From a virus (taxonomy: Duplodnaviria; Caudoviricetes), in the IMG/VR virus record IMGVR_UViG_3300028380_000482, positions 32,001 through 96,000 of that record: 64,000 nucleotides of DNA. One strand, given 5' to 3'. The notes beneath the pieces are model-generated. The model was given only the letters and a program-made list of their open reading frames with translations, was not told where the DNA came from and ran no database searches. The translations under genes and the position numbers were made by a program. Of the stretch, positions 1 through 64,000 are shown piece after piece. The number at the start of each line of letters is the position of its first letter. Position 1 is the first letter of the stretch.

Positions 1-1023
1 TCTCCAACGTTACTCAATCGAGCACAAACTGACCTGACCTTACCGGATAAGAAAAAAGAAGAAGTCAAAACACCGCCTGTACAAAACAAGGAACCGAAGA
101 CACAAGACAAGCACGAAGCGCGGCAGCCTAGGAAAAAAACTAAGTTTGAAGAGATGCAGGAAGAGAAGCGGTTAGCGGCGATTTGGGGGAATCCAATCTT
201 GGGACGAAACACCCCAAAGGAGGGTGCAAGGGACGGACAAGAACGTAACAACGCGCAACACGCGGCCCGCTCGCAAGAGCCATATAATGACCGAAACACT
301 TTGGAAGTGGGGTCAACAGGCAGCAATGGGCGCGGCAATCGCGCAGACGCAAGCCTCTGGAACACCAGCTTTGACAAGCGCGGGCGGGGGCAAGTTGGGG
401 TGCTGCAAGCACCGCTCTCGCCGTTCACGGTATGGCCGGGGTGGAAGATTCCGGTCAAGTTAGTGGATGGAATAGATACGGATACGCCCGGTCAGATTAG
501 CGCAGTAGTGGTGGAAGATGTGATGGACTCGGCAACCGGAATGCACAAGTTAGCACCTGCGGGCACGCGCATTCTCGGCTCATACGACGACCAAATTCAG
601 CGGAGTCAGGAGCGATTACCAAATGCTTGGCATACGCTGATCTTGCCGAATGGGCGACCAATGGCACTCGGCGGAATGCCGGGGGCCGACCGGCGTGGGG
701 TGTCAGGCATCCCGATTGAGACTGACAATCACACATGGGAAATCGCAGGCCAAGCCTTGCTAATGACGGTCACAGGGGCAGCGGGTCAGATGGCGACACG
801 AGGTGGGTACAGCGGCAACGACGTTGACCCAGGCGATGCGTTACAGATGGAAGCGGGGCGCGAGATTCGCCGATCGGGGCGGCAGGTAGCGGGGCGCGGG
901 TATCGGCAGCCGACCGGGAAAGCGGAGAGTGGGGAAGTCTTCTTTGTGGTTGTGACGGCCCCATTGGATTTTAAGCAGCCTTATCAAGAAGAGACTGACG
1001 TTGCATTTGGAGAAGAGGAATGA
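1..1023 (+). CDS. trbI: TrbI/VirB10 type IV secretion core protein (5' partial)
   Basis: Frame 1 is open from base 1. It contains IPVKLVDGIDTDTPGQISAVVVEDV, PAGTRILGSYD, WHTLILPNG and GADRRGVSG, matching the VirB10 C-terminal domain. Confidence 0.92.
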   Translation, partial: SPTLLNRAQTDLTLPDKKKEEVKTPPVQNKEPKTQDKHEARQPRKKTKFEEMQEEKRLAAIWGNPILGRNTPKEGARDGQERNNAQHAARSQEPYNDRNTLEVGSTGSNGRGNRADASLWNTSFDKRGRGQVGVLQAPLSPFTVWPGWKIPVKLVDGIDTDTPGQISAVVVEDVMDSATGMHKLAPAGTRILGSYDDQIQRSQERLPNAWHTLILPNGRPMALGGMPGADRRGVSGIPIETDNHTWEIAGQALLMTVTGAAGQMATRGGYSGNDVDPGDALQMEAGREIRRSGRQVAGRGYRQPTGKAESGEVFFVVVTAPLDFKQPYQEETDVAFGEEE

Positions 1024-1544
1024 CCTTCTTTCTTCGCATAATCGGTGCGTTCTGTCTGCTCGTGCTACTGAGCGGGTCGGCAATCAACTCGTTCGGGTAT
1101 CACGTCAACATTACGAACTCGCTCCCTCGCGGTATCTATAAGATAGCCCACGGTCCAGTAGTTCGGGGAGCTTTAGTAGTTGAGTGTTTGTTGCCGCAAC
1201 TCTCCAAATTGGGCAAAGATCGAGAATGGATCGGGCGCGGCTCGTGTCCAAGCGGCACTATGCCGATCCTCAAGCGCGTAGTCGGAGTGCCGGGTGATAC
1301 GGTGACGGCGACACGGGACTACATCCAGATAAATAGTTTCATTCTGCTTAATACGGCGTCTCTGTTTCTGGACTCACAGGGGCGGGAAATCCCCCGTGTC
1401 GGAGATCACACCTACACGTTACAGCCCGGACAAGTGTTATTGTTGGCCGACAATCCGCAGTCGTGGGATAGTCGGTACATGGGGTCAGTGGACATGACAA
1501 CGATCCTCGCAACGGCGGAGCCGGTCTGGTTATGGGAGGACTAA
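1020..1544 (+). CDS. traF: Conjugative transfer signal peptidase TraF (S26 family, pilin maturase)
   Basis: NITNSLPRGIY (catalytic Ser), ILKRVVGVPGD (catalytic Lys) and SWDSRYMG motifs; N-terminal TM segment. Confidence 0.92.
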   Translation: MTFFLRIIGAFCLLVLLSGSAINSFGYHVNITNSLPRGIYKIAHGPVVRGALVVECLLPQLSKLGKDREWIGRGSCPSGTMPILKRVVGVPGDTVTATRDYIQINSFILLNTASLFLDSQGREIPRVGDHTYTLQPGQVLLLADNPQSWDSRYMGSVDMTTILATAEPVWLWED

Positions 1545-1546
1545 TT

Positions 1547-1732
1547 ATGAAGTTTCCATTAGTAATCGCGGTAATTCTTATTGCAACAATTGCATTTAAT
1601 GTTGGGTATGAATTAGGCCAAGAAAAGGCTGTGATGTCGCAGTTTGAGCACCCACGGCAACATCTTGTAGACGTGTTTCCTGGTCATAAATTTGAGTTGC
1701 GAATAGATAAACTGCCCGCCGAGAAAGAATAA
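1547..1732 (+). CDS. Small membrane-anchored hypothetical protein
   Basis: GGAGG RBS, hydrophobic N-terminus, tight packing between traF and trbB. Confidence 0.6.
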   Translation: MKFPLVIAVILIATIAFNVGYELGQEKAVMSQFEHPRQHLVDVFPGHKFELRIDKLPAEKE

Positions 1733-1734
1733 GA

Positions 1735-2703
1735 GTGAACACGAATCGTCGCCAACAAGAGCGCATTCTTGACGATTACGAGACCGGGCTGGGGCCGGAG
1801 ATTCGGGCTGCGATCCGCAAACCGGGAGTCACGGGGATCAAGGTTGCGGGCGAAGACGGGAAGCTCTTTGTCAAAGAACACAGCACGAAATGGGTCGATA
1901 CGTTGCATGTGGTTCCGTTAGCGGTCCGGCGATCGACGCTCAATATGATCTCTTCCGAGTTGCAGAAGTCATTCAACGAAGAACAACCAAGCCTCTCCGG
2001 CGAGCTGCCGTTGACCGGAGATCGGGTGCAGGCGTGGTGCCCACCGATCGCAGACTACAGTCTCGTGATTCGCCGCCACAGCTCACAAGTCTTTTCATTG
2101 GAAGACTATGTTGACGCGCAGATCATGACCCAACAGCAGGCAAATACACTGCGGCGGTACGTACATGAGCATAAGAACATGGTGTGGTGTGGCGCAGTCG
2201 ATAGTGGCAAAACCACTGCCTGTAACGCCTGTCTAGCAGAAATCGAGGGAACCGAGCACGTCTTTATTGTTGAGGATACCAAGGAACTAAAGTTTCTCGG
2301 TGCAAACGTCACGCGACTCCAGACCGCCAATTCAGTCGCCACATTACAGAGTCTTGCGCGTGATTCGTTGCGTGGCGATTACGACCGCTTAGTGATCGGC
2401 GAGACACGCGGTGCGGAGGGGGTTGAGGTCATCAAGATATGGAACGCTGGGCGGCGGGGTGGATTTACCACGGTGCACGCGGAGAGTGCGGCGGGTGCGT
2501 TTGTGCGGTTTGCGATGTTCTGCCAGGAGGCAAGGTTGCCGCCTTTGTGGATGCAGATCGAGGCAGCGATTGACGTTGTGATACATATCGCCATGACGCA
2601 AGAAGGACGGAAAATTACCGAGATCAGGGAGGTGCAGCATGAAGACATAGACATACCAATTAAGTTCAAGCGGCAAGAAGAGATGTACACAACAACACAT
2701 TAA
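1735..2703 (+). CDS. trbB: TrbB/VirB11 traffic ATPase
   Basis: Walker A GAVDSGKTT, Asp box IVEDTKEL, Walker B LVIGETRG, His box TTVHA. Confidence 0.93.
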   Translation: MNTNRRQQERILDDYETGLGPEIRAAIRKPGVTGIKVAGEDGKLFVKEHSTKWVDTLHVVPLAVRRSTLNMISSELQKSFNEEQPSLSGELPLTGDRVQAWCPPIADYSLVIRRHSSQVFSLEDYVDAQIMTQQQANTLRRYVHEHKNMVWCGAVDSGKTTACNACLAEIEGTEHVFIVEDTKELKFLGANVTRLQTANSVATLQSLARDSLRGDYDRLVIGETRGAEGVEVIKIWNAGRRGGFTTVHAESAAGAFVRFAMFCQEARLPPLWMQIEAAIDVVIHIAMTQEGRKITEIREVQHEDIDIPIKFKRQEEMYTTTH

Positions 2704-2715
2704 AACAGCGAAAGG

Positions 2716-3051
2716 ATGGACGGTATGGTGCGTAGGGGACGGTTGATGTGGCTGGTTTTAATTGCGGTCGCGGCGATGGTCGGACTAGACGCCGGTGGGG
2801 CGATGGCCTCAGGAACAAACACGCTGGCGGAGATGAGTGCGGGCGTGTTAGCGGTTGGTGACACGTTACAGAGCACGGAAATCCTGGGGAGCATTGGATT
2901 CTGGCTGGTGGCGATTGGGGCGGTGGGGTTGCTGCGTGGGGATCTTGGTGCGGGGTGGGTGGGGTTCTTTATTCTGTTTATTGTCGTTGGCGTGCTGTTC
3001 AATGGACAGAATATCGTGGAGGCAATCGGCTGGTCGGCGGCGGTGGTATAG
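2716..3051 (+). CDS. trbC: TrbC/VirB2-like pilin
   Basis: 111 aa with a leader peptide plus two hydrophobic helices, between VirB11 and a VirB3-like gene, with TraF nearby. Confidence 0.7.
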   Translation: MDGMVRRGRLMWLVLIAVAAMVGLDAGGAMASGTNTLAEMSAGVLAVGDTLQSTEILGSIGFWLVAIGAVGLLRGDLGAGWVGFFILFIVVGVLFNGQNIVEAIGWSAAVV

Positions 3052-3105
3052 CTGCTTCCCCTCTGCCCTCTTGGCCGGAGGGCAGAGGGGCAACCTGGAG
3101 TAACT

Positions 3106-3474
3106 ATGAACGATTCATCATACCAAGACACTCCGATTATTCTACCCTTAGCGCAGGGTGTGTTGAGTCCTATCAAGCGGTGTGGAGCAGAACGCGCCCC
3201 TGCCGATTTGGGGTTTCTCCTTGCCTTTCTCATGTTCATGACAGCCATGTATGGACAGTGGAAAGCGCTCTACTTTCTTATTTTCCCGATCGCGTGGCAC
3301 ATCGCCTGGATGATCGTTTTCAGTCGAGACCCGCAGTATTGGGCGATCATGATGCGACAATGTGTGTGGTATCCGTGGCCGGAGTGGGTGCAAGCATGGC
3401 CGGGCCTTGGGGCAAAGCCAGTGAAGATCGAGGCAAGCGTGCCATTCAGGGGTGAGGCGGCGTATTCGGCATAA
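3106..3474 (+). CDS. trbD: TrbD/VirB3-like inner membrane protein
   Basis: PIKRCGAER resembles the P-x3-G-x-E-R motif, followed by two TM helices and an RDPQY motif; follows the pilin. Confidence 0.75.
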   Translation: MNDSSYQDTPIILPLAQGVLSPIKRCGAERAPADLGFLLAFLMFMTAMYGQWKALYFLIFPIAWHIAWMIVFSRDPQYWAIMMRQCVWYPWPEWVQAWPGLGAKPVKIEASVPFRGEAAYSA

Positions 3475-3623
3475 GAAAGTGTCGGACTTAAAATCGAGAG
3501 TTTTCATGCGGACAGAAATTTCGATTTTAACCCAGAGACGCCAGCGGTTTGGGGATTGTAGACGGCGATTGCATAATCTGGAAATAAGAATCAGCATTAA
3601 CGCGGAGTTACGGGGAGGGATGG

Positions 3624-3818
3624 ATGTCTACCGGGGTAAAAATAGGGATTGGACTGTTGACGCTTTTGTTGACGGGGTGCGCACAGAGTACGAGTTACCC
3701 ACGGAACACACGAAGCGGGTACTACGGGACGACTCGGAGCCCCACGTATGAAGTAACCCGCCAGATACAAGAGGTAGCGAGAATGCGGCGGGCATGGGAG
3801 CAGCTACGGAGATACTGA
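3624..3818 (+). CDS. Small lipoprotein (possible entry-exclusion or VirB7-like)
   Basis: Lipobox LLTG-C after a hydrophobic leader, GGAGG RBS, tra context. Function is inferred. Confidence 0.6.
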   Translation: MSTGVKIGIGLLTLLLTGCAQSTSYPRNTRSGYYGTTRSPTYEVTRQIQEVARMRRAWEQLRRY

Positions 3819-3819
3819 A

Positions 3820-4221
3820 ATGCCGTTTCGCAAAGCGGATTACGGCCCCGAGTGGGACCGGATTAAGAAACGGATACTTGAGCGCGAGGGGTATCGGTGT
3901 CGCATGTGTGGAGTGAAGCGGTACTCAGTCGGGGTGCGGCATAAGGATGGCAGATTCACGTTACACATTGAAGCAGCGAGTTACGAAGAAGCCCGCCGCT
4001 ACGCCAGAGACGGCGGGGGATTGATCGTTGTCAAGCTCGCCGTTGCTCACTTAAATCATGACTTAAGTAATCACGAACAATTCTTGACGGCCTTATGCGA
4101 TTATCACCACCTAAAACACGATCAGCCACAGCACACGGAGAATTCCAAGAAGACACGGGCCGCGAAACGGGAGCGGATACAATCGGAGTTATGGGATGAG
4201 CAATACGGTGTACTCATTTAG
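3820..4221 (+). CDS. Phage-type HNH-like Zn-binding protein
   Basis: YGPEW...ILEREGYRCRMC...VAHLNH...ALCDYHHLKHD pattern. Confidence 0.75.
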   Translation: MPFRKADYGPEWDRIKKRILEREGYRCRMCGVKRYSVGVRHKDGRFTLHIEAASYEEARRYARDGGGLIVVKLAVAHLNHDLSNHEQFLTALCDYHHLKHDQPQHTENSKKTRAAKRERIQSELWDEQYGVLI

Positions 4222-4585
4222 GTTAAGCGACGAGATGGAAGTACGGGCGGAAGTACAGGCCAAACAGCGAGGGCTGAAGAGCGGGCACGCGCTCATGAAA
4301 GAGATCGTCGAGAACTATTTTAATGGAGAGGGAGACAAGCGCCAGAAGAACATGGACCTTTTGTTGGCCGAGATTGCAGGGTTGAAGGGTGAGGTAGGCG
4401 AGCTGACGTATGAAGTGATGCGGACGCGGGCGATGGTGGCGCGGGTGATTGATCCGAAGGGCGGAGAGCAAGGGGAGAAGGGAAAGCTGTTGATGGAGGT
4501 GGCGGGGAAGGATGTGGCAGCGTACGTGAACGGAGAGAATGGAGGAGCAGCATGTCAGACAAACGGACGAGAGAAGATTACATAG
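4196..4585 (+). CDS. Ribbon-helix-helix DNA-binding protein (TrwA/MobC-like relaxosome accessory candidate)
   Basis: N-terminal TVYSFRLSDE beta strand plus two helices, then a coiled coil; lies upstream of the coupling protein. Confidence 0.65.
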   Translation: MSNTVYSFRLSDEMEVRAEVQAKQRGLKSGHALMKEIVENYFNGEGDKRQKNMDLLLAEIAGLKGEVGELTYEVMRTRAMVARVIDPKGGEQGEKGKLLMEVAGKDVAAYVNGENGGAACQTNGREKIT

Positions 4586-4986
4586 CAGAACACGGGACGC
4601 TAGCGGCAGTAATCGGGCAAATGATTACGGACCTGAGCGCGGGCGAGATTTCTCAGGAAGAAGCACGGAGACGCTTTCTCGACTACACCATAGAATACGA
4701 GTCGCTTCCACAGCGCGAGGGCTTCATTCAAACGTCCTCGATTGTGTCAGGACGGACCGGCAAGCCGCTGGTGGATTACCGATGGGATGACAAGCGGGTT
4801 CAGTGGACACCGGAAGAGGCACAGGCTCATGCGTTAGTGATTCTCGCGTGTGCTGAGGCGGCGATCATGGACGCGGCAGTGGTGGAGTTTTTGAAGGTGC
4901 GGATGGATCTTGATTGGGAAAAAGCGGCAGCGTTCGTGCATGACTTGCGGAACTTCAGAGAGGACATGAAAAAGGAATGGCAGTAA
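4552..4986 (+). CDS. Hypothetical protein
   Basis: GGAGGAG RBS; operon-like overlap with the previous gene. Confidence 0.65.
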   Translation: MSDKRTREDYIAEHGTLAAVIGQMITDLSAGEISQEEARRRFLDYTIEYESLPQREGFIQTSSIVSGRTGKPLVDYRWDDKRVQWTPEEAQAHALVILACAEAAIMDAAVVEFLKVRMDLDWEKAAAFVHDLRNFREDMKKEWQ

Positions 4987-5186
4987 CCCCCGCTCGCCTT
5001 ACGGCGGTCCTTCGAGTGGCGAACTTTGTCCGCCGACTCTCAGACCCGCACGCTCGGCTTCGCTACGTTCACACCCTCTGTTGGGGTGACGCTGCTTAAA
5101 CTACCAGCGGCAGTCCTTCAGTTAGTGACCTCCGGCCACATAACTTCAGACCTGCACGCTTAGGCCCGTATCGAAAGGAATTCAAA

Positions 5187-5438
5187 ATGTGGACTCGACT
5201 GACGGACGAGATGGTCCTGACCGAGATTGTGTTGCTGCACGGGTGGGCGACGGCGTATACCGTGCAGCAGTTGGTTGAGGATCGGCTTGGTCGCAGAGTG
5301 AGGATGGGAGAGATTGGCAGGCGAGTACGGCGACTGTTTGCTGAACGGAAGATCAAAGTCATCGAGCACCGGGGCGGGGCGCCGTGGCGGTACGAGCCGT
5401 GGGGCTATGCGCTGGTGCGGGATGAATGCCACCCCTGA
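5187..5438 (+). CDS. Hypothetical protein, possibly winged helix
   Basis: AAAGGA RBS; basic helical pattern. Confidence 0.5.
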   Translation: MWTRLTDEMVLTEIVLLHGWATAYTVQQLVEDRLGRRVRMGEIGRRVRRLFAERKIKVIEHRGGAPWRYEPWGYALVRDECHP

Positions 5439-5465
5439 GAAGGGTGCAAGCGGAAGGGGTAGCCA

Positions 5466-5933
5466 ATGCGAGCATGGGTTGTGTGGCTGGTGTTGTGTGT
5501 GACGGTCGCGTTCGTGGTAAAGCAATTCCTACTGGCACCCCAGTGCCAGGGAGAGGGGTGGCAGAGTATGGAGACCGCGCCACGACAACCACCAACCGAG
5601 GGGACAGCGGCGATTCCGATTGAGTTGTGTTATGCACGCAAGGGAGGGAAGCCTTGGTATGGGCTCTTTGCGTGGACAAATAGAGTACAGGTTGGACCGT
5701 CTGCTGACGAAGCAATTCCTCGTATTTACCCACAAGAGAAAGTTGCAGTCTCTAGATGTTTAGGAACGGCGAACGAATGCAGTCAAGCCCTTGTAGTGAA
5801 ACTGAAAGAATCAGAGTGGGTGAATCTGACCAAGCCAGGACACGGAATTGGGGATGAGAAGTTTTTCCTATGGCGAGTACCAGAGACAACGGACCCGAAG
5901 GAGTATGAAGCACTCAATCTAAATAAGGAATAG
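5466..5933 (+). CDS. Membrane-anchored hypothetical protein with WQSMETAP motif
   Basis: N-terminal TM; W-Q-x-x-E-T-A-P motif common in small phage proteins. Confidence 0.55.
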   Translation: MRAWVVWLVLCVTVAFVVKQFLLAPQCQGEGWQSMETAPRQPPTEGTAAIPIELCYARKGGKPWYGLFAWTNRVQVGPSADEAIPRIYPQEKVAVSRCLGTANECSQALVVKLKESEWVNLTKPGHGIGDEKFFLWRVPETTDPKEYEALNLNKE

Positions 5934-5936
5934 ATC

Positions 5937-6230
5937 ATGCCACTGGGGAACCGCTGTTCACGCTGCGGGCGGGGGCTTGGGCCGGGGGCACAAGAGGCGC
6001 TCTTTGGGGGCCACGAGATTTGCTACGCGTGTTTGAATACCCCCGCCTATGAAGAGATGCTCAGTGAATTGCCAACGGACGAGAGAGCGGACTGGGACCG
6101 ACTGTCGTTATGGGAGAAGGGGTTTATTCGCTCGATTCGGGAGCAATACGAAGAGCGGGGGACGTTGAGCGATTTGCAGGCAGAGAAGGTCGAACAGGTA
6201 TGGGAACGGTGGCAACGGAGACGGAGATAG
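5937..6230 (+). CDS. Zn-finger hypothetical protein
   Basis: CSRC...CYAC and LSLWEKGFIRS. Confidence 0.6.
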   Translation: MPLGNRCSRCGRGLGPGAQEALFGGHEICYACLNTPAYEEMLSELPTDERADWDRLSLWEKGFIRSIREQYEERGTLSDLQAEKVEQVWERWQRRRR

Positions 6231-6459
6231 GCGTGCCTTGGAAATACTTTTTGCTTGTGTTGCCGGTGTGGGGGATGTTCACTGCGGCGGTTGGGATGGT
6301 GTTTCATGATTTGGGGTACAAGGAAGGGCTGGTTGTTTGTGAGCATCCGAAGCAAAGTAAACTACAGGAATGGCGGTATGCAGGTGACTGTGTTTGCCTT
6401 GACCCGACCGGCAATCTTGTGTCTTCATCGTGCGAAGCAAAGGGGAGTGGGGGGATCGC

Positions 6460-6804
6460 ATGTCAAAAATAGGGAGTTGGGTTTTCGACAAGATATTCGG
6501 ACGGAAGCTCCTGACCGACGATCTGGTGTTTGCGGTCATTGCCGAGATGACCCCCAGGCCCGCGCATGCAGAAGATGTAGGAGAAATCATCGCGAACCGC
6601 GTAGGGCGGGACATCAGCAAGCGGGTGCTACTCACACACTTTGATAATCTCTTAGAGGCTGGGCGGATTGTCGCGGTGTGGGGTGGGGAGGGGCAGGAAG
6701 GGATACACAGACGCAAGTACGCCCCGTTCTTTGCGGTGTTACGGCCCGAACTCCGCCCTCCTGGGAAAGGCGTGCTGCTGACACCGGCCAGGGAGAAGAA
6801 GTGA
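6460..6804 (+). CDS. Hypothetical protein, possibly winged helix
   Basis: ATG at 6460 after a G-rich RBS; GTGA overlap with the coupling protein gene. Confidence 0.5.
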   Translation: MSKIGSWVFDKIFGRKLLTDDLVFAVIAEMTPRPAHAEDVGEIIANRVGRDISKRVLLTHFDNLLEAGRIVAVWGGEGQEGIHRRKYAPFFAVLRPELRPPGKGVLLTPAREKK

Positions 6805-8606
6805 CAAAGACAAACGCGCTTCTCTGGAAGCTCGAACAACTCAAGACGTGGTCTCAAATCCAAGCCTCCGCCATGCAGTATTGGTTCCGGTGGGGCATTG
6901 TTGTGTGGCTGGTCAGCGCTGTGATTATTCTCGCGATGGGACTGACGATCGAGCCGGAACGGAAACAGAACGCAGTCACGTGGATAATCGCTAGCGTCGG
7001 TGCCAAGGCGCGGATCAAGACCATAGGACTCAAGACAGTCTGGTGGAAAGGCGACCCCTACGAGCCGCAGGTATTGGCAGAGTGGATGGACAAGCATGTG
7101 TACGGCGGGGCGCGGTTAAGTCAGTGGCTCGCGTGGGCGGCGGTGATGGGAATTGGACCAGTGAGTCTGATTGGCAGTATTGGGTTGTGGCGGGTACGAA
7201 AGAAGGCCGCGAAGGATGGAGAGCAACACATCAGAGGGGCGCAGATTCACACAGTTGAGGAGCTACAGAAACGAATAGGAATCAGCAGAGGAGACGGAGT
7301 TTTTGTTGGCGAGGTCTTCGTGCCGAGGGAGCAGATCAACGCCCACACCGGGATTGTCGGCTCGACTGGGGCAGGGAAATCGACGCTGATGGAGGGGATA
7401 CTTGAGCAGATCGAAGCGAGGGGAGAGCGGGTGGCGCTGGTTGATGTGGAGGGAACGTTTACGGCGAAGTTTTTCAATCCCAAGCGCGGGGATGTGATTC
7501 TGAATCCCTTGGACCGACGCTGGCAAGGGTTTGACATCAGCGCCGAGTGCGAACGGTTAGAAGACTGCGAAGCGATTGCGACGAGCCTGTTTCCGATTAC
7601 CGGACGGATGCGCGGGACGACCGGAGAGTATTTTGCTCGCGTCGGGCGGCGCGTGATCCGGGATGTGCTCAATGTGATGCGACAGCAGGGCAATGCCGAC
7701 CTGCGTGTGATTCCCGAACTCCTCCGGCATCCGAAAGCCCTGCTGGAGATGCTCGGAGACACGGAGGCAGCGGCGGAGCTGGGGTACAAAGACAGCAGAG
7801 AACGGCGGCAATTTCTTTCGGGCATTCGCACGGCGACAGACAGCTTTCGGTATCTCGATCCACAGCCAGGCGACTTGGCGAGAGACACTGTCCCGTGGAG
7901 TGCCCGGCAATGGGTCACACAAGGGGAAGGCTGGTGCTTCTTTACGGTGAGTGAATCGCAAAAAGCAGCGGTGTTGCCGTTTATTGGCTTAGCGCTTGAC
8001 CTCCTCGGACGGCAATTGTTAGAACAACCGCTTCGTCCTGAGAAACTCCTGTGGCTCTATTTTGACGAACTCGGAGACTTGCCCGCGCTAGCGACGTTGC
8101 CACGGATTGCCACACGAGTACGGAAGCGCGGTGGGGCGATCGTTTACTCGATCCCGGACCGGAGCAAGTTAGAATCGGTGTACGGAGAACACGAGACTGA
8201 TTCGATTCTGAACGCGGCGGCGGTGCGCGTATATATGCAAACTAATGACCCCAAGACCCAGGAGTGGGTTGCGGCCAGTATCGGGCGGCATGATGTGGCA
8301 CGGCAGGTCGAGAGCCACACGATGGGGAGTAAAGATGGACGGGATGCGGTGCATCTCAATCCCAACCTGAGCCGAGAAGAATACGCGATCACGCCCTCAC
8401 AGGCCGGGCAGATTCCGGTCGGGCGTGCCTACTTGAAGGTGGGCGCCTTTGGCACGGCGTATATTCGGATTCCCCTGGTGGAGCGGGAGGAGCAGGAGTC
8501 CGGCTTTCTGCCTCGCGCTGAAGCCGAAGAACTAAGAGAGGCTGAACAAGAGGAAGCGGCAGATTGGCAAGCGGACGCGCTGGCGGATGTCAGGCGAGCG
8601 ATTTAA
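6801..8606 (+). CDS. traD: Type IV coupling protein, TraD/TrwB family
   Basis: Two TM helices, HIRGAQI, Walker A HTGIVGSTGAGKS, DVILNPLDRR, Walker B LYFDELGDL, RKRGG. Likely start is GTG at 6801 after GGAG. Confidence 0.93.
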   Translation: MTKTNALLWKLEQLKTWSQIQASAMQYWFRWGIVVWLVSAVIILAMGLTIEPERKQNAVTWIIASVGAKARIKTIGLKTVWWKGDPYEPQVLAEWMDKHVYGGARLSQWLAWAAVMGIGPVSLIGSIGLWRVRKKAAKDGEQHIRGAQIHTVEELQKRIGISRGDGVFVGEVFVPREQINAHTGIVGSTGAGKSTLMEGILEQIEARGERVALVDVEGTFTAKFFNPKRGDVILNPLDRRWQGFDISAECERLEDCEAIATSLFPITGRMRGTTGEYFARVGRRVIRDVLNVMRQQGNADLRVIPELLRHPKALLEMLGDTEAAAELGYKDSRERRQFLSGIRTATDSFRYLDPQPGDLARDTVPWSARQWVTQGEGWCFFTVSESQKAAVLPFIGLALDLLGRQLLEQPLRPEKLLWLYFDELGDLPALATLPRIATRVRKRGGAIVYSIPDRSKLESVYGEHETDSILNAAAVRVYMQTNDPKTQEWVAASIGRHDVARQVESHTMGSKDGRDAVHLNPNLSREEYAITPSQAGQIPVGRAYLKVGAFGTAYIRIPLVEREEQESGFLPRAEAEELREAEQEEAADWQADALADVRRAI

Positions 8607-8886
8607 GAAGGCTGCCATGAAAATCACCGCGCATGATCGACCTGTGAGTTTGCATGTCATGGTGTTTCTCAACGGCAAACTCTGTTCCCGGCACATCTTC
8701 TCAGCCGATGAAGACCGGGGAGAAATCGTCGCGTATGCCGACAGTCACGAAAGAAGATTCCGGTTGAATCCTCAGACGCAAGAGCCGGAAACTGACATCC
8801 TGACAGGGACGGTGGAAATTGTGTTGAAGCCTAATGCAGGCCCCCTGATCGAACGGCTCTATGCAAAGATGCGCAAGCAGAGGTGA
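8587..8886 (+). CDS. Hypothetical protein
   Basis: Operon-packed ORF. Confidence 0.55.
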   Translation: MSGERFKKAAMKITAHDRPVSLHVMVFLNGKLCSRHIFSADEDRGEIVAYADSHERRFRLNPQTQEPETDILTGTVEIVLKPNAGPLIERLYAKMRKQR

Positions 8887-8889
8887 GTC

Positions 8890-9204
8890 ATGAAACTTCT
8901 CGTCGTACTCTTGTTGTTGATGACGGCCAGTGTGTGTGACGCCGCCACACTGGCGTGGACCGACAAATCTAATAACGAGCAGGGGTTTATCGTCGAGAAG
9001 AAAGTCGGGCCGAAATGGACCGAGATTGGCCGCCCGATCGCCAACAGCACCATGTTTCTTGTGAAGATTCCGCCGAACACCTACCCCTGTTTCCGGGTGC
9101 GGGCCTATAACGCGACGGGGAAAAGTACACCGAGCAACGTCGCGTGCACCCCCAAAAAGGGTGCGAGCAAGAAAAAGCCAGGCCCCTCGAATGTGGGAGA
9201 ATAA
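8890..9204 (+). CDS. Secreted single fibronectin type III domain protein
   Basis: Signal peptide plus LAWTDKSNNEQGFIVE...FRVRAYNATGKSTPSN. Confidence 0.8.
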   Translation: MKLLVVLLLLMTASVCDAATLAWTDKSNNEQGFIVEKKVGPKWTEIGRPIANSTMFLVKIPPNTYPCFRVRAYNATGKSTPSNVACTPKKGASKKKPGPSNVGE

Positions 9205-9566
9205 TGCCGCGAACCTTCGGCCAACACTACATTTTAGTGGGCGGCGAACCGCAGCCGGTCGCCTTCGAAGAGTTCATGGCGTGGGTTCGCGAGCATATTG
9301 ACGAGACCAGAGTAGCGTACACCCAACTCGGAGAAGTGCTCGTGTCAACGATCTTTCTCGGGATGGATCACAATTTCCATAGCCGTGATACTCCGCCGCT
9401 CCTGTTCGAAACGATGGTGTTCGGCGGCCCACTCGATCACAAGTTCTTTCGTTCTCGCACGCGGGCCGAAGCCCTGCGCGCCCCAGGTCTCCCCTTCCTG
9501 AGGGGATTCCTGATGGGGTGTGAACACGAGCGTGTCTGTTCACTAGTCCGAAACTCCCAAGCATAA
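9204..9566 (+). CDS. Phage-type hypothetical protein, C-terminus possibly disrupted
   Basis: VSTIFLGMDHNF...PPLLFETMVFGG motif; ATG 9204 overlaps the previous stop. Confidence 0.65.
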   Translation: MPRTFGQHYILVGGEPQPVAFEEFMAWVREHIDETRVAYTQLGEVLVSTIFLGMDHNFHSRDTPPLLFETMVFGGPLDHKFFRSRTRAEALRAPGLPFLRGFLMGCEHERVCSLVRNSQA

Positions 9567-9604
9567 ATAATTTTCAGAGTCTTCCTTTTTCTTCTCCTTC
9601 TCTC

Positions 9605-9633
9605 TTGACATTAGGTTCAACCTGATGTATATA
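9605..9633 (+). promoter_or_regulatory. Sigma70 promoter with overlapping imperfect palindrome
   Basis: TTGACA-17-TATATA; overlaps ACATTAGGTTCAACCTGATGT, 14 bp of which recur at 14017-14030. Confidence 0.7.
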
Positions 9634-9640
9634 TAGAAAC

Positions 9641-9919
9641 ATGAACACCGAAGAACTGAAGAAGATTGAAAAAGAGGGCATCGTTCCTGACCGCGCACCG
9701 CAAGAAGGGGACTGCGTTTTTACCCCTCGGTATGTACAGATTTTTGGAGTTCACAAAGCGCGCAAGCAGTATTCCTGCGATAACGGGCGGTGTACGACCG
9801 TTATTGAGAAGGGGCAGCTACATGCTTCGTCGCCGGTCAGTCGGGATCACTACTGTTTGAACTGCGCGACGTTTGAGAATGGGACCCCAGCCGGGCGGGC
9901 GCGAGAATGGGCGAAGTGA
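9641..9919 (+). CDS. Zn-ribbon hypothetical protein, possibly leaderless
   Basis: KARKQYSCDNGRC...HYCLNC; ATG lies just after the -10 box. Confidence 0.6.
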   Translation: MNTEELKKIEKEGIVPDRAPQEGDCVFTPRYVQIFGVHKARKQYSCDNGRCTTVIEKGQLHASSPVSRDHYCLNCATFENGTPAGRAREWAK

Positions 9920-10114
9920 TGGCCCCACCCCACGGCGTCACTTGCCTGCATGGGTCCGGCGTTCACCCCCTAGTTGGTGGCTCGCCCCCTCCGTTGTCGG
10001 GTGCTCACACTCTCTCTCTTAATAAGAGGATGACGAAGGCAAGTAAAAACAGGTTGTGAGAGGGAAGGACGAGGGGGGAAACGGGCAGCGGGATGGAAAG
10101 CATGGGCGGGCGCA

Positions 10115-10130
10115 TGTTTTACGTGGAACA
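10115..10130. promoter_or_regulatory. Chromosomal-type parS-like site
   Basis: TGTTTTACGTGGAACA, one mismatch to TGTTTCACGTGGAACA; intergenic. Confidence 0.5.
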
Positions 10131-10163
10131 CTATTGACATATTCCCCTTTCTATTGCTATACT
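10131..10163 (+). promoter_or_regulatory. Sigma70 promoter of the HTH gene
   Basis: TTGACA-18-TATACT with extended TG; near-duplicate at 10426-10457. Confidence 0.75.
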
Positions 10164-10176
10164 CCAATACTATAAA

Positions 10177-10398
10177 ATGAAATATCTCACAGTCAAAATA
10201 GCGGCGCAGCAGTTAGGGATCTCTACCAAGCGGGTTTCCAAGCTCTGTAACGAAGGAACAATCAAAGCCGAACGTGCAGGCGCACGAGTGTACATTATCG
10301 ATCCAGACTCACTTGCTCAGTACAAACACAGCGAATCCCGCAAACATACACCACACACCTTCTCTGGTGGCCGTCCACCGGCCACGAAAAAAAAATAA
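10177..10398 (+). CDS. Excisionase/MerR-like HTH DNA-binding protein
   Basis: YLTVKIAAQQLGISTKRVSKLCNEGTIKAERAG and a C-terminal GGRP. Confidence 0.85.
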   Translation: MKYLTVKIAAQQLGISTKRVSKLCNEGTIKAERAGARVYIIDPDSLAQYKHSESRKHTPHTFSGGRPPATKKK

Positions 10399-10425
10399 GA
10401 AATATTTTCATTTGCTCTCTTTTAT

Positions 10426-10457
10426 CTATTGACATATGCGCCTTCTATTGCTATAAG
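10426..10457 (+). promoter_or_regulatory. Sigma70 promoter of the helicase operon
   Basis: TTGACA-17-TATAAG within CTATTGACATAT...TTCTATTGCTATA. Confidence 0.7.
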
Positions 10458-10497
10458 TAAATACATGAGAGCGAACCAAGGAAAGGAAGAAAAGAAC

Positions 10498-11952
10498 ATG
10501 GAAGATCAGGCAACCGCAACGGGGTTTCAGAGTATGCTCACCACGATCTGTTTGACGCCAGAACAGCGCCAATCGGACTATGACCGCTTTCTGTTGAAGA
10601 AGGCGCAAGACACGAGCATGACGGGTTTTGAACCCACGTTCATGCCAGACTTTCTGTTTGACTTTCAGCGAGCATTGGTCGCATGGGCGGTGAATAAAGG
10701 CAGAGCAGCGTTATACGTCGATACGGGTTTGGGCAAGACGATCATGCAACTAGTATGGGCGCAGAATGTCATTGAACGAACGAACAAGCCCGTATTGATC
10801 TTGACCCCTTTGGCGGTTTCATTTCAGACGGTGACAGAGGCGGAGAAGTTTGGCATTGACGCGCAGCGGTCACGCGCTGGCAAATGGACCGGGACACGAG
10901 TGATTGTCACGAACTACGAGCAGTTGCATTTCTACAAGCCGGAAGATTTTGGCGGCGTGGTGTGTGATGAATCTGGCTGTATCAAAGCCTTTTCTAGTGT
11001 GACTCGCAAATCAGTGACCGAGTTCATGAAGAAGATTTCCTATCGATTGCTGTGTACGGCTACCCCTTCTCCAAACGATTATATCGAGCTTGGCACCTCC
11101 AGTGAGGCACTCGGAGAACTCGGTTACATCGATATGCTTAACCGCTTCTTCAAGAACGATTTGAACAATTCTAGCCAGGGGCGTTTTCATGGGCAGCAGG
11201 TCAAGTGGCGGTTCAAAGGGCATGCGCAGCTTCCCTTTTGGCGGTGGGTGTGTTCGTGGGCACGAGCGGTACGCAAACCCTCCGACCTCGGGTTTGACGA
11301 TAGTCGATTCACCCTCCCGCCATTGATTGAGAACGAGCACAAGGTGGTCAGCCGCAAAGCACCAGATGGGATGCTGTTTACCCTGCCAGCGGTGGGGTTG
11401 AAGGAGGAGCGGGAGGAACGGCGGCGGACGATTGAAGAGCGGTGCGAATTGGCTGCGGCACTGGTCAACAAGACTGGCAAACCTGCGATTACGTGGTGCC
11501 AATTGAATGACGAAGGCGATCTCCTGAAGGGGTTGATACCGGATAGTGAGCAAGTGAGCGGAGCGGATGAAGATGAGGAGAAGGAAGCGAAACTCATGCG
11601 GTTCATTACAGGGGAAACGCGGGTGCTCGTCACGAAGCCTGTTTTGTTTGGGTGGGGCTTAAATCTGCAGCACTGCAATCACATGACTGTCTTCCCCTCG
11701 CATAGCTACGAGCAACTTTATCAAGCTATCAGAAGGTGCCACCGCTTTGGTCAAACACAGTCAGTGACCGTAGATATGATTACGACCGAGGGAGAGCAAC
11801 GGGTGATGACAAACGTACAGCGGAAGTCAAAGCAGGCCGATGCAATGTTCGCTACGCTCGTGGCGGAGATGAACGCAGCGGCTCCAGTAGCACGAAGCTA
11901 TCACGCGACGCGAGATATTACGGTGCCGACATGGCTATTAGGAAATGGATAA
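10498..11952 (+). CDS. SNF2-like superfamily 2 helicase (phage type)
   Basis: DTGLGKT, VVCDES, TATPSPND, GWGLNLQ and QAIRRCHRFGQ motifs. The ORF-track start at 10429 falls in the promoter. Confidence 0.9.
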   Translation: MEDQATATGFQSMLTTICLTPEQRQSDYDRFLLKKAQDTSMTGFEPTFMPDFLFDFQRALVAWAVNKGRAALYVDTGLGKTIMQLVWAQNVIERTNKPVLILTPLAVSFQTVTEAEKFGIDAQRSRAGKWTGTRVIVTNYEQLHFYKPEDFGGVVCDESGCIKAFSSVTRKSVTEFMKKISYRLLCTATPSPNDYIELGTSSEALGELGYIDMLNRFFKNDLNNSSQGRFHGQQVKWRFKGHAQLPFWRWVCSWARAVRKPSDLGFDDSRFTLPPLIENEHKVVSRKAPDGMLFTLPAVGLKEEREERRRTIEERCELAAALVNKTGKPAITWCQLNDEGDLLKGLIPDSEQVSGADEDEEKEAKLMRFITGETRVLVTKPVLFGWGLNLQHCNHMTVFPSHSYEQLYQAIRRCHRFGQTQSVTVDMITTEGEQRVMTNVQRKSKQADAMFATLVAEMNAAAPVARSYHATRDITVPTWLLGNG

Positions 11953-11958
11953 TTAACT

Positions 11959-12798
11959 ATGGATGTTCAAGGGCAGTGCGAATTTTGTCATCAACCAGTA
12001 AAGAGGAAGCAACAATCGGTATCGGCGAATGTACGAATGCATTTCTGTAACAACCAGTGCAAGGGCGAATACCAACGGCTAGCCAAACCTGTCACGAAAG
12101 AATGGCTTGAGCAGAAATATCTCGTAGAGAAATTAGACACGAGTATCATTGGAAGGCTCGTCTCTCGCGACCCTAAATCAGTATGGAATTGGTTAAAAGA
12201 TTTTCACATTCCCACGAGAGGGCGAGGTGGGCACAACAAAAGAGTTGGCGGGCCTAAATGGGTGCCGTGTCATATTGAAGTCATGCGACCTGCTCAAATT
12301 GATCTTGAGCGATGGTACCGAGAAGAATGGCAAAGTCTTGCTACCATCGCAGAAAGATTACAAGTCGGAGAAACTACGGTAGGTCGATGGTTAAATCATT
12401 ATCAAATCCCCTTACGTTCAATAAAGGAGTATCGCGCACGAGATGGCCGTGTTCCCTATCTTAAAAATGGTGTTCATCATTTGAAGGGGAAGCGCGGGGT
12501 TGAAACTCCCAATTGGAAAGGCGGCATTACACCGGAGCGGCAAGCCTTCTATCGATCCGAAGAATGGAGAATGGCGTGTATTACGGTGTGGAGAAGAGCA
12601 AAAGCGTATTGCGAACGGTGTGGAGAGAAGCAACGTAAGAAAGATCGCGGCACTTATCATATTCACCACGTCATTTCATTCAAGGTTCGGGAGTTGCGAG
12701 GAGTGCCAACAAACTTACTCCTCCTCTGTAGCCCCTGTCATCGATTCGTTCATAGCAAAGTAAATGTTCATAAAGAATATCTAGGAGAAGTATCATGA
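11959..12798 (+). CDS. HNH homing endonuclease
   Basis: N-terminal Zn finger, two HTH-like repeats, NWKGG, CERC...HIHH...NLLLLCSPCH; more AT-rich than neighbours. Confidence 0.85.
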   Translation: MDVQGQCEFCHQPVKRKQQSVSANVRMHFCNNQCKGEYQRLAKPVTKEWLEQKYLVEKLDTSIIGRLVSRDPKSVWNWLKDFHIPTRGRGGHNKRVGGPKWVPCHIEVMRPAQIDLERWYREEWQSLATIAERLQVGETTVGRWLNHYQIPLRSIKEYRARDGRVPYLKNGVHHLKGKRGVETPNWKGGITPERQAFYRSEEWRMACITVWRRAKAYCERCGEKQRKKDRGTYHIHHVISFKVRELRGVPTNLLLLCSPCHRFVHSKVNVHKEYLGEVS

Positions 12799-13778
12799 AA
12801 ACGAACACTCAAGTTATCACTGATAGTTATGCTCTGTACAATAACGATTGCTTAGAGATTCTACCTACATTACCTAGTAAAAGCGTGGGCTTATCGGTGT
12901 ACTCACCTCCATTCGCGACATCCTCGGGGGCGTTATACACATATTCATCCTCAGACCGGGACCTGTCTAACAGTAAGGATTACGGTCAGTTTTTCGACCA
13001 CTACCGTTTCCTCGTGAAAGAGATAGCGCGGGTAACAATGCCGGGAAGAGCAAGTGCGGTTCATTGTATTGACATTCCCTCTGGCAATAGTGGGACGGAT
13101 TATTTGATCGATTTTCCCGGCGATATTATCCGCCTGCATCAAGAGGAGGGGTGGAAATACGTTGCGCGTTATTCGATCTGGAAAGAGCCCCTTGCCGTCA
13201 GAAATCGCACGATGGCGAAGAATCTGGCACACAAAACCATTGTGGATGATTCCTCGCGATGCAGTGCAGCAGGGGCAGACTATCTGTTAGTGTTTCGGCG
13301 GGAGGGGGAGAACACGATCCCGATTGCGCACCCCAACGGATTGTTGACCTATGCCGGATCACGGCAGATGCCCGCCGATGTATTGCGCTATCGTGGCTGG
13401 ACCGGCAACCAGATTGAGAACAAGTTCTCACATTGGATTTGGCGACAATACGCCAGCGCCTTTTGGGATGACGTGCGGATCGAACGCGTACTCCCCTACA
13501 AAGAATCACGGGAGGAAGAAGACGAAAAGCACGTCCATCCGTTACAACTCGATGTGATCGAGCGGGCGTTGGTCTTGTGGAGCAATCCTGGGGAAACCGT
13601 CTTAAGTCCCTTTGCCGGGGTTGGAAGTGAAATTTTTGGAGCGGTCCAGAACGGACGGAAGGGCATCGGCATTGAACTCAAGCACAGTTATTTTCGCCAG
13701 ATGGTGAAGAACCTCGCTTCTGTTCAGACCTCGCAGCACGAGCAAGGCTCACTCCTGTTCAAAGAGAGCGTCGCGTGA
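12795..13778 (+). CDS. DNA methyltransferase (N4C/N6A, beta class)
   Basis: Motif IV SPPF precedes motif I SPFAGVGS; KHVHPLQLDVIER. Confidence 0.9.
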   Translation: MKTNTQVITDSYALYNNDCLEILPTLPSKSVGLSVYSPPFATSSGALYTYSSSDRDLSNSKDYGQFFDHYRFLVKEIARVTMPGRASAVHCIDIPSGNSGTDYLIDFPGDIIRLHQEEGWKYVARYSIWKEPLAVRNRTMAKNLAHKTIVDDSSRCSAAGADYLLVFRREGENTIPIAHPNGLLTYAGSRQMPADVLRYRGWTGNQIENKFSHWIWRQYASAFWDDVRIERVLPYKESREEEDEKHVHPLQLDVIERALVLWSNPGETVLSPFAGVGSEIFGAVQNGRKGIGIELKHSYFRQMVKNLASVQTSQHEQGSLLFKESVA

Positions 13779-14017
13779 ATGTCGATACTGATTCTCGGGG
13801 CCGCCGCTTCGATACCCGCCTCCGGCGGTCCCTGGCGGGAAAGAGACGCACGCTGTTGACGACACTCAGAGCAATGCATGAGGCCGGGATTGCAGATGAG
13901 GATATTCTCGCGTTGCTCGCACGGTTCGGGGCACGACCGGAGATGCTCACCTACCGACTAGCGGTCATTTTGTTAGACACCTGGGGAAAGTTTGTCAAAG
14001 ACGGAAGGGGCTATTAA
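13775..14017 (+). CDS. Hypothetical protein
   Basis: GTGA overlap with the methyltransferase. Confidence 0.5.
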   Translation: MNVDTDSRGRRFDTRLRRSLAGKRRTLLTTLRAMHEAGIADEDILALLARFGARPEMLTYRLAVILLDTWGKFVKDGRGY

Positions 14018-14042
14018 CATTAGGTTCAACTTATTGTAGTAT
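14014..14042 (+). promoter_or_regulatory. Sigma70-like promoter sharing the ACATTAGGTTCAAC box
   Basis: TTAACA-17-TAGTAT. Confidence 0.6.
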
Positions 14043-14076
14043 ATAAGAAGATCACACAAGAGAGGAGAGAACAAAG

Positions 14077-14319
14077 ATGCAATATTTACCCTCAGGCAAA
14101 GTGTCGGTGTTCATCAACGGGAAGTGGTCAGCGCCGATGACGGTGGAGGAGGGACAGGCGGTGGAGAACGCGGCGCGCTACGGGGCGGACTGGCGTGAGC
14201 AGCTCACAAGGCGGATCGAGGAGGCGGCAGGGGATGGGTGGAGTTGGTGGGAGGAGTTGGACGAAGCGGGGCGGCGGATGCTGGTCCGGGGGCTGTGGCG
14301 GCGGCGGTGGGCGGTGTGA
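14077..14319 (+). CDS. Hypothetical protein
   Basis: GAGGAG RBS downstream of the promoter. Confidence 0.6.
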   Translation: MQYLPSGKVSVFINGKWSAPMTVEEGQAVENAARYGADWREQLTRRIEEAAGDGWSWWEELDEAGRRMLVRGLWRRRWAV

Positions 14320-14320
14320 T

Positions 14321-14350
14321 TTGACTTCAGGTACAACTTTTTGCTACTAT
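14321..14350 (+). promoter_or_regulatory. Sigma70-like promoter with CAGGTACAA box
   Basis: TTGACT-18-TACTAT with extended TG; the same box occurs in the promoter at 17680-17708. Confidence 0.55.
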
Positions 14351-14509
14351 AGAAAAAGTAACAGAGAGTGAAGGGAGGACAGCCTATGCAACACAACTGA
14401 GGTGGTGTGGAGTAGGGGATGGGATTCGGTAGGGGCTCTGAGCAAGTCCCTACCGATATGGGCAAAAACACTACACACAGAGCACTATACCTGCCCTGTG
14501 TCTAACCGC

Positions 14510-14677
14510 AACCCTATCAACGGGTGCAAGCACCCCGACAGAGGGTGCAAGCACCCCGACAGAGGGTGCAAGCACCCCGACAGAGGGTGCAAGCACCCCG
14601 ACAGAGGGTGCAAGCACCCCGACAGAGGGTGCAAGCACCCCGACAGAGGGTGCAAGCACCCCGACAGAGGGTGCAAG
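14510..14677. repeat. Tandem array of a 21-bp palindromic unit (7 perfect copies plus 1 degenerate)
   Basis: CACCCCGACAGAGGGTGCAAG starts at 14531, 14552, 14573, 14594, 14615, 14636 and 14657; a degenerate copy starts at 14510. Confidence 0.97.
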
Positions 14678-14691
14678 GAGCTACGTCAGGT

Positions 14692-15096
14692 ATGCGATCG
14701 TTTATTGTTCGTTCTGCTTTGGCATTGGTCACTATTCTCAGTCTTAATCTTACCGTTACGTCGGGCGTTGAAGCCAAGGGCTGTCCTAATTGGTTTGCAC
14801 CCACCTCGACCCAGTGGGCCACGTGGCGGCCTGAGCTTGGGCTGGTCAATTTCTGGATTGATGTCATCGATCGGGACCAACCAAATACCTCCGCACCGCT
14901 GCGAATCTACGTGAATGGGCAGCACTACACCGACATTCCAAGCAGGCCGGGGGTCGATCTCAACGTCAACGTGCAGCCGAACACGGGTCTGGTTGAGTTC
15001 TATTATTTGGACCTCAATCAGTGCGTGGCGGTCCCGAACCCATTGCCGCCAATTTCTAGTTTACAGTGGAAGCGGATGTTCGCGTATTGGTTCTAA
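14692..15096 (+). CDS. Secreted hypothetical protein
   Basis: ATG 14692 after GGAG; signal peptide MRSFIVRSALALVTILSLNLTVTSGVEA. Confidence 0.65.
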   Translation: MRSFIVRSALALVTILSLNLTVTSGVEAKGCPNWFAPTSTQWATWRPELGLVNFWIDVIDRDQPNTSAPLRIYVNGQHYTDIPSRPGVDLNVNVQPNTGLVEFYYLDLNQCVAVPNPLPPISSLQWKRMFAYWF

Positions 15097-15242
15097 CATG
15101 CTGTTCGCTACGCTCATTCTTTTTACCCTGACGATGGTGTGTGTTGATGTCCTGACCGCGTACATCGCACGGCACCGCTCATAGTCACACAAATAACAAA
15201 CGGCCCCAAATACTGGGGCCTCTCGACAATAGGAGAAGCACA

Positions 15243-15836
15243 TTGAAAGCATTTATCTATACGTCAGCAATTGCTCTTACGCTCTTCACCGGGTCTGCCT
15301 TCGGTCAGACCTACAATCCCACTAAAAGCGACGAGGCTACGCGCAATACGGCCTCGGGTACATTCGCAGTGCCGAACAACAGCGGCAAGGACAACACCGG
15401 AATCGGCCACCGCACAATGCCAGTCCTGACTACAGGTATCCGTGATACGGCGACGGGAAGTGGGGCAGGGGCGGGGCTCACTACGGGACAAGAAAACAGC
15501 TTGTACGGCTATCGGGCGGGAACCTCGCTCAAGTTCGGGTCGGCCAATACGATGATGGGCGCCGACGCGGGCTGGAGGATGACCAACGGCACCAGCAATA
15601 CTATTCTCGGTTACTCCGCCTGTAATATGCTGACGACTGGAGCGAACAACACCTGCATCGGCGCGGGGGCGGGGGCAGCGGTCACCGGGATCGGCAATGT
15701 GATCATCGAGCATCCCGGGAAGGTGGGTGAGTCCTACGGTGTTCACATTGGCAGTGCAGCCCACACCAAAGTGACGGTCGGGGCGTACGATTTGGCAGAC
15801 TTCGATGCACGCTTAAAGGCGTGCGAAGCGAAGTAA
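15243..15836 (+). CDS. Secreted Gly/Asn-rich beta-solenoid protein (trimeric adhesin/fibre-like)
   Basis: Signal peptide, NTxxG 14-residue repeats, C-terminal coiled coil, AGGAG RBS. Confidence 0.75.
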   Translation: MKAFIYTSAIALTLFTGSAFGQTYNPTKSDEATRNTASGTFAVPNNSGKDNTGIGHRTMPVLTTGIRDTATGSGAGAGLTTGQENSLYGYRAGTSLKFGSANTMMGADAGWRMTNGTSNTILGYSACNMLTTGANNTCIGAGAGAAVTGIGNVIIEHPGKVGESYGVHIGSAAHTKVTVGAYDLADFDARLKACEAK

Positions 15837-15906
15837 TTTCACACTGTAACCCCCCTACAAAGGGGGCTAGCAAGGGGCCTCGCGGCCCCTGAAAGAAGAA
15901 CGAATC

Positions 15907-16728
15907 ATGAAAGCATTTACGTCCTCCGTCCTTGCACTCACGTTGTGTAGCCTCACGAATCTTGCTCTGGCGCAGACGAGTGCGCAGCTTGCAACCCCAA
16001 CCTATAATCCCACCGCCAGTAGCATGAATAATAACACCGCAGGCGGGACCGGAGCCGTACCGGCAAATAAAGGGGGGAACAATACCGCCTTCGGACGAAA
16101 TGCGTTAGCCGTGACGACCGGTAATGGCAATGTGGGGATGGGAGTTGGCGCGTTACAAGCCTTGACGACGGGCAAGTGGAACACAGCCATCGGAACGAGC
16201 GCGGGCCGGATCATGACCACCCCTGCCGAAAATACCGTGGTCGGATTTCACGCGGGCTATTTTACCACCGAAGGGGTCGGAAATACTTTTGTCGGATCAC
16301 AAGCAGGCTTTGCCAATGCGACCGGCCTGAATAACACGTATCTCGGGGCGGGCGCGGGCAGCGGCTCGCGAGGAGATCGCAACGTCTTCCTCGGGGTCGC
16401 AGCGGGCAACAGTAATCTCTCCGGGTCGGGGAATATCTATATTAACCATGTCGGAGGAGAGCAAGCGGAATCGAACACCATGCGTTTAGGACAGCCCGAT
16501 GGGATTTTTGAGACCTATATTGCTGGGATTTGGGGCACGTCGGTGTTGGGTGCCCTCCCCGTCGTGATCAATGCCGAAGGGCAACTCGGCGTGGCGATGC
16601 CATCGCTGAACGAGCAGGCCGAAGGGGCCACGGTCGATCCACAAACCGCCGCGCTGATTGCGACCCTCATGCAGCGCATTGACCAGTTGGAAGCGCGGGT
16701 GGCGGAACTGGAAGCAGCGGGACAGTAA
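15907..16728 (+). CDS. Secreted Gly/Asn-rich beta-solenoid protein, paralog of 15243-15836
   Basis: Signal peptide, shared TYNPTxS...NTAxGTxAVP, NTxxG repeats, LMQRIDQLEARVAELE coiled coil. Confidence 0.8.
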   Translation: MKAFTSSVLALTLCSLTNLALAQTSAQLATPTYNPTASSMNNNTAGGTGAVPANKGGNNTAFGRNALAVTTGNGNVGMGVGALQALTTGKWNTAIGTSAGRIMTTPAENTVVGFHAGYFTTEGVGNTFVGSQAGFANATGLNNTYLGAGAGSGSRGDRNVFLGVAAGNSNLSGSGNIYINHVGGEQAESNTMRLGQPDGIFETYIAGIWGTSVLGALPVVINAEGQLGVAMPSLNEQAEGATVDPQTAALIATLMQRIDQLEARVAELEAAGQ

Positions 16729-16830
16729 GCAATGGTTACAAACTATGAGCCGAGTGTCAGCCCGATTCATAGCCAACCAATAGACCACCACAAGAACCTC
16801 CACTAAAGGGGCGAACGAAAAGGAACAAAT

Positions 16831-17433
16831 ATGTCATACGAGAATTTCAGAACTGAGGCAATTATTGCAAATTGGCGAGTCGGAACCGATAAGACGACGG
16901 CGCGCTTTACGGTCGAGCATCACAACAAGTTTGGTCAGCGGGTGGTCCGCACGGTGAAACATCCGTTTCGGGATGAGTGGCTCAAGCCAAGCGTAACGCG
17001 CTGGTGTACGCAAGCTGCCGTTGCTGACGATGAGAGCGGTGCACTCGTTGTGGTACTCATGCACGAAGAATGTTTGGTCGTGGTTCTCAATGCCCGCGAT
17101 TTTACGAAACAACTTTTTTGTTTTTATCCGAGCGATGAAGGAACAGGCTCCCTCATGTGCCAATTGCAAGATTTAGCCGATCAAACTCCGCGTGCTGAGA
17201 CCCGGACGATTGCCATTGAGACGCCCCTAGATGTGACCTTGCGCGCGGCTATTCATCGGCACTTGCGCCGCATTGCCGACATGCCGGGAGGCACGACGGG
17301 CGCATTAGCGAAACAGACAATCACGATCTTTTCACCGAAGGATTCACAGGCCGTGGAGACGGAGACGGCCCATACGTTAGCAGACCTGCTCCAGTCCGCC
17401 AGTGGTCGTGAATTTCAGTATTCAGTACGATAA
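16831..17433 (+). CDS. Hypothetical protein
   Basis: AAGGA RBS; 200 aa. Confidence 0.65.
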   Translation: MSYENFRTEAIIANWRVGTDKTTARFTVEHHNKFGQRVVRTVKHPFRDEWLKPSVTRWCTQAAVADDESGALVVVLMHEECLVVVLNARDFTKQLFCFYPSDEGTGSLMCQLQDLADQTPRAETRTIAIETPLDVTLRAAIHRHLRRIADMPGGTTGALAKQTITIFSPKDSQAVETETAHTLADLLQSASGREFQYSVR

Positions 17434-17679
17434 ACTAATCAGACTGTTTCTCTGTTCCATAAGGGCTTTCTCTGACTCTATTGACTGCGTTGATAACATT
17501 CAGTGAAGTCGTGAGAGTGTCTGACCGAGTACAAGCGGTCGAGCGGCAGAGAAACCACAGGCCGGGGCGCCGCATCACCCTTCGCGGCACCGATCATAAA
17601 GTCAGCCCCGGCTTTGTGACCTTCCCCCATAACAAGACCTTTTTTCTTTACAGCAGGTACATTTTTATTATCTCCCCTC

Positions 17680-17708
17680 TTGTCAACAGGTACAATTTAA
17701 TGTATTAT
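17680..17708 (+). promoter_or_regulatory. Sigma70-like promoter with CAGGTACA boxes
   Basis: TTGTCA-17-TATTAT; CAGGTACA at 17654 and 17687. Confidence 0.6.
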
Positions 17709-17733
17709 TAGCCAAAGGAAGGAAGATCACAGC

Positions 17734-17997
17734 ATGTGCGTCTGTACGGTCGATGTTCTGTGTGAAGAAGCGAAAGAAGATTGGATTGCGTTGAACGAAT
17801 ACCGGGAAACGCCACAGAAGCAGCGCATATTGAATAACCGATGGTATGAGGAAACAAAAGCGGCGTTCGTTAAACATCGGACCTTTGCCCTACACATCAA
17901 GCAGAGGACCGGCGGGAGCACAGGCTACGCGTATTACCCCGACTGGCGCGAGCGATTGAAACCAGACTGGAAACCAACAAAGGAGCAGAAATCATGA
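17734..17997 (+). CDS. Hypothetical protein
   Basis: AGGAAGG RBS; ATGA overlap with the next gene. Confidence 0.55.
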   Translation: MCVCTVDVLCEEAKEDWIALNEYRETPQKQRILNNRWYEETKAAFVKHRTFALHIKQRTGGSTGYAYYPDWRERLKPDWKPTKEQKS

Positions 17998-18557
17998 CAC
18001 CTGCCGAACGTGACTTTTTGTGCAGTATCCGCAAGGCCGAGGGACTCGAACCGGTCTTGCGCGTGTTACTGGATAATGGACAAACCAACAACGACACGGC
18101 ACCAGGAAAACTGACACCGGAAGTGACAGCGCGCATCTTTGCTCTCCGAGGACAGGGGAAGTCCGCTCGTGAAATTGCGGACATGGTGAAGCGGTCGAAA
18201 ACCTCGATTGACTCACTCTTTGCGGCAGAGCGGCAGAGATCGGCGTTACGGGCGGCGAAGGCCACGGACGGACAACGCGACCCGCACGACCACAGGGTGT
18301 TGCCCGAGGTTCTTCCACGTGACCCTCGCATTGGCCGATTGCCGCTCGTCAAAGGTATGTCTCCCTTCGGCAAGAAGCAACCTAAACCACGCCGCCCGAT
18401 CACGCCGAAGGAAGAATCTTTGATCCTCAGTCTTACGCGCCAAGGAACCAGCGTGGCCGACATCTCCGACCAGCTAGAGCGATCAGAAACCGGCATTCGT
18501 CATGTCTTAGAGCGCAACGGATTGCAACCACAAAAGAGGAAAGGAACTTCCAAATGA
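17994..18557 (+). CDS. Protein with two HTH domains
   Basis: LRGQGKSAREIADMVKRSKTSI and LTRQGTSVADISDQLERSETGI. Confidence 0.75.
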   Translation: MTPAERDFLCSIRKAEGLEPVLRVLLDNGQTNNDTAPGKLTPEVTARIFALRGQGKSAREIADMVKRSKTSIDSLFAAERQRSALRAAKATDGQRDPHDHRVLPEVLPRDPRIGRLPLVKGMSPFGKKQPKPRRPITPKEESLILSLTRQGTSVADISDQLERSETGIRHVLERNGLQPQKRKGTSK

Positions 18558-19234
18558 ATACTCACCATGAAGTGTTTAGCGTAACGGTCAGAGACGGAGA
18601 ACTCGCGTTCGGTGTCCGAGAAATAACCGGCAAGGAAGTCTTTCGGGCGATTTTCACCAAACCGGCAGCGGAGGAGCTAGCAAAACTCTGTGACAAGTGG
18701 CCGGGGCGCGACTGGCCCTTTTATCGAGGTCTGCTGAGCACAGAGCGGTTCATTCTTCCGTGTGAGAGCGAAGATCCGACGCCCCTCGCAGAGCCACGAT
18801 CAGAACAAGAGAAGACCGGATTGCAAGAGGTGCTCTCCAAACTGGAATCTTTAATCCAGACGATGGAGGACATCGGCGTCGCGCGAGACTTCCTACCCCA
18901 AGAAGACTGGCTTGCCATCTTCTATGATCCCTCCGATCCGAGTTTTGATGATGTCGCGGAGCTACTACATGCGTGGCAAGACAAAGCAGAGCAGCGCGTT
19001 GCTGAGGAAACGGCAAAGAAGGACGCGGCGAAACATGTTGATCGAGCGGCAGAAATCCTCAGGTTCTATCGGGGACTAACGCCGGGCGAGCTGCAAGAAA
19101 CCGAAGGAACGATCACTTCGTTACTCGCCGATCTGCTGCACTACGTACAAGAAGACATGACTGAAAAACCGCAGGACGTGCTTGCTGAAGCGGTGGACAA
19201 TGCCGTTCGGTACTTTGAGAGCGAATCCAAATAA
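18554..19234 (+). CDS. Hypothetical phage-type protein
   Basis: ATGA-coupled; C-terminal LLADLLHY motif. Confidence 0.65.
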   Translation: MNTHHEVFSVTVRDGELAFGVREITGKEVFRAIFTKPAAEELAKLCDKWPGRDWPFYRGLLSTERFILPCESEDPTPLAEPRSEQEKTGLQEVLSKLESLIQTMEDIGVARDFLPQEDWLAIFYDPSDPSFDDVAELLHAWQDKAEQRVAEETAKKDAAKHVDRAAEILRFYRGLTPGELQETEGTITSLLADLLHYVQEDMTEKPQDVLAEAVDNAVRYFESESK

Positions 19235-19284
19235 GCAACCCGGCTCCCCCGGACCGGGGAGCCGTACACAAGAAGGGAGGCGAG

Positions 19285-19671
19285 GTGGTACAGAAGCAAA
19301 AGAAGATACTTTCGCTTGAGGAAGTCAAAACCCGGACCGATGGTTGGGAATCGGCGCCCGTCCAGACAGAGACGTGGTGTGTCGATGTTCGCCCGCCGAA
19401 ACCAATATTTAGGTTTATTGCAGGCGAACAGCATATTGCGATCCAGAGTCGCACACTGCTTGATGCGTGGAACGCGCTGACCATTAAAGCAAAGCAGCAA
19501 CCGCTCCCCATTGAATTTTCCCGGCAGGTTATCACTGCCTATGATACAGAGGGAACCGTGCTTGGCGCACGTTCGTGGATTAAATGGCAAGAGTTATTGT
19601 GGGAGGATACCTACGGCCCAAACTGGCGCGAAATTATGGATCATGCCGACAGTCTACGGAAAGGAGAATAA
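19285..19671 (+). CDS. Hypothetical protein
   Basis: GGAGG RBS. Confidence 0.55.
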   Translation: MVQKQKKILSLEEVKTRTDGWESAPVQTETWCVDVRPPKPIFRFIAGEQHIAIQSRTLLDAWNALTIKAKQQPLPIEFSRQVITAYDTEGTVLGARSWIKWQELLWEDTYGPNWREIMDHADSLRKGE

Positions 19672-19672
19672 C

Positions 19673-20026
19673 ATGCTGCCCAGTGTCAAACCCGCCCACC
19701 CTACAAAGGTGGCAAGCGAATGCTATGGGTCGTTCGTAGCAGCTATGCTTATCTTTGTGACGGCGTTCGCGGCGGGCTATCTGTTCCCGACCCCGGAACC
19801 TGCCGCGCAGGCCGCAGAACGTCACTTCTGTGTGTATTCGTGGCAGCAGGCCGCAAGCATTGCTCGAAACTTCTCGCCTTCAGTTTCAGAGTTTGAATAC
19901 CGCACGCCCGAGGGAGGAACGGTCATTTGCACGGAAGTCTGTTTGCAGGAAGGCTGCCCTGAGAACACATTTAGTGATAAAGTGAATCAGGGGGAAGTAA
20001 CAGGCTGGCTGCGAAACTCGGAATAG
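19673..20026 (+). CDS. Membrane-anchored Cys-containing hypothetical protein
   Basis: AAGGAG RBS; one TM helix. Confidence 0.55.
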   Translation: MLPSVKPAHPTKVASECYGSFVAAMLIFVTAFAAGYLFPTPEPAAQAAERHFCVYSWQQAASIARNFSPSVSEFEYRTPEGGTVICTEVCLQEGCPENTFSDKVNQGEVTGWLRNSE

Positions 20027-20035
20027 GAGCCACAC

Positions 20036-20302
20036 ATGCCCGCAATAGTTTTCATTCTTTTCACTTTGTATCTTACGTTATCTTTTGAGCCGCCGTTCGG
20101 AGATCCCTTCTTGTCGGACCAGCCAAGAAAATCCCCGCAAGAAATCGCAGCCTATCACATCCAAGTCTGCAATGATTTGTGGCGAGAGCATCCCGATAAT
20201 ACCCTGCTCGATGGTGAAATGTGTTCTGAATGGCGTCGGCGAAAAATTGCCGAAGGCGGCTTTATTGCCGAGAAGGAGGACCCCCATGCTCACATCAACT
20301 GA
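20036..20302 (+). CDS. Exported hypothetical protein
   Basis: AGGAG RBS; hydrophobic N-terminus. Confidence 0.5.
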   Translation: MPAIVFILFTLYLTLSFEPPFGDPFLSDQPRKSPQEIAAYHIQVCNDLWREHPDNTLLDGEMCSEWRRRKIAEGGFIAEKEDPHAHIN

Positions 20303-21340
20303 AGCCTTATTCGTCGCCGATGCCGCCGAGAAATACCCAGTCGGCTGGGGCAAATATTGGCTCAAAAGCAACCCGTCGCATTATACAGCCGAGGACATTG
20401 CCAATCGGCAACCGGCATTCCTGAGCCGCTACGGCTGACCGGCTGTGCAACTCGCTCTGTATCGGGCGGGATCACGGAAACTGATAGAGGACGACCTTGT
20501 CAAAGCCATGACTGACATTAGCCGGACCGGGGGGTGGAAACATCCCGAGCATTACGCAGAGGCACTGAATGAAAATCCATACGGCGTGGCAACCGTACTC
20601 CGCGCATACGCCGTGAAACAGTGAGGAAGAACAGTGAACACCTCGAAATACGTGCGCGCCTTAGAGAAGCATCGCCGCGAAACGCATAGCTGGCTCGTCA
20701 TCTCCGGCATGGTGCGGATCTATTCTTCAACCAAGATTGAGCCGCAACTCATGTGCAATGAGTGCCAGCAGATTATTATAGTAGAGGAACCAAAAGAACC
20801 CGAAGATAAACCAGAAGGAAACGAACCACAATGAAACAATCAACACGGACAAAGCAGAAAGCAAAACCATTTGCTGATCTGATGGAAATTAAAACTGAGA
20901 CGGTCGCGCAATGTGGACTGTGTCTATGGCATCATATAAGTGCGTATCCCATGTCCGCGTGCAGCGAGGCGCTCAGTCATTTGCAGAATAGTCATCCGCT
21001 TGAATCGTCCCATCTGTCATTTTTTACAGGGGAATTCTAGGCCGCTATTGCCGTGTGATTTTTTCGTAGTGAAGCGGAAGTGGGCGGAATCTTTCATCGC
21101 AGCTTCCCTAAAGAAAAACCCCCTACGCAATCGACCTGTTAGGATCGAATATCGAATAGGGGGAATTTTCTTACAGCTTCCTCTCGCCGGTTCGCATTCG
21201 CTGTTCGTGCCGCCGGACGGAAAGGGTCTCCGAGCCCCGCGAGCGTCCCTTTCAGGGCGACTTATTACGGGGGAAGGATAGGCATTCTTCTACGCTGTTC
21301 GTGAAATCTGTCAAGCCTGCACCCTTGGTCGGAATGCGCC

Positions 21341-21379
21341 AAAAGAAAGAGCCCTCGGCGGGGTGGGCAGGGGGCTCTT
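21341..21379 (-). terminator. Intrinsic terminator at the end of the late operon
   Basis: AAGAGCCC...GGGCTCTT stem followed by TCTTTT on the - strand. Confidence 0.7.
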
Positions 21380-21442
21380 ACAATGGGAATGGATATGTTG
21401 AGTACGGCGAGTATACGCTCGCTGTTGGCTGCATGTCAAATT

Positions 21443-21754
21443 TTACTGCGGAGCAACGTCGGGATGGGGAGAGGGTTGCGGCGGGGCCGTCTCAGCGGGG
21501 GACGGGGCAGGAGTAGGGGCGGGCGGTGGTGTAGTGTCTTTGGTAATCCCTTCAAGCCGCGCTTTTTCTTGCATCGCCTGACGGAATTGCTGCTGCGCAA
21601 CCGCAACATTGAGTTGCGCATTTTGTTGCAATAGGTTTTGCACCTGCAATTTTTCCTGCACACACTCCTCGGCCTGCGCCGGAAGGAGATGAATCAGGAA
21701 AGCAAACAATAACCCGACGACTACCCCCGCCCCTGCTTGAATCAGTTTGTTCAT
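21443..21754 (-). CDS. Exported coiled-coil, Pro-rich protein (spanin-like candidate)
   Basis: N-terminal TM/signal, Gln-rich helix and Pro-rich tail; ATGA-coupled to the endolysin. Confidence 0.5.
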   Translation of the reverse strand: MNKLIQAGAGVVVGLLFAFLIHLLPAQAEECVQEKLQVQNLLQQNAQLNVAVAQQQFRQAMQEKARLEGITKDTTPPPAPTPAPSPAETAPPQPSPHPDVAPQ

Positions 21755-22368
21755 ATTTCTTTCCTCCCTCTCGGCATTATACTCGCAGTGAGTATGTGGT
21801 CAAATTGTTGCGCAAGTCCTGCAATCTTGGCCGCCTGATCGGTCCCATTCACACAGCGGCGGGCGTCATAATAACTCCACGTCTTCCCATCAAGATACTG
21901 CCCGAGCCGTTTGCCAGTAAACAACCCTTCACACATCCCGAGCGAGGCAATGCGATAGCTATGTTCTGCCTCAAGCGCTAATTCAGGGGTAGTAAGGAGA
22001 TCCACGCCCAAGAGGCCAGAGAACGTCTCAAAATGTCCCCGCCCAGTAATCTGCACGTACCCATGCCCACAGTAGGTGTATGCGTCGGAGAGGGACTGAT
22101 TCCCGAGCACGTTGCAAATCTTTTTGTTGTGCCAGTAGCGCCGCACGAAGTATTCCTTGCCGCCCCGTTCCCGGATCGGCTGCCAGGTATCCGCAGTTTC
22201 GTGTTTGGTTGTCGCTAGGAAGTAGCTCACATACCGAGGATTTGCAGTGAGGACTTGGTCTGACTCGATGCAGGACAGGAGAGTCGTGAGGCCGTCGACT
22301 TGTGATTGCGAGAGCGAACCGAACGCCCGCCGATAGCCTGCGAAGAATTTTGCCCGGTCGATTTTCAC
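21751..22368 (-). CDS. Endolysin, glycoside hydrolase family 19
   Basis: YFLATTKHET...PIRE...YCGHGYVQITGR...ARRCVNG. Confidence 0.9.
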   Translation of the reverse strand: MKIDRAKFFAGYRRAFGSLSQSQVDGLTTLLSCIESDQVLTANPRYVSYFLATTKHETADTWQPIRERGGKEYFVRRYWHNKKICNVLGNQSLSDAYTYCGHGYVQITGRGHFETFSGLLGVDLLTTPELALEAEHSYRIASLGMCEGLFTGKRLGQYLDGKTWSYYDARRCVNGTDQAAKIAGLAQQFDHILTASIMPRGRKEI

Positions 22369-22369
22369 G

Positions 22370-22717
22370 TTACGGCCCTTCCCCCCCGAACACTTTTGCC
22401 GCCACGGCGCGAATCAACAAGGCACCAATCACTGCGGCCACCACTTGCCACACGCGGGCGTTACTACTGGCTTTCTCCGTCACCAGTTTCTTCACCTCGT
22501 TTTCGATAGCGGCAATACGACTCGTAAATCCTCCACTGCCTTTCTCGTCGCCGCGTAACGTCTTGAGAATGTAGAATATCAGGTCGTGATCCTTCGCCTG
22601 TTCGGCTTCCATGTGTTTGGTATTGGCAGCGAGGATGGCGACCTGCTCCTTGAGGCTATCAATGGCGACATGGAGCCGCTCGACATGGGCCTCAAGCCGA
22701 GCATCTCCGTTACTCAC
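22370..22717 (-). CDS. Coiled-coil protein with C-terminal TM (holin/antiholin-like)
   Basis: Topology and position next to the endolysin. Confidence 0.55.
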   Translation of the reverse strand: MSNGDARLEAHVERLHVAIDSLKEQVAILAANTKHMEAEQAKDHDLIFYILKTLRGDEKGSGGFTSRIAAIENEVKKLVTEKASSNARVWQVVAAVIGALLIRAVAAKVFGGEGP

Positions 22718-22718
22718 G

Positions 22719-23081
22719 TTACCTCCGCATCCAGGGCGGGAGCCCTTCGGGCGGAGGTTGGAGGAGTAAGCTATCCGGGGTGGGTTTCAACACGCCGACC
22801 ACCATCCGAGGATGAGCGGTTTTCAGTGGCTGTGTGGTGAGGCGACGAAGAATGATATTGATAAACGCGGTCACTGTGGTGATAGTCCCAGGGGGAACGA
22901 TGCCAAGGGTGCCGATAAGCTGGAGTGCTTCCAAGCTCGCCGCGCTGACGTTGAACCACACGGTTTTCGATTTCCACCATTCTTTGCCGACCACTTCGAT
23001 TTCGACGGTATTGGTAGGCAGGTCCGTTCCTAACGGGGGTATCAGCGACCCTAACACAAAGGGCGGAGTCGGTTCGGTCAT
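22719..23081 (-). CDS. Putative holin
   Basis: KEWWKSKTVWFN...INIILRRLTTQP pattern. Confidence 0.65.
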   Translation of the reverse strand: MTEPTPPFVLGSLIPPLGTDLPTNTVEIEVVGKEWWKSKTVWFNVSAASLEALQLIGTLGIVPPGTITTVTAFINIILRRLTTQPLKTAHPRMVVGVLKPTPDSLLLQPPPEGLPPWMRR

Positions 23082-23236
23082 AGCCAGACCCCAAGCAATC
23101 GAAGGAGGTAAATAATGACCGCAACCGCGACCACCACACGAAAGATGTTCTTGAGCTGGGCATCGGAGACAAGGGTCTCAATCACATAGAGGACAAGGGC
23201 CAAAACCAGGATGAGAATGAGCAGTTGCATAATCAT
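23078..23236 (-). CDS. 52-aa two-TM membrane protein (holin-like), not in the ORF track
   Basis: Translated by hand as MIMQLLILILVLALVLYVIETLVSDAQLKNIFRVVVAVAVIIYLLRLLGVWL; GGAG RBS; ATGA overlaps on both sides. Confidence 0.75.
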   Translation of the reverse strand: MIMQLLILILVLALVLYVIETLVSDAQLKNIFRVVVAVAVIIYLLRLLGVWL

Positions 23237-23520
23237 GGCTTATCTCCCCTCTTCTTCTCTTCACGTTCGATCTTGGTAAACAGATCAGGAGTTGGGAGCG
23301 GATCGAACTGCCCCTCTTCCTCTGGCGGCGGGGCCGAGAAGAAGTTCCGTGCCACTGCCGTCGCCTCTTCATTATCTTTAGCCGCAAGTCCAATCACCGC
23401 TGTTCCTGCGGCTTGGATCGCCCCCCCAAGCACCGGATTGAATGCGACACTGACCACATAGCCCGCGATGTTGGTAATTCCCCCGACGGTCGTCCAGAGG
23501 TTCTTGCGTTTCTTCTTCAT
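23233..23520 (-). CDS. Putative holin-like membrane protein
   Basis: KNLWTTVGG...IGLAAKD; ATG 23520 after GGAGG. Confidence 0.6.
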   Translation of the reverse strand: MKKKRKNLWTTVGGITNIAGYVVSVAFNPVLGGAIQAAGTAVIGLAAKDNEEATAVARNFFSAPPPEEEGQFDPLPTPDLFTKIEREEKKRGDKP

Positions 23521-23537
23521 GTGATGCCCTCCTTCCC

Positions 23538-26500
23538 TTACTGGTAATACCGGGCGGACGCCCGCCGTCGCACCGTTGCTGCCGTCACAGGATTGAAGCT
23601 CGCTCCCATTTGCGCCCAACTCGCCGTGGTATTCCCAACCGTCCAATTCATCGTAACACTCGATCCCGTCGACGGTTCAGTCGACATGCTCCCTTCGACG
23701 TTACTTGATTCATTCGGATTCGCGGCAGTGGTTTGATTGACGCCAATCCCGGTTTGGAGCGGTCCGACGGCGAGGTTGGTCAGCGAGTTCAGCGCCGTCA
23801 CACAATCGACCACGAGGTCTCCGCTGGCACTTCCAGTGACAGTGATGCCGGGGGGCGTGCTGCTCGTGCCCGTGCCGATCACCGCCGTATCGAACGGGGT
23901 GGTTGGGCTCACGTCTTTGAGAAAGAGAATCCCGCCGACGAGAAACTGATTAGTCGTGTTGGCCTGCATGGTAAAGGCATGTGGGCTGCCGTCACAGGTC
24001 GGATTGAGTTGATAGTACAGTTGGGCAAAGGTGCCGTTGTTCCCGGCCTCTTGAGCTGGTCCCCCAGGAACTACGGTCATATTCACACTATTCCACTGCG
24101 GCAGATTGAGTGTGATCGCCGAGGCCCCCGCCTTGCGGGTCGACAGACACGCCACGGCGACGACATTGGTACTGCCACTGGGGCAGGTCGCGTTCACCGT
24201 CTGGAGGGCCATCGTCGCGGTTACGCCGCTATTCATCGTGACTGGCGTCCCGATCACAGAGGGGCTGGTGAGCGTCGTTGTCACGTACTCATAGGCACCG
24301 ATGTCATAGGTGCCGTTTTGCGGACGCGTGGTGCCGACGAAATCGGTGGTCACGACCGATGATACGAGACTCGATCCTTGATCGATCGCGGGTGAGCCGA
24401 CGAGGAGCGCAAAATTCCCCACCGCCGCATTGGCAAACGTCGGATTTCCCACCACGGCGCAGCCCGTGCCTGCGACCCCACAGAGATTCTGCGTGAACAC
24501 TGTTCCTGTCCCCGTGTTTACGTTGGTCGTGGTGTTCTGATAGCAAATATTGTTGCGGATGAGCGCGGCACTTTGCGGGCTCTCAATCAGCATACAGCGT
24601 CCCCCGCCCGACTTCAGATTGTTCCAGATGGTATTGTTATAGATTTGATTATTGGTCCCGCCAAAGGCCAGCCAGAGTCCGTCGCCATTGGTATTATAGA
24701 TCAGATTGTTATAGAACTGGCTGTTATCTCCAGACCCCAGGAGGATGCCATAATCAATATTATTGCGAATGGTATTATAACGATAGATATTTCCGCTCAC
24801 GCCACCCGTACCGAGGTAGGTATCAATCCCCGCCCGCCCGTTATCGTGGATGTCGTTATACTCGACAATCGAGTTGGAGGCGGTGATCCACAGTCCTGGC
24901 ACGGTCGTGCGCGCATGGTGAATGTTGCAATGATCGATGAGGATCTCGGTCCCATTAGCGTAGATCAAGCCGGTCGGGCTGGCGGTGACCCCGCCGTTCA
25001 TAATTTCGGCATTGGTAATCTGCATGTGGCCGCTGGTGGCATTGAAGCCGCCGAGTTTATACCCCTCGCCGGTGGCAGCGGTCGCATCGCAGTTGATCCC
25101 GTCAAAAATAACGTACTGCTTGACACTGGTCGTGCCTAATGTCACACAGCGCGTGCCCGCCCCACCGCTCGGCTTGAGCCACACCGAAGCGCCAGGGGCG
25201 GCGCGGACTTGTAAGGCATTCGCCCAACTGGTGCCGCCGTTGACGCTCTCATTTAAGTGTTCGGCATAATCGCCCGCCGCAATCTGTACGATCGAGCTTG
25301 ACCCGGCTCCGCTGCCGGTGCCGATACAACCAAAGGCAGCAGTGATCGTCTGTTTAGGAGTGCCCGGATTCTGCGCCGCCGTACAGTCATTGCTATTACT
25401 CCCAGTTGTGGCGACATACAACGTCAGCGGCCCGCCCGTGCCCGTGGTAAACGACCAGACGGCGTCCGCCACCAGCGCATTCCCAGCAGAATCCTTAACC
25501 CCACTCGCCCCGCTCAGCACCGTCACGGTGTAGACCGTGCTGGCCGCAAGCGGACTATTCGGCGTAAGCAGTGCCGTGACCTGCCCCCCAGTATAGGATA
25601 CCGTTGCTGGAATGGTCGTGAGCGCCGGATTTTTCAGCAGGATCTTGGTATTGGTGATGGTGGCGCTATCCATCGTCTCACTAAAGGTGACGGTCACGGC
25701 TGCCGTCAGGGGAACGCCAGTGGCGCCGTTGACTGGCGCTTGCCCGGTCACGGTGGGCGGCGTCGTGTCCGCCGTAGTAAATTCATAGGCCCCAATGTCG
25801 AACGCGGAGCCTTGGGGTCGGAACGTCCCTTCGAAATCACTCGTCAAGCCAAGCGACGTGAGATTAAACCCCTGATTCACGGCGGCAGTGGAGGAGGCTT
25901 GCAAATGGAAGTCATCCGCAGCGGCGTTGACAAAATTGGGGTTGGTAGAAGAGTTATTACTCTGGGTAATGGTCGCAGAACTTCCACCGTTCACCACGCT
26001 ATTCGATCCGGCATTGTTCCAACAGATATTGTTGCGCACCAGTGCGGTTCCCGAAGTCCCAGCCCCAATGTGAATACAGGCCCCATTCACGTACTGATCG
26101 CCCACCGTCCCGTAAATGGTATTGTTATAGATGGAGATATTCGACACGTCATAGTTGCTGGCAATGCCTGCGCCGGTATTCCCATAGACCAAATTGTTAT
26201 GGACCAGGGTGCCGCTGCCTTTGGTGATCATAATGCCGACGCCAACCTTGCCACCGGGAATTCCATTCGCCCACACGCTGTTATAGCGGGCAATCACGTT
26301 ATTGGTGTATCCGGCAACACTGGAATTCCAAATGTCGATGCCGACGCTGGCGCTGTGATGGACATTGTTATACTCAAACAGATTGTTCGCGGCGCTGACG
26401 TAAAGCGCGGGCGGAAAATCCGCACCAGCGGGGAAATTTGCCCAGTTCCCATTGTTCCCGATTTCGTTGTTCAGATATTCATTGCAGCAGCCAGAGAGCG

Positions 26501-27053
26501 GATCAGTGGTGTTGGTGGTATTGAGCACGGCGCTCATCCGCGCCCGTTTCAGCGTATTGTTCTGTATGCGAATATGATCGGCCCGGTTGAAAATTCCGTC
26601 AATTTTAATCAAATGCGAGCCGTAGTTCGGGTCGCCCAACGAGTGCCCGCCAAGACCATCAAGGGTGAGATTCTGCAAAATAATATAGCGCTGCGCGGTC
26701 GCCCCCTGACCAAAGGTGAAGATTGCACTCTCGACCGTCGGGTGTTGGGTGAGGGTGGCGGTCTCTCCGGGATACGACATAATCGTGACGGGCGTGCTCC
26801 ACGAGGTCCCGGTCGGGACATTTTCAAGATGTTCGGCGTAAGTCCCCTGCCGAATGTAGAGGGTATCTCCGGGTGCGAGACACGTGACACCGGACGCGAC
26901 GGTCAGCTTGGGCGTTGCGAGGGTTTGTGCCGTCGCGCAGCTCCGCGCATCGCTGCCTCCAGTTTGCGCCACATAATAGTTGGCCGCTTGCGCAGAATGT
27001 CCCCACAACAGAGAGAACAGGACGAACACCCAGACGAGTGTGAATTTTGTCAT
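23538..27053 (-). CDS. Secreted protein with two right-handed beta-helix domains, an Ig-like domain and a C-terminal beta-sandwich
   Basis: Signal peptide ending SAQA; duplicated YVA.TG...RPQ...DIGAYE units; DTTPPTV...VTFSETMD Ig-like domain. Confidence 0.85.
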   Translation of the reverse strand: MTKFTLVWVFVLFSLLWGHSAQAANYYVAQTGGSDARSCATAQTLATPKLTVASGVTCLAPGDTLYIRQGTYAEHLENVPTGTSWSTPVTIMSYPGETATLTQHPTVESAIFTFGQGATAQRYIILQNLTLDGLGGHSLGDPNYGSHLIKIDGIFNRADHIRIQNNTLKRARMSAVLNTTNTTDPLSGCCNEYLNNEIGNNGNWANFPAGADFPPALYVSAANNLFEYNNVHHSASVGIDIWNSSVAGYTNNVIARYNSVWANGIPGGKVGVGIMITKGSGTLVHNNLVYGNTGAGIASNYDVSNISIYNNTIYGTVGDQYVNGACIHIGAGTSGTALVRNNICWNNAGSNSVVNGGSSATITQSNNSSTNPNFVNAAADDFHLQASSTAAVNQGFNLTSLGLTSDFEGTFRPQGSAFDIGAYEFTTADTTPPTVTGQAPVNGATGVPLTAAVTVTFSETMDSATITNTKILLKNPALTTIPATVSYTGGQVTALLTPNSPLAASTVYTVTVLSGASGVKDSAGNALVADAVWSFTTGTGGPLTLYVATTGSNSNDCTAAQNPGTPKQTITAAFGCIGTGSGAGSSSIVQIAAGDYAEHLNESVNGGTSWANALQVRAAPGASVWLKPSGGAGTRCVTLGTTSVKQYVIFDGINCDATAATGEGYKLGGFNATSGHMQITNAEIMNGGVTASPTGLIYANGTEILIDHCNIHHARTTVPGLWITASNSIVEYNDIHDNGRAGIDTYLGTGGVSGNIYRYNTIRNNIDYGILLGSGDNSQFYNNLIYNTNGDGLWLAFGGTNNQIYNNTIWNNLKSGGGRCMLIESPQSAALIRNNICYQNTTTNVNTGTGTVFTQNLCGVAGTGCAVVGNPTFANAAVGNFALLVGSPAIDQGSSLVSSVVTTDFVGTTRPQNGTYDIGAYEYVTTTLTSPSVIGTPVTMNSGVTATMALQTVNATCPSGSTNVVAVACLSTRKAGASAITLNLPQWNSVNMTVVPGGPAQEAGNNGTFAQLYYQLNPTCDGSPHAFTMQANTTNQFLVGGILFLKDVSPTTPFDTAVIGTGTSSTPPGITVTGSASGDLVVDCVTALNSLTNLAVGPLQTGIGVNQTTAANPNESSNVEGSMSTEPSTGSSVTMNWTVGNTTASWAQMGASFNPVTAATVRRRASARYYQ

Positions 27054-27853
27054 TACCGCCCTACTCCTAAGAGCATGAACTGTGGCACAGCGAGGGACGG
27101 CGGGATTTCTACAATCACGGGCGGCTGGTACCGCCGAAATTCCAAGAAGGGATCGCGGTAGAGACTCTGAATTTCCTGGGCATCGAGCGCCCGGTTGTAA
27201 ATCCGTACGTCGTCCAGCTTACCTTTGTAGAAATCCCCCAAATTTTCCGAGCCGAGATAGACCGGCGTTGTGCTGTCAAACATGGTTGCTGGCGTTGAGC
27301 CAGTCACAGTCCCCGGAAGCGGTGCGCCATCCCGATAGATGAGCTGAATCTGTGGGGTCGCCCCTCTCCAGACCCCCACAATGTGATGCCACACGCCTAT
27401 CGTATCAGTCGTGAACGCTGCCGTACTGCCAAACCACACGTCCCCCGTGCTGGTGGCAGTGACGGATAAGTAATACTTGTTATCTGTGGAGCGCAGCAAT
27501 TCAAATGATCGTTGAGCGCCAGCAGAGAGAGACCATTTTGTCACGTAAGGTTGTATGACCCCATTCTCTGCTTCATTGACCCATACGGAGACCGTCAACT
27601 CTTGGATTGGAAAGGGACGATCAGGAATGGTCACGTAATCATTGGTCCCATCAAAATTGATCGCGCCCCCAAACTGCCCCACATCCCAGGTCGGACCACC
27701 CGTCAGTACCCCGGTCCAGCCGTTGCCGCTCACATCATAGGCATTGAGGCCCGCGCCTTCGTTGCACATCCAGTGACCCATACAGCCCCGGTAGCGGGGG
27801 TGGCCGCGATGCCCGCCGCCCGAAATTTGCGCCAGTGAGGGCTTATACAGCAC
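27053..27853 (-). CDS. LamG/concanavalin A-like lectin domain protein
   Basis: FDGTNDYV, WHHIVGV, GKLDDVRIYNRAL. Confidence 0.9.
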   Translation of the reverse strand: MLYKPSLAQISGGGHRGHPRYRGCMGHWMCNEGAGLNAYDVSGNGWTGVLTGGPTWDVGQFGGAINFDGTNDYVTIPDRPFPIQELTVSVWVNEAENGVIQPYVTKWSLSAGAQRSFELLRSTDNKYYLSVTATSTGDVWFGSTAAFTTDTIGVWHHIVGVWRGATPQIQLIYRDGAPLPGTVTGSTPATMFDSTTPVYLGSENLGDFYKGKLDDVRIYNRALDAQEIQSLYRDPFLEFRRYQPPVIVEIPPSLAVPQFMLLGVGR

Positions 27854-28344
27854 TAGAGGCTTACTCCCGTGTAGTTGAGGACGTGGTCGCCCGCCGTCGC
27901 ACTGAGTGCCACGTTACTATCATGCACGACAAAGAGGCCATGAAATTTGGGCATCTGCCCACCGAAGGCTTGCGCGAGCGAAACTGGACCAAACCAGTAC
28001 ACTCGGCTTGCAGTCGTATCGACAAACAGCCGATCCACAAGCCGGAGGGCCCCGCGCTTGATATTGGCGCTGGTAATCGTGCGGTTACCGGAAGTCCCGG
28101 TGAGGACATCAGGATAGGTCGGGGTGTCGTTCACGCTGCCGAACGCCCAAATCTCAATAGTACGGTCCGCCGTCGCGGCGCTGCTGCCCATCGTGATCCT
28201 GCCGCCCACCAGGAAATCATTGTAGGTCGTCGTGGTATTATCAACCGTCGTGCTCTGCGTGCCCGCTAACAACACCCCAGCGGTCGTCGATGCCAAGCTA
28301 GTGAGCGTGATCGTGTAGGCTGCCGATGCCCCGTAGGTACTCAT
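27853..28344 (-). CDS. Hypothetical beta-rich virion-associated protein
   Basis: AAGGAG RBS; coupled to the LamG gene. Confidence 0.6.
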   Translation of the reverse strand: MSTYGASAAYTITLTSLASTTAGVLLAGTQSTTVDNTTTTYNDFLVGGRITMGSSAATADRTIEIWAFGSVNDTPTYPDVLTGTSGNRTITSANIKRGALRLVDRLFVDTTASRVYWFGPVSLAQAFGGQMPKFHGLFVVHDSNVALSATAGDHVLNYTGVSL

Positions 28345-28361
28345 TTAGGATCTCCTTGGGG

Positions 28362-28874
28362 TCATGGTAACTGCCACGCATTCAAGACATCGTCGTAGCT
28401 GAACGTGCCTTCAAAGGTCAGCGTGGAAGGGCTCGACGTACTGGCAGGGGATTGCGGCGTGGCATAAATCTTCTCGCCGCGATTGGCGAGACGCCGTGCC
28501 ATTGCCAGCAAATGTGTCCGTTGCGCCGTGCCTGGCCCCCCACTAAAGATGTCGGCCCAGCCTTGCCGGACGTTGGGCAGCGAGGGATTCACGCCCGCCC
28601 GATCCGAGAACATATCGCCCCAACAATCACGCTCCCCCTGCGAACGGGCAATGTAGATCGTATAATTCCACGTCGTGCCATCGACCGAGGTACTACTAAC
28701 AATCTCCGCTTTCGTGAGTGACGTGCGCCACACCCAGAAATCGGGCTGGGCAGGCAAGGCATACATCGCCGCAATCATCGCGGCATTCTCGGTCGTGTGT
28801 TCGAGCGCATTCATGACCGGGTTCTTTGCCATATCCGCTTTGAGGGCGGACCATTGTTCTGGGGTCAGTGCCAT
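28362..28874 (-). CDS. Hypothetical phage protein
   Basis: GAGGAGG RBS; MALTPEQ..ALKAD start. Confidence 0.65.
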   Translation of the reverse strand: MALTPEQWSALKADMAKNPVMNALEHTTENAAMIAAMYALPAQPDFWVWRTSLTKAEIVSSTSVDGTTWNYTIYIARSQGERDCWGDMFSDRAGVNPSLPNVRQGWADIFSGGPGTAQRTHLLAMARRLANRGEKIYATPQSPASTSSPSTLTFEGTFSYDDVLNAWQLP

Positions 28875-29023
28875 TGGTTCCTCCTCTAACTCTTCACGAG
28901 AGGCTGCCTCACAAACTGTGTGGCATTTGAAAAATGGTGGGGATGGGTTATAGTAGAGGGAGTCGTCTTACCGATGCTGACAACACCGGTAAGACAAGCA
29001 CCACCATGAAAGGATACTTCACG

Positions 29024-29800
29024 ATGGAACCTTCCTCTCGTTCTAGCAAATCCAATCCCGAATTGACAGGTTTGACAAATCGCATGAAGGCTATCAAAGC
29101 CTACAATGCGAAAAAGTTGGCCGTGCCTGCCTATGTTCTGTCTAAGATCCCGGTTCCCCCTAAACAGTGTATTGCTGAAGGATGCGAGAAGACGCGGTTT
29201 GCACGTGGGTTGTGTAGTACACACTACACCCGCGCCGTGCGTCGAGAAACTCTTCCGACCATCAGGGTTCGTCACGTTGATCCTACCGCCATTGTTATTG
29301 ATCCTATGGAAGCCTCGTGGCTGGCCGGGTTCTTCGATGGGGAAGGGTCGATTTCTATTACCAAATGCGAACCAGGAAACTCGTTTCGACGTACTCCGGC
29401 GTTCAACTTGGTTGTGGCGATGGGAAACACAGACGAAACCGCTGTCCGGGCATACTGTTGTAGTTTTGGCGGGGCCGTTATTCCCCGACAAAGTGCGACC
29501 CCTAGTCGCCGAAAAATGTGGTATTGGAGCGCAGGACAGTGGAACGCCTTGCGATTTCTCAACACTCTTCGTCCTTATTTGCGAGTTAAACATCAACAGG
29601 CTGACGTTGCCGGACTTTTTATGGCAACCTTTCTTCCTTCGGGTTGGGGATGGGCTAAGCCCGTACCGCCAGATCTCATCGAACAGCGCCGTTGTTTGTA
29701 TTTCCGTATGATGGAACTGAATAACGGTGTTGCGTGGCGTAAGCATATAGATTCACAAAAAGTTATCAACTCTTCACTACGACATACTCCGCGCTCATAA
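29024..29800 (+). CDS. Free-standing LAGLIDADG homing endonuclease with Zn ribbon, antisense to the late operon
   Basis: WLAGFFDGEGS, LRPYLRVKHQQA, CIAEGC...GLCSTHY; own promoter TTGAAA-16-TATAGT (28927-28954) and AAGGA RBS. Confidence 0.85.
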   Translation: MEPSSRSSKSNPELTGLTNRMKAIKAYNAKKLAVPAYVLSKIPVPPKQCIAEGCEKTRFARGLCSTHYTRAVRRETLPTIRVRHVDPTAIVIDPMEASWLAGFFDGEGSISITKCEPGNSFRRTPAFNLVVAMGNTDETAVRAYCCSFGGAVIPRQSATPSRRKMWYWSAGQWNALRFLNTLRPYLRVKHQQADVAGLFMATFLPSGWGWAKPVPPDLIEQRRCLYFRMMELNNGVAWRKHIDSQKVINSSLRHTPRS

Positions 29801-30761
29801 ACACGCTCGAAACCCCTACGCTGAGCGCCCCATTAAAGGCGGTGTTTTCTGAGATGATTCTTCGCGACGGGCTGTAGTTCTCTCCACCACCGTTCGCTGC
29901 TGCCGCGAGGTAGGCAAACGTGGTCGCGCCGTCTTTCAAATCTACCCGTGTGAGCGTCGCGCTCGTGTTATAGGACTTGACCGTGCGGAGCATGATCGAC
30001 TTATTTGCTCCTGGCGCCGCGACAATCGCGACATCCCCCGTGCCAGTGAGAGTTGCCACGGCCGGCAGCGACGGGGCATTAGAGCGTGAGCCATCGAGCA
30101 CGGGTAACGGCCAGGGGTTCTTTTTACACTCAATGCGCAGTGTGGTCGTCAATGTTCCGCCGTTCACATACAGGACCCGGAAGAACTCACCAAACAAGTT
30201 GACGCTAAAAGAGGCGGCTTGTCCGGCGGCGACGTTCCGGTAATCGGCAATGTCCCAGTTGGTACCGTCCACACTTTGTTCCACCGCCAGTCCATCGGCA
30301 GCCGAGGCGTGCGAAGACAGCACCATCACAGTGACACTGGCGTAACTGAGCGTACTCTCGCCCGTGCCGGTGAAGGTGGCCCCGCCCGCTAAGTTTGTGG
30401 TACTGCTATTCGCCGTTGAGATTACTGCTGGTGCCACTATATCTATCCAACTTGGGTTTTGACTGCTTCCGTTTGTACTGAGCACCTGCCCAGCACTGCC
30501 GGGACCGAGCGGCACCCATGCACTTGCACTGCGGTAGAGAATCGATCCTTGGGTTGCAGAGAGCGTATCCAAAATGGCAGACGCCGCCGCGTTGATCGTC
30601 GCATCCCCTGTACCCGCATCGGCACCCGTAGCACTGATTGTGATGCCAGTTCCTTGAATAACTTTCGCCAGTACGGCAGAGCCGGACGTGGTGACATCGA
30701 GGTCAGACCGTTTGACTTCTCCCGCGCCAATTTGGGGTGAGCGAACCTGTGTAATTGCCAC
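29766..30761 (-). CDS. Tail fibre-like protein
   Basis: QGSILYRSASAWVPLGPGSAGQVLSTNG fibre motif; no signal peptide. Confidence 0.7.
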   Translation of the reverse strand: MAITQVRSPQIGAGEVKRSDLDVTTSGSAVLAKVIQGTGITISATGADAGTGDATINAAASAILDTLSATQGSILYRSASAWVPLGPGSAGQVLSTNGSSQNPSWIDIVAPAVISTANSSTTNLAGGATFTGTGESTLSYASVTVMVLSSHASAADGLAVEQSVDGTNWDIADYRNVAAGQAASFSVNLFGEFFRVLYVNGGTLTTTLRIECKKNPWPLPVLDGSRSNAPSLPAVATLTGTGDVAIVAAPGANKSIMLRTVKSYNTSATLTRVDLKDGATTFAYLAAAANGGGENYSPSRRIISENTAFNGALSVGVSSVFMSAEYVVVKS

Positions 30762-30777
30762 AATGGAGTGTGCCCCT

Positions 30778-31929
30778 CTACGCGACCGCGTAGCTCACGC
30801 GGATTTTATCCCCGGTCTGCAACACAACGAGTGACGTGATTACTGCCGCCGCAATGGTATAGTCATTCCCTGCCCCTGGTTCCATGAGCAAACCGTTGAC
30901 GAACACCTCCTCACTCCCGGCAATCGGCGTATTCGCTAGCGTGTAAGAAGTATTTGATCCATTCACTAATCCTGTGGGCGTTTCCCGCACAATGCGGCGT
31001 CCCGAGGTCACTTTCAGCCCGGTCGAACTACTTGTGAGTGAGGTGCCGTCGAGCTTCACCTGCAACGCGTCAGTGACAATTTCTATACCGCCCGCCGCCG
31101 CCACATTCACAGAAAGTGCAGTACCTGCGCCACCGGCGAGACCATTCCCCGCTACGGCGGCGGCAATCTGCGTAGCCGTGATTCCGGCGTCGGCGACTTT
31201 CGCACCGGTCCCACTCGTTGTGAGAGTCGTGCCATCGAGCTTGATTCTGACGCCGGTCGAAGTTTCTAATCCCCCCGTAGTATTGAGATTCACTGAGACG
31301 GCATCGGCAGCCACGGTCAGCGAGGTATCCGCAGTGACTACATCAAACGTCGAGCCCGTGAGGGTGAGCCCCGCCCCGGCTGAATAGGACGTTCCGCCTG
31401 CGAACAGCGTGAAGACGAGGGGAGTTGTACCAAGGGTAATCGGATCATTGGTAGTGAGGATGAACTGCTTGTCGCCGTTCGTCGTCCCTTCGTTCACCCA
31501 CATCATCATCCCGCCTTTGACTTCGGCGGACACATCGGCATCAAGAGCACGGGTCCACGCGCCCGAGGCCACGAGATAAATGCCGTTATTCTGACCTGTG
31601 CTTTGGTCTTTGACTAAACACCGATCATTGACGCTGAGGGCGACGCCATCAACCGTTTGCGTGCCCGAGAGGGTAATGTTCGCCGTGGTGGCTGCCCGCA
31701 CCGGATCTTTGACAAGCACACCTTGCCGAGCAGCATCGACCTGGGCGACGGTTGCGGCATCGGTCCCCGCAACGCCTGCCAGCAGGTTAGTAATCTTAAA
31801 CCCACCGTGTGACTGATCGGCGGTGAAGGCGTTGACACCGTCCCCTCTGATAATGCCACTATCCACGCGGGTCTTATCAATCGAGGCAGATTGTATCTGT
31901 CTGTTCCCATTTATTTGGCTGAGCGCCAT
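30778..31929 (-). CDS. Tail fibre protein
   Basis: KDPVRAATTANITLSGTQTVDGV...NNGIY...AWTRALDAD domain; C-terminal VFVNGL domain; no signal peptide. Confidence 0.8.
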   Translation of the reverse strand: MALSQINGNRQIQSASIDKTRVDSGIIRGDGVNAFTADQSHGGFKITNLLAGVAGTDAATVAQVDAARQGVLVKDPVRAATTANITLSGTQTVDGVALSVNDRCLVKDQSTGQNNGIYLVASGAWTRALDADVSAEVKGGMMMWVNEGTTNGDKQFILTTNDPITLGTTPLVFTLFAGGTSYSAGAGLTLTGSTFDVVTADTSLTVAADAVSVNLNTTGGLETSTGVRIKLDGTTLTTSGTGAKVADAGITATQIAAAVAGNGLAGGAGTALSVNVAAAGGIEIVTDALQVKLDGTSLTSSSTGLKVTSGRRIVRETPTGLVNGSNTSYTLANTPIAGSEEVFVNGLLMEPGAGNDYTIAAAVITSLVVLQTGDKIRVSYAVA

Positions 31930-32053
31930 ATTCTATTTTCCTTCTGAAGAAGAACCTGTTACACTGATTAGGCGGCTAGAGAAGGCCTCTCGAACACTCA
32001 GTACCTCGCTGAGTTGCCGCGCACACCACGAGGGCATCATGAGGAGATGCGCC

Positions 32054-32662
32054 ATGTCTATCTTTCTTAATTACGCTACCCACCAAGCCGAAAAATTGCG
32101 TGTATTGTACCCCTTTCAACTCACGCCGAACGGGTGGAAATGGGTTGCGGTCTGTGAATGTGGGACAGTAAAAATTGTTCTGGGAGCCCATTTGAAAGTG
32201 CTGAAGAGTTGCGGATGTTGGAAACGTCAATATTGGCAGGCCCGCATTACCACGCATGGCCAAGGAGGAAATGGGAAAGCCAGAAGCAAAGTCTATAAAA
32301 CGTATTTGCAGGTTAAAGAGCGCTGCGAGAATCCGCGCACCCAGCACTATCCTCTCTACGGAGCACGCGGCATCCGCTGCGAATTTCAGTCGTTTGAAGA
32401 ATTTTATGCAACTTTGGGAGATCATCCGGGCACTGGCTATAGTATTGATCGCTACCCGAATAGAAGTGGCAACTACGCTCCTGGTAATGTCCGTTGGGCG
32501 ACACTGGCAGAGCAGAACAATAACAAACGTACAAACATCAACATCACCTACGACGGAAGAACGCAGACCCTTGCGCAGTGGGCGCATGAAAAACAGATGA
32601 GCGTCCCTCGTCTCCACTGGCAATACTACCAAGGGTGGTCTTACGAGCGAATGCTGAGTTAG
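32054..32662 (+). CDS. Free-standing HNH-type homing endonuclease, antisense to the late operon
   Basis: CECG...SCGC...KERCENP...YGARGI...SIDR...GNYAPGNVRWAT; GAGGAG RBS. Confidence 0.85.
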   Translation: MSIFLNYATHQAEKLRVLYPFQLTPNGWKWVAVCECGTVKIVLGAHLKVLKSCGCWKRQYWQARITTHGQGGNGKARSKVYKTYLQVKERCENPRTQHYPLYGARGIRCEFQSFEEFYATLGDHPGTGYSIDRYPNRSGNYAPGNVRWATLAEQNNNKRTNINITYDGRTQTLAQWAHEKQMSVPRLHWQYYQGWSYERMLS

Positions 32663-32694
32663 CTGCGTCGCTGGCATGCTAGTTGCCTTCCTGG

Positions 32695-33069
32695 TTATTG
32701 ATAGACAAATTCAAGAACATCGCCCCCGCCGGGCACGAACCCCGTGACAGTTACTGTGCTTCCTGCCACTGTGAAATTATCGTTCGTCTGCCGTAGTCCG
32801 TTCACATACATAGACACGGTATTCGCAGCCGGAGTCGTACTGAGGACAAAGACCGTCTGATTTCCACCGAGCGTGAACACATCTTCATGCCACGGAACCG
32901 AGGTGCCGCTTCCTGGTGCTCCGGCTGGTCCGACCGGCCCCTGCGGCCCTGGCGGTCCGACAATCCCCTGTGAGAGCAGCTCTGTGACGACAATCTCATG
33001 GACGACGGTATCGCCGTTGCTGGTCGAAAGAGATTCAGTCGTGACTTGTTGAATAAGAACATCACTCAC
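32695..33069 (-). CDS. Short collagen-repeat structural protein
   Basis: GPPGPQGPVGPAGAPG plus a MYVNGLRQ domain like the C-terminus of 30778-31929. Confidence 0.7.
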   Translation of the reverse strand: MSDVLIQQVTTESLSTSNGDTVVHEIVVTELLSQGIVGPPGPQGPVGPAGAPGSGTSVPWHEDVFTLGGNQTVFVLSTTPAANTVSMYVNGLRQTNDNFTVAGSTVTVTGFVPGGGDVLEFVYQ

Positions 33070-33452
33070 TATGGCCTCGTCACGATCAGGTGAATATCCA
33101 CCAGTCCTTTGCCGTCCGTCAGCTTGACTACGTCCTGCCCAGTCGGGAAGCTATACTTAATATCGAATACGGCATCACACACGGGCGCGAGTTCCGCCGT
33201 CTGTTCTTCGGTCAGACTCAGCTCCAACACGCCCGGATCTATCAACACCAACAATCCATCGGTTGCCGTTGGGCTGGTCGAAAACCGCAGCAGCACCGTC
33301 TCAGAGGCTAAGGTCGGGCGCACTTTAATTTCCGCCGTCGTACCAGCCGGAAACGGAACCAGCACCCCCTCGCTTTTCCATGTGATCGTCTCCGCGTAGG
33401 ACGCACCAATCAGGATCGAGAGCCGTAAAGCGGAGACAATCTGTTCGGTCAC
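33069..33452 (-). CDS. Putative fibre adaptor (BppU-like fold)
   Basis: IGASYAETITW...LSLTEEQTAEL...VFDI pattern; precedes fibre genes. Confidence 0.55.
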   Translation of the reverse strand: MTEQIVSALRLSILIGASYAETITWKSEGVLVPFPAGTTAEIKVRPTLASETVLLRFSTSPTATDGLLVLIDPGVLELSLTEEQTAELAPVCDAVFDIKYSFPTGQDVVKLTDGKGLVDIHLIVTRP

Positions 33453-35884
33453 TCCTCCTCCCTGCTTCCCTCATCATTTTTCTTTGGGGGTGCGACCGGC
33501 GGAGACGTTGCACTCGGCACAAACCCAAACATCGAATCATCGAGCCCCTTCCCACGGCGCAAGTAACTGAGCCGCGTCGGCCAAGGAATCGTCGATACAA
33601 TTGGCGTGGCCGCTCTGGCAGCCCCCTTCTCGCTACTAGAGGGTGTGAGCGCCTCATACACTTGCGGCTCGTTATTGGTTTTGTGAAGTCCCGAGCCTGA
33701 CACACTGCCGCCAATCCCCACGACAATGTTGTCTGACTCGCCGGTAATTTGCAGAATCCCTGGCGGCGTATTGCCTGGGACTTCCGCCATCTTCCCCACC
33801 CCGAAGAGGCCGATATTCTGCGAGTCGTGAATCAGGAGCGTCGGGCTGCGGCCTTCGCGCTTCATGCCGAAGATCCGCACATTCTTAGCGCCCGTGATTT
33901 CATTGCCCGCGTGTGGAATCACGCACATCTTGCCGAACTCAGTATTGAGCCCGTAGAAGCTGAGCGGCTCCGTCGTCCCGTTCACATAGACTTGGCGTGA
34001 GTCGTTGTTGCGATCGACCATCTTTTGCGCGACCACCTGGAGTCCGTAGTGCTTGCCACCGCCGCCGCCGTTAAACCACACGGCGTAGCGTTTCTGATTG
34101 ACGGGCGCCCCTGAAGCAAAGCAGTTCGCAAGGAAGGGGGCATCCAACGAGAGCCCAAAGGTCAAGGACTTCCGCCCCGCCCGCCAGCGCAGGTAATACA
34201 TCCAGTCGTTGGCGATCGGCGCATTACGGAGAAACAACGTAAAGTCAGTGGCCGTAGTCGTAGCGGTCGGATCGTTGTCAGTGAGGAGCATGGGGACAGG
34301 AGACGGCGGTTGCCAGGACTTGTGAGAGGCGATGATCGACTTATGGAGGCCCGGCCCCATCAGGACGGTGTTCTTCTTGAGCCGAATGAGGTTGCTCGTG
34401 TAGATGGTCCCACGCGGGAGCCACACGCGCCCATGTCCGGCTGCTGCTGCGGCAAGAATGGCATCTTGCAATGGCTTGGTGCTATCCGGCCCAGTATTGC
34501 CGACTTCCGGGTCGGTGCCGAGATAGCCGGTCGTGGGGCCGCCGTGCTCTTTGAGTTGGACAAAGGGGCCATCTTCGAAACTGGGAAAGTGACCGGGGAC
34601 GTGTCGCGAAAGCAGATCGCCGACCGGCGGCCCTGCGTTCGCCATGATGTCTTGAGCGACAATCGGCGCACTGCGTAACACACCGTCCACCACACTCCGC
34701 GATTCGAGCTTGTCGGTATTCTTCACGTAGGTCGGGAAAACCGAGGCTTTATTGCTGGCGTCAGCTTGGGTTTGGTCGTTATAGGCAAACTCCGCGATCC
34801 GGCTCCACGTGCCTTCCCCACAGATGACCGGGCCTCCGCATGCCATTGTCGCCCCACCCTTATTGCGAAAGAGCTTGGTCGTACCCGTGACGAAGACATT
34901 GTGTATGTACAGATCCCGCCCGTTGGGATTATCAATCGCAATCATGCCCTGGGCAGCGCCCCGCATCTCAATGGTTCCGTCATAGAGGACCATCCCCGTC
35001 TTCGCTTCAATGGCCGGGGCAGGCGTCGCGGCAGTGATCTTGAATCCGACAAGCACAATCGGCGACGCGTCGGTGCCTTCCGCCGCCGATATTTTTTGGT
35101 CAAGCAATTCGACGCCTGCGGCCATCGTCCCGTTGGGCGTGAACGGAATGCTGCTCCCGATGCGGATACCGTAATCGCCGCCGACACATTTTAGTTTCGC
35201 GGCGGGTCCGGTGCGCCCGGGCAGCCCGTAGAAGCACGCGAGACTGCCGGTGGCCTCAATCTGTACATCCCGCATGGCGGAATCTTGCGCGGCAGAGAAC
35301 GCCAGCCCGATAGCACCCGCGTTCCCATTGGTGTTGATACGGATGCCCTCCAATATTTCTCCAAAATTGGATTTCCCGAAGTCGTTGAAGTTAGCCGGAA
35401 GGCCGAGTGGGTCGAGTGGTTCCGCATTGGCTTTGGCATTCTGGTTGGCGGCTTGAAATGCACGCCACGCCATGACGGGGCGGGGACTACTCTTATTGGT
35501 AAACCCAGTCACGGCGGAGGTTTTGAGTTTCAATTCCGGCCAGCCCTGCGGACAATCCGACTCTCCCCGAAACACATGGTTATGCGGGTCCTGTGGCAGT
35601 GGCCCGCCCTTTTTCCAATTCACCCATTCATAGAGCTTGACCGTGTTCGTGACAGCGTAGGTCCCACATTCAAGATAGGTGGCGAGCTGGTTCTCGTGCG
35701 CGTCCTCGATACAGGTATTGAGCCCATTGGTTGAATCCCCGCTAAAGTCCTTATTAACGCCGGGATATTTGTTGCAGACCAACAGCCCAAGAAGAAAGCG
35801 AGAGTCTGTCTTGGCGGAGTCGGGAATGGATGCGTGCGCCTGAACAGAAAAAAGCAGTAAGAAAAGGCTGATAATTAACGCCAT
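33449..35884 (-). CDS. Secreted two-domain beta-helix glycanase-like protein (pectate lyase 3/GH55-like)
   Basis: Signal peptide ending QAHA; DSTNGLNTCIEDA...YLECGTY and DSTKPLQDAI...VWLPRGTI. Confidence 0.75.
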   Translation of the reverse strand: MALIISLFLLLFSVQAHASIPDSAKTDSRFLLGLLVCNKYPGVNKDFSGDSTNGLNTCIEDAHENQLATYLECGTYAVTNTVKLYEWVNWKKGGPLPQDPHNHVFRGESDCPQGWPELKLKTSAVTGFTNKSSPRPVMAWRAFQAANQNAKANAEPLDPLGLPANFNDFGKSNFGEILEGIRINTNGNAGAIGLAFSAAQDSAMRDVQIEATGSLACFYGLPGRTGPAAKLKCVGGDYGIRIGSSIPFTPNGTMAAGVELLDQKISAAEGTDASPIVLVGFKITAATPAPAIEAKTGMVLYDGTIEMRGAAQGMIAIDNPNGRDLYIHNVFVTGTTKLFRNKGGATMACGGPVICGEGTWSRIAEFAYNDQTQADASNKASVFPTYVKNTDKLESRSVVDGVLRSAPIVAQDIMANAGPPVGDLLSRHVPGHFPSFEDGPFVQLKEHGGPTTGYLGTDPEVGNTGPDSTKPLQDAILAAAAAGHGRVWLPRGTIYTSNLIRLKKNTVLMGPGLHKSIIASHKSWQPPSPVPMLLTDNDPTATTTATDFTLFLRNAPIANDWMYYLRWRAGRKSLTFGLSLDAPFLANCFASGAPVNQKRYAVWFNGGGGGKHYGLQVVAQKMVDRNNDSRQVYVNGTTEPLSFYGLNTEFGKMCVIPHAGNEITGAKNVRIFGMKREGRSPTLLIHDSQNIGLFGVGKMAEVPGNTPPGILQITGESDNIVVGIGGSVSGSGLHKTNNEPQVYEALTPSSSEKGAARAATPIVSTIPWPTRLSYLRRGKGLDDSMFGFVPSATSPPVAPPKKNDEGSREEE

Positions 35885-38412
35885 GTGCCTCCGGTCACCA
35901 TGCCGCTCACGCGATCACTGCGGGGATCGACGATGCGCGCCCGTGGCATATTCGCGGCATTTGGGTAAGTGTTGAGGGGATTGCCGCCCGCTTCACGGAC
36001 ATAGAAGTAGATATTCTGCCCTTGTGTGAGGGTATCTTTGAATTTGAGGGCGTAAATACATTCGGCCTCACTCCCCGCCCCCGCACTCCCGGACATAGTG
36101 ACGAACGGAATACTGTTGAAACTTTGAATCACCCCGCAGTCGATATTGGCGGTCTCATCACTGGCTAATAACTCCACACCGGGGATGAGAGAGCCGATGC
36201 CCAGCGCGGGCGTATAACAGACGGGGGCAGTACAGTCGTCTGTGACGGGGACGGCAGCAGTTTGCACGGTGGGGTCGGCAGGATCGACTTGATAGTAGAG
36301 CGGGAAGGGAACCGTCACATGACTGTTGACGGTATTGCGAATCTTGACAATGAGCCGGGCCTGCCCACCCGCGCTCGGCACCAGTTGCGCGTTCAAGGTG
36401 TTATAGAGCGGCGCGGTTGCGGCCCCGCCGACATTGGACTGCCACTGATACCTCGTCGTGGCAAGGATCGGCGTCCCACCATTTCCGCCCCCGAGGTTAT
36501 TGGTGGCAGTGATTGCAGGAGAGATGGAAAGCGCGGGAATCTTCGGTCCCCCGTTAATGGTTGGTGTCCCTGCCGTGACAAACCCCGTTGCCGCATTGTA
36601 GGCCACAGTCACGACTTGGGAACTTGTCGTAATCGTGTTGGTCGCAAAGGTAAAGTGAAAACACCGCAGCCCGGTAATAGTCGCAGGGCCGGTCGGAGTT
36701 TTCTGTACGCCAGCAACAACAAACGTCCAGCCTGTGAGGCTGGTTCCTTCCATTGGGATTGTGCCTTGATCATCTGCGTTCCAACAGACATCAACCTGAT
36801 CGGCAGCGAATACTTTGGCTTGCAGCACGGTCGGGGCACGATGGACGTAGAACACATAGCCGTCATCGTTCACGGCATTCGCTCCAATCGTGACGACATT
36901 GCCACTTTGGCTGACGTAACCAGTGACACAGGTCGCCGTCGGGGTGCCATTATCTTGCACTTCCAAGAAATAGAAGGTCGTGCATTTGGCATCGACAATC
37001 TTCTCCGTACTGAGCAGGTTGAAGGTGAGGCCGGTGCCGCTATGCTTGGTAAAGAAGAGTTTGTGATTCTGTTCGTAGTCTTTGTGCCGACTCCACGCCA
37101 TCTGCTGTGAGATAAAACTATTGGTGCTGGTATAGATATCCGTGCCTTCGGTCCACGTTCGCCCAGTGGCACCCCGTAAATTATCCCACGAGGGAATGGC
37201 CCGCAGCAAATAGATAGAGGTCAAGGCAAAGGTCGGATTGAGAGGCCCAATGAACCAGCCCCCCCACGCACTGATGCCCGTCGCGCCCCCAGAGGCCGCC
37301 GCCCGCCCTTCGATCAGTGCAGCTCCAGGGTAGCTCCGCTGGTGAAAGGTCGGTGCCGGTGAGGTGTTGGTGGGCGAGAGCCCAGTTTGCACCGCAGCGA
37401 CGGGAACAGGGGCGTAGGTGGTCGTGTCCTGTGTTCCGCAGCCGTTCGGCCACGGGTCGTCGAGGTAGCCAAGGCAGTCGCAGCCGTCACAAGCCCCGTT
37501 GCCACCTTTTCCACCACTGGACTCATTAAAGAGTAATTGAAAATTGAGGTCGGGGTCTCCGTAGACAGGGAAATTGTCCATCGTATACGGATTGCCACTC
37601 ATTCCCCCAAACGTGAGCCCGCCCGCGACAACGGCAGCGGCCATTTGGGTCCGCAAGTCCTTGGTGAATTTTTTCCGCCCGACTTCAAAACTGGCATTCG
37701 GGCTGGTCGCATTGGGGCAGTTCACTACAATCGGTTGCCCAGTAATAAACCGCGTTTCGTCAAGATATAATCCTGAATAGATTTTTTTGCCGCCGAGGTT
37801 GTCTTCGTGTAATTTTTTCACTCGCAGTTCTTGGTTAATATTCATTTGTATCCCGGCATCGTTGCGAAAATTGGGAACAAAAATGACTGCGTTCTTATTT
37901 TCCGCATGATAGAGCTGATATTTGAACGTGCCGGGATGGGCTTCGTCGTAGAGGTCGTTATAGGCCGAGGTCATCCCCCAAGCGGTCATACAGAGGGCCG
38001 TCTGCATGTCATCTAACACCTGCGAGGCCAGCGGAGAATTGAGCGGGAGGAAGCCCGCGCCGATAGCAATCTTCGTGGGCGAGGAAAATCCACTACTATC
38101 ACACGAGACCCCTGATCCCGGTTCGATACACGGATTATTGAGCCGCACCCATTTGGCGGCGCGGGCGTTGTTGGAGTTATATTGGACTTTGAGTCCTGCA
38201 TCGACCGCCGCCGAGGCTTTGGCGGTGGCGTAGGGTTCACCGATGATCCACTCATAGCCAAATTGTTTAGCAATGTTGGTAAACTTCGCCCAATCACTAT
38301 TGATCTTGCCATCATCGAGGACCGCAAACTGATTACGGAAGTCACCGGGAACAGCCGCAGCTCGGCTAGACAGGCTTAAAACCACAAAAAGTGAGAAGAG
38401 AAAGGCGTACAT
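35875..38412 (-). CDS. Secreted Cys-rich multidomain protein
   Basis: Signal peptide ending RAAA; many Cys pairs; SwmB-like segment PTVLQAKV...VTVAYN. Confidence 0.75.
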   Translation of the reverse strand: MYAFLFSLFVVLSLSSRAAAVPGDFRNQFAVLDDGKINSDWAKFTNIAKQFGYEWIIGEPYATAKASAAVDAGLKVQYNSNNARAAKWVRLNNPCIEPGSGVSCDSSGFSSPTKIAIGAGFLPLNSPLASQVLDDMQTALCMTAWGMTSAYNDLYDEAHPGTFKYQLYHAENKNAVIFVPNFRNDAGIQMNINQELRVKKLHEDNLGGKKIYSGLYLDETRFITGQPIVVNCPNATSPNASFEVGRKKFTKDLRTQMAAAVVAGGLTFGGMSGNPYTMDNFPVYGDPDLNFQLLFNESSGGKGGNGACDGCDCLGYLDDPWPNGCGTQDTTTYAPVPVAAVQTGLSPTNTSPAPTFHQRSYPGAALIEGRAAASGGATGISAWGGWFIGPLNPTFALTSIYLLRAIPSWDNLRGATGRTWTEGTDIYTSTNSFISQQMAWSRHKDYEQNHKLFFTKHSGTGLTFNLLSTEKIVDAKCTTFYFLEVQDNGTPTATCVTGYVSQSGNVVTIGANAVNDDGYVFYVHRAPTVLQAKVFAADQVDVCWNADDQGTIPMEGTSLTGWTFVVAGVQKTPTGPATITGLRCFHFTFATNTITTSSQVVTVAYNAATGFVTAGTPTINGGPKIPALSISPAITATNNLGGGNGGTPILATTRYQWQSNVGGAATAPLYNTLNAQLVPSAGGQARLIVKIRNTVNSHVTVPFPLYYQVDPADPTVQTAAVPVTDDCTAPVCYTPALGIGSLIPGVELLASDETANIDCGVIQSFNSIPFVTMSGSAGAGSEAECIYALKFKDTLTQGQNIYFYVREAGGNPLNTYPNAANMPRARIVDPRSDRVSGMVTGGTWR

Positions 38413-41400
38413 TTATTCGCTCGTGCTATTCACGGTATAGAAGACTTTCGGCGTGGCGTTGATGCGCACGTTCGCCATTCCAACGCCGGTCGTTGATAGT
38501 GTGGAGTTAATATCACAGTGCATATAGACGTGGTCGCCTGCTGCGGGCGTGTTCGTCAGGGTAATAGGGGGACTCGTCGCTTGTTCTTCCCGACCCGTCG
38601 CCGCGAGTCCAAAGGTAATGAGCTGTTCATTGGCGACGGTGGTTGATCGCGCCGCAATCACTTCATTGTCGCTAATCGCTTGCCCCGAGCAGTGCATGGC
38701 GACGTTGCCTGCCGGTGAGCCTGCAACACTGTAGAGGGTAGGGCGAACCGTGACAGTGCCCGCATTCCAATTGAGGGGCATGGTAAAGTCGAAATCGAAG
38801 CCGTCGTTGTCATTGGCGCCGCAGGTGAACACCCCGACTTTCGGCTTTCCGCTTGCCACCACTTCTTCGGTGTAGACGCAGCCACCAAATTCTTTGGCCC
38901 CGACTTCCACCGATTTGAGCGGCTGGGCAGCGGCAGTGGGATACTCGACTTTGCCCGTCACATGATTTATCCGCATGTGGGTCAGATTACCAAGCTGAAA
39001 ATTGATGTCATAACCAGGAGCAGTGGAAGGAGCCCGCACGTTGACATCCCCGTCAGGCTTCGTCACTAACTGGCACCCGCTGACCGGGTCGCAGTACAGC
39101 GTCATGGTCATATCGGTGGGATCGTTACAGTCGCCGTCTCCGGTAATGTCGGTACAGAACACCACACCGTTGGCGAGAGAGCTAAGGCCGAGAATTTGCT
39201 TGCCACCGTTATAGGCTTCCTGCAAACTCGTGGCCCCTACAGTGTCGGTATCGACAGCAGGTAAGGAGATCGAAGTGCCAGCCGCGCACCCGCCAGTCGT
39301 CGGGCAGTAGAACAACAAGGCAGGATCGGGGGCGGACGCGGGTTGCATACACGTTTGCCCGGCAGAGAGCGCAACCGTAGTACAATCGGCGGCGGTAATA
39401 CTCACGGTTCCTGTCCCAGTTCCACAGGCTGCCCCCGTTCCGGCAAAGTTGCCACTAGAATTAACCGTAACGCACTCGTTGGCGGGAATCGTTTCGCTCA
39501 TACGGAGGAGAGAGCCCGAGCCGGTCGGAGTTTTGAGAGACAGGGTATCAAGTACGCCGCTGGCCGTCTGTTTCGTTGCCCCCAACACGTTCAACTCGGT
39601 TTGCGTGGCAATCTGCGGATCGAGCAGGGTTGCTACTTGGGTTGCGGTGAGGTCTTCAGGATCGCCCGTTGCGGCTGTGACCCGGCCTTTGATCGTGGCG
39701 GTTGCCATATCAGCGGCTTTGGTATTGGTCACCGCGTTCGCGGCAATCGTCGTGGCTCCATCACCAACTGAGGTGACATCGCCGGTATGGTTCGGAGCGA
39801 CATAGTTATTGGCGCCGTCGGCGACGTTGATGATCGACCGGACTTGGGCGGGAGTCAGGTCTTGTGGATCGCCCGTCCCAGCAGCCATGCGTCCTTTGAT
39901 CGTAGTAGTGGCAATATCGGCAAGTTGCGAATTGGTAACGGCGTTGGGTGCGATGGTCGTGACGGTACCCGCTGAGGTGACATCTCCGGTATAATTCGGA
40001 TGAACGTAATTATTCGCCCCATCGGCGACGTTGAGTAGCGTTCGGACTTGGGCGGGAGTCAGGTCTTCGGGATCGCCGGTTCCGGCTGAGACACGGCCTT
40101 TGAGCAGGCCAGAGGCCATATTGGCAAGGGTCGTATTGCTGACCGCATCCGGCGCCACACGCCAGTCACTCGCCGCGACTACGACATCAATCTGATTTTT
40201 CAGTCCGGTCGTCACCCCGCCGCCCGTCGCGCACGGACCGCCGAATGAGGTGAAGTTTCCGCTGGCATCCACTTTCACACAGGCGTCGGTGACAAATGCC
40301 CCGGTACTCCGCCGAAGGTCCGTCCCCGTTCCAATAATATTGAGGCCACCAAGGAGCGTCAGGTCATTATCAGCAACTTGTTTCTCGCTATCGAGTTCGG
40401 CCAGCGCAGCTTGGACTTGATTCGAGCCAATGGTTCCAGCGGGTATGACACTGATGGCGGACGCGGCGTGCGCTGCACTGGTCTGATTGATATGCGCCGC
40501 GAGTTCGGGTTCCGTCACAAACGACGGATCGAGCAGCGTGACGACCTGCCCGACAGTGAGGTCTTCAGGATCGCCAGTGGTCGCAGACACACGACCTTTA
40601 ATCGTGGCGGTCGGCACGTTATTCAGTTTCGCGTTGGTGATGGCATCGGGAACCACGACCCACGACGAGCCCGCACCGCCGCCGCCGGTGACAGCGATGT
40701 CCCCTTTGGTCCCGTCTACTACAGCACCAATGCCGCACGGCGCACCGACGCTACTCAAGTTACCGTTGCTATCAACCTTGACACAATCGTTCGTCACAAA
40801 ACTGCCAGTCCAGAGCCGAATATCCGCCCCGGTTCCCTGGAGAGTTTTCGTCGCCAGCGGGGTGAGGGTATCAGCATCGAGCGGCTGCAACGTCGCCACA
40901 ACGGCATTGAGTTCAGCTTGCGTCGCGACATCTGCCCCGTTACTGAGATTCCCGGAGGCATCAGTTGTGACGTAATGCCCCGCCGTGAAACTGCCGGTAC
41001 TGCGGCGCAAATCGCCCCCCGTACCGATGATCGTCAGTCCTGCCACGGTCGTGAGGTCAGGATCGGACGGCTGAAGCCCCGTAATGGCTGCCGTCAGTTC
41101 GGACGGAATGACGACATCGAAACATGCCTCAACCGCGCCCATCGTATCCACGCCAAGGGGCGAAAAACCTGGGGAGCAGTTCCCGCCATTGTTGACGAGT
41201 GCGGCTGCCGTATTTGGGACAAAGGCGTTGAGTTCGGCCTGCGTCGCTACATCTCCACCGCTTACGAAGTTGCCAAAGGTGTCCGTGGTGACGTAGTGGC
41301 CGATAGTAAAGGTGCTCGCGCTCCGGCGCAGATCACCGCCCGTGCCAATGATTTGCAATCCGGCCAGTATGGTGAGTTCAGGATCGGAGGGTTGCAGCCC

Positions 41401-42069
41401 GGCGACGGCGGTGGTGAGTTCAGACTGCGTCGCGAGTTGCGGATCTAAAATGGCCGCGACTTGGGCGGCGGTCAAATCTTCCGGGTCTCCGGTTCCTGCG
41501 GTCGTCCGCCCTTTGATAGTCCCATTTGCCATGTTCGCCAGTTTGGCGTTTGAGACGGCATCGTTGACAATGGTCCAGTTGGTGACCGCATCGACCACAT
41601 TGATGTCTGCTTTGATACCAGTAGAAACGGTATTATCTCCATCGAGGAGATCGGCGGGCACGTTTTTGAGCTTGGTCCAATCGACGGGATTGGTCGGCGT
41701 ATTGATGGTACCGGAGAGCGTGAGCCCGGTCGTCACGGCATCGAGTTCAATCTGACTCGCGACATCGAAACAGCCTTCGACAATCCCGCTGGCATCGATC
41801 CCGAGGGGGGCACTTCCAGCGACACAGTTGGCTCCATTCGCCGCAAGTGCTGCGGCGGTACTCGCCGCGCCACCTGCGGCCCCTTCCACGCGTACCCTGA
41901 GCCGTCCGGTGGTCGGATCGAAGTCACAGACGATGCCAGTGCCGACACAATCCATTTGAAAGGCCGTCCGCAAGAACGTCCCTTCGTCCATCATCCGCAT
42001 GGGGGGCAGTTCAGCGGAGACGGGCGCAGCTAACAGAACAAGTAGGGAAAGCAGGAAGAGGAATATCAT
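38413..42069 (-). CDS. Secreted giant fibre protein with phage tail-fibre repeats
   Basis: Signal peptide ending PVSA; five copies of AVxNxxLxxxxxxxIKGRxxAxTGDPEDLT; about 24 Cys in local pairs. Confidence 0.8.
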   Translation of the reverse strand: MIFLFLLSLLVLLAAPVSAELPPMRMMDEGTFLRTAFQMDCVGTGIVCDFDPTTGRLRVRVEGAAGGAASTAAALAANGANCVAGSAPLGIDASGIVEGCFDVASQIELDAVTTGLTLSGTINTPTNPVDWTKLKNVPADLLDGDNTVSTGIKADINVVDAVTNWTIVNDAVSNAKLANMANGTIKGRTTAGTGDPEDLTAAQVAAILDPQLATQSELTTAVAGLQPSDPELTILAGLQIIGTGGDLRRSASTFTIGHYVTTDTFGNFVSGGDVATQAELNAFVPNTAAALVNNGGNCSPGFSPLGVDTMGAVEACFDVVIPSELTAAITGLQPSDPDLTTVAGLTIIGTGGDLRRSTGSFTAGHYVTTDASGNLSNGADVATQAELNAVVATLQPLDADTLTPLATKTLQGTGADIRLWTGSFVTNDCVKVDSNGNLSSVGAPCGIGAVVDGTKGDIAVTGGGGAGSSWVVVPDAITNAKLNNVPTATIKGRVSATTGDPEDLTVGQVVTLLDPSFVTEPELAAHINQTSAAHAASAISVIPAGTIGSNQVQAALAELDSEKQVADNDLTLLGGLNIIGTGTDLRRSTGAFVTDACVKVDASGNFTSFGGPCATGGGVTTGLKNQIDVVVAASDWRVAPDAVSNTTLANMASGLLKGRVSAGTGDPEDLTPAQVRTLLNVADGANNYVHPNYTGDVTSAGTVTTIAPNAVTNSQLADIATTTIKGRMAAGTGDPQDLTPAQVRSIINVADGANNYVAPNHTGDVTSVGDGATTIAANAVTNTKAADMATATIKGRVTAATGDPEDLTATQVATLLDPQIATQTELNVLGATKQTASGVLDTLSLKTPTGSGSLLRMSETIPANECVTVNSSGNFAGTGAACGTGTGTVSITAADCTTVALSAGQTCMQPASAPDPALLFYCPTTGGCAAGTSISLPAVDTDTVGATSLQEAYNGGKQILGLSSLANGVVFCTDITGDGDCNDPTDMTMTLYCDPVSGCQLVTKPDGDVNVRAPSTAPGYDINFQLGNLTHMRINHVTGKVEYPTAAAQPLKSVEVGAKEFGGCVYTEEVVASGKPKVGVFTCGANDNDGFDFDFTMPLNWNAGTVTVRPTLYSVAGSPAGNVAMHCSGQAISDNEVIAARSTTVANEQLITFGLAATGREEQATSPPITLTNTPAAGDHVYMHCDINSTLSTTGVGMANVRINATPKVFYTVNSTSE

Positions 42070-42104
42070 GTGGAAGTATCCCGTTGCGTGTGAAAATCAT
42101 GGTC

Positions 42105-42476
42105 TCACCAAACATTTATTTTGAGATTGACCGTCCCCGCCGTTTCGAGAATGCCGCAGAATTGCCCCGCCCATCCTGAGTCGATGGTGACCGTGACGGA
42201 CGCGCCAGGATAGAGCGGCTCCCCAACCGGGGTCGTAATTAAGGTCGTACAGTCCCCTTGGATCTTGGTAATCAGTAAGACGGTATTGGAGGACGAGAGC
42301 GAGTAGAACGTCACCCCTTTGCGAATCGAGGGGACGAGCGCAACAGCGGTCGCGGTATTGGTGAGGGCGGTGATCGTCGGGACTGAGGCCCCGTCTTTAT
42401 AGGCGGGCGGCACTTGTCCCGAGGCAAGCAGCGCAGAAGAAAAAAAGAGCAGGGAGCAAACCAGGATTCGGAACAT
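42105..42476 (-). CDS. Small secreted beta-rich protein
   Basis: Signal peptide MFRILVCSLLFFSSALLASG; one Cys pair in the mature part. Confidence 0.65.
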   Translation of the reverse strand: MFRILVCSLLFFSSALLASGQVPPAYKDGASVPTITALTNTATAVALVPSIRKGVTFYSLSSSNTVLLITKIQGDCTTLITTPVGEPLYPGASVTVTIDSGWAGQFCGILETAGTVNLKINVW

Positions 42477-42537
42477 GATGAGGGGTCCCCCAGGGATCGG
42501 TGTAAGAAGGTGAATGCTCTAGCCTTAGTGTACTACG

Positions 42538-43035
42538 CTAGACCTCAGACTTTCTAGGTAGGGGTTTCTCGTAGTGTTCGATATGCGGGTCGAGATTTTC
42601 CACTGCGACCTGCCGATCTTCAGTTGGTTCATACGTGCTCCGCAGTTGCCATTCCGTAGTTCCATTTTGATAGGGAGCCTCAGCCAGTCCCCCCGGCTCA
42701 TCTTGATTGGCTATGAGAATTTGCTCGACGGCTTCGATAAAGACCGTGTACGTATCGAGTAACGCGGCAATCACAGGGTCAGGATTGGCGAGATTTTGCG
42801 CGAGTGTCACCGTGCGCACGATGTCAGGAAACCTGGCTTTAATTGTATCGGGTGCCCCTTCGACTGTGGCAGGCACGGTTTCTTGCACGCCCAAGTAAAT
42901 GTTGTCTTCGGTCAGGCGGGCGGGCGCGAGATAGAAGCTCGCCGTTCGATTCCGCAATTCAACCTCGGCACGCACCAGATATAAAACATCGTAAGTATCG
43001 GGATAAATGATGATAGGCGTATCAAGTTTAATCAT
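42538..43035 (-). CDS. Hypothetical protein (possible tail fibre chaperone)
   Basis: ATGA-coupled to the central fibre gene; starts MIKLDTP. Confidence 0.6.
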   Translation of the reverse strand: MIKLDTPIIIYPDTYDVLYLVRAEVELRNRTASFYLAPARLTEDNIYLGVQETVPATVEGAPDTIKARFPDIVRTVTLAQNLANPDPVIAALLDTYTVFIEAVEQILIANQDEPGGLAEAPYQNGTTEWQLRSTYEPTEDRQVAVENLDPHIEHYEKPLPRKSEV

Positions 43036-46000
43036 ACTGAAACCCAAATATAGCCAATGATGGTACCGCCGATGCTGTAGAGTGGCAGACGGCGGTTTGG
43101 TGTCGTGCCAGGGGGCACGGAACTCTGTAAGGCATCCGTCCCGAGGCGGCCCCCGACGAAGGTCCCAGCCGTGCCGCTGGTACTGAAAATAATATTGTTC
43201 GCACTGGTCAGGCCAATCGAGGACCAACGAAAACTGCTCGTCCCGAGCTGTAAAATGATCCCGTTATTATTGGTGGACGGGCGCAGCTCCAACGCCCCAC
43301 CCGTCCCGGCGACTTTGGACTGTTCGAGGCCCGCCCCATCCTGAAAGATCAGACTCGCGGGTGCGCCCACTTGACTTTCTATACGGATGGCCGCCGGGGC
43401 ATCGATCATAATTTCACTGGCCCCGTTCCCGACCTGATTGACCCGCAGCATCCCGGTAATAATTTTCGTCGCACTGAGATCATTGATCTTGGCATTGGTC
43501 ACCGCCAAATCTTGGATCTTGGCATTACTCACAGCGAGGTCTTGAATCTTCGCCGTCCCCACCGCTAAGTCTTGGATCTTCGCCGTTCCGACTGCCAAGT
43601 CTTGGATCTTGGCCGAACTCACCGACAGATTTTGTAGCTTGGGATTGCTAATGGAGTCATCGGTGTGATCATCAGTAATCAGTCGCTGAATCAAAATGCT
43701 ATTGCCAGAAGACGGAGAGAACGGACTCAGGTTTGCTGGGTTGCCCGTCGCGACAAACGTGTTATCTCCCACCTTGAACCAGTAATAATACGTGATGCCA
43801 TAAACAATATCCTGATCGACATGCTTGAGTTGCTTTCCTTGGGCGATGACGACCGCGCTGGCTGTGTCATTGACGGTATTGCGATAGAAGAGAATCGTTC
43901 CCCAATCAGGGGGCACGTTGACCACCGCCTGAATCCCGACCGCCTTGGCTCCGGCTTGCCAGAGGAGGACCGCACTTCCGGCGGCGGGCGTCGTGGCATC
44001 GCCAGGGGCCGGGAACGCCACAATGAGCACCGGCTGGCTAAAGCGGAAGTCCGCCGCGTTGGCGCCGTTGTAGCTGTAACAGGTAAAGTCATAGCTCAGC
44101 CCCGGCTCTAGATTATGCACCGCTTGCACGGCCGTTTGCCCCAGTGTCACTGGCTGCGTCACTTCGATGAATTGCGCCGACCCGACTACATTAGCCCGGA
44201 ACTTCAAATCACTGACGTTGAAGTTGGGCGCATTCGCTTGCACCGTCACGGACACTTTCACCGTCCCGTCGCTGGTCTGAAATGGGACCGCCGCGACGAT
44301 GGCAAACCCGATCGGTTGCGGGGGGATGGTAAATCGATAATCGACCAGCGGCGGAATGCCGAGCGACTGCACTGGTTGTGAGACGTAATTGTAAATGTTC
44401 GGGTCGAAGCCCTGCACACTGAACGCGAGCCCACCAGCAGACGAGGTCCGTTTCGAGACCAGCATAACGCGCCCGTCCAAGTCCGGGTCGTTGCCCGTGT
44501 GAAGCTGGATAAGATCGTTCACCTTGACCGCTTGGAGTTCAAGACTATCGGCAGAGAACTCCGCCCGATACAACGCGGAGGCTTGGTTCTTGGTCAAGTA
44601 ATAATAGACTTCGCGGTCTACACTACGGACCGCAAGATAGGGAAACTCGCGTGTCACAGTGGACCCGTTCGCACTGCCGAGGCGGAGCTGACTGACCGCG
44701 TAACTTTCACTGCCACCGAAGTCCCGAATCAGTTGCGCCTTAAAGGTGAGTTGCTTGTATTGATCGAGCAAGTTATAGGACGCTGGTTCAAAAGTGATGT
44801 TCTCCCAAAACGGCTCGATTTCGCCTTCTCCTGCATGAACCGCGTTCAGGACGTGAATCGCGGCGCTGTCAGCAGTATCGGTATACTGCCCCAAGTCGTT
44901 GACGCCAATCGCTTCGCCGTGAAACGTGAGATCGCCGATTACATCGAGGGCGAGCCGTTGCGAAGACAACCCCCCTTCGGCAAAGATCGCCGCGCCGTCG
45001 AGCACCATCGCTGCGTCTCCGAACGACACGGTATCAATCGGCACCCCGCAGCCATCAATCGGATCACTGAGCAACGCTTGCTTTATCGCAGCGGGGTTGT
45101 TGCCGTACTCGGTGGAGGTAAACGTAGCACTGATAACGGCGGGTCCACCGTTGGTATCCCGCTGTGGCGTCGTGAAGCGAACAGTGGTCAGTCCGGGGAG
45201 TGGTTCAGCAACGCTCGCGTCGAACGTGACCGCATTACTGCGATACACACTATGAATGCTCAATGCGCCTGGCGTCAGCGGCGTGCGAAACGGGCCGTAG
45301 TCCCAGGTGTTGGACTTGAACGAACCTGACGTGTTGCCGACCGGGTTGCTCGTCACCGTCGAAAAAAGGGTCGTCGTCAGATCATCGAAAATGGTGAGTT
45401 GCAATTCTCCCTGACTATTGACAATCCGAATATTCCCGAAGTGGGCACCGTATCCGCCGGTGACGTTGGATTCACAGCCGAGGGTATAATAAAAAAGGGT
45501 CTGCCCGACTAAGGCAGACAGAGAGATAGTCCGCCGATACCACTGATTAAACGCGACCGCGTTCAGGTCCGTTGCCGGATGGACCGAGAGGCCCGATTGA
45601 TCGACGGTGCCAGAGGCGCGTAGCGTGATCCCACCAGCGGTGGCGAGGTCAACGGCAATCTGTGAAGACGGAATGAACCAGCGGACATCGTATTCGAGCA
45701 CGTCGCCAAACTTAACGAGGTACTGCGGGACGTTATCCATGTTGACGTAACAGAACGACTCGGCACTGCCGACCATCTGAAACTCAATGTGGAGATAGGG
45801 ACGCTGGCAGAGCGGGAGGGGAACTTTGTACATCGTCCCCCACGGCCAGATCACAGCCGGGTCGCCGCTCACGCCCAGATTGGAGAAGTCTGCCGAGGGA
45901 AAGACGTCGCGAACCAGTCGTTTCGGAATCTGCACTTGCAGTGGGGCGGCGGCGTTTTCTTCGATGGTGAGGGTTTGTCGTTCTGGCCCGCTATTGATCC

Positions 46001-46379
46001 GCGTAATGATGCCGCTCTGTCGTTCTAACAGCCTGTTGCTTTCGACTTCCCACAGTTCTCCGGTGGCTGAGAGTCCGAGCAGTTGGCGAGGCGACGGACC
46101 TTTGTTAATGTTGATATTACTCGTGACAGCGGTGATCCGACGCGTGCCGGGCGTCCCGTCGAAGGTATCGGGCACTTCCTGTTCGAATACGAGCGGACTC
46201 AGGAGCTTGGTTTCAATATTGTCGGCGAGCGGAGATTCTTCGACGTAGTCATCGACCTGATAGCCAGTCGCGTCGTAGCCATCGGCTTCGTAGCCGCCAG
46301 GACGAGGAATCGCAGCCGGGTAAAAATCGGCAATCGTTGGGTATCCAGCAACACTCAGGCGAGAGAGTAACGTCGTCAC
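43032..46379 (-). CDS. Tail tip hub / central fibre protein
   Basis: Position after TMP and Dit; Fn3-like domains; tandem AVxTAKIQDL repeats. Confidence 0.75.
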   Translation of the reverse strand: MTTLLSRLSVAGYPTIADFYPAAIPRPGGYEADGYDATGYQVDDYVEESPLADNIETKLLSPLVFEQEVPDTFDGTPGTRRITAVTSNININKGPSPRQLLGLSATGELWEVESNRLLERQSGIITRINSGPERQTLTIEENAAAPLQVQIPKRLVRDVFPSADFSNLGVSGDPAVIWPWGTMYKVPLPLCQRPYLHIEFQMVGSAESFCYVNMDNVPQYLVKFGDVLEYDVRWFIPSSQIAVDLATAGGITLRASGTVDQSGLSVHPATDLNAVAFNQWYRRTISLSALVGQTLFYYTLGCESNVTGGYGAHFGNIRIVNSQGELQLTIFDDLTTTLFSTVTSNPVGNTSGSFKSNTWDYGPFRTPLTPGALSIHSVYRSNAVTFDASVAEPLPGLTTVRFTTPQRDTNGGPAVISATFTSTEYGNNPAAIKQALLSDPIDGCGVPIDTVSFGDAAMVLDGAAIFAEGGLSSQRLALDVIGDLTFHGEAIGVNDLGQYTDTADSAAIHVLNAVHAGEGEIEPFWENITFEPASYNLLDQYKQLTFKAQLIRDFGGSESYAVSQLRLGSANGSTVTREFPYLAVRSVDREVYYYLTKNQASALYRAEFSADSLELQAVKVNDLIQLHTGNDPDLDGRVMLVSKRTSSAGGLAFSVQGFDPNIYNYVSQPVQSLGIPPLVDYRFTIPPQPIGFAIVAAVPFQTSDGTVKVSVTVQANAPNFNVSDLKFRANVVGSAQFIEVTQPVTLGQTAVQAVHNLEPGLSYDFTCYSYNGANAADFRFSQPVLIVAFPAPGDATTPAAGSAVLLWQAGAKAVGIQAVVNVPPDWGTILFYRNTVNDTASAVVIAQGKQLKHVDQDIVYGITYYYWFKVGDNTFVATGNPANLSPFSPSSGNSILIQRLITDDHTDDSISNPKLQNLSVSSAKIQDLAVGTAKIQDLAVGTAKIQDLAVSNAKIQDLAVTNAKINDLSATKIITGMLRVNQVGNGASEIMIDAPAAIRIESQVGAPASLIFQDGAGLEQSKVAGTGGALELRPSTNNNGIILQLGTSSFRWSSIGLTSANNIIFSTSGTAGTFVGGRLGTDALQSSVPPGTTPNRRLPLYSIGGTIIGYIWVSV

Positions 46380-48163
46380 TGTGCCACCCTCACCACCGAG
46401 AACTCCGGCGACCGCGCCGCCGTGGCGTTAATATTCTGGTTCCCCCCTGCCGTGTGAGAAACGCAGAGTTCTACATAGTCTCCGATGTTCATATAGAGGG
46501 CGATACTGGGACAACAACAACGAATCTCTGCCGAGCCACCAACTGGACCGCCCTCAATAGCCACTTCCACCGTGCCGTTATGGCGGATATGCGCATAGCG
46601 TGAGCCGACCGAGCTGCCTGCTGCCCATTCAACCGAGCCGCTCAACATGAACCAGCCTTCCACGTCCACTGTCACACGAGAGTTATTTACCGTGGTCGAA
46701 TGCCAGCCCGGAGCATCGTTTCGCTCCAAATCAAAGCCGATGGGCGTGACAACCCCACTCACAATCCCCCCTTGCCCTGTGGTCCGCGTAACTCGACAGC
46801 CAAGCATCCCCGGCGCGCCGCGCGCATACTGCTTCGCAGGAGTGCCCCCAACTAAGGTATTGTCATGGACCGAAGCCGTTGCATAGTTTGCTGGAAGCGA
46901 AAGGCCCCATCCCATGAACGCATTGTCGGCGATAATATGCCAATCGTCGGTGGTAATGCTGAGAAAGTTTCCTGTTCCACTGCCTTTGTCGCTGGTCCGG
47001 CAGCCCACCAGGGAGAGCCTCCCACTGGTTTGCAGGATCGTCGAGCTGGTAAAGCTAATATTGGCATCACGAGGGAAGCTACATCCGGCGACTGTCACTT
47101 GCCCGCCGCTCACATGGAGGCAGGTCGTGTTGACGCCTTCGGACGTGTAGAGGCGGCAGCCTGCCATACTAAGGAACCCGCCCGACACTTGAATCGAGGC
47201 CAGGGAATCCGTGACCACCGTCGCGACATGCGATCCGCCAATATCGACCGTACCGCCTTGAATAAGAATCGCCTGCTTGCCCGCCACCCCATGCCCAATC
47301 GAACAGCCCGCAAGCGAGAGCCGTCCCTCAATCATGATGATGCCACACGAACTATCGAACGTGCAGGAGGTCATGGTCGTCCACGTCGGACCGGTGGCCC
47401 CTAAGAAGAACCGAACCGCCCGCCCACCATTAAACAAACAGTTAGATATGTGGAGGTCATCCATCCGGCCACAGTTGATCGGATACGTGGTCGTCGAGGC
47501 CGAGAGCGCGGTAATTTGATTCGCATTGCAGCCAAACACCCACGCATGGAGCGAGTCGATATAGACACTGTCTAAGGAGCCATCGATATGAATCCCGACG
47601 TTAAAGGCCGACATCTCCAGATTTTGGATCACAGAACCGCCACTATTGCCGCGCATGTCGATCCCATCCCAAGCGCGAACAATCCGCACACCGTCCACGC
47701 GAAACCGAGGGCAGTTCTGGGCATAGATCGCCGGTACGTAATGGGTCATCGCCGCGACCGTGGTCACATTGGGTTGATCGAAGACGATTTGCAGATGTTC
47801 AACTGAGGACCCGAGTTCGCCACCCCGGAGATGAATCACCCCCGGTGTCGCCGTCGTTCCTGCCGGGACATGAATCTTGGTTTGGTCGGCACCCGCGCCG
47901 ATCAAACGGACTTGGCGGTCGGTGGGGAAGACGATAGCCGTGACAGAGCGATAGGTTCCCGGTGGTACAAAGACGCAGCCACCTGAAAGCGGAACCGCAT
48001 TGATCGCGGCTTGAATCGCCGTCCCGTCGTTGCCGGTATCATTGCCGAGGGCTCCGTAGGCCGCTTCTTTGACATCGAAGTGCAGATTATTAGCAAAGTT
48101 AATGACCGCCGTGGTATCTTGCGGCTGATATTTGACGGGAGGAATCCGGGTAACAAGTGTCAC
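46376..48163 (-). CDS. Tailspike/depolymerase (pectate lyase 3-like beta-helix plus C1q-like domain)
   Basis: YGALGNDTGNDGTAIQAAI...VFVPPGTY; C-terminal ALYMNIGDYVEL. Confidence 0.8.
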   Translation of the reverse strand: MTLVTRIPPVKYQPQDTTAVINFANNLHFDVKEAAYGALGNDTGNDGTAIQAAINAVPLSGGCVFVPPGTYRSVTAIVFPTDRQVRLIGAGADQTKIHVPAGTTATPGVIHLRGGELGSSVEHLQIVFDQPNVTTVAAMTHYVPAIYAQNCPRFRVDGVRIVRAWDGIDMRGNSGGSVIQNLEMSAFNVGIHIDGSLDSVYIDSLHAWVFGCNANQITALSASTTTYPINCGRMDDLHISNCLFNGGRAVRFFLGATGPTWTTMTSCTFDSSCGIIMIEGRLSLAGCSIGHGVAGKQAILIQGGTVDIGGSHVATVVTDSLASIQVSGGFLSMAGCRLYTSEGVNTTCLHVSGGQVTVAGCSFPRDANISFTSSTILQTSGRLSLVGCRTSDKGSGTGNFLSITTDDWHIIADNAFMGWGLSLPANYATASVHDNTLVGGTPAKQYARGAPGMLGCRVTRTTGQGGIVSGVVTPIGFDLERNDAPGWHSTTVNNSRVTVDVEGWFMLSGSVEWAAGSSVGSRYAHIRHNGTVEVAIEGGPVGGSAEIRCCCPSIALYMNIGDYVELCVSHTAGGNQNINATAARSPEFSVVRVAQ

Positions 48164-48172
48164 AAGTAGTTC

Positions 48173-48955
48173 CTATGCGATAGTCCGAAAGCCCGTATCA
48201 ATTTCCTGACTAATTCCCTGCCGTGAGATCGACACGCCCCGGTTCCGTTCCCACAAGTACACTTCCGAAGAGTCATCCAAATTGAAATAGGCCAGAATCC
48301 GCTCAGACGGACGAATGAGCCGCAGCCGATGCCACTGCGCGGATTGGGTCGTGCGAAACCGCTGGCGTGGGGCGAGGGTCTTATAACGAATCCCTGCCGG
48401 ATAGCCTTCGGTCCAGTCTTTCCCTTCGACACGGTACTCGGGGTCAACGTAGTCTTCAGTCAGCGGAGCAAAGAAGTTGTGGCTCATGGTGACAATCGAG
48501 TTCCCCCATGCGGCGAGACCAATGCGAAAATACGGAGCGCCGTCGGTGGTCGATTGGGCGGGAATCTCGAAACGCCCGACGCTGCCACTGTAGGCCGTGG
48601 GCAGAAAGAACTTGTAGTAGCCTTCCGGGTCCTGCAAATCCTGGGTGATGGTCCGCATCGTAAAGGACGGGCTGCCGGTCATGATGTCGGTAAACGTCGT
48701 GCCATTGCCGATCCCAATACCGAGCGTGGTGAAGTTGGCGTTCAGAATCGCGACCCAGGTTCCCGAGCGCACCCCACCGAAGGCGAAGTTGATGGCATTC
48801 GGAGTGATGCCACCCGCACGCCATGCTCGCACGAGCGGGCGCGTCCCGTTCCAATCGCCCATCAACGTCGGTGGAAATCCGGTGAACGAACCTGCCGCCG
48901 TTGGTGTGTAGGAGAAGAAGTTATTGGTGGTAATGTACTGGAAGGGACCGGCCAT
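48173..48955 (-). CDS. Putative distal tail protein
   Basis: Immediately follows the tape measure gene. Confidence 0.55.
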   Translation of the reverse strand: MAGPFQYITTNNFFSYTPTAAGSFTGFPPTLMGDWNGTRPLVRAWRAGGITPNAINFAFGGVRSGTWVAILNANFTTLGIGIGNGTTFTDIMTGSPSFTMRTITQDLQDPEGYYKFFLPTAYSGSVGRFEIPAQSTTDGAPYFRIGLAAWGNSIVTMSHNFFAPLTEDYVDPEYRVEGKDWTEGYPAGIRYKTLAPRQRFRTTQSAQWHRLRLIRPSERILAYFNLDDSSEVYLWERNRGVSISRQGISQEIDTGFRTIA

Positions 48956-51900
48956 TATCCTTTCCCTCCCTGCTTCAGTGCGGCGCTGATCTTGCCACCC
49001 TTTTTCAAGTCGCTGACCACCATCTGAATAATGGCATTCTCTGTAACGTTGGTGTTCTGACTGACGGCCCCACCAACTTGCACGGGAACTGATACGTTGA
49101 CGGCAATAGCATTGGTCTGTCCTGCGGTCGTACCATTCCCACCCGTAGAGCCAAGCACGAATTTTTGTCCGCTCGGTCCGCCTGTGGTGCTTGGTCCGGT
49201 GGAGATAATGTCGGTGAGGAAGTTACCAATCACGCCAGTCAGGGTGTTGATGCTCAGGTCCAGCCGCCCCAGCACGTCAATTTGCTCTTGGGTCAGTTCA
49301 GCCTCGCGCAAAGCGCGGTCTCGCTGATCGGCAAGAATCTGATCTTCGATGACGGCGAGATTGCGGATTTCGTCGGCGGCCTCGATCCGCAGTTTGTTAA
49401 TTTCAATCGTGGTTGCGGCGGTAGCAGCTTGGACGGCGGCTTGCTCTTGCTGTGACAGGGCATCGGCTTGGGCTTGAAAGGCCAGTTGTGCAGCGGCGGC
49501 CTCAGCTCGTTCCTGTTCGATCCGGGCATCAATTGACAACAAGGCTGCCGCACTTTGGACGGTCGTATCGGCAATTTGTTGCTGGATAGCTTCGACCCGG
49601 CTCCCTGCTTCTGTGGCCTGCGCCCGTGCCTTCTCCAATTCTCCGACCACGGAGTTGAAAAGATTATTGAACGCGGTCGGGTCCAAGAATCCTTTGCCAA
49701 CATCGAGCTGCTGCGTGAGATTGCGCGAGAGTTGTTGGAGCAAGTCTGGGAGTTGTTCTGGCGTGGCTCCGGCGATCCGCCCCCGAATGCCCGAGGCTTG
49801 CTGTTGCAAGAATCCGAGCTGCTCAGGCTTCGATAAATTGGACGAGGATTGCACGAGCCCGGTAATGGTCTGATTGAGGTCCTCCGCCACACGCCGGAAC
49901 TCTTGGGCGAGTTGTAACTCTTCTTGGAGGGCGTCGATCCGCGCTTGGAAGAGTTCTTGTACTTGGTCTTTCTCATTTTGGAGAGCATTGATACGCTGTT
50001 CACTAGCCGCCCGCGCGGCTTCCGCTTCTTTCTGGAGCGATTGCCGTTTGGCATCGAACTCCGCGTTGATGTCGCGAATCCGGTTTTGCAGTGCGTTCTG
50101 GGCTTCCTGCTCCTGGGCTTGAAACAGTTCGACCGTAGCCTGTCGGAGAGAACGAACAGCCTCGCGTCCTTGTGCTAACTCCGCGTCCGTAAACGTGGTC
50201 CGGGTACTCGCCCCTAATCCCGAGAGCACCCCCTGTTGCCCGGCAATCCTCCCCCGCGCCGCCTCGACCGGCGAAATTGCGCCGATGGATTGCAAGTCGC
50301 CGATCACATTGAACCGGAGATCGATCCGCTGTTGGGAAATATCACGGATAGTGTCAAAGAGGTCGGTCGCTTTCTCGGTCGCGTCGGCGGCGGCGTCTGC
50401 CACTTGTCCGAAGGCATCCCGAATCTCGCCAACCGCTCCAGCGGCAGCTTCCGCTCGTTCTTTGAGCTTGGTAGCTTCGCCTTCATCGATCCCGTTACTG
50501 AGGTCAATCCCTTCGAACAGTTGGTTCTCGATAAAGTCCTTGAGAAAGCGATCAATCGCCAAGTCAACAAACCCATCCCGAATCTGCTCTGCTAAGAGCT
50601 TGCCGACATCCTCCCCCGGCTTCGCGGCCTTCACGACATCGACGAAACTACTTGTGATGACATCAAAAATATCAGTCACCTCTTGTAGGTCTCGCTGGAA
50701 TTTCTCCACATCGAAAATCCCGGCCTCATTGAAGGAACGGAGTGTGATCGCGGCAACGTTGATGGCAGCCGGTAAATCTTGATTGAAAATATCGACCGTT
50801 CCTTGGATGGCATCCTGGTAGAATTCAATGCCAATCAAGTTGTCTTCGAACAAGCTGTTGAGTTTGGTGGCGAGTTCGGCAAACGAGAGTCCAGCTTTTT
50901 GGACCGTCTCTTGAATGGCGCCGCCAATTTTTTCGGGGTCTACTCCGAGGTTATCTAACAACAAGTTACCAAAGGTGGTCCCGGTCTGCTCAATCGATTT
51001 GCCCAATTTTTTGGCCTGATCCGCCGTCAGCGCGGCCCCCAGTGCTTGGAGTTGTTTGGAGAGTTCCGGCCCGATCTTGTCTTCGAGCACGATCTTGGAG
51101 GCTTTCAAGAAATCCTGTCCGTCACTGCCCCCGAACATTTTCTGCGCGAGCTTCTTGGTTTCTTCGAAGAAGTATTCGCCGGAGTCAATTTCTGAGGCGA
51201 AGGTAACTTGAATGTCTTTAAGGAGGTCCTTTACGCCCTTGCGGATTTCGGTCCCCTTACTGGGCGTGGACTTGAACAGCCCGCCGATGATGGAGCCAAA
51301 CAAACTCCCCACGCCACCACCAATGGCCGCGCCTAATGCCGTCCCCCCAGGACCAAAGAATGAGCCGATGATACCGCCGCCGATGGCTCCCACGGTGCCA
51401 CCGATCGTTCCCCCAAGCCCAGCCTGTTTACTGCCACCGAGCCCAAGCGCCCCCGCAAGCCCTTTCCCTAATCCGATCCCAGCAGCCCCTCCGGCTGCGG
51501 CCCCGAAGATTTCCCCGAACGAGGTCCCAGCGGTAGCGGCACTTGCTTGTGAAGAGGCCAGCGGCGCACTCCCAGCAGCAAACACTTCGTCTGAGATTTG
51601 CGTGAATCCCCCTTGAAATCCGGTCCCAAATACCTCCCCGAAGTTTTGCCCTTGAGTGAACACCAGCCCTTCCGTCCCACCGCCACCTCCTGCTCCGCCG
51701 AAGAGATTGCTAAAGAGTCCCTGTCCCCCTTGTCCGATGAGACTACTCAGAATGCCGTTGCCACCGAACAGATCACTGACGTTCTCGATAATCGGCTTGT
51801 CGAATCCTTCCTCTTTACCGACCAATAACTGCGAAAAGAACCGCGTTGAAATGGATTGGCCGAGGTCATCGAAGATGGCGCCGAGTTTCTGCCCTCCTTC

Positions 51901-54900
51901 GGCAATGCCGCTGGCGAAGTCGGTAAAGAAGTCACGAATAGTGCCAGTGCTGACGAGCGCCCGTTCGGCCTGTTGTTTCTGCAAATCGAGAATGGTCTGC
52001 TGGGCTTTGATCCCTTCCACAGCAGCAGCGCTCTGCGCGCCAGCGAGGGTCGTTTGCGCGCCGGTTAAGGCAGCAACGGCATTTTGTTCTTCGAGGAGAA
52101 GTGTGTTGAGCTGTCCTTGCAACTCAATCGTTTCCCCCGTCGCGGCAATCTGATCTCGTATCTGCGCTTGTCGGGCTTGGACGGTAGAGAGCTGTTGTTG
52201 CGCGAGTCTGACGGCGTTCTCTGCGGCCCGGATGTCGGCTTGCGCCCGCTCTTTGGCGAGGGCAATGAGCCGATTCTGCGCGGCGCTCAGGGTCTCGAAC
52301 GAGGCCCCTTGGGCTTTCAGTAAGTTCAGTTGTTCTTCTTCGAGCGCGATGCGATTATCGAGTCCGGTTTGCGCTTGTTGTTGTTGGGCTTGTTCGACAG
52401 CGGCGGTCGCTGCCCGGACCGCTTCAATCTGTTGCGTTTGTTTGAGTTGGGTCTGAAAGTTCTCTTGCTGTTGTTTCAGAACTTCCTGTTCGCCATTGAT
52501 TCGGGCGATCACACTCTTACTTTGTTCACTGGTAATCTCAGCCCCTAATGCCTGCACTTTTGCCTGTGATTGCGCCAGTTCAGTATTCTGTTGGGTGATC
52601 CCCTGCGTAATTTTCGCAAGATTCGCGGCCTGGGTCAGAGCTTCGCCTTGATTCCCCTGGGCAATCGGACGACGACGTTCTTCTTCCGCCACCCGCTGAA
52701 GCAGAGAAATGGAGTTTCGCAAAATCTCTTGTCGTGCCCGTTCGGCGCTAATTTGCGCTTGTACCGACCCCACGCGGGCCTGCCCGACCGTCTGTTCTTG
52801 TTGCGCGGCCTGTTGCGTGAGCGTAGCCCGTTTGTCTTCGACATTGGCCAACCCCGCAAGGGCTTGGATTTGCGTATTGGTCAATGCCAGTGCGGCTTCA
52901 GCAGACGAGAGCCGCCGCCGTGCTTCCGCCTCAGCCGCTTGGGCACGGGTTTCGGCTTGAGCTTGCGAGGCTTGAGTGATTCGTTGCTCAGCACTGAGCT
53001 TGATTTCGACAATCTTGCCCGTAATGGCCGTTTGCTGATTCAAAAACTTCTCTTCAATCGCCGCGCGTTGATCGACGTTCGTGACCGTCGCGAGTTCCGT
53101 CCGTCGCGCCGCCTCGATGCGGGAGAGGGCGGCATCCTGAAAAGCAGACGCATTCCCAGTTGCAGCGGCGCCTTCTTCGATCAGTGCCGCACTCGATTGC
53201 GCTGCTGCGAGCTGCGCCGCCCGGATGGCTTTGGCTAACTCTGGACTAATCTCAACAGTCTTCTGCGCTTCGACGTTATACTGAGCGGCGGCCTGCGCGA
53301 GCCCGAGCATCGCACCCGCCGCAAGACTGAGATTCGACGGGAGGTTTTTCGCCGCGCTCGCAGTGTCAGTCAGTGACCGCGCCACCGAGGCAAACTGTCC
53401 GCTTGCCCGTTCCGCAGCAGTCGCCCCGACACCAAACTGCGAGGTAAATTCTTGCGTGGCGTCGGCACTGTCTTTGAGTGCGCGGGTCAGATTCTGACGG
53501 AGGACGAGGGCAGACTTTGCGAATGTGTCTGCCGTTTTATCTGCCCCGACCAAGTTCGCCGCGAGTTCGGCAACGTCAGTCGCTCCGGCGGCAGCTCCTG
53601 TGGCCAGCGTTTGCACACCAGTTTCAACGATCTTGAGTTCCGTCCCCACACTAGAGAGCACGTCTCGGAAGAAACTGTAGACTTTAATCGCATCCTGAGC
53701 CGCCGCAGCAGCTTGTGAGGTTTGCTGGGTCGCCGCACCAGCGCCACTGCCTGCCCCAATTTCCACTCCGGCCTGAGTTTGCGGGAGCTTAATCTGCGGA
53801 AGAATTTCTTTCGTGTTATTGAGTTGCCGGTTGACTTCGAGGAGAAATTCCAACACTCCCTGGAGCGCATCTTTGAGCAGGTCAAACGGCGCCTGAAAAG
53901 CCCGGCCTAAGAGTTGACCGCTAATATCGGCGATCGATGAGGTCAGTCCGTTAAAACTGTTTTGGACCGCAGTGCCTGCCAGTGCAAATGCGGAGAGCCG
54001 CTCATTGATAAACTCAAACAGGCGCCCTTGTTCACGCGCGGCAACGACCTCGCGTTGGCGGATTTGCAGGGCGTTGGCCAATCGAGCATTCTGGTCAATC
54101 TGCCCATCGGCAATAGCACGGACTTCCTGGCTCACTTGGCGCAGCGGAATCCCGATCGCGGTAGCTGCCTGGACAATGAGGGTCGTTGCCTGTTGCGCTT
54201 CTTTGAGGGACAGACCAGCCGCCGTCAGTGGCCCTTTCGCTTGTTGAAACGCATCCACGAGCTGCTCTGTGGTGGCGACCGTTTCGAGGGCGTCTTTTTG
54301 AATATCCTTGATAATCCCCGACGCAACTTGCTGCGCAGCGGCAAACTTCTCTGCGCCTTCGACCGTCCGCCCCTGACTATCGACAATCTTATCTTGCGCG
54401 GCGACTAGCGAGGCGAGCCCAATCCGTTGCTGCTCAAGGGTGGCGTTATAGCGAATACCCTCTTGCGCGATAGCTTTCACGCCATTCAGGAGTCCGGTGA
54501 CCGCCGTTGCCGCCGTGATGCCGGTAAACACCCCAAAGGCTTGTTGCAGGATGGGACCAAGGCCACTCGCCGCGACCCCGGTTTGTTGGGTCGCGTTGCG
54601 AACTTCCTGCAACGATTGGGCGTTCTTGGCGAATTCCTGCCGTGCAGTCGAGAGTTGTTGGGCGAGCTGGCGATTACCGGTTGCAGCAAACAACGCGGCT
54701 TCGCCGACGCGCCGTTCCGCCTCGGCTAACGAAATCGCCCCTTGCTTGGCTTGCTCTTGAATAGCGATCTGTTGACGGAGAAGACTCAATTCTCCGAATC
54801 CGCCCGTAGCACCTTGCGCTTGCGCGGATCGGAGGCGGCGTAAGGTCTCGGCAATCTTCTCAACGTCGGAGACCGTCCGCTCCGCAGCGTCCCCCATCGC

Positions 54901-54972
54901 ATCGGTCGCACGAACGAACTCATTGGCTCCTTGGGTTGCGCCGCTGGCATCGATGGAGACATTCAAGGCCAT
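48955..54972 (-). CDS. Tail tape measure protein
   Basis: 2005 aa, Ala/Gln-rich helical, Gly-rich hydrophobic segment, follows the tail chaperones. Confidence 0.93.
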   Translation of the reverse strand: MALNVSIDASGATQGANEFVRATDAMGDAAERTVSDVEKIAETLRRLRSAQAQGATGGFGELSLLRQQIAIQEQAKQGAISLAEAERRVGEAALFAATGNRQLAQQLSTARQEFAKNAQSLQEVRNATQQTGVAASGLGPILQQAFGVFTGITAATAVTGLLNGVKAIAQEGIRYNATLEQQRIGLASLVAAQDKIVDSQGRTVEGAEKFAAAQQVASGIIKDIQKDALETVATTEQLVDAFQQAKGPLTAAGLSLKEAQQATTLIVQAATAIGIPLRQVSQEVRAIADGQIDQNARLANALQIRQREVVAAREQGRLFEFINERLSAFALAGTAVQNSFNGLTSSIADISGQLLGRAFQAPFDLLKDALQGVLEFLLEVNRQLNNTKEILPQIKLPQTQAGVEIGAGSGAGAATQQTSQAAAAAQDAIKVYSFFRDVLSSVGTELKIVETGVQTLATGAAAGATDVAELAANLVGADKTADTFAKSALVLRQNLTRALKDSADATQEFTSQFGVGATAAERASGQFASVARSLTDTASAAKNLPSNLSLAAGAMLGLAQAAAQYNVEAQKTVEISPELAKAIRAAQLAAAQSSAALIEEGAAATGNASAFQDAALSRIEAARRTELATVTNVDQRAAIEEKFLNQQTAITGKIVEIKLSAEQRITQASQAQAETRAQAAEAEARRRLSSAEAALALTNTQIQALAGLANVEDKRATLTQQAAQQEQTVGQARVGSVQAQISAERARQEILRNSISLLQRVAEEERRRPIAQGNQGEALTQAANLAKITQGITQQNTELAQSQAKVQALGAEITSEQSKSVIARINGEQEVLKQQQENFQTQLKQTQQIEAVRAATAAVEQAQQQQAQTGLDNRIALEEEQLNLLKAQGASFETLSAAQNRLIALAKERAQADIRAAENAVRLAQQQLSTVQARQAQIRDQIAATGETIELQGQLNTLLLEEQNAVAALTGAQTTLAGAQSAAAVEGIKAQQTILDLQKQQAERALVSTGTIRDFFTDFASGIAEGGQKLGAIFDDLGQSISTRFFSQLLVGKEEGFDKPIIENVSDLFGGNGILSSLIGQGGQGLFSNLFGGAGGGGGTEGLVFTQGQNFGEVFGTGFQGGFTQISDEVFAAGSAPLASSQASAATAGTSFGEIFGAAAGGAAGIGLGKGLAGALGLGGSKQAGLGGTIGGTVGAIGGGIIGSFFGPGGTALGAAIGGGVGSLFGSIIGGLFKSTPSKGTEIRKGVKDLLKDIQVTFASEIDSGEYFFEETKKLAQKMFGGSDGQDFLKASKIVLEDKIGPELSKQLQALGAALTADQAKKLGKSIEQTGTTFGNLLLDNLGVDPEKIGGAIQETVQKAGLSFAELATKLNSLFEDNLIGIEFYQDAIQGTVDIFNQDLPAAINVAAITLRSFNEAGIFDVEKFQRDLQEVTDIFDVITSSFVDVVKAAKPGEDVGKLLAEQIRDGFVDLAIDRFLKDFIENQLFEGIDLSNGIDEGEATKLKERAEAAAGAVGEIRDAFGQVADAAADATEKATDLFDTIRDISQQRIDLRFNVIGDLQSIGAISPVEAARGRIAGQQGVLSGLGASTRTTFTDAELAQGREAVRSLRQATVELFQAQEQEAQNALQNRIRDINAEFDAKRQSLQKEAEAARAASEQRINALQNEKDQVQELFQARIDALQEELQLAQEFRRVAEDLNQTITGLVQSSSNLSKPEQLGFLQQQASGIRGRIAGATPEQLPDLLQQLSRNLTQQLDVGKGFLDPTAFNNLFNSVVGELEKARAQATEAGSRVEAIQQQIADTTVQSAAALLSIDARIEQERAEAAAAQLAFQAQADALSQQEQAAVQAATAATTIEINKLRIEAADEIRNLAVIEDQILADQRDRALREAELTQEQIDVLGRLDLSINTLTGVIGNFLTDIISTGPSTTGGPSGQKFVLGSTGGNGTTAGQTNAIAVNVSVPVQVGGAVSQNTNVTENAIIQMVVSDLKKGGKISAALKQGGKG

Positions 54973-55427
54973 CAGCTAATGACCCCCCTCGGCTCAGGCT
55001 TCGCCAATTCCGATGGCTGCTCTTTCAGTTCTTTTTCTTCATCCTGGCGCTTGTGAACGAGCGAGACAAATTCAATATCGAGCCCCCGTACACAGTGCAG
55101 CAGCCAATCCCGATGGGCAAAGTTATGCATCCCGAGATGATTGCGGAGATAGCCAATGATCGCCGACGTCGGAATCGCGCCGATGCTGAACCCCGTCTGC
55201 CGGTCAGCTTGCAGCATCCAGAACGTGTCCCACGGCAACTGGAGGTGGGGCGGGAGCCGGGGTTGGTCGATCAGCGGTTGCACGTCATGCGGCATCGTCT
55301 CTCCGGTCGGGTCATCCTCTAGCGCTTCCAGAATGTAGCCTTGGAAATCTTCGATGATGGGACGGTCGGTGTCCTTATGCTGTACCTTCCAGTGATAGTG
55401 CCATTGGAGGTACTCGGTTAGTTTTTT
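54972..55427 (-). CDS. Frameshift extension of the tail assembly chaperone (gpGT-like)
   Basis: The -1 frame is open from the slippery site through MPHDVQP... to 54972. Confidence 0.8.
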   Translation of the reverse strand, partial: KKLTEYLQWHYHWKVQHKDTDRPIIEDFQGYILEALEDDPTGETMPHDVQPLIDQPRLPPHLQLPWDTFWMLQADRQTGFSIGAIPTSAIIGYLRNHLGMHNFAHRDWLLHCVRGLDIEFVSLVHKRQDEEKELKEQPSELAKPEPRGVIS

Positions 55428-55843
55428 AAGTCCGCCCTCAGTTGGGCTTTGCCAAACCGCGACTTGTCACGGGCAATACGAAAGATGGCATCCCGGAGCC
55501 GGTCGTAATTCGCCAGAATCCGCAGTGCCTCACTTTCCGAATACGGCACATCCACCCCGTTCTCTTGCAGCCCGCACCAGTCTTTGACGAGGTGTTTCGC
55601 CCCCGCCGTGTTCTCGATCGAGCGGGCAACTTTGGTCGGAAACTGTCCGCCGTTGGCGTCCGAGAGGTGCATCTTCTCCCGCATGATGTGGGTCAGAAAA
55701 TCTATGTACTTGGGGGAATCGGCAGAGGCGATTTGAAACCACGTGCCGGTGCGATGGCCGTTGTTCTCGGCATCTGCGGACATCGGCACCCACACGCCTT
55801 CTTCTTCGGCGAGTTGGTCACTGAGAAATTCGTTCAGATCCAT
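55418..55843 (-). CDS. Tail assembly chaperone (gpG-like)
   Basis: AGGAGG RBS; EEEGVWV...LVKDWCGL...VPYSESEA; ends in LKN on A AAA AAC. Confidence 0.85.
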   Translation of the reverse strand: MDLNEFLSDQLAEEEGVWVPMSADAENNGHRTGTWFQIASADSPKYIDFLTHIMREKMHLSDANGGQFPTKVARSIENTAGAKHLVKDWCGLQENGVDVPYSESEALRILANYDRLRDAIFRIARDKSRFGKAQLRADLKN

Positions 55844-55974
55844 GCGGGGGGTCCTCCTGATTAGCGTGCTCCTGTTCACGAAACCGTCATGAGTGAATAA
55901 AGTGGGCTGACGGACGACACAGGAGGTGAGACATCGCCGGTTCGGGTCGCGCACCCTAGCCAGCCCACAGCGCC

Positions 55975-57177
55975 TTACGCGTGAATTAAATCGACCTGAA
56001 ACATGCTGGCCGTGAGGTTATCGCGTACAGCGGTCCACGTGAGGTTTTGCAACACTGGCTGGTTCTGCCCTTGCTTCCGTAACTGCCCGGTCAAATACAT
56101 CGCCGGAGCGGTAAAGATCATGTAGTTGGGCGGCGTCGAGCCATCCTTAAACGGCAGTACCAGCGACGTGAGCGTGTGATTGAGCACCTTGCTCAGCATG
56201 GTCACGTCTTCAAAATACGCTTCGAACGGGCCGGTACAGGAGAACGTACCATCAATCAGCGCCGCTGCGGCTGCGTTGGCGATCGCTTCCGCTTCCGTCA
56301 CGTTACCGTTGACCGTGACGCCGATTTGCCGCAACCGGGTCAAGAGCGGCGTGTTCCCTTCGTACACAATCGGCACGTTACTCGTCGCGTTCAGCACGGG
56401 GGCGGTATCCGCCGCGACGATGGAGCCTGAGCCTTTCATCGAGGACGTTTGCGTGGTGACGTTATTGCCCAAGAACCGTGTCGTCCCGGTGAGCTTTTGC
56501 CGAGCTTGGGCGGTCATGGCAAATTCCACCGGGCGGAACCCGACGCCGCGCTGGTAAGTGGTGGTCAAATCGGAGAAATTCTCTTCGACGGAGAAGGACG
56601 TTTGCGTGGCGATCCCCGTCCGGGCCATCTTGCCTTTGAGCGTCACTGAGGGGCCAGCAGTCTGGGTCACAATCGTGGCGGCGCCACTCGCTTTGAAGAA
56701 CAAACCAAAGACAATCTTTCCAGCGACCACGCTGTCTACTTGCCCGGCTCCGTCATTGAGCCCGCCGGTCGTGCCGCTCACTCGTAGCCACTGCTTCACG
56801 ACAACGCCAGTTGCCAGAAGTCCGTTGGCGGAATCGTTCACTGAATTATCCACACTGGAAAAGGCGAGGGTCGTGCCGGTGAGGGTAACTGTCACCACCG
56901 CGCCGCAGAGGGTCGCGATGATAAAGTCGTCGAACGCCCCGCCTGCCGAGACTTCGTAGTTAATGGCGAAGTTAGCGGAGTAGCCGACCGGAATTTGATC
57001 GGTGACTAACCGAGACGCGTCGATTTCTTCCGACTGCACATTCTGTTCGGTCCGCACGAGACCGTCGCCGCCAGCGGTGAGACGGACGGTTTTAATGTTG
57101 GGGTTGGTCGGGGTGACCCCGTAGGTAGATTCTTGAATGTAGTAGGTGCCGACGCGACTACTGCTCGCTAAAGGCAT
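55975..57177 (-). CDS. Major tail tube protein
   Basis: ESTYGVTP...QSEEI..SR N-terminus; position before chaperones and TMP. Confidence 0.85.
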   Translation of the reverse strand: MPLASSSRVGTYYIQESTYGVTPTNPNIKTVRLTAGGDGLVRTEQNVQSEEIDASRLVTDQIPVGYSANFAINYEVSAGGAFDDFIIATLCGAVVTVTLTGTTLAFSSVDNSVNDSANGLLATGVVVKQWLRVSGTTGGLNDGAGQVDSVVAGKIVFGLFFKASGAATIVTQTAGPSVTLKGKMARTGIATQTSFSVEENFSDLTTTYQRGVGFRPVEFAMTAQARQKLTGTTRFLGNNVTTQTSSMKGSGSIVAADTAPVLNATSNVPIVYEGNTPLLTRLRQIGVTVNGNVTEAEAIANAAAAALIDGTFSCTGPFEAYFEDVTMLSKVLNHTLTSLVLPFKDGSTPPNYMIFTAPAMYLTGQLRKQGQNQPVLQNLTWTAVRDNLTASMFQVDLIHA

Positions 57178-57392
57178 AGGATTTTCTCCTCAAGTTATTC
57201 AGGGTTTAAGTGTCGGCATCTTTCGGTGGAACAAGGTAATACTTGCCGTCGTGATGTCTCCAGACCGTGCGATGGGCGCCGGTTCCCATGTGACGAACAA
57301 ACGAAGATCCATCATTCCATTCCTCGATAATTTCCCAGTACGGCCCGGTGAGCGTAGAATCTTCGATTGCCACATGATCACCTACCATCGCG

Positions 57393-57893
57393 CTACTCGA
57401 CGAGTCTCCGCTGTGTCGCCTTTTCGTTATCGACCCACGAGATGACATCGATCTTTGGCTCCCCTTGCTCGATGTCGTAGCGGGTGAATCCGTCTTCGGT
57501 GACCACGAGCCACACCCCGGTCCCTTGGTTCATCGACTCTTCCCGTTCGACATAGATCATGCTCTTGGGCACGTTGACGGCGGAGACAATCCAATCGTTG
57601 GCGTCCCACTCGATTTTGTCTCCTTGCCGGACGGGTTCAGTACGGCGAGGCTCGCCGATGGGTTGCGGTTCGGAACCTTCTTCCTCAGATTCTTCGTCCT
57701 CCTCATCCTCCTCCTCCGGTTCATCTTCTTCAGGCTCAGGGTCGGTGGGTTGCCGTCCAGCAGCTTTTGCTTGTTGGCGGCGCATTTTTTCGCGTTGCGC
57801 TTCCTCTAATTCTTCGGGTGTCAAATCAATTACGGACGGGCGCGGGTTTCTGACCCCTATCGGGGGTGTTGGTGTTTTTGGCGTATCGACCAT
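57393..57893 (-). CDS. Acidic low-complexity hypothetical protein
   Basis: AAGGAGG RBS before MVDTPK; poly-Glu/Asp tract. Confidence 0.6.
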   Translation of the reverse strand: MVDTPKTPTPPIGVRNPRPSVIDLTPEELEEAQREKMRRQQAKAAGRQPTDPEPEEDEPEEEDEEDEESEEEGSEPQPIGEPRRTEPVRQGDKIEWDANDWIVSAVNVPKSMIYVEREESMNQGTGVWLVVTEDGFTRYDIEQGEPKIDVISWVDNEKATQRRLVE

Positions 57894-57897
57894 CGGG

Positions 57898-58332
57898 CTA
57901 GCCTCCTTGGGCGTATTCGTCGCGCTGGTATTCAATCGTGACGTTGACCTGGTAGCGGTCGTTGCTCTGTCCGACCTCGATAATGTTTCCCGCCACACAC
58001 GCAAGCCGTTCGGTAGGGGAGATGGCAAAGGTTTTCACTCCTTTCCCAAACAACGCGAGCCACTGATCGGCCAGGGTCAGGATCGGCCCTCGGCCTCCGT
58101 TCCCAATCCCGAACACTTGCCCGGTAATGAAGCCGGGAAAGCGGTAGAGTTGGGTCTCCTGTACGTTGCCTGTGGTGATCGGCCCGCCCAGCGTATTCTC
58201 AAGCATGGTGAGGGCGACATGCGGAGCATTCGGTGGTTCAGCAAATGCAGTCCCCGGAAACTTGACGGGTGTTGCCGTCCAGTTGGCGAGGACAAAGGTT
58301 TCAATCGTGACCACCGCCTGGGGATAACTCAC
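57898..58332 (-). CDS. Tail terminator protein
   Basis: Size and position; GFITGQVF...G.G pattern. Confidence 0.7.
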   Translation of the reverse strand: MSYPQAVVTIETFVLANWTATPVKFPGTAFAEPPNAPHVALTMLENTLGGPITTGNVQETQLYRFPGFITGQVFGIGNGGRGPILTLADQWLALFGKGVKTFAISPTERLACVAGNIIEVGQSNDRYQVNVTIEYQRDEYAQGG

Positions 58333-58730
58333 AGCCCCTCCTCCGCTGCGACCTGCGCAAAGATCGTTTCGGCTTGGGCTTCCGTGGCCTGCACGGCTTG
58401 GGCAAGCAGGAGTTTAGGAGCAACGTAGCGCGTCCCGTACTCGATAAACTGGGCGTAGTTGGCACCGTTGGCGACATAGACGGGTGCGTAAGGATCATCG
58501 GGGAACACATTCGCAACCCCGGTAACGGTCCCAGTGGGAATATCGGTGGCCGGTTCCGGGGCAATATGCCATTGTGCACGCGAGAATCCCGTATCGACGG
58601 GCCAGGGTTCCACCACGGCACCAAGGACGTTCACCGCCAGGGCATTGCGCGCCACACCAGACACGCGCCGGACTTTGACGGTGTAGTTGGCAATCTCGGC
58701 TTTGAATGCAGGGAGGTTCGTGACTGGCAT
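58329..58730 (-). CDS. HK97 gp10-like neck protein
   Basis: PVDTGFSRAQW...NGANYAQFIEYGT. Confidence 0.85.
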   Translation of the reverse strand: MPVTNLPAFKAEIANYTVKVRRVSGVARNALAVNVLGAVVEPWPVDTGFSRAQWHIAPEPATDIPTGTVTGVANVFPDDPYAPVYVANGANYAQFIEYGTRYVAPKLLLAQAVQATEAQAETIFAQVAAEEGL

Positions 58731-58736
58731 ACGTTC

Positions 58737-59108
58737 CTACGGACGGGCGTGCATAATCCAGGCAACACGGTTACCGATGGGATGGGCGGTCTGGACGGTG
58801 TACCGCGCCCCATTGGTGACAATCGTGTCGTCCGGTTTGGGTTGATAATTGCCGGGCACATCGGCCCCGAGGACAAAAAAGTTGTGATCGCTCGCCAGCA
58901 CATTCACGTTATCGATGCGGCTCTTCCGCACGCGGTACATGATGGCGCGGATCGCACCGTAGCGGATCGGCTCACTGAGCCCCGTCGCCGGGTCATACAC
59001 GCCACTCGCCGACGGAATAATATCGACGGAGACCACCGGCCCTTGTGGTCCGCTGAAGGTGCCGACATCGAAGCGCGCCAGAGAGTCCCACAATAGATTG
59101 TAGTTCAT
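58737..59108 (-). CDS. Head closure (stopper) protein
   Basis: GVYDPATG...PKPDDTI pattern; position. Confidence 0.7.
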   Translation of the reverse strand: MNYNLLWDSLARFDVGTFSGPQGPVVSVDIIPSASGVYDPATGLSEPIRYGAIRAIMYRVRKSRIDNVNVLASDHNFFVLGADVPGNYQPKPDDTIVTNGARYTVQTAHPIGNRVAWIMHARP

Positions 59109-59554
59109 CGGTTTGTGTCCTCTTGGCCTGTGACCTCGGTCGAATCAAATTGGCCTTGCGGGAGGAGGGCCGGGACCCGGTCAGGATCTTGGTTGCGGGT
59201 ATCAACATCGGCTTGGGAAATGCCGCCCGCGAATGGGGCAATAGCAAGACTGCTCACCGCCCACTCGCCGCCGCCTCGTTCAATGTAGAGCGTGGCGAGC
59301 TTGCTATAGTGATCGAACAACTGACCCGCACTCACACTAATGTCACCGCCGATACTGTGATCGACGACTTGGGCATACCTGGCAGCCAGGGATTGCGCGG
59401 CCAGTCCGGTCGAGAGGGTCACGCTTGCCCCTGACGCCAGGAGTGCGCCAATCTCCTCATCCGTGAGGAGCCACGTTTGCGGTCCCACATCCCCTAAGTT
59501 GAAGCGGACCTTGTCTTTGTCGGTTGCGAGGGTTGGATTGTAGCCGCAGGCCAT
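59105..59554 (-). CDS. Head-tail adaptor
   Basis: DKVRFNLGD...LLTDEEI; position after the capsid genes. Confidence 0.75.
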   Translation of the reverse strand: MACGYNPTLATDKDKVRFNLGDVGPQTWLLTDEEIGALLASGASVTLSTGLAAQSLAARYAQVVDHSIGGDISVSAGQLFDHYSKLATLYIERGGGEWAVSSLAIAPFAGGISQADVDTRNQDPDRVPALLPQGQFDSTEVTGQEDTNR

Positions 59555-59563
59555 GATCCGCTC

Positions 59564-59872
59564 CTAGCGCAAGACCAGATATTTCCAGGCGCCCGAAGCG
59601 AGATCGAGCAACCCGCCGGATTCATTCTGGACGCGAATCGAAATCACGTTGGCAGCTTTGACATAGCCAGTGACCACGACGCCCGCCAAATTATACGGCG
59701 CCGAGACGAGGACGAAGTCTCCAAAAGCCGCCCCCGTAGCGGGAATATCTGCTGAGGTTTCACCGACTCCATCGGCGAGACTGGATGGGTCATAGGTCGC
59801 GGTGCCTTTGGCGATCACCGCCAAGCTGCCGTTGCCGAGTTGGGCACGTCCGCGTGTATAGAGACTACTCAC
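59564..59872 (-). CDS. Putative minor head/decoration protein
   Basis: ATYDPSSLADG...GAAFGDFVLVS beta-rich domain; AAGGAGG RBS. Confidence 0.55.
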   Translation of the reverse strand: MSSLYTRGRAQLGNGSLAVIAKGTATYDPSSLADGVGETSADIPATGAAFGDFVLVSAPYNLAGVVVTGYVKAANVISIRVQNESGGLLDLASGAWKYLVLR

Positions 59873-59894
59873 GAGTCACCTCCTTCAGGTGATA

Positions 59895-60173
59895 TTATTT
59901 TCTCCGGTCCTGCTGACGGACCTCTTGCGGGTGCGCCGCCCGGACGGGCGTCTTGCCTTCCGTCCGTTTGACCTCCGTATCCGCTCGAATGGCGTCAGCC
60001 TCAGGCCGGTCGATCACCGGCAGCAAGTAGCCTTGCCGATGGAGGGCGGCGATATTGTTCACCGGATATTCACTTGCAGTGAGTATCGTGCCAATAGGCA
60101 ACAACGCTCCCTCAGCAGCGGGAATCGCTTTGGCGACGAGATAGAAGGTAAAGCCGGGCGCGCGCATAGACAT
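59895..60173 (-). CDS. Hypothetical protein following the major capsid gene
   Basis: GGAG RBS; operon position. Confidence 0.55.
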   Translation of the reverse strand: MSMRAPGFTFYLVAKAIPAAEGALLPIGTILTASEYPVNNIAALHRQGYLLPVIDRPEADAIRADTEVKRTEGKTPVRAAHPQEVRQQDRRK

Positions 60174-60184
60174 CTCCCTGAGGG

Positions 60185-61144
60185 CTAGGCAACAGCATTC
60201 TCAAAAAAGTAGCCGACATCCGGCGCGACGACTTTGTTGTCCCACGCCATTTCGATTTCCAGCCGGTCACTCTTGATTTCGGGAATGTAGAAGCGCGTCA
60301 CGCCGACATTGAGTCCTAATCCTTGCGAGACGCCTTGCCACATGAAGGTATAACCGCCGCTTGGGGTATCGAGCGCGGGCGTCGGTGAGGCATACACCAC
60401 CAGGGCGTGCTTGCCTTGGATGAAGTCATAGTTCGGGGACCCGCCTTCCACGTTCGTGGCTTTGACGGCACCGGAGACCAACACCCGATCAATGCCGAGG
60501 ATGTTCGCCATCATCTCTTCCGGCAGAATGCGCGTAGTCGTGGTGCTAATACGGTCGATAAACTGCGGATGATCTTGGAGGATATTCCACACGTCCCACC
60601 CGAGCACGAGGCGATTGGGTTTCATCCCGGAAATCACCATCACTTGCCGGATTGCCGCGCGAATATTGGCAATCGGATCACTGCTGGTGTAGTCCGACCA
60701 TTTGATAAAGTCGGTCGTGCCCGTCTTCGTCGTCCCCCACACACCTGCTTTGAAGTAGTCGTTGGCAAACTGCACTTCTTGTTTGATGAGGCCCATTTGG
60801 GTGAGCCAAGTCGTTGCATTGCGGTCCGGGTCATTGGGCGGCATCGACGCGGCACGGGTCTGATGGTCGATGTCCTTATGCAAAGCAAACACATCGACGG
60901 AATAGCCGTCCGTGGATTCCCGGTAGCCCGAGCCGGCAGACTCCGTCCCTGGCGGGCGAACCTGCATCTGGTCGCGCATGAAGTCATTTTTGTCGAAGAT
61001 AAAGTATTTGCCGGTGGGCCGATCCACCGGCACGACTGGAAAGACTTGGGTCGCAATGAACCCGGTCTGCATCTGCATGTAGGCCACGGAGATGTTGGTC
61101 TGGATTTCGTCGATATACACTTGCCCGATATGTGGTTGCGGCAT
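60185..61144 (-). CDS. Major capsid protein (HK97 fold, gpE-like)
   Basis: IDEIQTNISVAY...FIATQVFPVVPV...GMKPNRLVLG...GYFFENAV. Confidence 0.9.
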   Translation of the reverse strand: MPQPHIGQVYIDEIQTNISVAYMQMQTGFIATQVFPVVPVDRPTGKYFIFDKNDFMRDQMQVRPPGTESAGSGYRESTDGYSVDVFALHKDIDHQTRAASMPPNDPDRNATTWLTQMGLIKQEVQFANDYFKAGVWGTTKTGTTDFIKWSDYTSSDPIANIRAAIRQVMVISGMKPNRLVLGWDVWNILQDHPQFIDRISTTTTRILPEEMMANILGIDRVLVSGAVKATNVEGGSPNYDFIQGKHALVVYASPTPALDTPSGGYTFMWQGVSQGLGLNVGVTRFYIPEIKSDRLEIEMAWDNKVVAPDVGYFFENAVA

Positions 61145-61272
61145 GATGTAGGTTCCTCAAGAAGATGTCGCACCCACCGGCAGTGCATAGCCGAGAAGAA
61201 AATTCGCGGGCCGACGCGGGCTCGGTGCTCCCCGCGTATTCGGTAGCGAGCCTAGACCCGCGAAACTTTTTG

Positions 61273-61668
61273 TTACGTCGCCCGATGGACCGAGCCTGCT
61301 TCAATCGAGACCGTCGCAAACTCGTTGGCGTTCGACACCCCCTCGACCACGCGTCCACAGACATAGTGCGTCGTATCGGTGCCAGGGACTTTGACAGCGC
61401 CGCGCCCATCGGCAGCAGTGCCATAATGCGTCCCTTGCGCCATTGCGGCGCTCGCAATCAGTTTCGACATGCCATCAAAACAGACCGTCGCCCCTTGTCC
61501 CGCGAGCGGGGCATTCTGGAGGATGCCACACGGAGGGTCAGTGAGGGCGGCACACAGGATTACGGTGTTATTGGTCCCGCTCCACTTCACCAGCTTATAT
61601 TGATGGGCACTGAGGTCCGCTCCAGCGATGGTCCCGGCATAACACGTCATGACTGCTTCGTAGGCCAT
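61273..61668 (-). CDS. Capsid cement/decoration protein (DUF2190-like)
   Basis: AGADLSAHQYKLVK...GILQNAP..GQ; precedes the major capsid gene. Confidence 0.75.
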   Translation of the reverse strand: MAYEAVMTCYAGTIAGADLSAHQYKLVKWSGTNNTVILCAALTDPPCGILQNAPLAGQGATVCFDGMSKLIASAAMAQGTHYGTAADGRGAVKVPGTDTTHYVCGRVVEGVSNANEFATVSIEAGSVHRAT

Positions 61669-61697
61669 ACTCGTCTCCTTACGTATAACTAAGTGTT

Positions 61698-63101
61698 CTA
61701 GTGACCGAACGACCGATTCCGCAGTTCGGCGGTATAGCGTGCGGCCAGCTCCGGGTCCGCCTTCGTTACCATATCAATGGCAATTGGCTTTGAGGTCGCT
61801 TTCCCCTCTTTCACCAACTGTTCGGCCCGTGCCATCAACTGGCCGTAGGCGCTGGCATCGCCGGTCACCATCTCTGAGCCGCCGATTTCTTTGAACAGGT
61901 TGCTGGTCTTCAGTTGCTCGTTGGCCGCCTTGAACGCCGTCACAACGAGGGCGGCTTCCTCTTTGGTAAGCGTAAGCGGCGTCTCGCGTTTGCTATCCAG
62001 TTTCCACAGCAACACGCCTTTGACGGTCGGGGTTCCCTGAATATGGGACAGGTCGTTTTTGGCGAGGGTGACGAACTCCACTTGCTCACGCCGATCCTGT
62101 TCAGCTTTCGCCATTGCGACGGCCTCGCCTGCGGTCTTGGTGGCTTCCGCTGCTTCTTTGCGCGCACTCTCAGCGTCAGCCTGGGCTTTCTCCACATAGG
62201 CACGGGCTTCCGGCGAGAGACTCTTTAGTACGTCGTCCGCAGATTTTGCGGTTGCCTGATGCGGGGTCGGCGGCGCAGGGGGTGGGGTCGGTGCAGGCGG
62301 CGGCGTCGGATGAGGAGCGGGAGGAGTCGGATCTTGCGGATCGGCAGCCGTGAGTTTTTTTTCATCAGGGGGCATAGTGTCATCTCCTTTTGCTTGCACC
62401 GTTTTTGCTGGTGGCATGGGACGGGGCATAGTCTTATCGTCTTGGTAGTCCGGCTCTTGTTCCCGGATCATGGCCTTCAGCGTTTCGAGCATCCGTTTCA
62501 TTTCGGCCATACGGGACGTGCTAATTTTACGACCGGCCTTCGTCATCTCGTCAGACTTCCCGCTTTTGAAGTCCGCCACACACTGGTTGACGGCCTCGGT
62601 GAACTGCCCGATGGATTGCTGCACCATCGCCGGACGATTGGCGCTGCTATCATTCATGATCGAGGACATCGATTCTTGAAACGCGCCGTAAATATCCATG
62701 AGCTGGTAGCTCATGCGGCGCATGGCTTTTTCTTCCATCACGTCATCGAAGGTTTCAGCCTTGGGGCTCTCGCCATAATCTTTCTCAATATCAGTAGCTA
62801 TCTGTGTGGTGTCCTCAGCGGACCAGCCGAGTTTTTTGCCTACCGCAGCGAGCAGCAGGCGCGGCCATGAGGAAGACTCAGTGCGCTCAGGAGGTGATGA
62901 TGAGTCGGTCCCCCCAACAGAGGGGGTAAACTCGGCTGGTCCAGCGGAGCTTTTGGGGGGCGTCGCGTCGGATGCCCCCGCACGAGGAGAGTCCTCTGGC
63001 GAGGTCTCCTTCTTGAACAAGAAAATTTTCGCGCTTTTATTCGCGGGCGAAGACACAAAGCTACCTTCGTTGACTTCGAGGTCAGTGAGTTGATTAGGCA
63101 C
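61698..63101 (-). CDS. Capsid scaffolding-like protein
   Basis: Probable GTG start at 63101; LTDLEVNEGSFVSSPAN, KAGRKIS, Pro-rich linker, coiled coil, FKEIG. Confidence 0.75.
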   Translation of the reverse strand: MPNQLTDLEVNEGSFVSSPANKSAKIFLFKKETSPEDSPRAGASDATPPKSSAGPAEFTPSVGGTDSSSPPERTESSSWPRLLLAAVGKKLGWSAEDTTQIATDIEKDYGESPKAETFDDVMEEKAMRRMSYQLMDIYGAFQESMSSIMNDSSANRPAMVQQSIGQFTEAVNQCVADFKSGKSDEMTKAGRKISTSRMAEMKRMLETLKAMIREQEPDYQDDKTMPRPMPPAKTVQAKGDDTMPPDEKKLTAADPQDPTPPAPHPTPPPAPTPPPAPPTPHQATAKSADDVLKSLSPEARAYVEKAQADAESARKEAAEATKTAGEAVAMAKAEQDRREQVEFVTLAKNDLSHIQGTPTVKGVLLWKLDSKRETPLTLTKEEAALVVTAFKAANEQLKTSNLFKEIGGSEMVTGDASAYGQLMARAEQLVKEGKATSKPIAIDMVTKADPELAARYTAELRNRSFGH

Positions 63102-63504
63102 TTGTGGGTATCCTCCGCCCGGTTCCACCGATAGAGAACGCGGAATACTCGCCGCTCTTGATGCGGCTCCAGGTCTCATCGTCGTCGACTTTGTAGCCGA
63201 CCCACCACGCACACTCCGGCAGAATGCCAGGGGCGATCCCGAGGGCGGCGGCTTTCTCTTTGGTGAAGCACATGGACTCCACGAGTCTTCCGACGCCAAC
63301 CCGCTGATGCATGTCGCCTGCGTTTCTCGCAAACAAGTTATAGTTGTAGACCGCCTTCTCTAATTCTTCGGGTTCGATGTAGTCATCCTGGGCATCGACG
63401 ATGAGATGCCCGTGTTCATCTTTGGAGACGGAGAGGAAGCCGAACACGAGCCGTTGGTCGGTATCGACTTTTTTGACGGTCAGTGGAAGTTCCCAAGTTG
63501 CCAA
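63094..63504 (-). CDS. XkdF-like prohead serine protease
   Basis: QRLVFG...DAQDD...ELEKAVYNY...DMH...WWVGYKV...IKSGEYSAFSIGG. Confidence 0.88.
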   Translation of the reverse strand: MATWELPLTVKKVDTDQRLVFGFLSVSKDEHGHLIVDAQDDYIEPEELEKAVYNYNLFARNAGDMHQRVGVGRLVESMCFTKEKAAALGIAPGILPECAWWVGYKVDDDETWSRIKSGEYSAFSIGGTGRRIPTSA

Positions 63505-63527
63505 GCGAGGTCCCCCAAACGAATAAC

Positions 63528-63577
63528 AAAAAAGCCGCGCCCCAAAAGTAACGAGTGGTTACTCTGGAACGCGGCTC
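63528..63577 (-). terminator. Terminator-like hairpin in the leader of the head operon
   Basis: AGCCGCG...AGTAAC/GTTACT...CGCGGCT followed by a U-tract on the - strand. Confidence 0.65.
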
Positions 63578-63711
63578 ATAAACTTGCGCCGCGAATCTCA
63601 CACCCGCTGTGTGAGTGAGACGTGACTACAAACGATGTCTCTATGTCTGATTTACGCTACAGAACAGGACGCTGACTTTCAAGAGGCTTTCCCCTCCGAC
63701 TGCGAGTCGTG

Positions 63712-63993
63712 TCACTTGCGCGCGCGGTCTTCGAGTATCTGCGCCCGAATCCGTTCTTTCTCTGACAATGAATCTTTTCCAAGGAACGCCACACCAAAGG
63801 GAATCGGCTGGCCGTCTTTCGTTATTCCTTCGGCGATGGCGGAGGCGCTCTCACTAGGGACAGGCAAATCGACGATTCTGAGAATGGCTCTAGTCGGGAT
63901 AGTCATATCACCGCAGCCTTGCTGCTTCATGTGTTCCTGCGTCGGGAAGGTCAGATGTGGAACCACGACTTTGCATTGATCAGTGTCGTGCAA
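63712..63993 (-). CDS. Hypothetical protein (may extend beyond the window)
   Basis: ORF on the late-gene strand. Confidence 0.45.
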   Translation of the reverse strand: MHDTDQCKVVVPHLTFPTQEHMKQQGCGDMTIPTRAILRIVDLPVPSESASAIAEGITKDGQPIPFGVAFLGKDSLSEKERIRAQILEDRARK

Positions 63994-64000
63994 GAGCCAG

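Follow-up and report, generated by a model that had tools for sequence, protein, structure and literature searches.

The DNA analysed here, a 64,000-nucleotide stretch that we call the window, lies within a 107,563-bp IMG/VR virus record and belongs to a complete phage genome of 107.5 kb from soil. Its – arm is a full siphovirus module, and its + arm combines phage replication genes with a complete Trb/P-type (MPF-T) T4SS. It is highly probable that this is one element, a real phage and an intact T4SS. The explanation that we favour, if only with modest conviction, is a genuine tailed phage in which an intact MPF-T T4SS has long been resident and likely passes a substrate to a touching cell.

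The – arm encodes TerL, portal, protease, capsid protein, tail tube, chaperone, tape measure, fibres and a lysis cassette, and the features by which a genome is assigned to the Caudoviricetes (large terminase, portal, major capsid protein, tail module and lysis genes) are all present. The lysis cassette (21443..23520, – strand) comprises a GH19-like endolysin at 21751-22368 (Pfam Glyco_hydro_19, 1e-4, 22.6 bits against a cut-off of 25.5) and small membrane proteins, one of them of the THIVI_2564 family (precomputed PF28077). Next to it lies a block of tail fibres, spikes and distal tail proteins (23538..48955, – strand; PHROG tail fibre/spike; Pfam Beta_helix, Big_5, Laminin_G_3 and LtfC), including a beta-helix protein of 1171 aa, a Laminin_G_3 protein and proteins of 811-1218 aa. 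The putative tape measure protein of 2005 aa (48955..54972, – strand) has no HMM match, and only its size and its location downstream of the chaperone genes suggest the name. The tail assembly chaperone and the major tail (tube) protein (55418..57177, – strand) match phrog_313 (3e-15) and phrog_290 (3e-49), and one – arm protein matches Pfam Phage_tube_2 (1e-22). The HK97-type major capsid protein (60185..61144, – strand; phrog_1005, 2e-83) has counterparts of 42-51% identity in IMG/VR phages, and a prohead protease of the S78 family (63094..63504, – strand) was assigned from a precomputed Pfam Peptidase_S78_2 match on the identical gene in L102 and L103. Past the window follow protease, Mu-F, portal and a GpA-type TerL; TerL and portal match phrog_675 (1e-72) and phrog_113 (1e-55) as well as Pfam GpA and Portal_Mu. 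The terminase and portal that an earlier note on this DNA had wanted looked for are present beyond the window, and the head-tail-lysis module it had described stands, but not its reading of that operon as uninterrupted, since one + strand gene lies at ~29024-29800.

The T4SS gene set resembles that of MPF-T (Trb/P-type) conjugative systems and consists of VirB4/TrbE, a VirB5-like TrbJ-like protein, VirB6/TrbL, VirB8, VirB9, VirB10, VirB11, the TraF peptidase, a pilin-like and a VirB3-like protein and a TrwB-type coupling protein (T4CP). Upstream of the window lie VirB4 (NCBIfam TrbE, 297 bits, 2e-88, full length), TrbL, VirB8 and VirB9 (Pfam TrbL, VirB8 and CagX, all above cut-off) and the TrbJ-like protein (TrbJ, 20 bits against a cut-off of 100). 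Inside the window, TrbI/VirB10 (394 aa; 1..1023, + strand, with its start 161 bp before the window; Pfam TrbI, 124 bits, 8.5e-36) shows 36-39% identity to its counterparts in the relatives L015 and L016. Its stop is overlapped by the gene for a TraF-type S26 peptidase for pilin maturation (1020..1544, + strand; Pfam Peptidase_S26, 53.7 bits, 3e-14; 44-52% identity in relatives), in which NSLPRG and KRVVGVPGD correspond to the S26-type motifs around the catalytic Ser and Lys. The VirB11/TrbB ATPase (1735..2703, + strand; Pfam T2SSE, 97 bits, 1e-27) carries the Walker A sequence GAVDSGKT. A candidate VirB2/TrbC pilin of 108 aa (2725..3051, + strand) gave no HMM match and is recognised by a signal-peptide-like N-terminus, two TM helices and its conservation in relatives (35-40% identity in L112 and L121); a perfect 13-bp hairpin (3058-3090) lies 3′ of its gene. 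The VirB3/TrbD-like membrane protein (3106..3474, + strand) has a Pfam VirB3 match below cut-off (E = 0.019), is 42-49% identical to its counterparts in L112 and L121 and has an RDPQY motif in common with L015. The TrwB/TraD-type T4CP of 601 aa (6801..8606, + strand) matches Pfam TrwB_AAD_bind (234 bits, 4e-69) and TraG-D_C, with Walker A and B invariant within its clade. All three T4SS ATPases retain Walker A, and the TraF motifs are intact. The earlier note had named TrbI, TraF, TrbB and a TraD/TrwB coupling protein on this arm, all of which are borne out by Pfam; its pilin is upheld by topology and conservation in relatives only, its TrbD by conservation beside the sub-threshold match, and VirB4, which it had left to be looked for, was found.

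Beside the T4CP lies an HNH endonuclease gene that had already been read from the sequence (3820..4221, + strand; phrog_1571, 5.7e-15), a candidate DNA-processing nuclease whose Cys/His/Asn residues (catalytic, zinc) are invariant in 4 relatives. It is overlapped by the gene for a ribbon-helix-helix (RHH)-like protein in the TrwA/TraY position (4196..4585, + strand), which was recognised by sequence pattern only, has no Pfam match and is conserved in L015, L016 and L121. Six small ORFs, called in three independent assemblies, extend from the RHH gene to the T4CP (4552..6804, + strand), the last overlapping the T4CP start by 4 bp; they gave no BLASTP match in relatives and no Pfam match. Genes for several small secreted proteins lie within the T4SS module and behind it (5466-5933 and 8890-9204). 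The replication genes are phage-type (a primase-polymerase, phrog_2478, and SNF2 and UvrD helicases), and 48 small ORFs of the + arm have almost no Pfam match. A sigma-70-like promoter (10134-10163) precedes a unit of HTH_17 protein, SNF2/DEAD helicase, HTH-HNH nuclease and N6/N4 DNA methylase (10177..13778, + strand), of which the stretch 10498-13778 corresponds to the previously proposed helicase-methylase unit. The sole plasmid-like trait is a perfect tandem array of 14-bp palindromes at 14522..14677 (21 bp x 7.4), a putative protein-binding array.

A self-transmissible element requires a relaxase and an oriT, and a CONJscan-style definition of such an element comprises VirB4, T4CP and relaxase. 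Here the T4CP is present and the relaxase absent: six-frame searches with PF03432, PF08751, PF07514, PF01076 and PF02486 at E<=1 gave no match to a MOBP/Q, MOBF, MOBH, MOBV or MOBT relaxase, a custom MOBF HMM matched nothing in the phage lineage, and a scan for HUH/3H motifs was empty. The spread by mating that the earlier note had inferred is therefore not supported, as a relaxase of any searched type is missing. As to an oriT, only generic inverted repeats and a palindrome family turned up, none identified as such. In 65 of 80 cellular loci a TrwC/TraI-type gene directly follows the T4CP, compared with none in the phage lineage, and this lineage keeps the HNH nuclease and the RHH protein where its cellular relatives have TrwC. 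R388-kind Dtr operons have the order trwA (RHH), trwB (T4CP), trwC (relaxase), and the phage likewise has an RHH gene upstream of its T4CP.

The nearest cellular examples of this T4SS are found in Acidobacteriota genomes, and the order VirB10-TraF-VirB11...T4CP is that of the nearest MAG locus, L020; identity of the phage T4CP to the fetched cellular loci and plasmids is only 24-31%. In contrast to cellular MPF-T loci, the phage lacks a relaxase and has a conserved HNH nuclease in the Dtr position, and the carrier is a tailed phage genome instead of a plasmid or ICE. With phage-plasmids such as P1, N15 and SSU5 (Pfeifer et al. 2021, PMC7969092) it shares a closed, extrachromosomal-looking genome in which a full virion module is present and an integrase is absent, and it bears a module otherwise typical of plasmids; unlike in those elements, neither a plasmid Rep nor ParA/ParB nor a lysogeny repressor was recognised. 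Among the called ORFs of the two arms, Pfam scans detected no family of the Rep and ParAB genes that were to be checked. The term phage-plasmid is not established here, because no plasmid Rep or Par genes were found.

That the T4SS and the virion operon share a single element, as the earlier note had claimed, is supported by several lines of evidence. The map closes at ~107.55 kb and is circular via independent assemblies with no host flank: the ENA contig L102 bridges the end of the record to its start at 100% identity, which answers the question of circularity, and CheckV completeness is 93%. At least 10 independent assemblies or contigs cross the convergent junction of the arms (21041..21442); this count is based on 23 contigs, derived from many samples and assemblers, that carry the 205-aa neighbour gene in identical form; 10 of them, from different samples, are shown. 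A contig of 28,971 bp extends from the tail fibres as far as the methylase/HNH unit, and two JGI contigs (L012 and L013) tie this unit to the T4CP and the T4SS at 100% identity. Identical T4CP and TerL proteins are both encoded on one 107,660-bp contig; only the record and this contig, which is maybe the parent scaffold of the record, connect segment C1 (8-32 kb) with everything else. Base composition is uniform genome-wide, and tetranucleotide correlations between the T4SS block and other blocks (r = 0.82-0.90) fall in the same range as among those blocks themselves. A chimeric assembly that fused a phage contig with one from a conjugative element might be suspected from the short-read metagenomic source, from the homopolymer in which the record terminates and from the breaks of other assemblies at repeats. 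A false join of the two arms is nevertheless excluded by the at least 10 independent contigs over the junction, and with the sole possible misjoin point crossed by all 23 contigs, the ends closed independently and both marker proteins on the 107,660-bp contig, we regard any such chimera as practically negligible. A six-frame search with PF00589 gave no integrase match, and nowhere in this copy was a transposase or a housekeeping gene detected, as had been claimed for the region between the arms; a TnpB insertion occurs in some population variants. The two traits by which an ICE would be recognised are thus missing, as there is no PF00589 integrase and the map closes without host DNA.

Two adjoining elements, that is, a prophage inside a conjugative plasmid or ICE, or a cointegrate, could in principle be mistaken for a phage equipped with a T4SS of its own. 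Phage-ICE tandems and prophage-carrying conjugative megaplasmids, which likewise unite phage and conjugation genes on one DNA molecule, are accretions of two separable elements, each with an integrase or relaxase (PMC13651849; bioRxiv 10.64898/2026.02.21.707213), and the 21-bp array is iteron-like. In contrast to those accretions, the T4SS described here is an internal phage module of phage-like composition without a relaxase. The closed map in which only phage-type genes surround the T4SS, the lack of integrase, relaxase and plasmid Rep/Par families in the searches above, a virion arm that would have no replication genes without the + arm, and the differing position of the T4SS within the phage genomes of relatives make such a composite very unlikely. 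These relatives also bear on the age of the association. A search suggested by the earlier note has now revealed this T4SS lineage, at 36-55% identity, in at least three further phage-like genomes that differ in terminase and layout: it lies beside a different TerL and portal in L105, beside tail spike and lysis genes in L112 and beside an integrase/CI module in L123. Identities of 30-55% extend over VirB4, B5-like, B6, B8, B9, B10, TraF, B11, pilin, VirB3-like, HNH, RHH, T4CP and a regulator, and the T4CPs form a clade of 13 clusters (SH-aLRT 100). In one distant relative, a GIY-YIG nuclease is encoded in the same neighbourhood. Judged from these comparisons, the T4SS is not recent cargo but long resident in phages, and the phage is a member of a small soil-phage clade that apparently keeps the T4SS module while swapping everything else. 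If the T4SS were passive cargo from a conjugative element, decaying after loss of its relaxase and without a role for the phage, the missing relaxase and the ~2.2 kb of unrelated small ORFs inserted between RHH gene and T4CP in this genome would be accounted for. Against this, the core genes are all intact with catalytic motifs, the ~15-gene set stays complete in at least three other phage backbones, composition is fully ameliorated and the T4SS sequences are 100% identical between samples; we consider passive cargo quite unlikely.

We think it probable that the T4SS of this long-term phage resident is functional. It would comprise a TraF-processed pilin, the TrwB-type coupling protein and small, divergently placed regulators of its own; the phage-encoded mating-type pilus and channel would be built in an infected cell or a carrier, and the coupling protein would hand a substrate to a cell in contact. 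As to this substrate, the leading guess is the DNA of the phage itself, with the HNH/RHH pair cutting or nicking it in the relaxase's stead. In such relaxase-free processing, the HNH nuclease and its RHH partner would be docked on the T4CP, and the result would be a contact-dependent route alongside virions in soil, where particle diffusion is poor. Movement of the phage genome is possible but rather doubtful, and spread of a soil phage lineage both as virions and by relaxase-free T4SS transfer of its own genome is a shade more doubtful still. An HNH nuclease is not known to form a covalent 5′ protein-DNA link of the kind that pilots DNA through a T4SS, and the proposed DNA route is for this reason without precedent. 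Alternatively, a functional phage T4SS might not move the phage genome but deliver proteins such as effectors, toxins or anti-defence factors to neighbouring cells, mobilise other DNA by means of a relaxase supplied by the host, or serve chiefly to produce pili with which cells adhere or aggregate; under all three readings it would be an auxiliary module aiding the phage or the carrier cell. Consistent with this, the relaxase is absent throughout the phage lineage, several secreted small proteins are encoded inside or after the module, and cellular relatives in the probable host phylum have MOBF relaxases that could act in trans. Moreover, there are effector-translocating T4SSs, among them the Xanthomonas X-T4SS and Bartonella VirB/D4, in which a T4CP works although the system has no relaxase itself. 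However, the T4CP is of the TrwB/TraD type, whose PLSDB homologues are almost only on conjugative plasmids (4939 of the best 5000), and no gene resembling an effector is conserved along with the module. Apart from T4SS genes, conservation extends only to those of the nuclease and the DNA-binding-type RHH protein, which point to DNA; the GIY-YIG nuclease of the distant relative may be noted here too. We hold an auxiliary role to be a serious yet unlikely possibility.

Horizontal gene transfer is treated as having two separate engines, phages and conjugative elements, and a literature search found no published case of a phage such as this one. The closed phage genome described here encodes a mating-type machine that is complete and conserved and, together with its relatives, shows that both toolkits can be stably combined in one replicon. 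The consistent replacement of a relaxase by a small HNH nuclease poses a concrete, testable question on how DNA is fed into a T4SS. If proteins or other DNA are moved, this would be a new kind of phage auxiliary function. If the phage genome is moved, it would be necessary to rethink host range, defence evasion and the spread through structured habitats such as soil, and a new class would have to be added to virus-prediction and plasmid-typing pipelines. Should dual spread prove true, the conjugative phage would be a new class of mobile element with a new DNA feed into the T4SS. This phage may represent the first kind of virus that is also able to hand something, perhaps itself, straight from one cell to another.

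The record of 107,563 bp is classed as 'linear' in IMG/VR, with a completeness of 93% as estimated by CheckV. It has a GC content of 55% along its whole length, and neither tRNAs nor a terminal repeat were found in it. If a misjoin had fused a phage with a conjugative element, it could only lie at window 21.0-21.4 kb, where the two arms converge. An identical endolysin gene is present on 23 contigs, and at least ten of these, drawn from separate samples in ENA, Logan and JGI, cross this junction, which excludes a chimera. A single 28,971-bp contig extends from the tail fibres as far as the methylase/HNH unit; from this unit two JGI contigs, L012 and L013, lead on at 100% identity to the coupling protein (T4CP) and T4SS genes. 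An independent ENA contig, L102, bridges the two ends of the record: it matches the last 12,147 bases with 99.86% and the first 1,148 bases with 100% identity. On a 34-kb contig the genes on either side of the ends follow each other in the same order. Both ends (positions 1 and 107563, outside the window) lie inside a homopolymer of 11-13 C; three assemblies from JGI break off at one and the same base in it, and an ENA assembly reads through. The break is therefore an assembly break and not a physical end, which rules out cos ends at this site. A 345-aa gene of unassigned function is split by it.

The map thus closes at about 107.55 kb, and neither a tyrosine integrase nor host DNA was found on it. 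A 107,660-bp contig, which may be the record's own parent scaffold, is also listed with T4CP and TerL proteins identical to those here. Taken together, the element is one closed phage genome. The earlier note, which had placed transfer genes and a virion operon on one element with no integrase between the arms, was right on each of these points.

The + arm (record 0.3-53 kb) encodes phage-type DNA metabolism, including two SNF2 helicases, a UvrD helicase, a C5 methylase, HNH nucleases, an RNase H-like protein, a VRR-NUC-like protein and a primase-polymerase (phrog_2478). On the same strand, at record 23.2-40.6 kb, Pfam and NCBIfam models identified the T4SS. VirB4/TrbE is matched over its full length (NCBIfam, 2e-88), and the Pfam-based set comprises TrbJ-like, TrbL/VirB6, VirB8, CagX/VirB9, TrbI/VirB10, a TraF-type S26 peptidase, VirB11 and the TrwB-type T4CP (window 6801-8606). 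Each of the three ATPases has its Walker A motif, and TraF retains its Ser and Lys motifs intact. Directly 3' of VirB11 lies a gene for a 108-aa protein with pilin topology, followed by a perfect 13-bp hairpin, and then a gene for a VirB3-like membrane protein, a sub-threshold Pfam match; both genes are kept in relatives. These two genes occupy window 2725-3474. A pilin and TrbD had previously been proposed at 5466-6230, but the ORFs there, absent from relatives, code for a zinc-finger protein and a secreted one. Judged by its predicted gene content, this P-type T4SS is complete and intact and includes its coupling protein.

Just 5' of the T4SS operon, the early arm carries a gene for a galactose-oxidase/glyoxal-oxidase-like protein of 515 aa (Kelch, GO-like E-set; L002:3055-4602, record 21055-22602). 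It is followed by two small RHH-like genes on the - strand that face the T4SS operon, one of which is kept with the T4SS in relatives. The 48 further small ORFs of the + arm gave one Pfam match in total, an HTH_17 domain, as is usual for the early regions of phages. For the 384-aa, 273-aa and 326-aa unknown proteins, neither the ESM Atlas nor sequence searches of the PDB returned anything, and scans for sigma-70 promoters and terminators stayed near background.

The - arm (record 53.4-107.4 kb) is a full siphovirus late region. It contains a lysis cassette with a GH19-like endolysin, beta-helix and lectin-like fibres, a putative tape measure of 2005 aa, a chaperone, tail and tube proteins, a head-tail connector, the major capsid protein (phrog_1005, 2e-83), an S78 protease, a Mu-F-like protein, a Mu-type portal and a GpA-type large terminase. 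The full record thus holds the terminase, portal and VirB4 that the earlier note had listed for inspection. The terminase-containing operon is headed by a gene for a 586-aa DNA methylase (L003:11412-13172, record 105412-107172), which shows only a faint N6_N4_Mtase match. Within the otherwise - strand tail operon, one + strand gene (window 28934-29800, ∼258-288 aa) was considered as a LAGLIDADG candidate, which Pfam did not confirm at E<=0.001. At window ∼17.4-18.6 kb, some population variants (L100 and other contigs) carry a gene for a 358-aa TnpB (Cas12f1-like_TNB) between neighbouring genes of 87-93% identity, an IS200/605-type insertion polymorphism of the phage population.

Megablast with 20 kb gave no match among 50,697 phage records and 72,556 plasmids; in the same phage records, tblastn found no match to the T4CP, and VirB4 matched only three unannotated faecal fragments. 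A single-protein scan of IMG/VR with the T4CP gave none, and a scan of JGI metagenomes brought up nothing beyond pieces of this element itself. Three IMG/VR contigs from an alignment scan (26-36% identity) were rejected as lineage relatives; one of them, L019, carries a relaxase and shows no Phage_capsid (PF05065) match. In a full-text literature search, no description of a tailed phage with a complete T4SS was found. The nearest published cases are phage-ICE tandems and prophage-bearing conjugative megaplasmids (PMC13651849; bioRxiv 10.64898/2026.02.21.707213), which differ in being accretions of separable elements.

The T4SS could be recent cargo of this phage, and three lines of evidence rule this out. 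In tetranucleotide composition, the T4SS block and the other blocks correlate at r = 0.82-0.90, compared with 0.72-0.92 among the other blocks themselves. Cellular T4CPs from a genome-collection scan, almost all from Acidobacteriota MAGs, are only 26-31% identical and plasmid homologues at most 26%. Closer proteins were recovered as a graded set by a profile search of 1.84 billion representatives. In the resulting tree, 13 clusters form a clade (SH-aLRT 100) that includes every T4CP with an inspectable context, and all inspected contexts, read as 20-30 kb pieces of their contigs, are phage-like.

A 184.7-kb ENA contig (L105) shows the order VirB8-B9-B10-TraF-B11...HNH-RHH-T4CP and, 13.6 kb 3' of the T4CP on the same strand, a tail-spike-like protein, a Terminase_6 TerL and a portal (phrog_145, 1e-121). 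Its TerL (L105:15379-17091) has a precomputed Pfam match, marked weak, to an intein-splicing domain. On a 78.6-kb contig, the T4SS is immediately preceded by the gene for a beta-helix tail spike and by small genes of lysis type; the THIVI_2564 family is common to these genes and the lysis cassette of the record. These two relatives combine T4SS and virion genes in other layouts than the record; the earlier note had suggested looking for the same synteny. A 13.7-kb contig has, after the T4SS, DUF5131 and a helicase with 68% identity to that of the record. The 63.9-kb contig L123 (JGI 3300049734) is a distant member of the clade, in which the T4CP adjoins a GIY-YIG nuclease, in place of HNH, and an integrase/superinfection-immunity/CI/Cro/RecT early region, a classic, full integrase/CI/Cro lysogeny module. 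L123 also encodes a homologue of the secreted 134-aa protein of the record (window 14692-15096). About 15 genes, among them that of a small regulator transcribed divergently, are kept across relatives at 30-55% identity. Phages whose capsid proteins are most similar (42-51% identity) have only capsid and portal genes in common with the record and lack the T4CP; 89-kb and 57-kb DTR phages among them were for this reason rejected as a T4SS-less sister genome. Since the gene set is kept in varied phage contexts and capsid relatives lack the T4CP, the T4SS module is an old unit, mobile yet phage-resident. As to the host, cellular T4CPs and weaker capsid-protein homologues (8 of 401 sampled Acidobacteriota genomes) provide the only lead, to Acidobacteriota.

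No canonical relaxase, integrase, Rep or Par was found in the genome. A six-frame search with Pfam Relaxase, TrwC, TraI_2, Mob_Pre and Rep_trans gave nothing at E<=1, and neither an HUH nor a three-histidine motif occurs in any ORF of at least 120 aa. Among the 80 nearest cellular loci, 65 carry a ∼907-aa gene 3' of the T4CP that matches TraI and TrwC structures (1e-60 to 1e-37). A profile built from 50 of these relaxases found no match in this genome or the loci of three relatives and, as a positive control, detected the relaxase in an unrelated IMG/VR contig. Instead, the phage lineage keeps a 133-aa HNH endonuclease (phrog_1571; window 3820-4221, +), with zinc and catalytic residues invariant over four relatives, and an overlapping 129-aa RHH-like gene (4196-4585, +). 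In relatives the pair lies directly 5' of the T4CP; here, 2.2 kb of unrelated small ORFs lie between. In its layout the region resembles the trwA-trwB-trwC arrangement known from R388, with a different nuclease.

A perfect 21-bp × 7.4 tandem array (window 14522-14677, unit GGGTGCAAGCACCCCGACAGA), with a 14-bp palindrome in each unit, lies 5' of the gene for the predicted secreted 134-aa protein. CACCC-N7-GGGTG sites occur 12 times against 0.14 expected, with single sites at window 210, 5072, 5430 and 9147 and record position 104189, four of these five in the T4SS region. The array looks like one for a dimeric DNA-binding protein (iteron, centromere or operator). L013 ends at this array, as does a 62.5-kb contig according to its gene table.

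With VirB4 and T4CP present and no relaxase found, the element falls outside self-transmissible conjugative elements as usually defined (VirB4, T4CP and relaxase). Of the conjugative phage proposed earlier, the single element with a complete T4SS thus stands and the ability to spread by mating is not supported; with no Rep or Par found, phage-plasmid status is not established. The T4SS would be built in infected or carrier cells and would pass its substrate to neighbouring cells. That this substrate is the phage genome, as first suggested, seems rather doubtful to us; it may be proteins or other DNA. What the sequence comparisons do show is that the T4SS module has long been resident in phages.

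What the first reader, a model, noticed from the sequence alone, without database searches (positions are those of the whole stretch)
21443..42476. Sec-exported, disulfide-patterned giant fibre and glycanase genes embedded in the phage tail operon
Seen: five genes between the tail tip and lysis cassette start with classical signal peptides (42105-42476, 38413-42069, 35875-38412, 33449-35884, 23538-27053), about 12.5 kb in total. They are Cys-rich; the 1218-aa protein has about 24 Cys arranged as about 12 local pairs. The neighbouring non-secreted fibres (29766-30761, 30778-31929) have one Cys each and no leader. Known: tailed virions assemble in the reducing cytoplasm and their fibres normally lack signal peptides. 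Inference: a two-compartment assembly route in which appendages fold oxidatively outside the cytoplasm and dock on virions at lysis. Alternatively, they form a phage-encoded cell-surface adhesin/glycanase set, possibly aiding mating pairs.
Basis: partly seen in the sequence, partly recalled or inferred. Interest (0 to 1): 0.9.

Follow-up and report, generated by a model that had tools for sequence, protein, structure and literature searches.

The report
Phage tail-locus proteins carrying export signals
An uncultured 107-kb tailed phage encodes one fibre-like protein, three sugar-cutting enzymes and a small partner inside its tail/lysis operon that all carry secretion signals and paired cysteines, so they are very probably exported from the cytoplasm where virions are built, which is not how tail-locus proteins are thought to be made.

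Summary
Five minus-strand late genes (42105-42476, 38413-42069, 35875-38412, 33449-35884, 23538-27053) start at the first possible ATG. Each has a 13-15-residue uncharged core, an AXA-type cleavage site and no other membrane segment.

Evidence for export:
- Orthologs at 31-67% identity keep the leader although its sequence diverges.
- Mature Cys content is 1.75%, against 0.48% in leaderless structural proteins.
- Five Cys pairs of the 845-aa family are kept or lost together.
- The domains are those of exported bacterial proteins: a TIM-barrel glycosidase-like fold, beta-helices, choice-of-anchor Q, and a C-x17-C repeat found only in leader-bearing proteins.

Similar cassettes occur in at least five other phage lineages. 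This scan has also reported the phenomenon on other DNA several times.

Nothing supports docking onto virions:
- I found no shared docking module.
- The phage keeps a full leaderless fibre set.

My best reading is a late-expressed, Sec-exported glycanase/adhesin set that acts on host surface glycans and is released at lysis.

Caveats:
- No trained signal-peptide predictor was available.
- A leaderless tail protein here has 17 Cys.
- The host is unknown.

The parts
42105..42476 (-). 123-aa leader-bearing small protein. The mature ~103 aa hold one Cys pair (76/107). It is the first gene of the cassette.
   Evidence: Leader MFRILVCSLLFFSSALLASG|QVPP. It is identical in relative L003. A 127-aa leader-bearing protein sits in the same relative position in the unrelated phage L002. 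No Pfam, PHROG or NCBIfam family matches.
38413..42069 (-). 1218-aa leader-bearing fibre-like protein. It combines DUF5907-type phage-fibre repeats with C-x17-C ('module B') and C-x15-C disulfide-loop modules and a Cys-rich C-terminal tip (~905-1218).
   Evidence: 24 Cys form 12 local pairs. Its repeats are shared with many leaderless phage fibres. Module B occurs only in leader-bearing or Cys-rich homologs. The tip is 41% identical to a leader-bearing 676-aa protein in the same slot of L048. Its Atlas feature neighbours are viral.
35875..38412 (-). 845-aa leader-bearing enzyme-like protein. Residues ~20-525 model as a TIM-barrel glycoside-hydrolase-like domain, 525-640 as an Ig-like domain, and ~645-830 as beta-sandwich domains.
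   Evidence: In alignment A1 the leader diverges while conservation starts right after the cleavage site. The profile search found 135 relatives, nearly all complete ones leader-bearing. The AF2 model has pLDDT 72. VIA-align gives Cwp19 Z 8.8, PgaB GH domain Z 8.4-8.6, SbsC Ig-like Z 11.5 and Pan3 tailspike domain Z 10.6. The Atlas model resembles GHL15/GHL10/DUF4015. Five Cys pairs covary.
33449..35884 (-). 811-aa leader-bearing protein with a pectate-lyase/rhamnogalacturonase-like beta-helix. Its stop overlaps the start of the leaderless LtfC-like gene (ATGA).
   Evidence: PF12708 scores 33.5 bits against a cut-off of 27. The leader-bearing L048 ortholog is 34% identical over residues 6-795 and is fused there to the C-terminal region of the 845-aa type. 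Similar mature N-termini occur on about 1100-aa leader-bearing proteins. One leaderless relative, P0126, has a LamG N-terminus instead.
23538..27053 (-). 1171-aa leader-bearing protein with two right-handed beta-helix domains separated by a Big_5 Ig-like domain, two choice-of-anchor Q motifs and a C-terminal domain. It lies just upstream of the lysis genes.
   Evidence: Pfam Big_5, Beta_helix and NosD match. NCBIfam NF041518 scores 86 bits. Leader-bearing relatives occur in L004 and L048.
42538..43035 (-). Context: leaderless, Cys-free 165-aa protein between the J-like fibre gene and the cassette.
   Evidence: Translated. It is 99% and 51% identical in L003 and L048, evenly along its length.
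43032..48955 (-). Context: leaderless tail-tip genes. These are a Dit-like protein (48173-48955), a 595-aa beta-helix tail protein with 17 Cys (46376-48163) and a 1115-aa central-fibre-like protein (43032-46379).
   Evidence: PHROG tail fibre, tail spike and Tal hits. PF12708 matches the 595-aa protein.
27053..33452 (-). Context: leaderless lateral-fibre module. It holds an LtfC-like collar domain (33069-33452), a collagen-like protein (32695-33069), fibres (30778-31929, 29766-30761), small proteins and a LamG protein (27053-27853).
   Evidence: Pfam LtfC and Laminin_G_3. PHROG tail collar and fibre hits. Each has 0-2 Cys.
21443..23081 (-). Context: lysis region. It holds a 120-aa protein (22719-23081), a 115-aa protein with a C-terminal TM (22370-22717), a leaderless GH19-type endolysin (21751-22368) and a 103-aa protein with an N-terminal TM, a coiled coil and a Pro-rich tail (21443-21754, i-spanin-like).
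   Evidence: PHROG endolysin. Pfam GH19 is weak, below cut-off. TM scan. The homolog of the 120-aa protein abuts the cassette in L048.
8890..9204 (+). 104-aa leader-bearing Fn3-like protein encoded in the early region. Its homolog is a member of the leader cassette in L048.
   Evidence: 49% identity, E = 2e-29.

Best explanation
The five genes encode soluble proteins that the host Sec pathway exports. Signal peptidase I removes the leader, and the proteins fold with structural disulfides in the periplasm of a diderm host.

The set comprises three glycan-active enzymes (a TIM-barrel glycosidase-like protein, a pectate-lyase-like beta-helix and a double beta-helix), one fibre-like adhesin built from phage-fibre repeats plus disulfide-loop modules, and one small partner protein. 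They are transcribed with the tail and lysis genes late in infection.

I infer that they are not parts of the cytoplasm-assembled virion. Instead they would act on host envelope or matrix polysaccharides. From the periplasm or cell surface of the infected cell they would strip capsule or EPS and destroy receptors, so progeny escape and do not re-adsorb to debris. After lysis they would act as stable, free, diffusible enzymes and adhesin on neighbouring cells.

Shown: the leaders, their conservation, the disulfide covariation, the domain classes, the operon embedding and the recurrence in other phages. Inferred: actual export, the substrate, and absence from virions.
For: - Leaders: canonical n/h/c layout at the first possible ATG in all five genes, with no other TM.
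- Selection on the leader: in the 845-aa family (47-100% identity) the leader sequence diverges but stays hydrophobic, and strict conservation starts 0-4 residues after the predicted cleavage site. L048 orthologs of the 1218-, 811- and 1171-aa proteins, at 31-41% identity, all keep leaders.
- Family-wide export: 22 of 28 N-domain-type and 20 of 23 C-domain-type relatives of at least 400 aa carry leaders, and the rest look truncated. Module B appears as 48 copies in 11 proteins, only leader-bearing or Cys-rich ones. Of 39 MAG loci with module B, nearly all carriers with a complete 5' end have a leader or anchor.
- Disulfides: Cys pairs 311/325, 477/495, 543/584, 727/732 and 759/785 are kept or lost together. 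For example 759/785 shows both in 36, one alone in 0 and neither in 14. Cys is enriched 3.7-fold over leaderless structural proteins.
- Architectures typical of secreted bacterial enzymes: choice-of-anchor Q, Big_5 plus Beta_helix, and TIM-barrel matches to the extracytoplasmic hydrolases Cwp19 and PgaB followed by an S-layer-type Ig domain. Stand-alone N-domain homologs lie in non-phage contexts.
- Accessory character: cassette content differs among relatives (L003 and L048). L003 has lipoprotein, DUF1353 and TM genes inserted beside it. The phage keeps leaderless Dit, Tal-like, J-like fibre, collar and lateral-fibre genes.
- Precedent for late, non-virion, burst-released depolymerases: phiNIT1 PghP and LevP, as reviewed in PMC6966330.
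Against: - No trained signal-peptide predictor and no experiment; export is inferred.
- Three of the five leaders lack a basic residue in the n-region.
- The 1218-aa protein has no enzyme domain and is built from repeats typical of virion fibres. A free soluble fibre is harder to rationalise than a virion- or cell-bound one.
- The genes are tightly packed and translationally coupled with structural genes and lack their own promoters or terminators, as true tail genes would be.
- Cys richness alone does not require export. The leaderless 595-aa tail protein has 17 Cys, and phage Milano virions carry extensive disulfides on proteins for which that paper mentions no signal peptides.
- Host, substrate and route across the outer membrane are unknown.
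Confidence: 0.55

Rival explanations
1. Cell-surface display. The exported fibre-like protein, and perhaps the enzymes, stay attached to the envelope of the infected or lysogenic cell. There they act as adhesins or surface modifiers, like Bdellovibrio MAT fibres. Possible roles are aggregating host cells, excluding other phages, or stabilising mating pairs for the T4SS that this phage genome also carries.
For: The architecture of leader, fibre repeats and disulfide-containing variable tip parallels MAT fibres. Module B is widespread on leader-bearing proteins in large bacterial contigs. The same genome encodes Trb-type genes (not verified here) and a coupling protein homologous to TraD (25% identity). 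L003 has membrane and lipoprotein genes beside the cassette.
Against: No anchor was recognised: no second TM, no lipobox and no C-terminal sorting signal. The genes are coupled to late tail and lysis genes rather than to an independent promoter, so the producing cell is about to lyse. Comparable cassettes occur in several unrelated phage lineages, and the fetched stretches show no called T4SS genes, though they are only partial. The mature N-terminus is not conserved between orthologs, unlike the invariant MAT N-domain.
Confidence: 0.15
2. Two-compartment virion assembly. The proteins fold oxidatively in the periplasm and bind to cytoplasm-built virions once the holin merges the compartments or at lysis, becoming true receptor-binding appendages.
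For: The position is inside the tail-fibre region with translational coupling to structural genes. The 1218-aa protein shares shaft repeats with real phage fibres. The 845-aa protein shares an Ig-like domain with a cyanopodophage tailspike. In L047 the homolog of the window's tail beta-helix protein itself has a leader. The cassette recurs next to tail genes in several lineages. From general knowledge, holin lesions are large enough to let compartments mix before the outer membrane fails.
Against: No conserved docking domain was found. The cassette proteins share no terminal module at BLASTP E <= 1e-3, and the N-terminus of the 1218-aa protein is unrelated to that of its L048 ortholog although tail-tip proteins are 40-52% identical. 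The candidate adaptor P0260 is evenly conserved and does not track the cassette. The modular logic is variable N-terminal catalytic part plus shared C-terminal part, the reverse of virion RBPs. The virion already has several leaderless fibres. MS-verified virion proteins of the only cultured phage hit are leaderless. An earlier check within this scan priced the same bold claim on other DNA at low odds (not independent evidence).
Confidence: 0.12
3. Auxiliary lysis factors. The exported glycanases pre-position in the envelope to degrade non-peptidoglycan layers, such as capsule, sheath or periplasmic or outer glycans, that would otherwise hold the lysing cell together. They would work with the holin, endolysin and spanin.
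For: The 1171-aa gene lies directly upstream of the lysis genes. In L002 and L006 the cassettes are followed at once by small TM (holin-like) genes, and in L048 a homolog of the window's 120-aa lysis-region protein follows the cassette. The best TIM-barrel matches include the cell-wall hydrolase Cwp19 and the PNAG hydrolase PgaB.
Against: Tail-fibre genes commonly neighbour lysis genes anyway. This does not explain the fibre-like 1218-aa protein. The Z scores of 8-9 are near the noise ceiling stated for the tool.
Confidence: 0.08
4. The leaders are not functional export signals. They could be hydrophobic N-terminal segments with another role, or mis-set starts, with the proteins remaining cytoplasmic.
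For: No predictor or experiment was run. Three leaders lack a basic n-region. The 1218-aa protein has Met codons at 24, 26 and 27, just after the predicted cleavage site.
Against: Every leader starts at the first available ATG, and one follows a stop codon directly. No Shine-Dalgarno motif precedes Met24-27. Leaders are retained across orthologs and families while their sequence drifts. Their co-occurrence with covarying Cys pairs and export-only modules would be unexplained.
Confidence: 0.03

Closest known systems
Bdellovibrio bacteriovorus MAT (mosaic adhesive trimer) fibres (Caulton et al. 2024, PMC10769870)
   Same: They have a signal peptide followed by a long phage-tail-fibre-like shaft and a variable C-terminal tip that can contain disulphides. 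They are exported and act outside the cytoplasm.
   Different: MATs are chromosomal genes of a predatory bacterium. They share an invariant ~130-aa N-terminal anchor domain, and many end in an S74 chaperone-protease. The 1218-aa protein is phage-encoded in a tail/lysis operon, shows no conserved N-domain and has no S74 hit. Its trimer state could not be tested.
Virion tailspike and tail-fibre depolymerases (e.g. P22 gp9-type tailspikes; Cellulophaga phage phi4:1 structural proteins)
   Same: They share beta-helix glycanase domains, fibre repeats and a location in the tail-fibre region. A ~110-aa segment of the 1171-aa protein matches an MS-verified phi4:1 virion protein.
   Different: Verified virion proteins are leaderless and Cys-poor or Cys-moderate, and they carry N-terminal particle-binding domains (general knowledge). 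The proteins here start with cleavable leaders and show no such domain.
Non-virion, burst-released phage depolymerases: Bacillus phage phiNIT1 PghP and LevP (reviewed in PMC6966330)
   Same: They are phage-encoded polysaccharide-degrading enzymes made late, not part of the particle, released to act on the capsule or EPS of surrounding cells, and thought to be acquired from hosts.
   Different: As reviewed, those enzymes are released by lysis. The review passage does not say whether they carry signal peptides. No multi-gene leader-bearing cassette or disulfide design is described.
Pantoea stewartii WceF (PMC7949094)
   Same: It is an exported glycanase with a tailspike-like beta-helix fold that acts on the producer's own EPS.
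   Different: WceF is bacterial and lies in an EPS biosynthesis cluster. It is exported folded through Tat with a twin-arginine leader. The leaders here have no RR motif and are Sec-type.
Signal-peptide genes embedded in tail-fibre regions of model phages (lambda lom, T5 llp; my own knowledge) and leader-bearing genes of unknown function in Porphyromonas phages (PMC10367356)
   Same: They are exported proteins encoded among or beside tail-fibre genes that modify the host envelope rather than build the virion. Matrishin et al. propose outer-membrane modification.
   Different: Those are small proteins (about 60-200 aa), often independently expressed morons. Here the proteins are 811-1218 aa, are fibre- or enzyme-like and are translationally coupled into the late operon.
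Agrobacterium phage Milano disulfide network (PMC10811340)
   Same: It is a tailed phage whose structural and receptor-binding proteins are stabilised by many disulfides.
   Different: The paper makes no mention of signal peptides for these proteins, and the disulfides link proteins within the assembled particle. It shows that Cys richness alone does not imply export.

Membership tests
Sec-type (SPase I) signal peptide | N-terminal n-region, 7-15-residue uncharged hydrophobic core, and a polar c-region with small residues at -3 and -1 | tested here: met
   All five show h-regions of 13-15 residues and the sites VSA|E, AAA|V, AHA|S, AQA|A and ASG|Q. Three lack a basic n-region residue.
Sec-type (SPase I) signal peptide | Call by a trained predictor (SignalP or DeepTMHMM), or experimental export and cleavage | not testable with these tools
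   No such predictor is available here. Indirect support comes from leader retention in orthologs and families.
Sec-type (SPase I) signal peptide | Not a Tat leader, lipoprotein leader or uncleaved signal anchor | tested here: met
   There is no RR motif and no lipobox in register. The h-regions are shorter than a TM helix and are followed by AXA.
Virion receptor-binding protein (tail fibre or tailspike) | Made and assembled in the cytoplasm, so no export signal | tested here: not met
   All five have leaders. The MS-verified phi4:1 virion proteins are leaderless.
Virion receptor-binding protein (tail fibre or tailspike) | Conserved particle-binding (usually N-terminal) domain shared with orthologs or co-resident fibres | tested here: inconclusive
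   The cassette proteins share no terminal module at BLASTP E <= 1e-3. The N-terminus of the 1218-aa protein is not conserved in L048. A structural docking motif cannot be excluded.
Virion receptor-binding protein (tail fibre or tailspike) | Presence in purified virions | not testable with these tools
   The phage is uncultured and metagenomic.
Bdellovibrio MAT fibres | Signal peptide followed by a conserved ~130-aa beta-rich N-terminal domain | tested here: inconclusive
   The leader is present. No conserved post-leader domain appears between the 1218-aa protein and its L048 ortholog. No direct comparison with MAT sequences was made.
Bdellovibrio MAT fibres | Homotrimeric fibre along its whole length | not testable with these tools
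Bdellovibrio MAT fibres | C-terminal S74 chaperone-protease (S74 subgroup) | tested here: not met
   No Peptidase_S74 hit in Pfam for the 1218-aa protein.
(beta/alpha)8 glycoside hydrolase-like fold (GHL, PgaB or Cwp19 type), for the 845-aa protein | TIM-barrel fold of the N-terminal ~500 residues | tested here: inconclusive
   The AF2 model has mean pLDDT 72, but parts of the barrel are below 50. All N-domain matches are TIM-barrel hydrolases: Cwp19 Z 8.8, PgaB Z 8.4-8.6, and GH30, GH39, GH168 and GH20 at about Z 7.5-8.5. The Atlas model resembles GHL15 and GHL10. These Z values are near the tool's stated noise ceiling.
(beta/alpha)8 glycoside hydrolase-like fold (GHL, PgaB or Cwp19 type), for the 845-aa protein | Catalytic acid and nucleophile residues in place | not tested
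   No reliable residue-level superposition was available. No Pfam or NCBIfam model matches.
Pectate-lyase-like beta-helix (PF12708), for the 811-aa protein | Score above the Pfam gathering threshold | tested here: met
   33.5 bits against 27, covering residues 467-540 only.
Right-handed beta-helix, Big_5 and choice-of-anchor Q, for the 1171-aa protein | Scores above the curated cut-offs | tested here: met
   Big_5 scores 84 against 23.6, Beta_helix 82.1 against 25.9, and NF041518 86.2 against 25.
Moron (independently expressed accessory gene) | Own promoter and terminator flanking the gene | tested here: not met
   No excess of promoter or terminator matches and none at the junctions. Gene spacing is 0 nt or overlapping, and at most 61 nt.

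The most novel reading that the evidence does not exclude
Tailed phages of several lineages build part of their host-recognition apparatus in a second compartment. Fibres and glycanases would be Sec-exported and disulfide-folded in the periplasm, then captured by cytoplasm-assembled virions when the holin merges the compartments. That would make virion assembly a two-compartment process.
Probability: 0.1. Interest if true: 0.9.

Novelty: new variant of a known kind. Interest (0 to 1): 0.6.

Why it matters
Textbook tailed-phage biology has every late structural-locus protein made and assembled in the reducing cytoplasm. Absence of signal peptides is even used as an argument that a protein is of phage origin (PMC6199706).

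Here about 12.5 kb of a tail/lysis operon encodes conserved, export-tagged, disulfide-built fibre-like and glycan-cutting proteins, and similar cassettes recur in unrelated phages.

If they are free or surface-acting enzymes, phages invest heavily in remodelling the host glycan coat from the outside during late infection. That bears on plaque halos, biofilm penetration, progeny loss to debris, and the search for stable depolymerases. If any of them join the virion, the assembly pathway itself needs revising.

Either way the question is directly testable with reporter fusions and virion versus periplasm proteomics in a cultured relative.

Tried and rejected
- The first AF2 run of the 845-aa protein used a 4-sequence alignment, gave pLDDT 35 and was discarded.
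- Foldseek against the PDB with the better model returned only generic tandem Ig-like matches and weak amylase/CGTase hits.
- phmmer against PDB sequences found nothing for any of the four large proteins.
- GenBank phages hold no relatives of the 811- and 845-aa proteins. The 1218- and 1171-aa proteins match only short domains. There is no near-identical phage record.
- IMG/VR scans with the 845-aa family and with the tail tube protein found nothing. The Tal-like protein gave one distant locus.
The coupling protein is only about 25% identical to TraD of many Proteobacteria.
Neither trimerisation of the tip of the 1218-aa protein nor any docking pair was tested.
- I considered a leaderless isoform of the 1218-aa protein from Met24, 26 or 27 and rejected it. 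No Shine-Dalgarno motif precedes them, and the other four proteins have no such Met.
- I considered the 165-aa leaderless neighbour as a co-evolving adaptor and found no co-variation.
- I considered moron-type independent expression and found no signals.
- My first, looser leader heuristic gave false positives on DUF2793 N-termini. It was replaced by manual reading and a stricter rule.

Full report
**Setting.** The window is bases 32001-96000 of a 107,563-bp IMG/VR virus record, estimated 93% complete. The minus strand from about 63 kb down to 21 kb is a siphovirus-type late operon. In order it holds a weak, sub-threshold capsid-like match (Phage_cap_E, E = 0.0055), a tail tube protein (PF18906), a 2005-aa Cys-free protein in the tape-measure position with no family match, a 260-aa Dit-like protein, a 595-aa beta-helix tail protein, a 1115-aa central-fibre-like protein, an LtfC-like collar domain, a collagen-like protein, two fibres, a LamG protein, a GH19-type endolysin and an i-spanin-like protein. 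The spanin-like protein and the leaderless endolysin point to canonical lysis of a diderm host. No cultured phage is close to this one.

**The observation.** The five ORFs are at the stated coordinates.
- Each starts at the first ATG after an in-frame stop. The ATG of the 845-aa gene abuts the TAA of the 1218-aa gene, the 845/811 pair overlaps by 10 nt, and the stop of the 811-aa gene overlaps the start of the leaderless LtfC-like gene.
- The N-termini have uncharged hydrophobic cores of 13-15 residues followed by VSA|E, AAA|V, AHA|S, AQA|A and ASG|Q.
- They have no twin-arginine motif, no lipobox in register and no other hydrophobic segment.
- A stricter rule finds such N-termini on 9 of 97 ORFs of at least 100 aa, against 2.6 after shuffling. 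Four of the seven ORFs of at least 800 aa have one, and these are the four large genes of the finding.
- The 24 Cys of the 1218-aa protein form 12 sequential pairs, 11 of them 6-19 residues apart.
- Mature leader-bearing proteins hold 1.75% Cys against 0.48% in 13 leaderless structural proteins (p = 4e-10).
- The exception is the leaderless 595-aa tail protein with 17 Cys. Phage Milano also shows that virion proteins, for which that paper mentions no signal peptides, can be heavily disulfide-bonded. Cys content alone therefore proves nothing. The argument rests on the leaders.

**Are the leaders under selection?** Yes.
- The 845-aa protein has three non-self homologs at 67, 56 and 47% identity. 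Their leaders differ in sequence but stay hydrophobic, and strict conservation begins at ..FRNQ.., 0-4 residues after the predicted cleavage site.
- L003 is a 91% relative with the same gene order.
- L048 is a distant relative whose core tail proteins are 40-52% identical. The same slot there holds leader-bearing genes: a 676-aa protein whose tip is 41% identical to that of the 1218-aa protein, a 1088-aa ortholog of the 811-aa protein fused to the C-terminal region of the 845-aa type, two smaller leader-bearing genes, and further on a leader-bearing ortholog of the 1171-aa protein.

**Disulfides.** In a profile alignment of 137 relatives of the 845-aa protein, five Cys pairs are present or absent together:

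| Pair | Both | First only | Second only | Neither |
|---|---|---|---|---|
| 311/325 | 9 | 0 | 0 | 12 |
| 477/495 | 21 | 0 | 1 | 50 |
| 543/584 | 16 | 0 | 0 | 22 |
| 727/732 | 24 | 4 | 1 | 21 |
| 759/785 | 36 | 0 | 0 | 14 |

Relatedness inflates the p-values. Still, adjacent pairs co-occur far more tightly than non-adjacent ones, which is what structural disulfides predict.

**What the proteins are.**
- The 1218-aa protein is modular. It contains DUF5907-type repeats shared with many leaderless phage fibres, C-x15-C loops, two copies of a ~45-aa C-x17-C repeat that I call module B (consensus ..TATALAANGANC..G..PLGVDASGA.EGC..), and a Cys-rich tip.
- Among the 120 best relatives, module B occurs 48 times in 11 proteins. 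All 11 are Cys-rich (13-43 Cys). Nine carry a leader and two lack a called one, one of them visibly 5'-truncated. Module B never occurs in the DUF2793-type leaderless fibres, which have 0-5 Cys.
- A scan of 185,579 species genomes finds module B in 39 MAG loci from very different phyla. Nearly all carriers with a complete 5' end begin with a leader or anchor. Module B is thus a marker of exported proteins.
- The 845-aa protein has no Pfam, PHROG, NCBIfam or PDB sequence match. With a 119-sequence alignment AF2 gives pLDDT 72. Residues ~20-525 align only with (beta/alpha)8 glycoside hydrolases, best Cwp19 (Z 8.8) and the PgaB hydrolase domain (Z 8.4-8.6). Residues 525-640 form an Ig-like domain (SbsC Z 11.5, Pan3 tailspike domain Z 10.6), followed by beta-sandwiches.
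- The ESM Atlas model independently resembles GHL15, GHL10 and DUF4015. The barrel assignment is moderate, not firm.
- The 811-aa protein has a pectate-lyase/rhamnogalacturonase-like segment.
- The 1171-aa protein has two beta-helices, a Big_5 domain and two choice-of-anchor Q motifs.
- The 123-aa protein is unassigned.

**A shuffling family of exported proteins.** The exhaustive profile search returned 135 relatives.
- N-domain relatives are mostly ~450-520-aa leader-bearing proteins. Two whose contexts I looked up lie in non-phage settings.
- The C-terminal ~300 aa of the 845-aa protein recurs at the C-terminus of leader-bearing proteins whose N-terminal parts resemble the 811-aa or the 1171-aa protein.
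- Of relatives of at least 400 aa, 22 of 28 and 20 of 23 have leaders, and the rest look truncated.
- The logic is variable catalytic N-part plus shared C-part. That is the logic of secreted bacterial enzymes and the reverse of virion receptor-binding proteins.

**Recurrence.** Contiguous runs of leader-bearing, Cys-containing genes lie in the structural modules of other, unrelated phage contigs, usually just before small TM (holin-like) genes:

| Locus | Leader-bearing genes |
|---|---|
| L002 | 706, 127, 1420, 236, 861 and 99 aa |
| L004 | 680, 242 and 685 aa, with 15, 5 and 18 Cys |
| L005 | about nine of 28 genes |
| L006 | 970 aa (30 Cys), 805, 161 and 271 aa |
| L047 | two genes |

This scan has reported the same phenomenon on other DNA at least seven times. 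One later check kept the observation but priced the virion-docking reading low. I treat that as a lead, not as evidence.

In print I found only leader-bearing genes of unknown function in Porphyromonas phages (PMC10367356). I also found the general statement that phage target proteins lack signal peptides (PMC6199706).

**Virion part or not?** I found nothing that ties the exported proteins to the particle.
- They share no terminal module with each other at BLASTP E <= 1e-3.
- The post-leader N-terminus of the 1218-aa protein is not conserved in L048.
- The conserved leaderless 165-aa neighbour varies evenly, like core tail proteins, rather than with the cassette.
- Cassette content changes among relatives, and in L003 it is flanked by lipoprotein, DUF1353 and membrane genes.
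- A small Fn3-like leader-bearing protein is in the cassette in L048 but in the early region here.
- The phage retains several leaderless fibre candidates.
- MS-verified virion proteins of the only cultured phage hit are leaderless.

On the other side, the genes are not morons. They have no promoter or terminator signals of their own and are tightly coupled to structural genes. The 1218-aa protein also looks like a fibre, not an enzyme. Docking therefore cannot be excluded, and the complex tool that might have probed it was unavailable.

**Conclusion.** Export and oxidative folding are well supported. I put export itself at about 0.85. The most economical function is a late-expressed exported glycanase/adhesin set acting on host surface glycans and released at lysis. 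This is analogous in role to the non-virion depolymerases of phiNIT1 and in design to exported tailspike-like or fibre-like bacterial proteins such as WceF and the MAT fibres. The two-compartment assembly idea remains a low-probability, high-interest alternative.

Noticed in passing
window 46376-48163 (-): The leaderless 595-aa beta-helix tail protein has 17 Cys (2.9%), including a CCC run at residues 549-551. Its beta-helix homolog in IMG/VR locus L047 (4635-6392) carries a leader, as does the next gene there. The same domain therefore exists in leaderless and leader-bearing forms.
   Followed up: partly
L003:15714-17281: The 91%-identical relative has four extra genes between the 811-aa ortholog and the LtfC-like gene: an 87-aa lipoprotein-like protein, a DUF1353 protein and two membrane proteins. 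This marks the spot as an insertion hot-spot for envelope-directed accessory genes.
   Followed up: partly
window 8890-9204 (+); L048:14067-14399: A small Fn3-like leader-bearing protein is encoded in the early/T4SS region here. Its 49%-identical homolog sits inside the leader cassette of L048.
   Followed up: yes
window 15243-15836 and 15907-16728 (+); genome 21055-22602 (+): Further leader-like proteins lie outside the late operon. Two adjacent proteins have similar leader-like N-termini (197 and 273 aa), and a 515-aa protein lies upstream of the window.
   Followed up: no
The coupling protein is about 25% identical over 84-88% of its length to TraD of conjugative plasmids.
   Followed up: partly
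L007-L045 (genome-contig scan): The 45-aa disulfide-loop repeat (module B) is 57-89% identical (most 65-85%) across MAG bins assigned to Elusimicrobia, CPR/Patescibacteria, Acidobacteriota, Binatia, Thiomargarita, Beggiatoa, Nitrospinota and even Nanoarchaeota. This suggests phage contigs binned into MAGs or very wide horizontal spread.
   Followed up: partly
L005:1-23030: In this SU10-adaptor-type podophage contig about nine of 28 genes have leader-like N-termini. They include a 772-aa gene directly after the adaptor gene, where a nozzle or tail protein would be expected.
   Followed up: no
window 28934-29800 (+): A 288-aa ORF lies antisense to the late operon, between the fibre gene and the downstream small genes. 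I did not test that.
   Followed up: no
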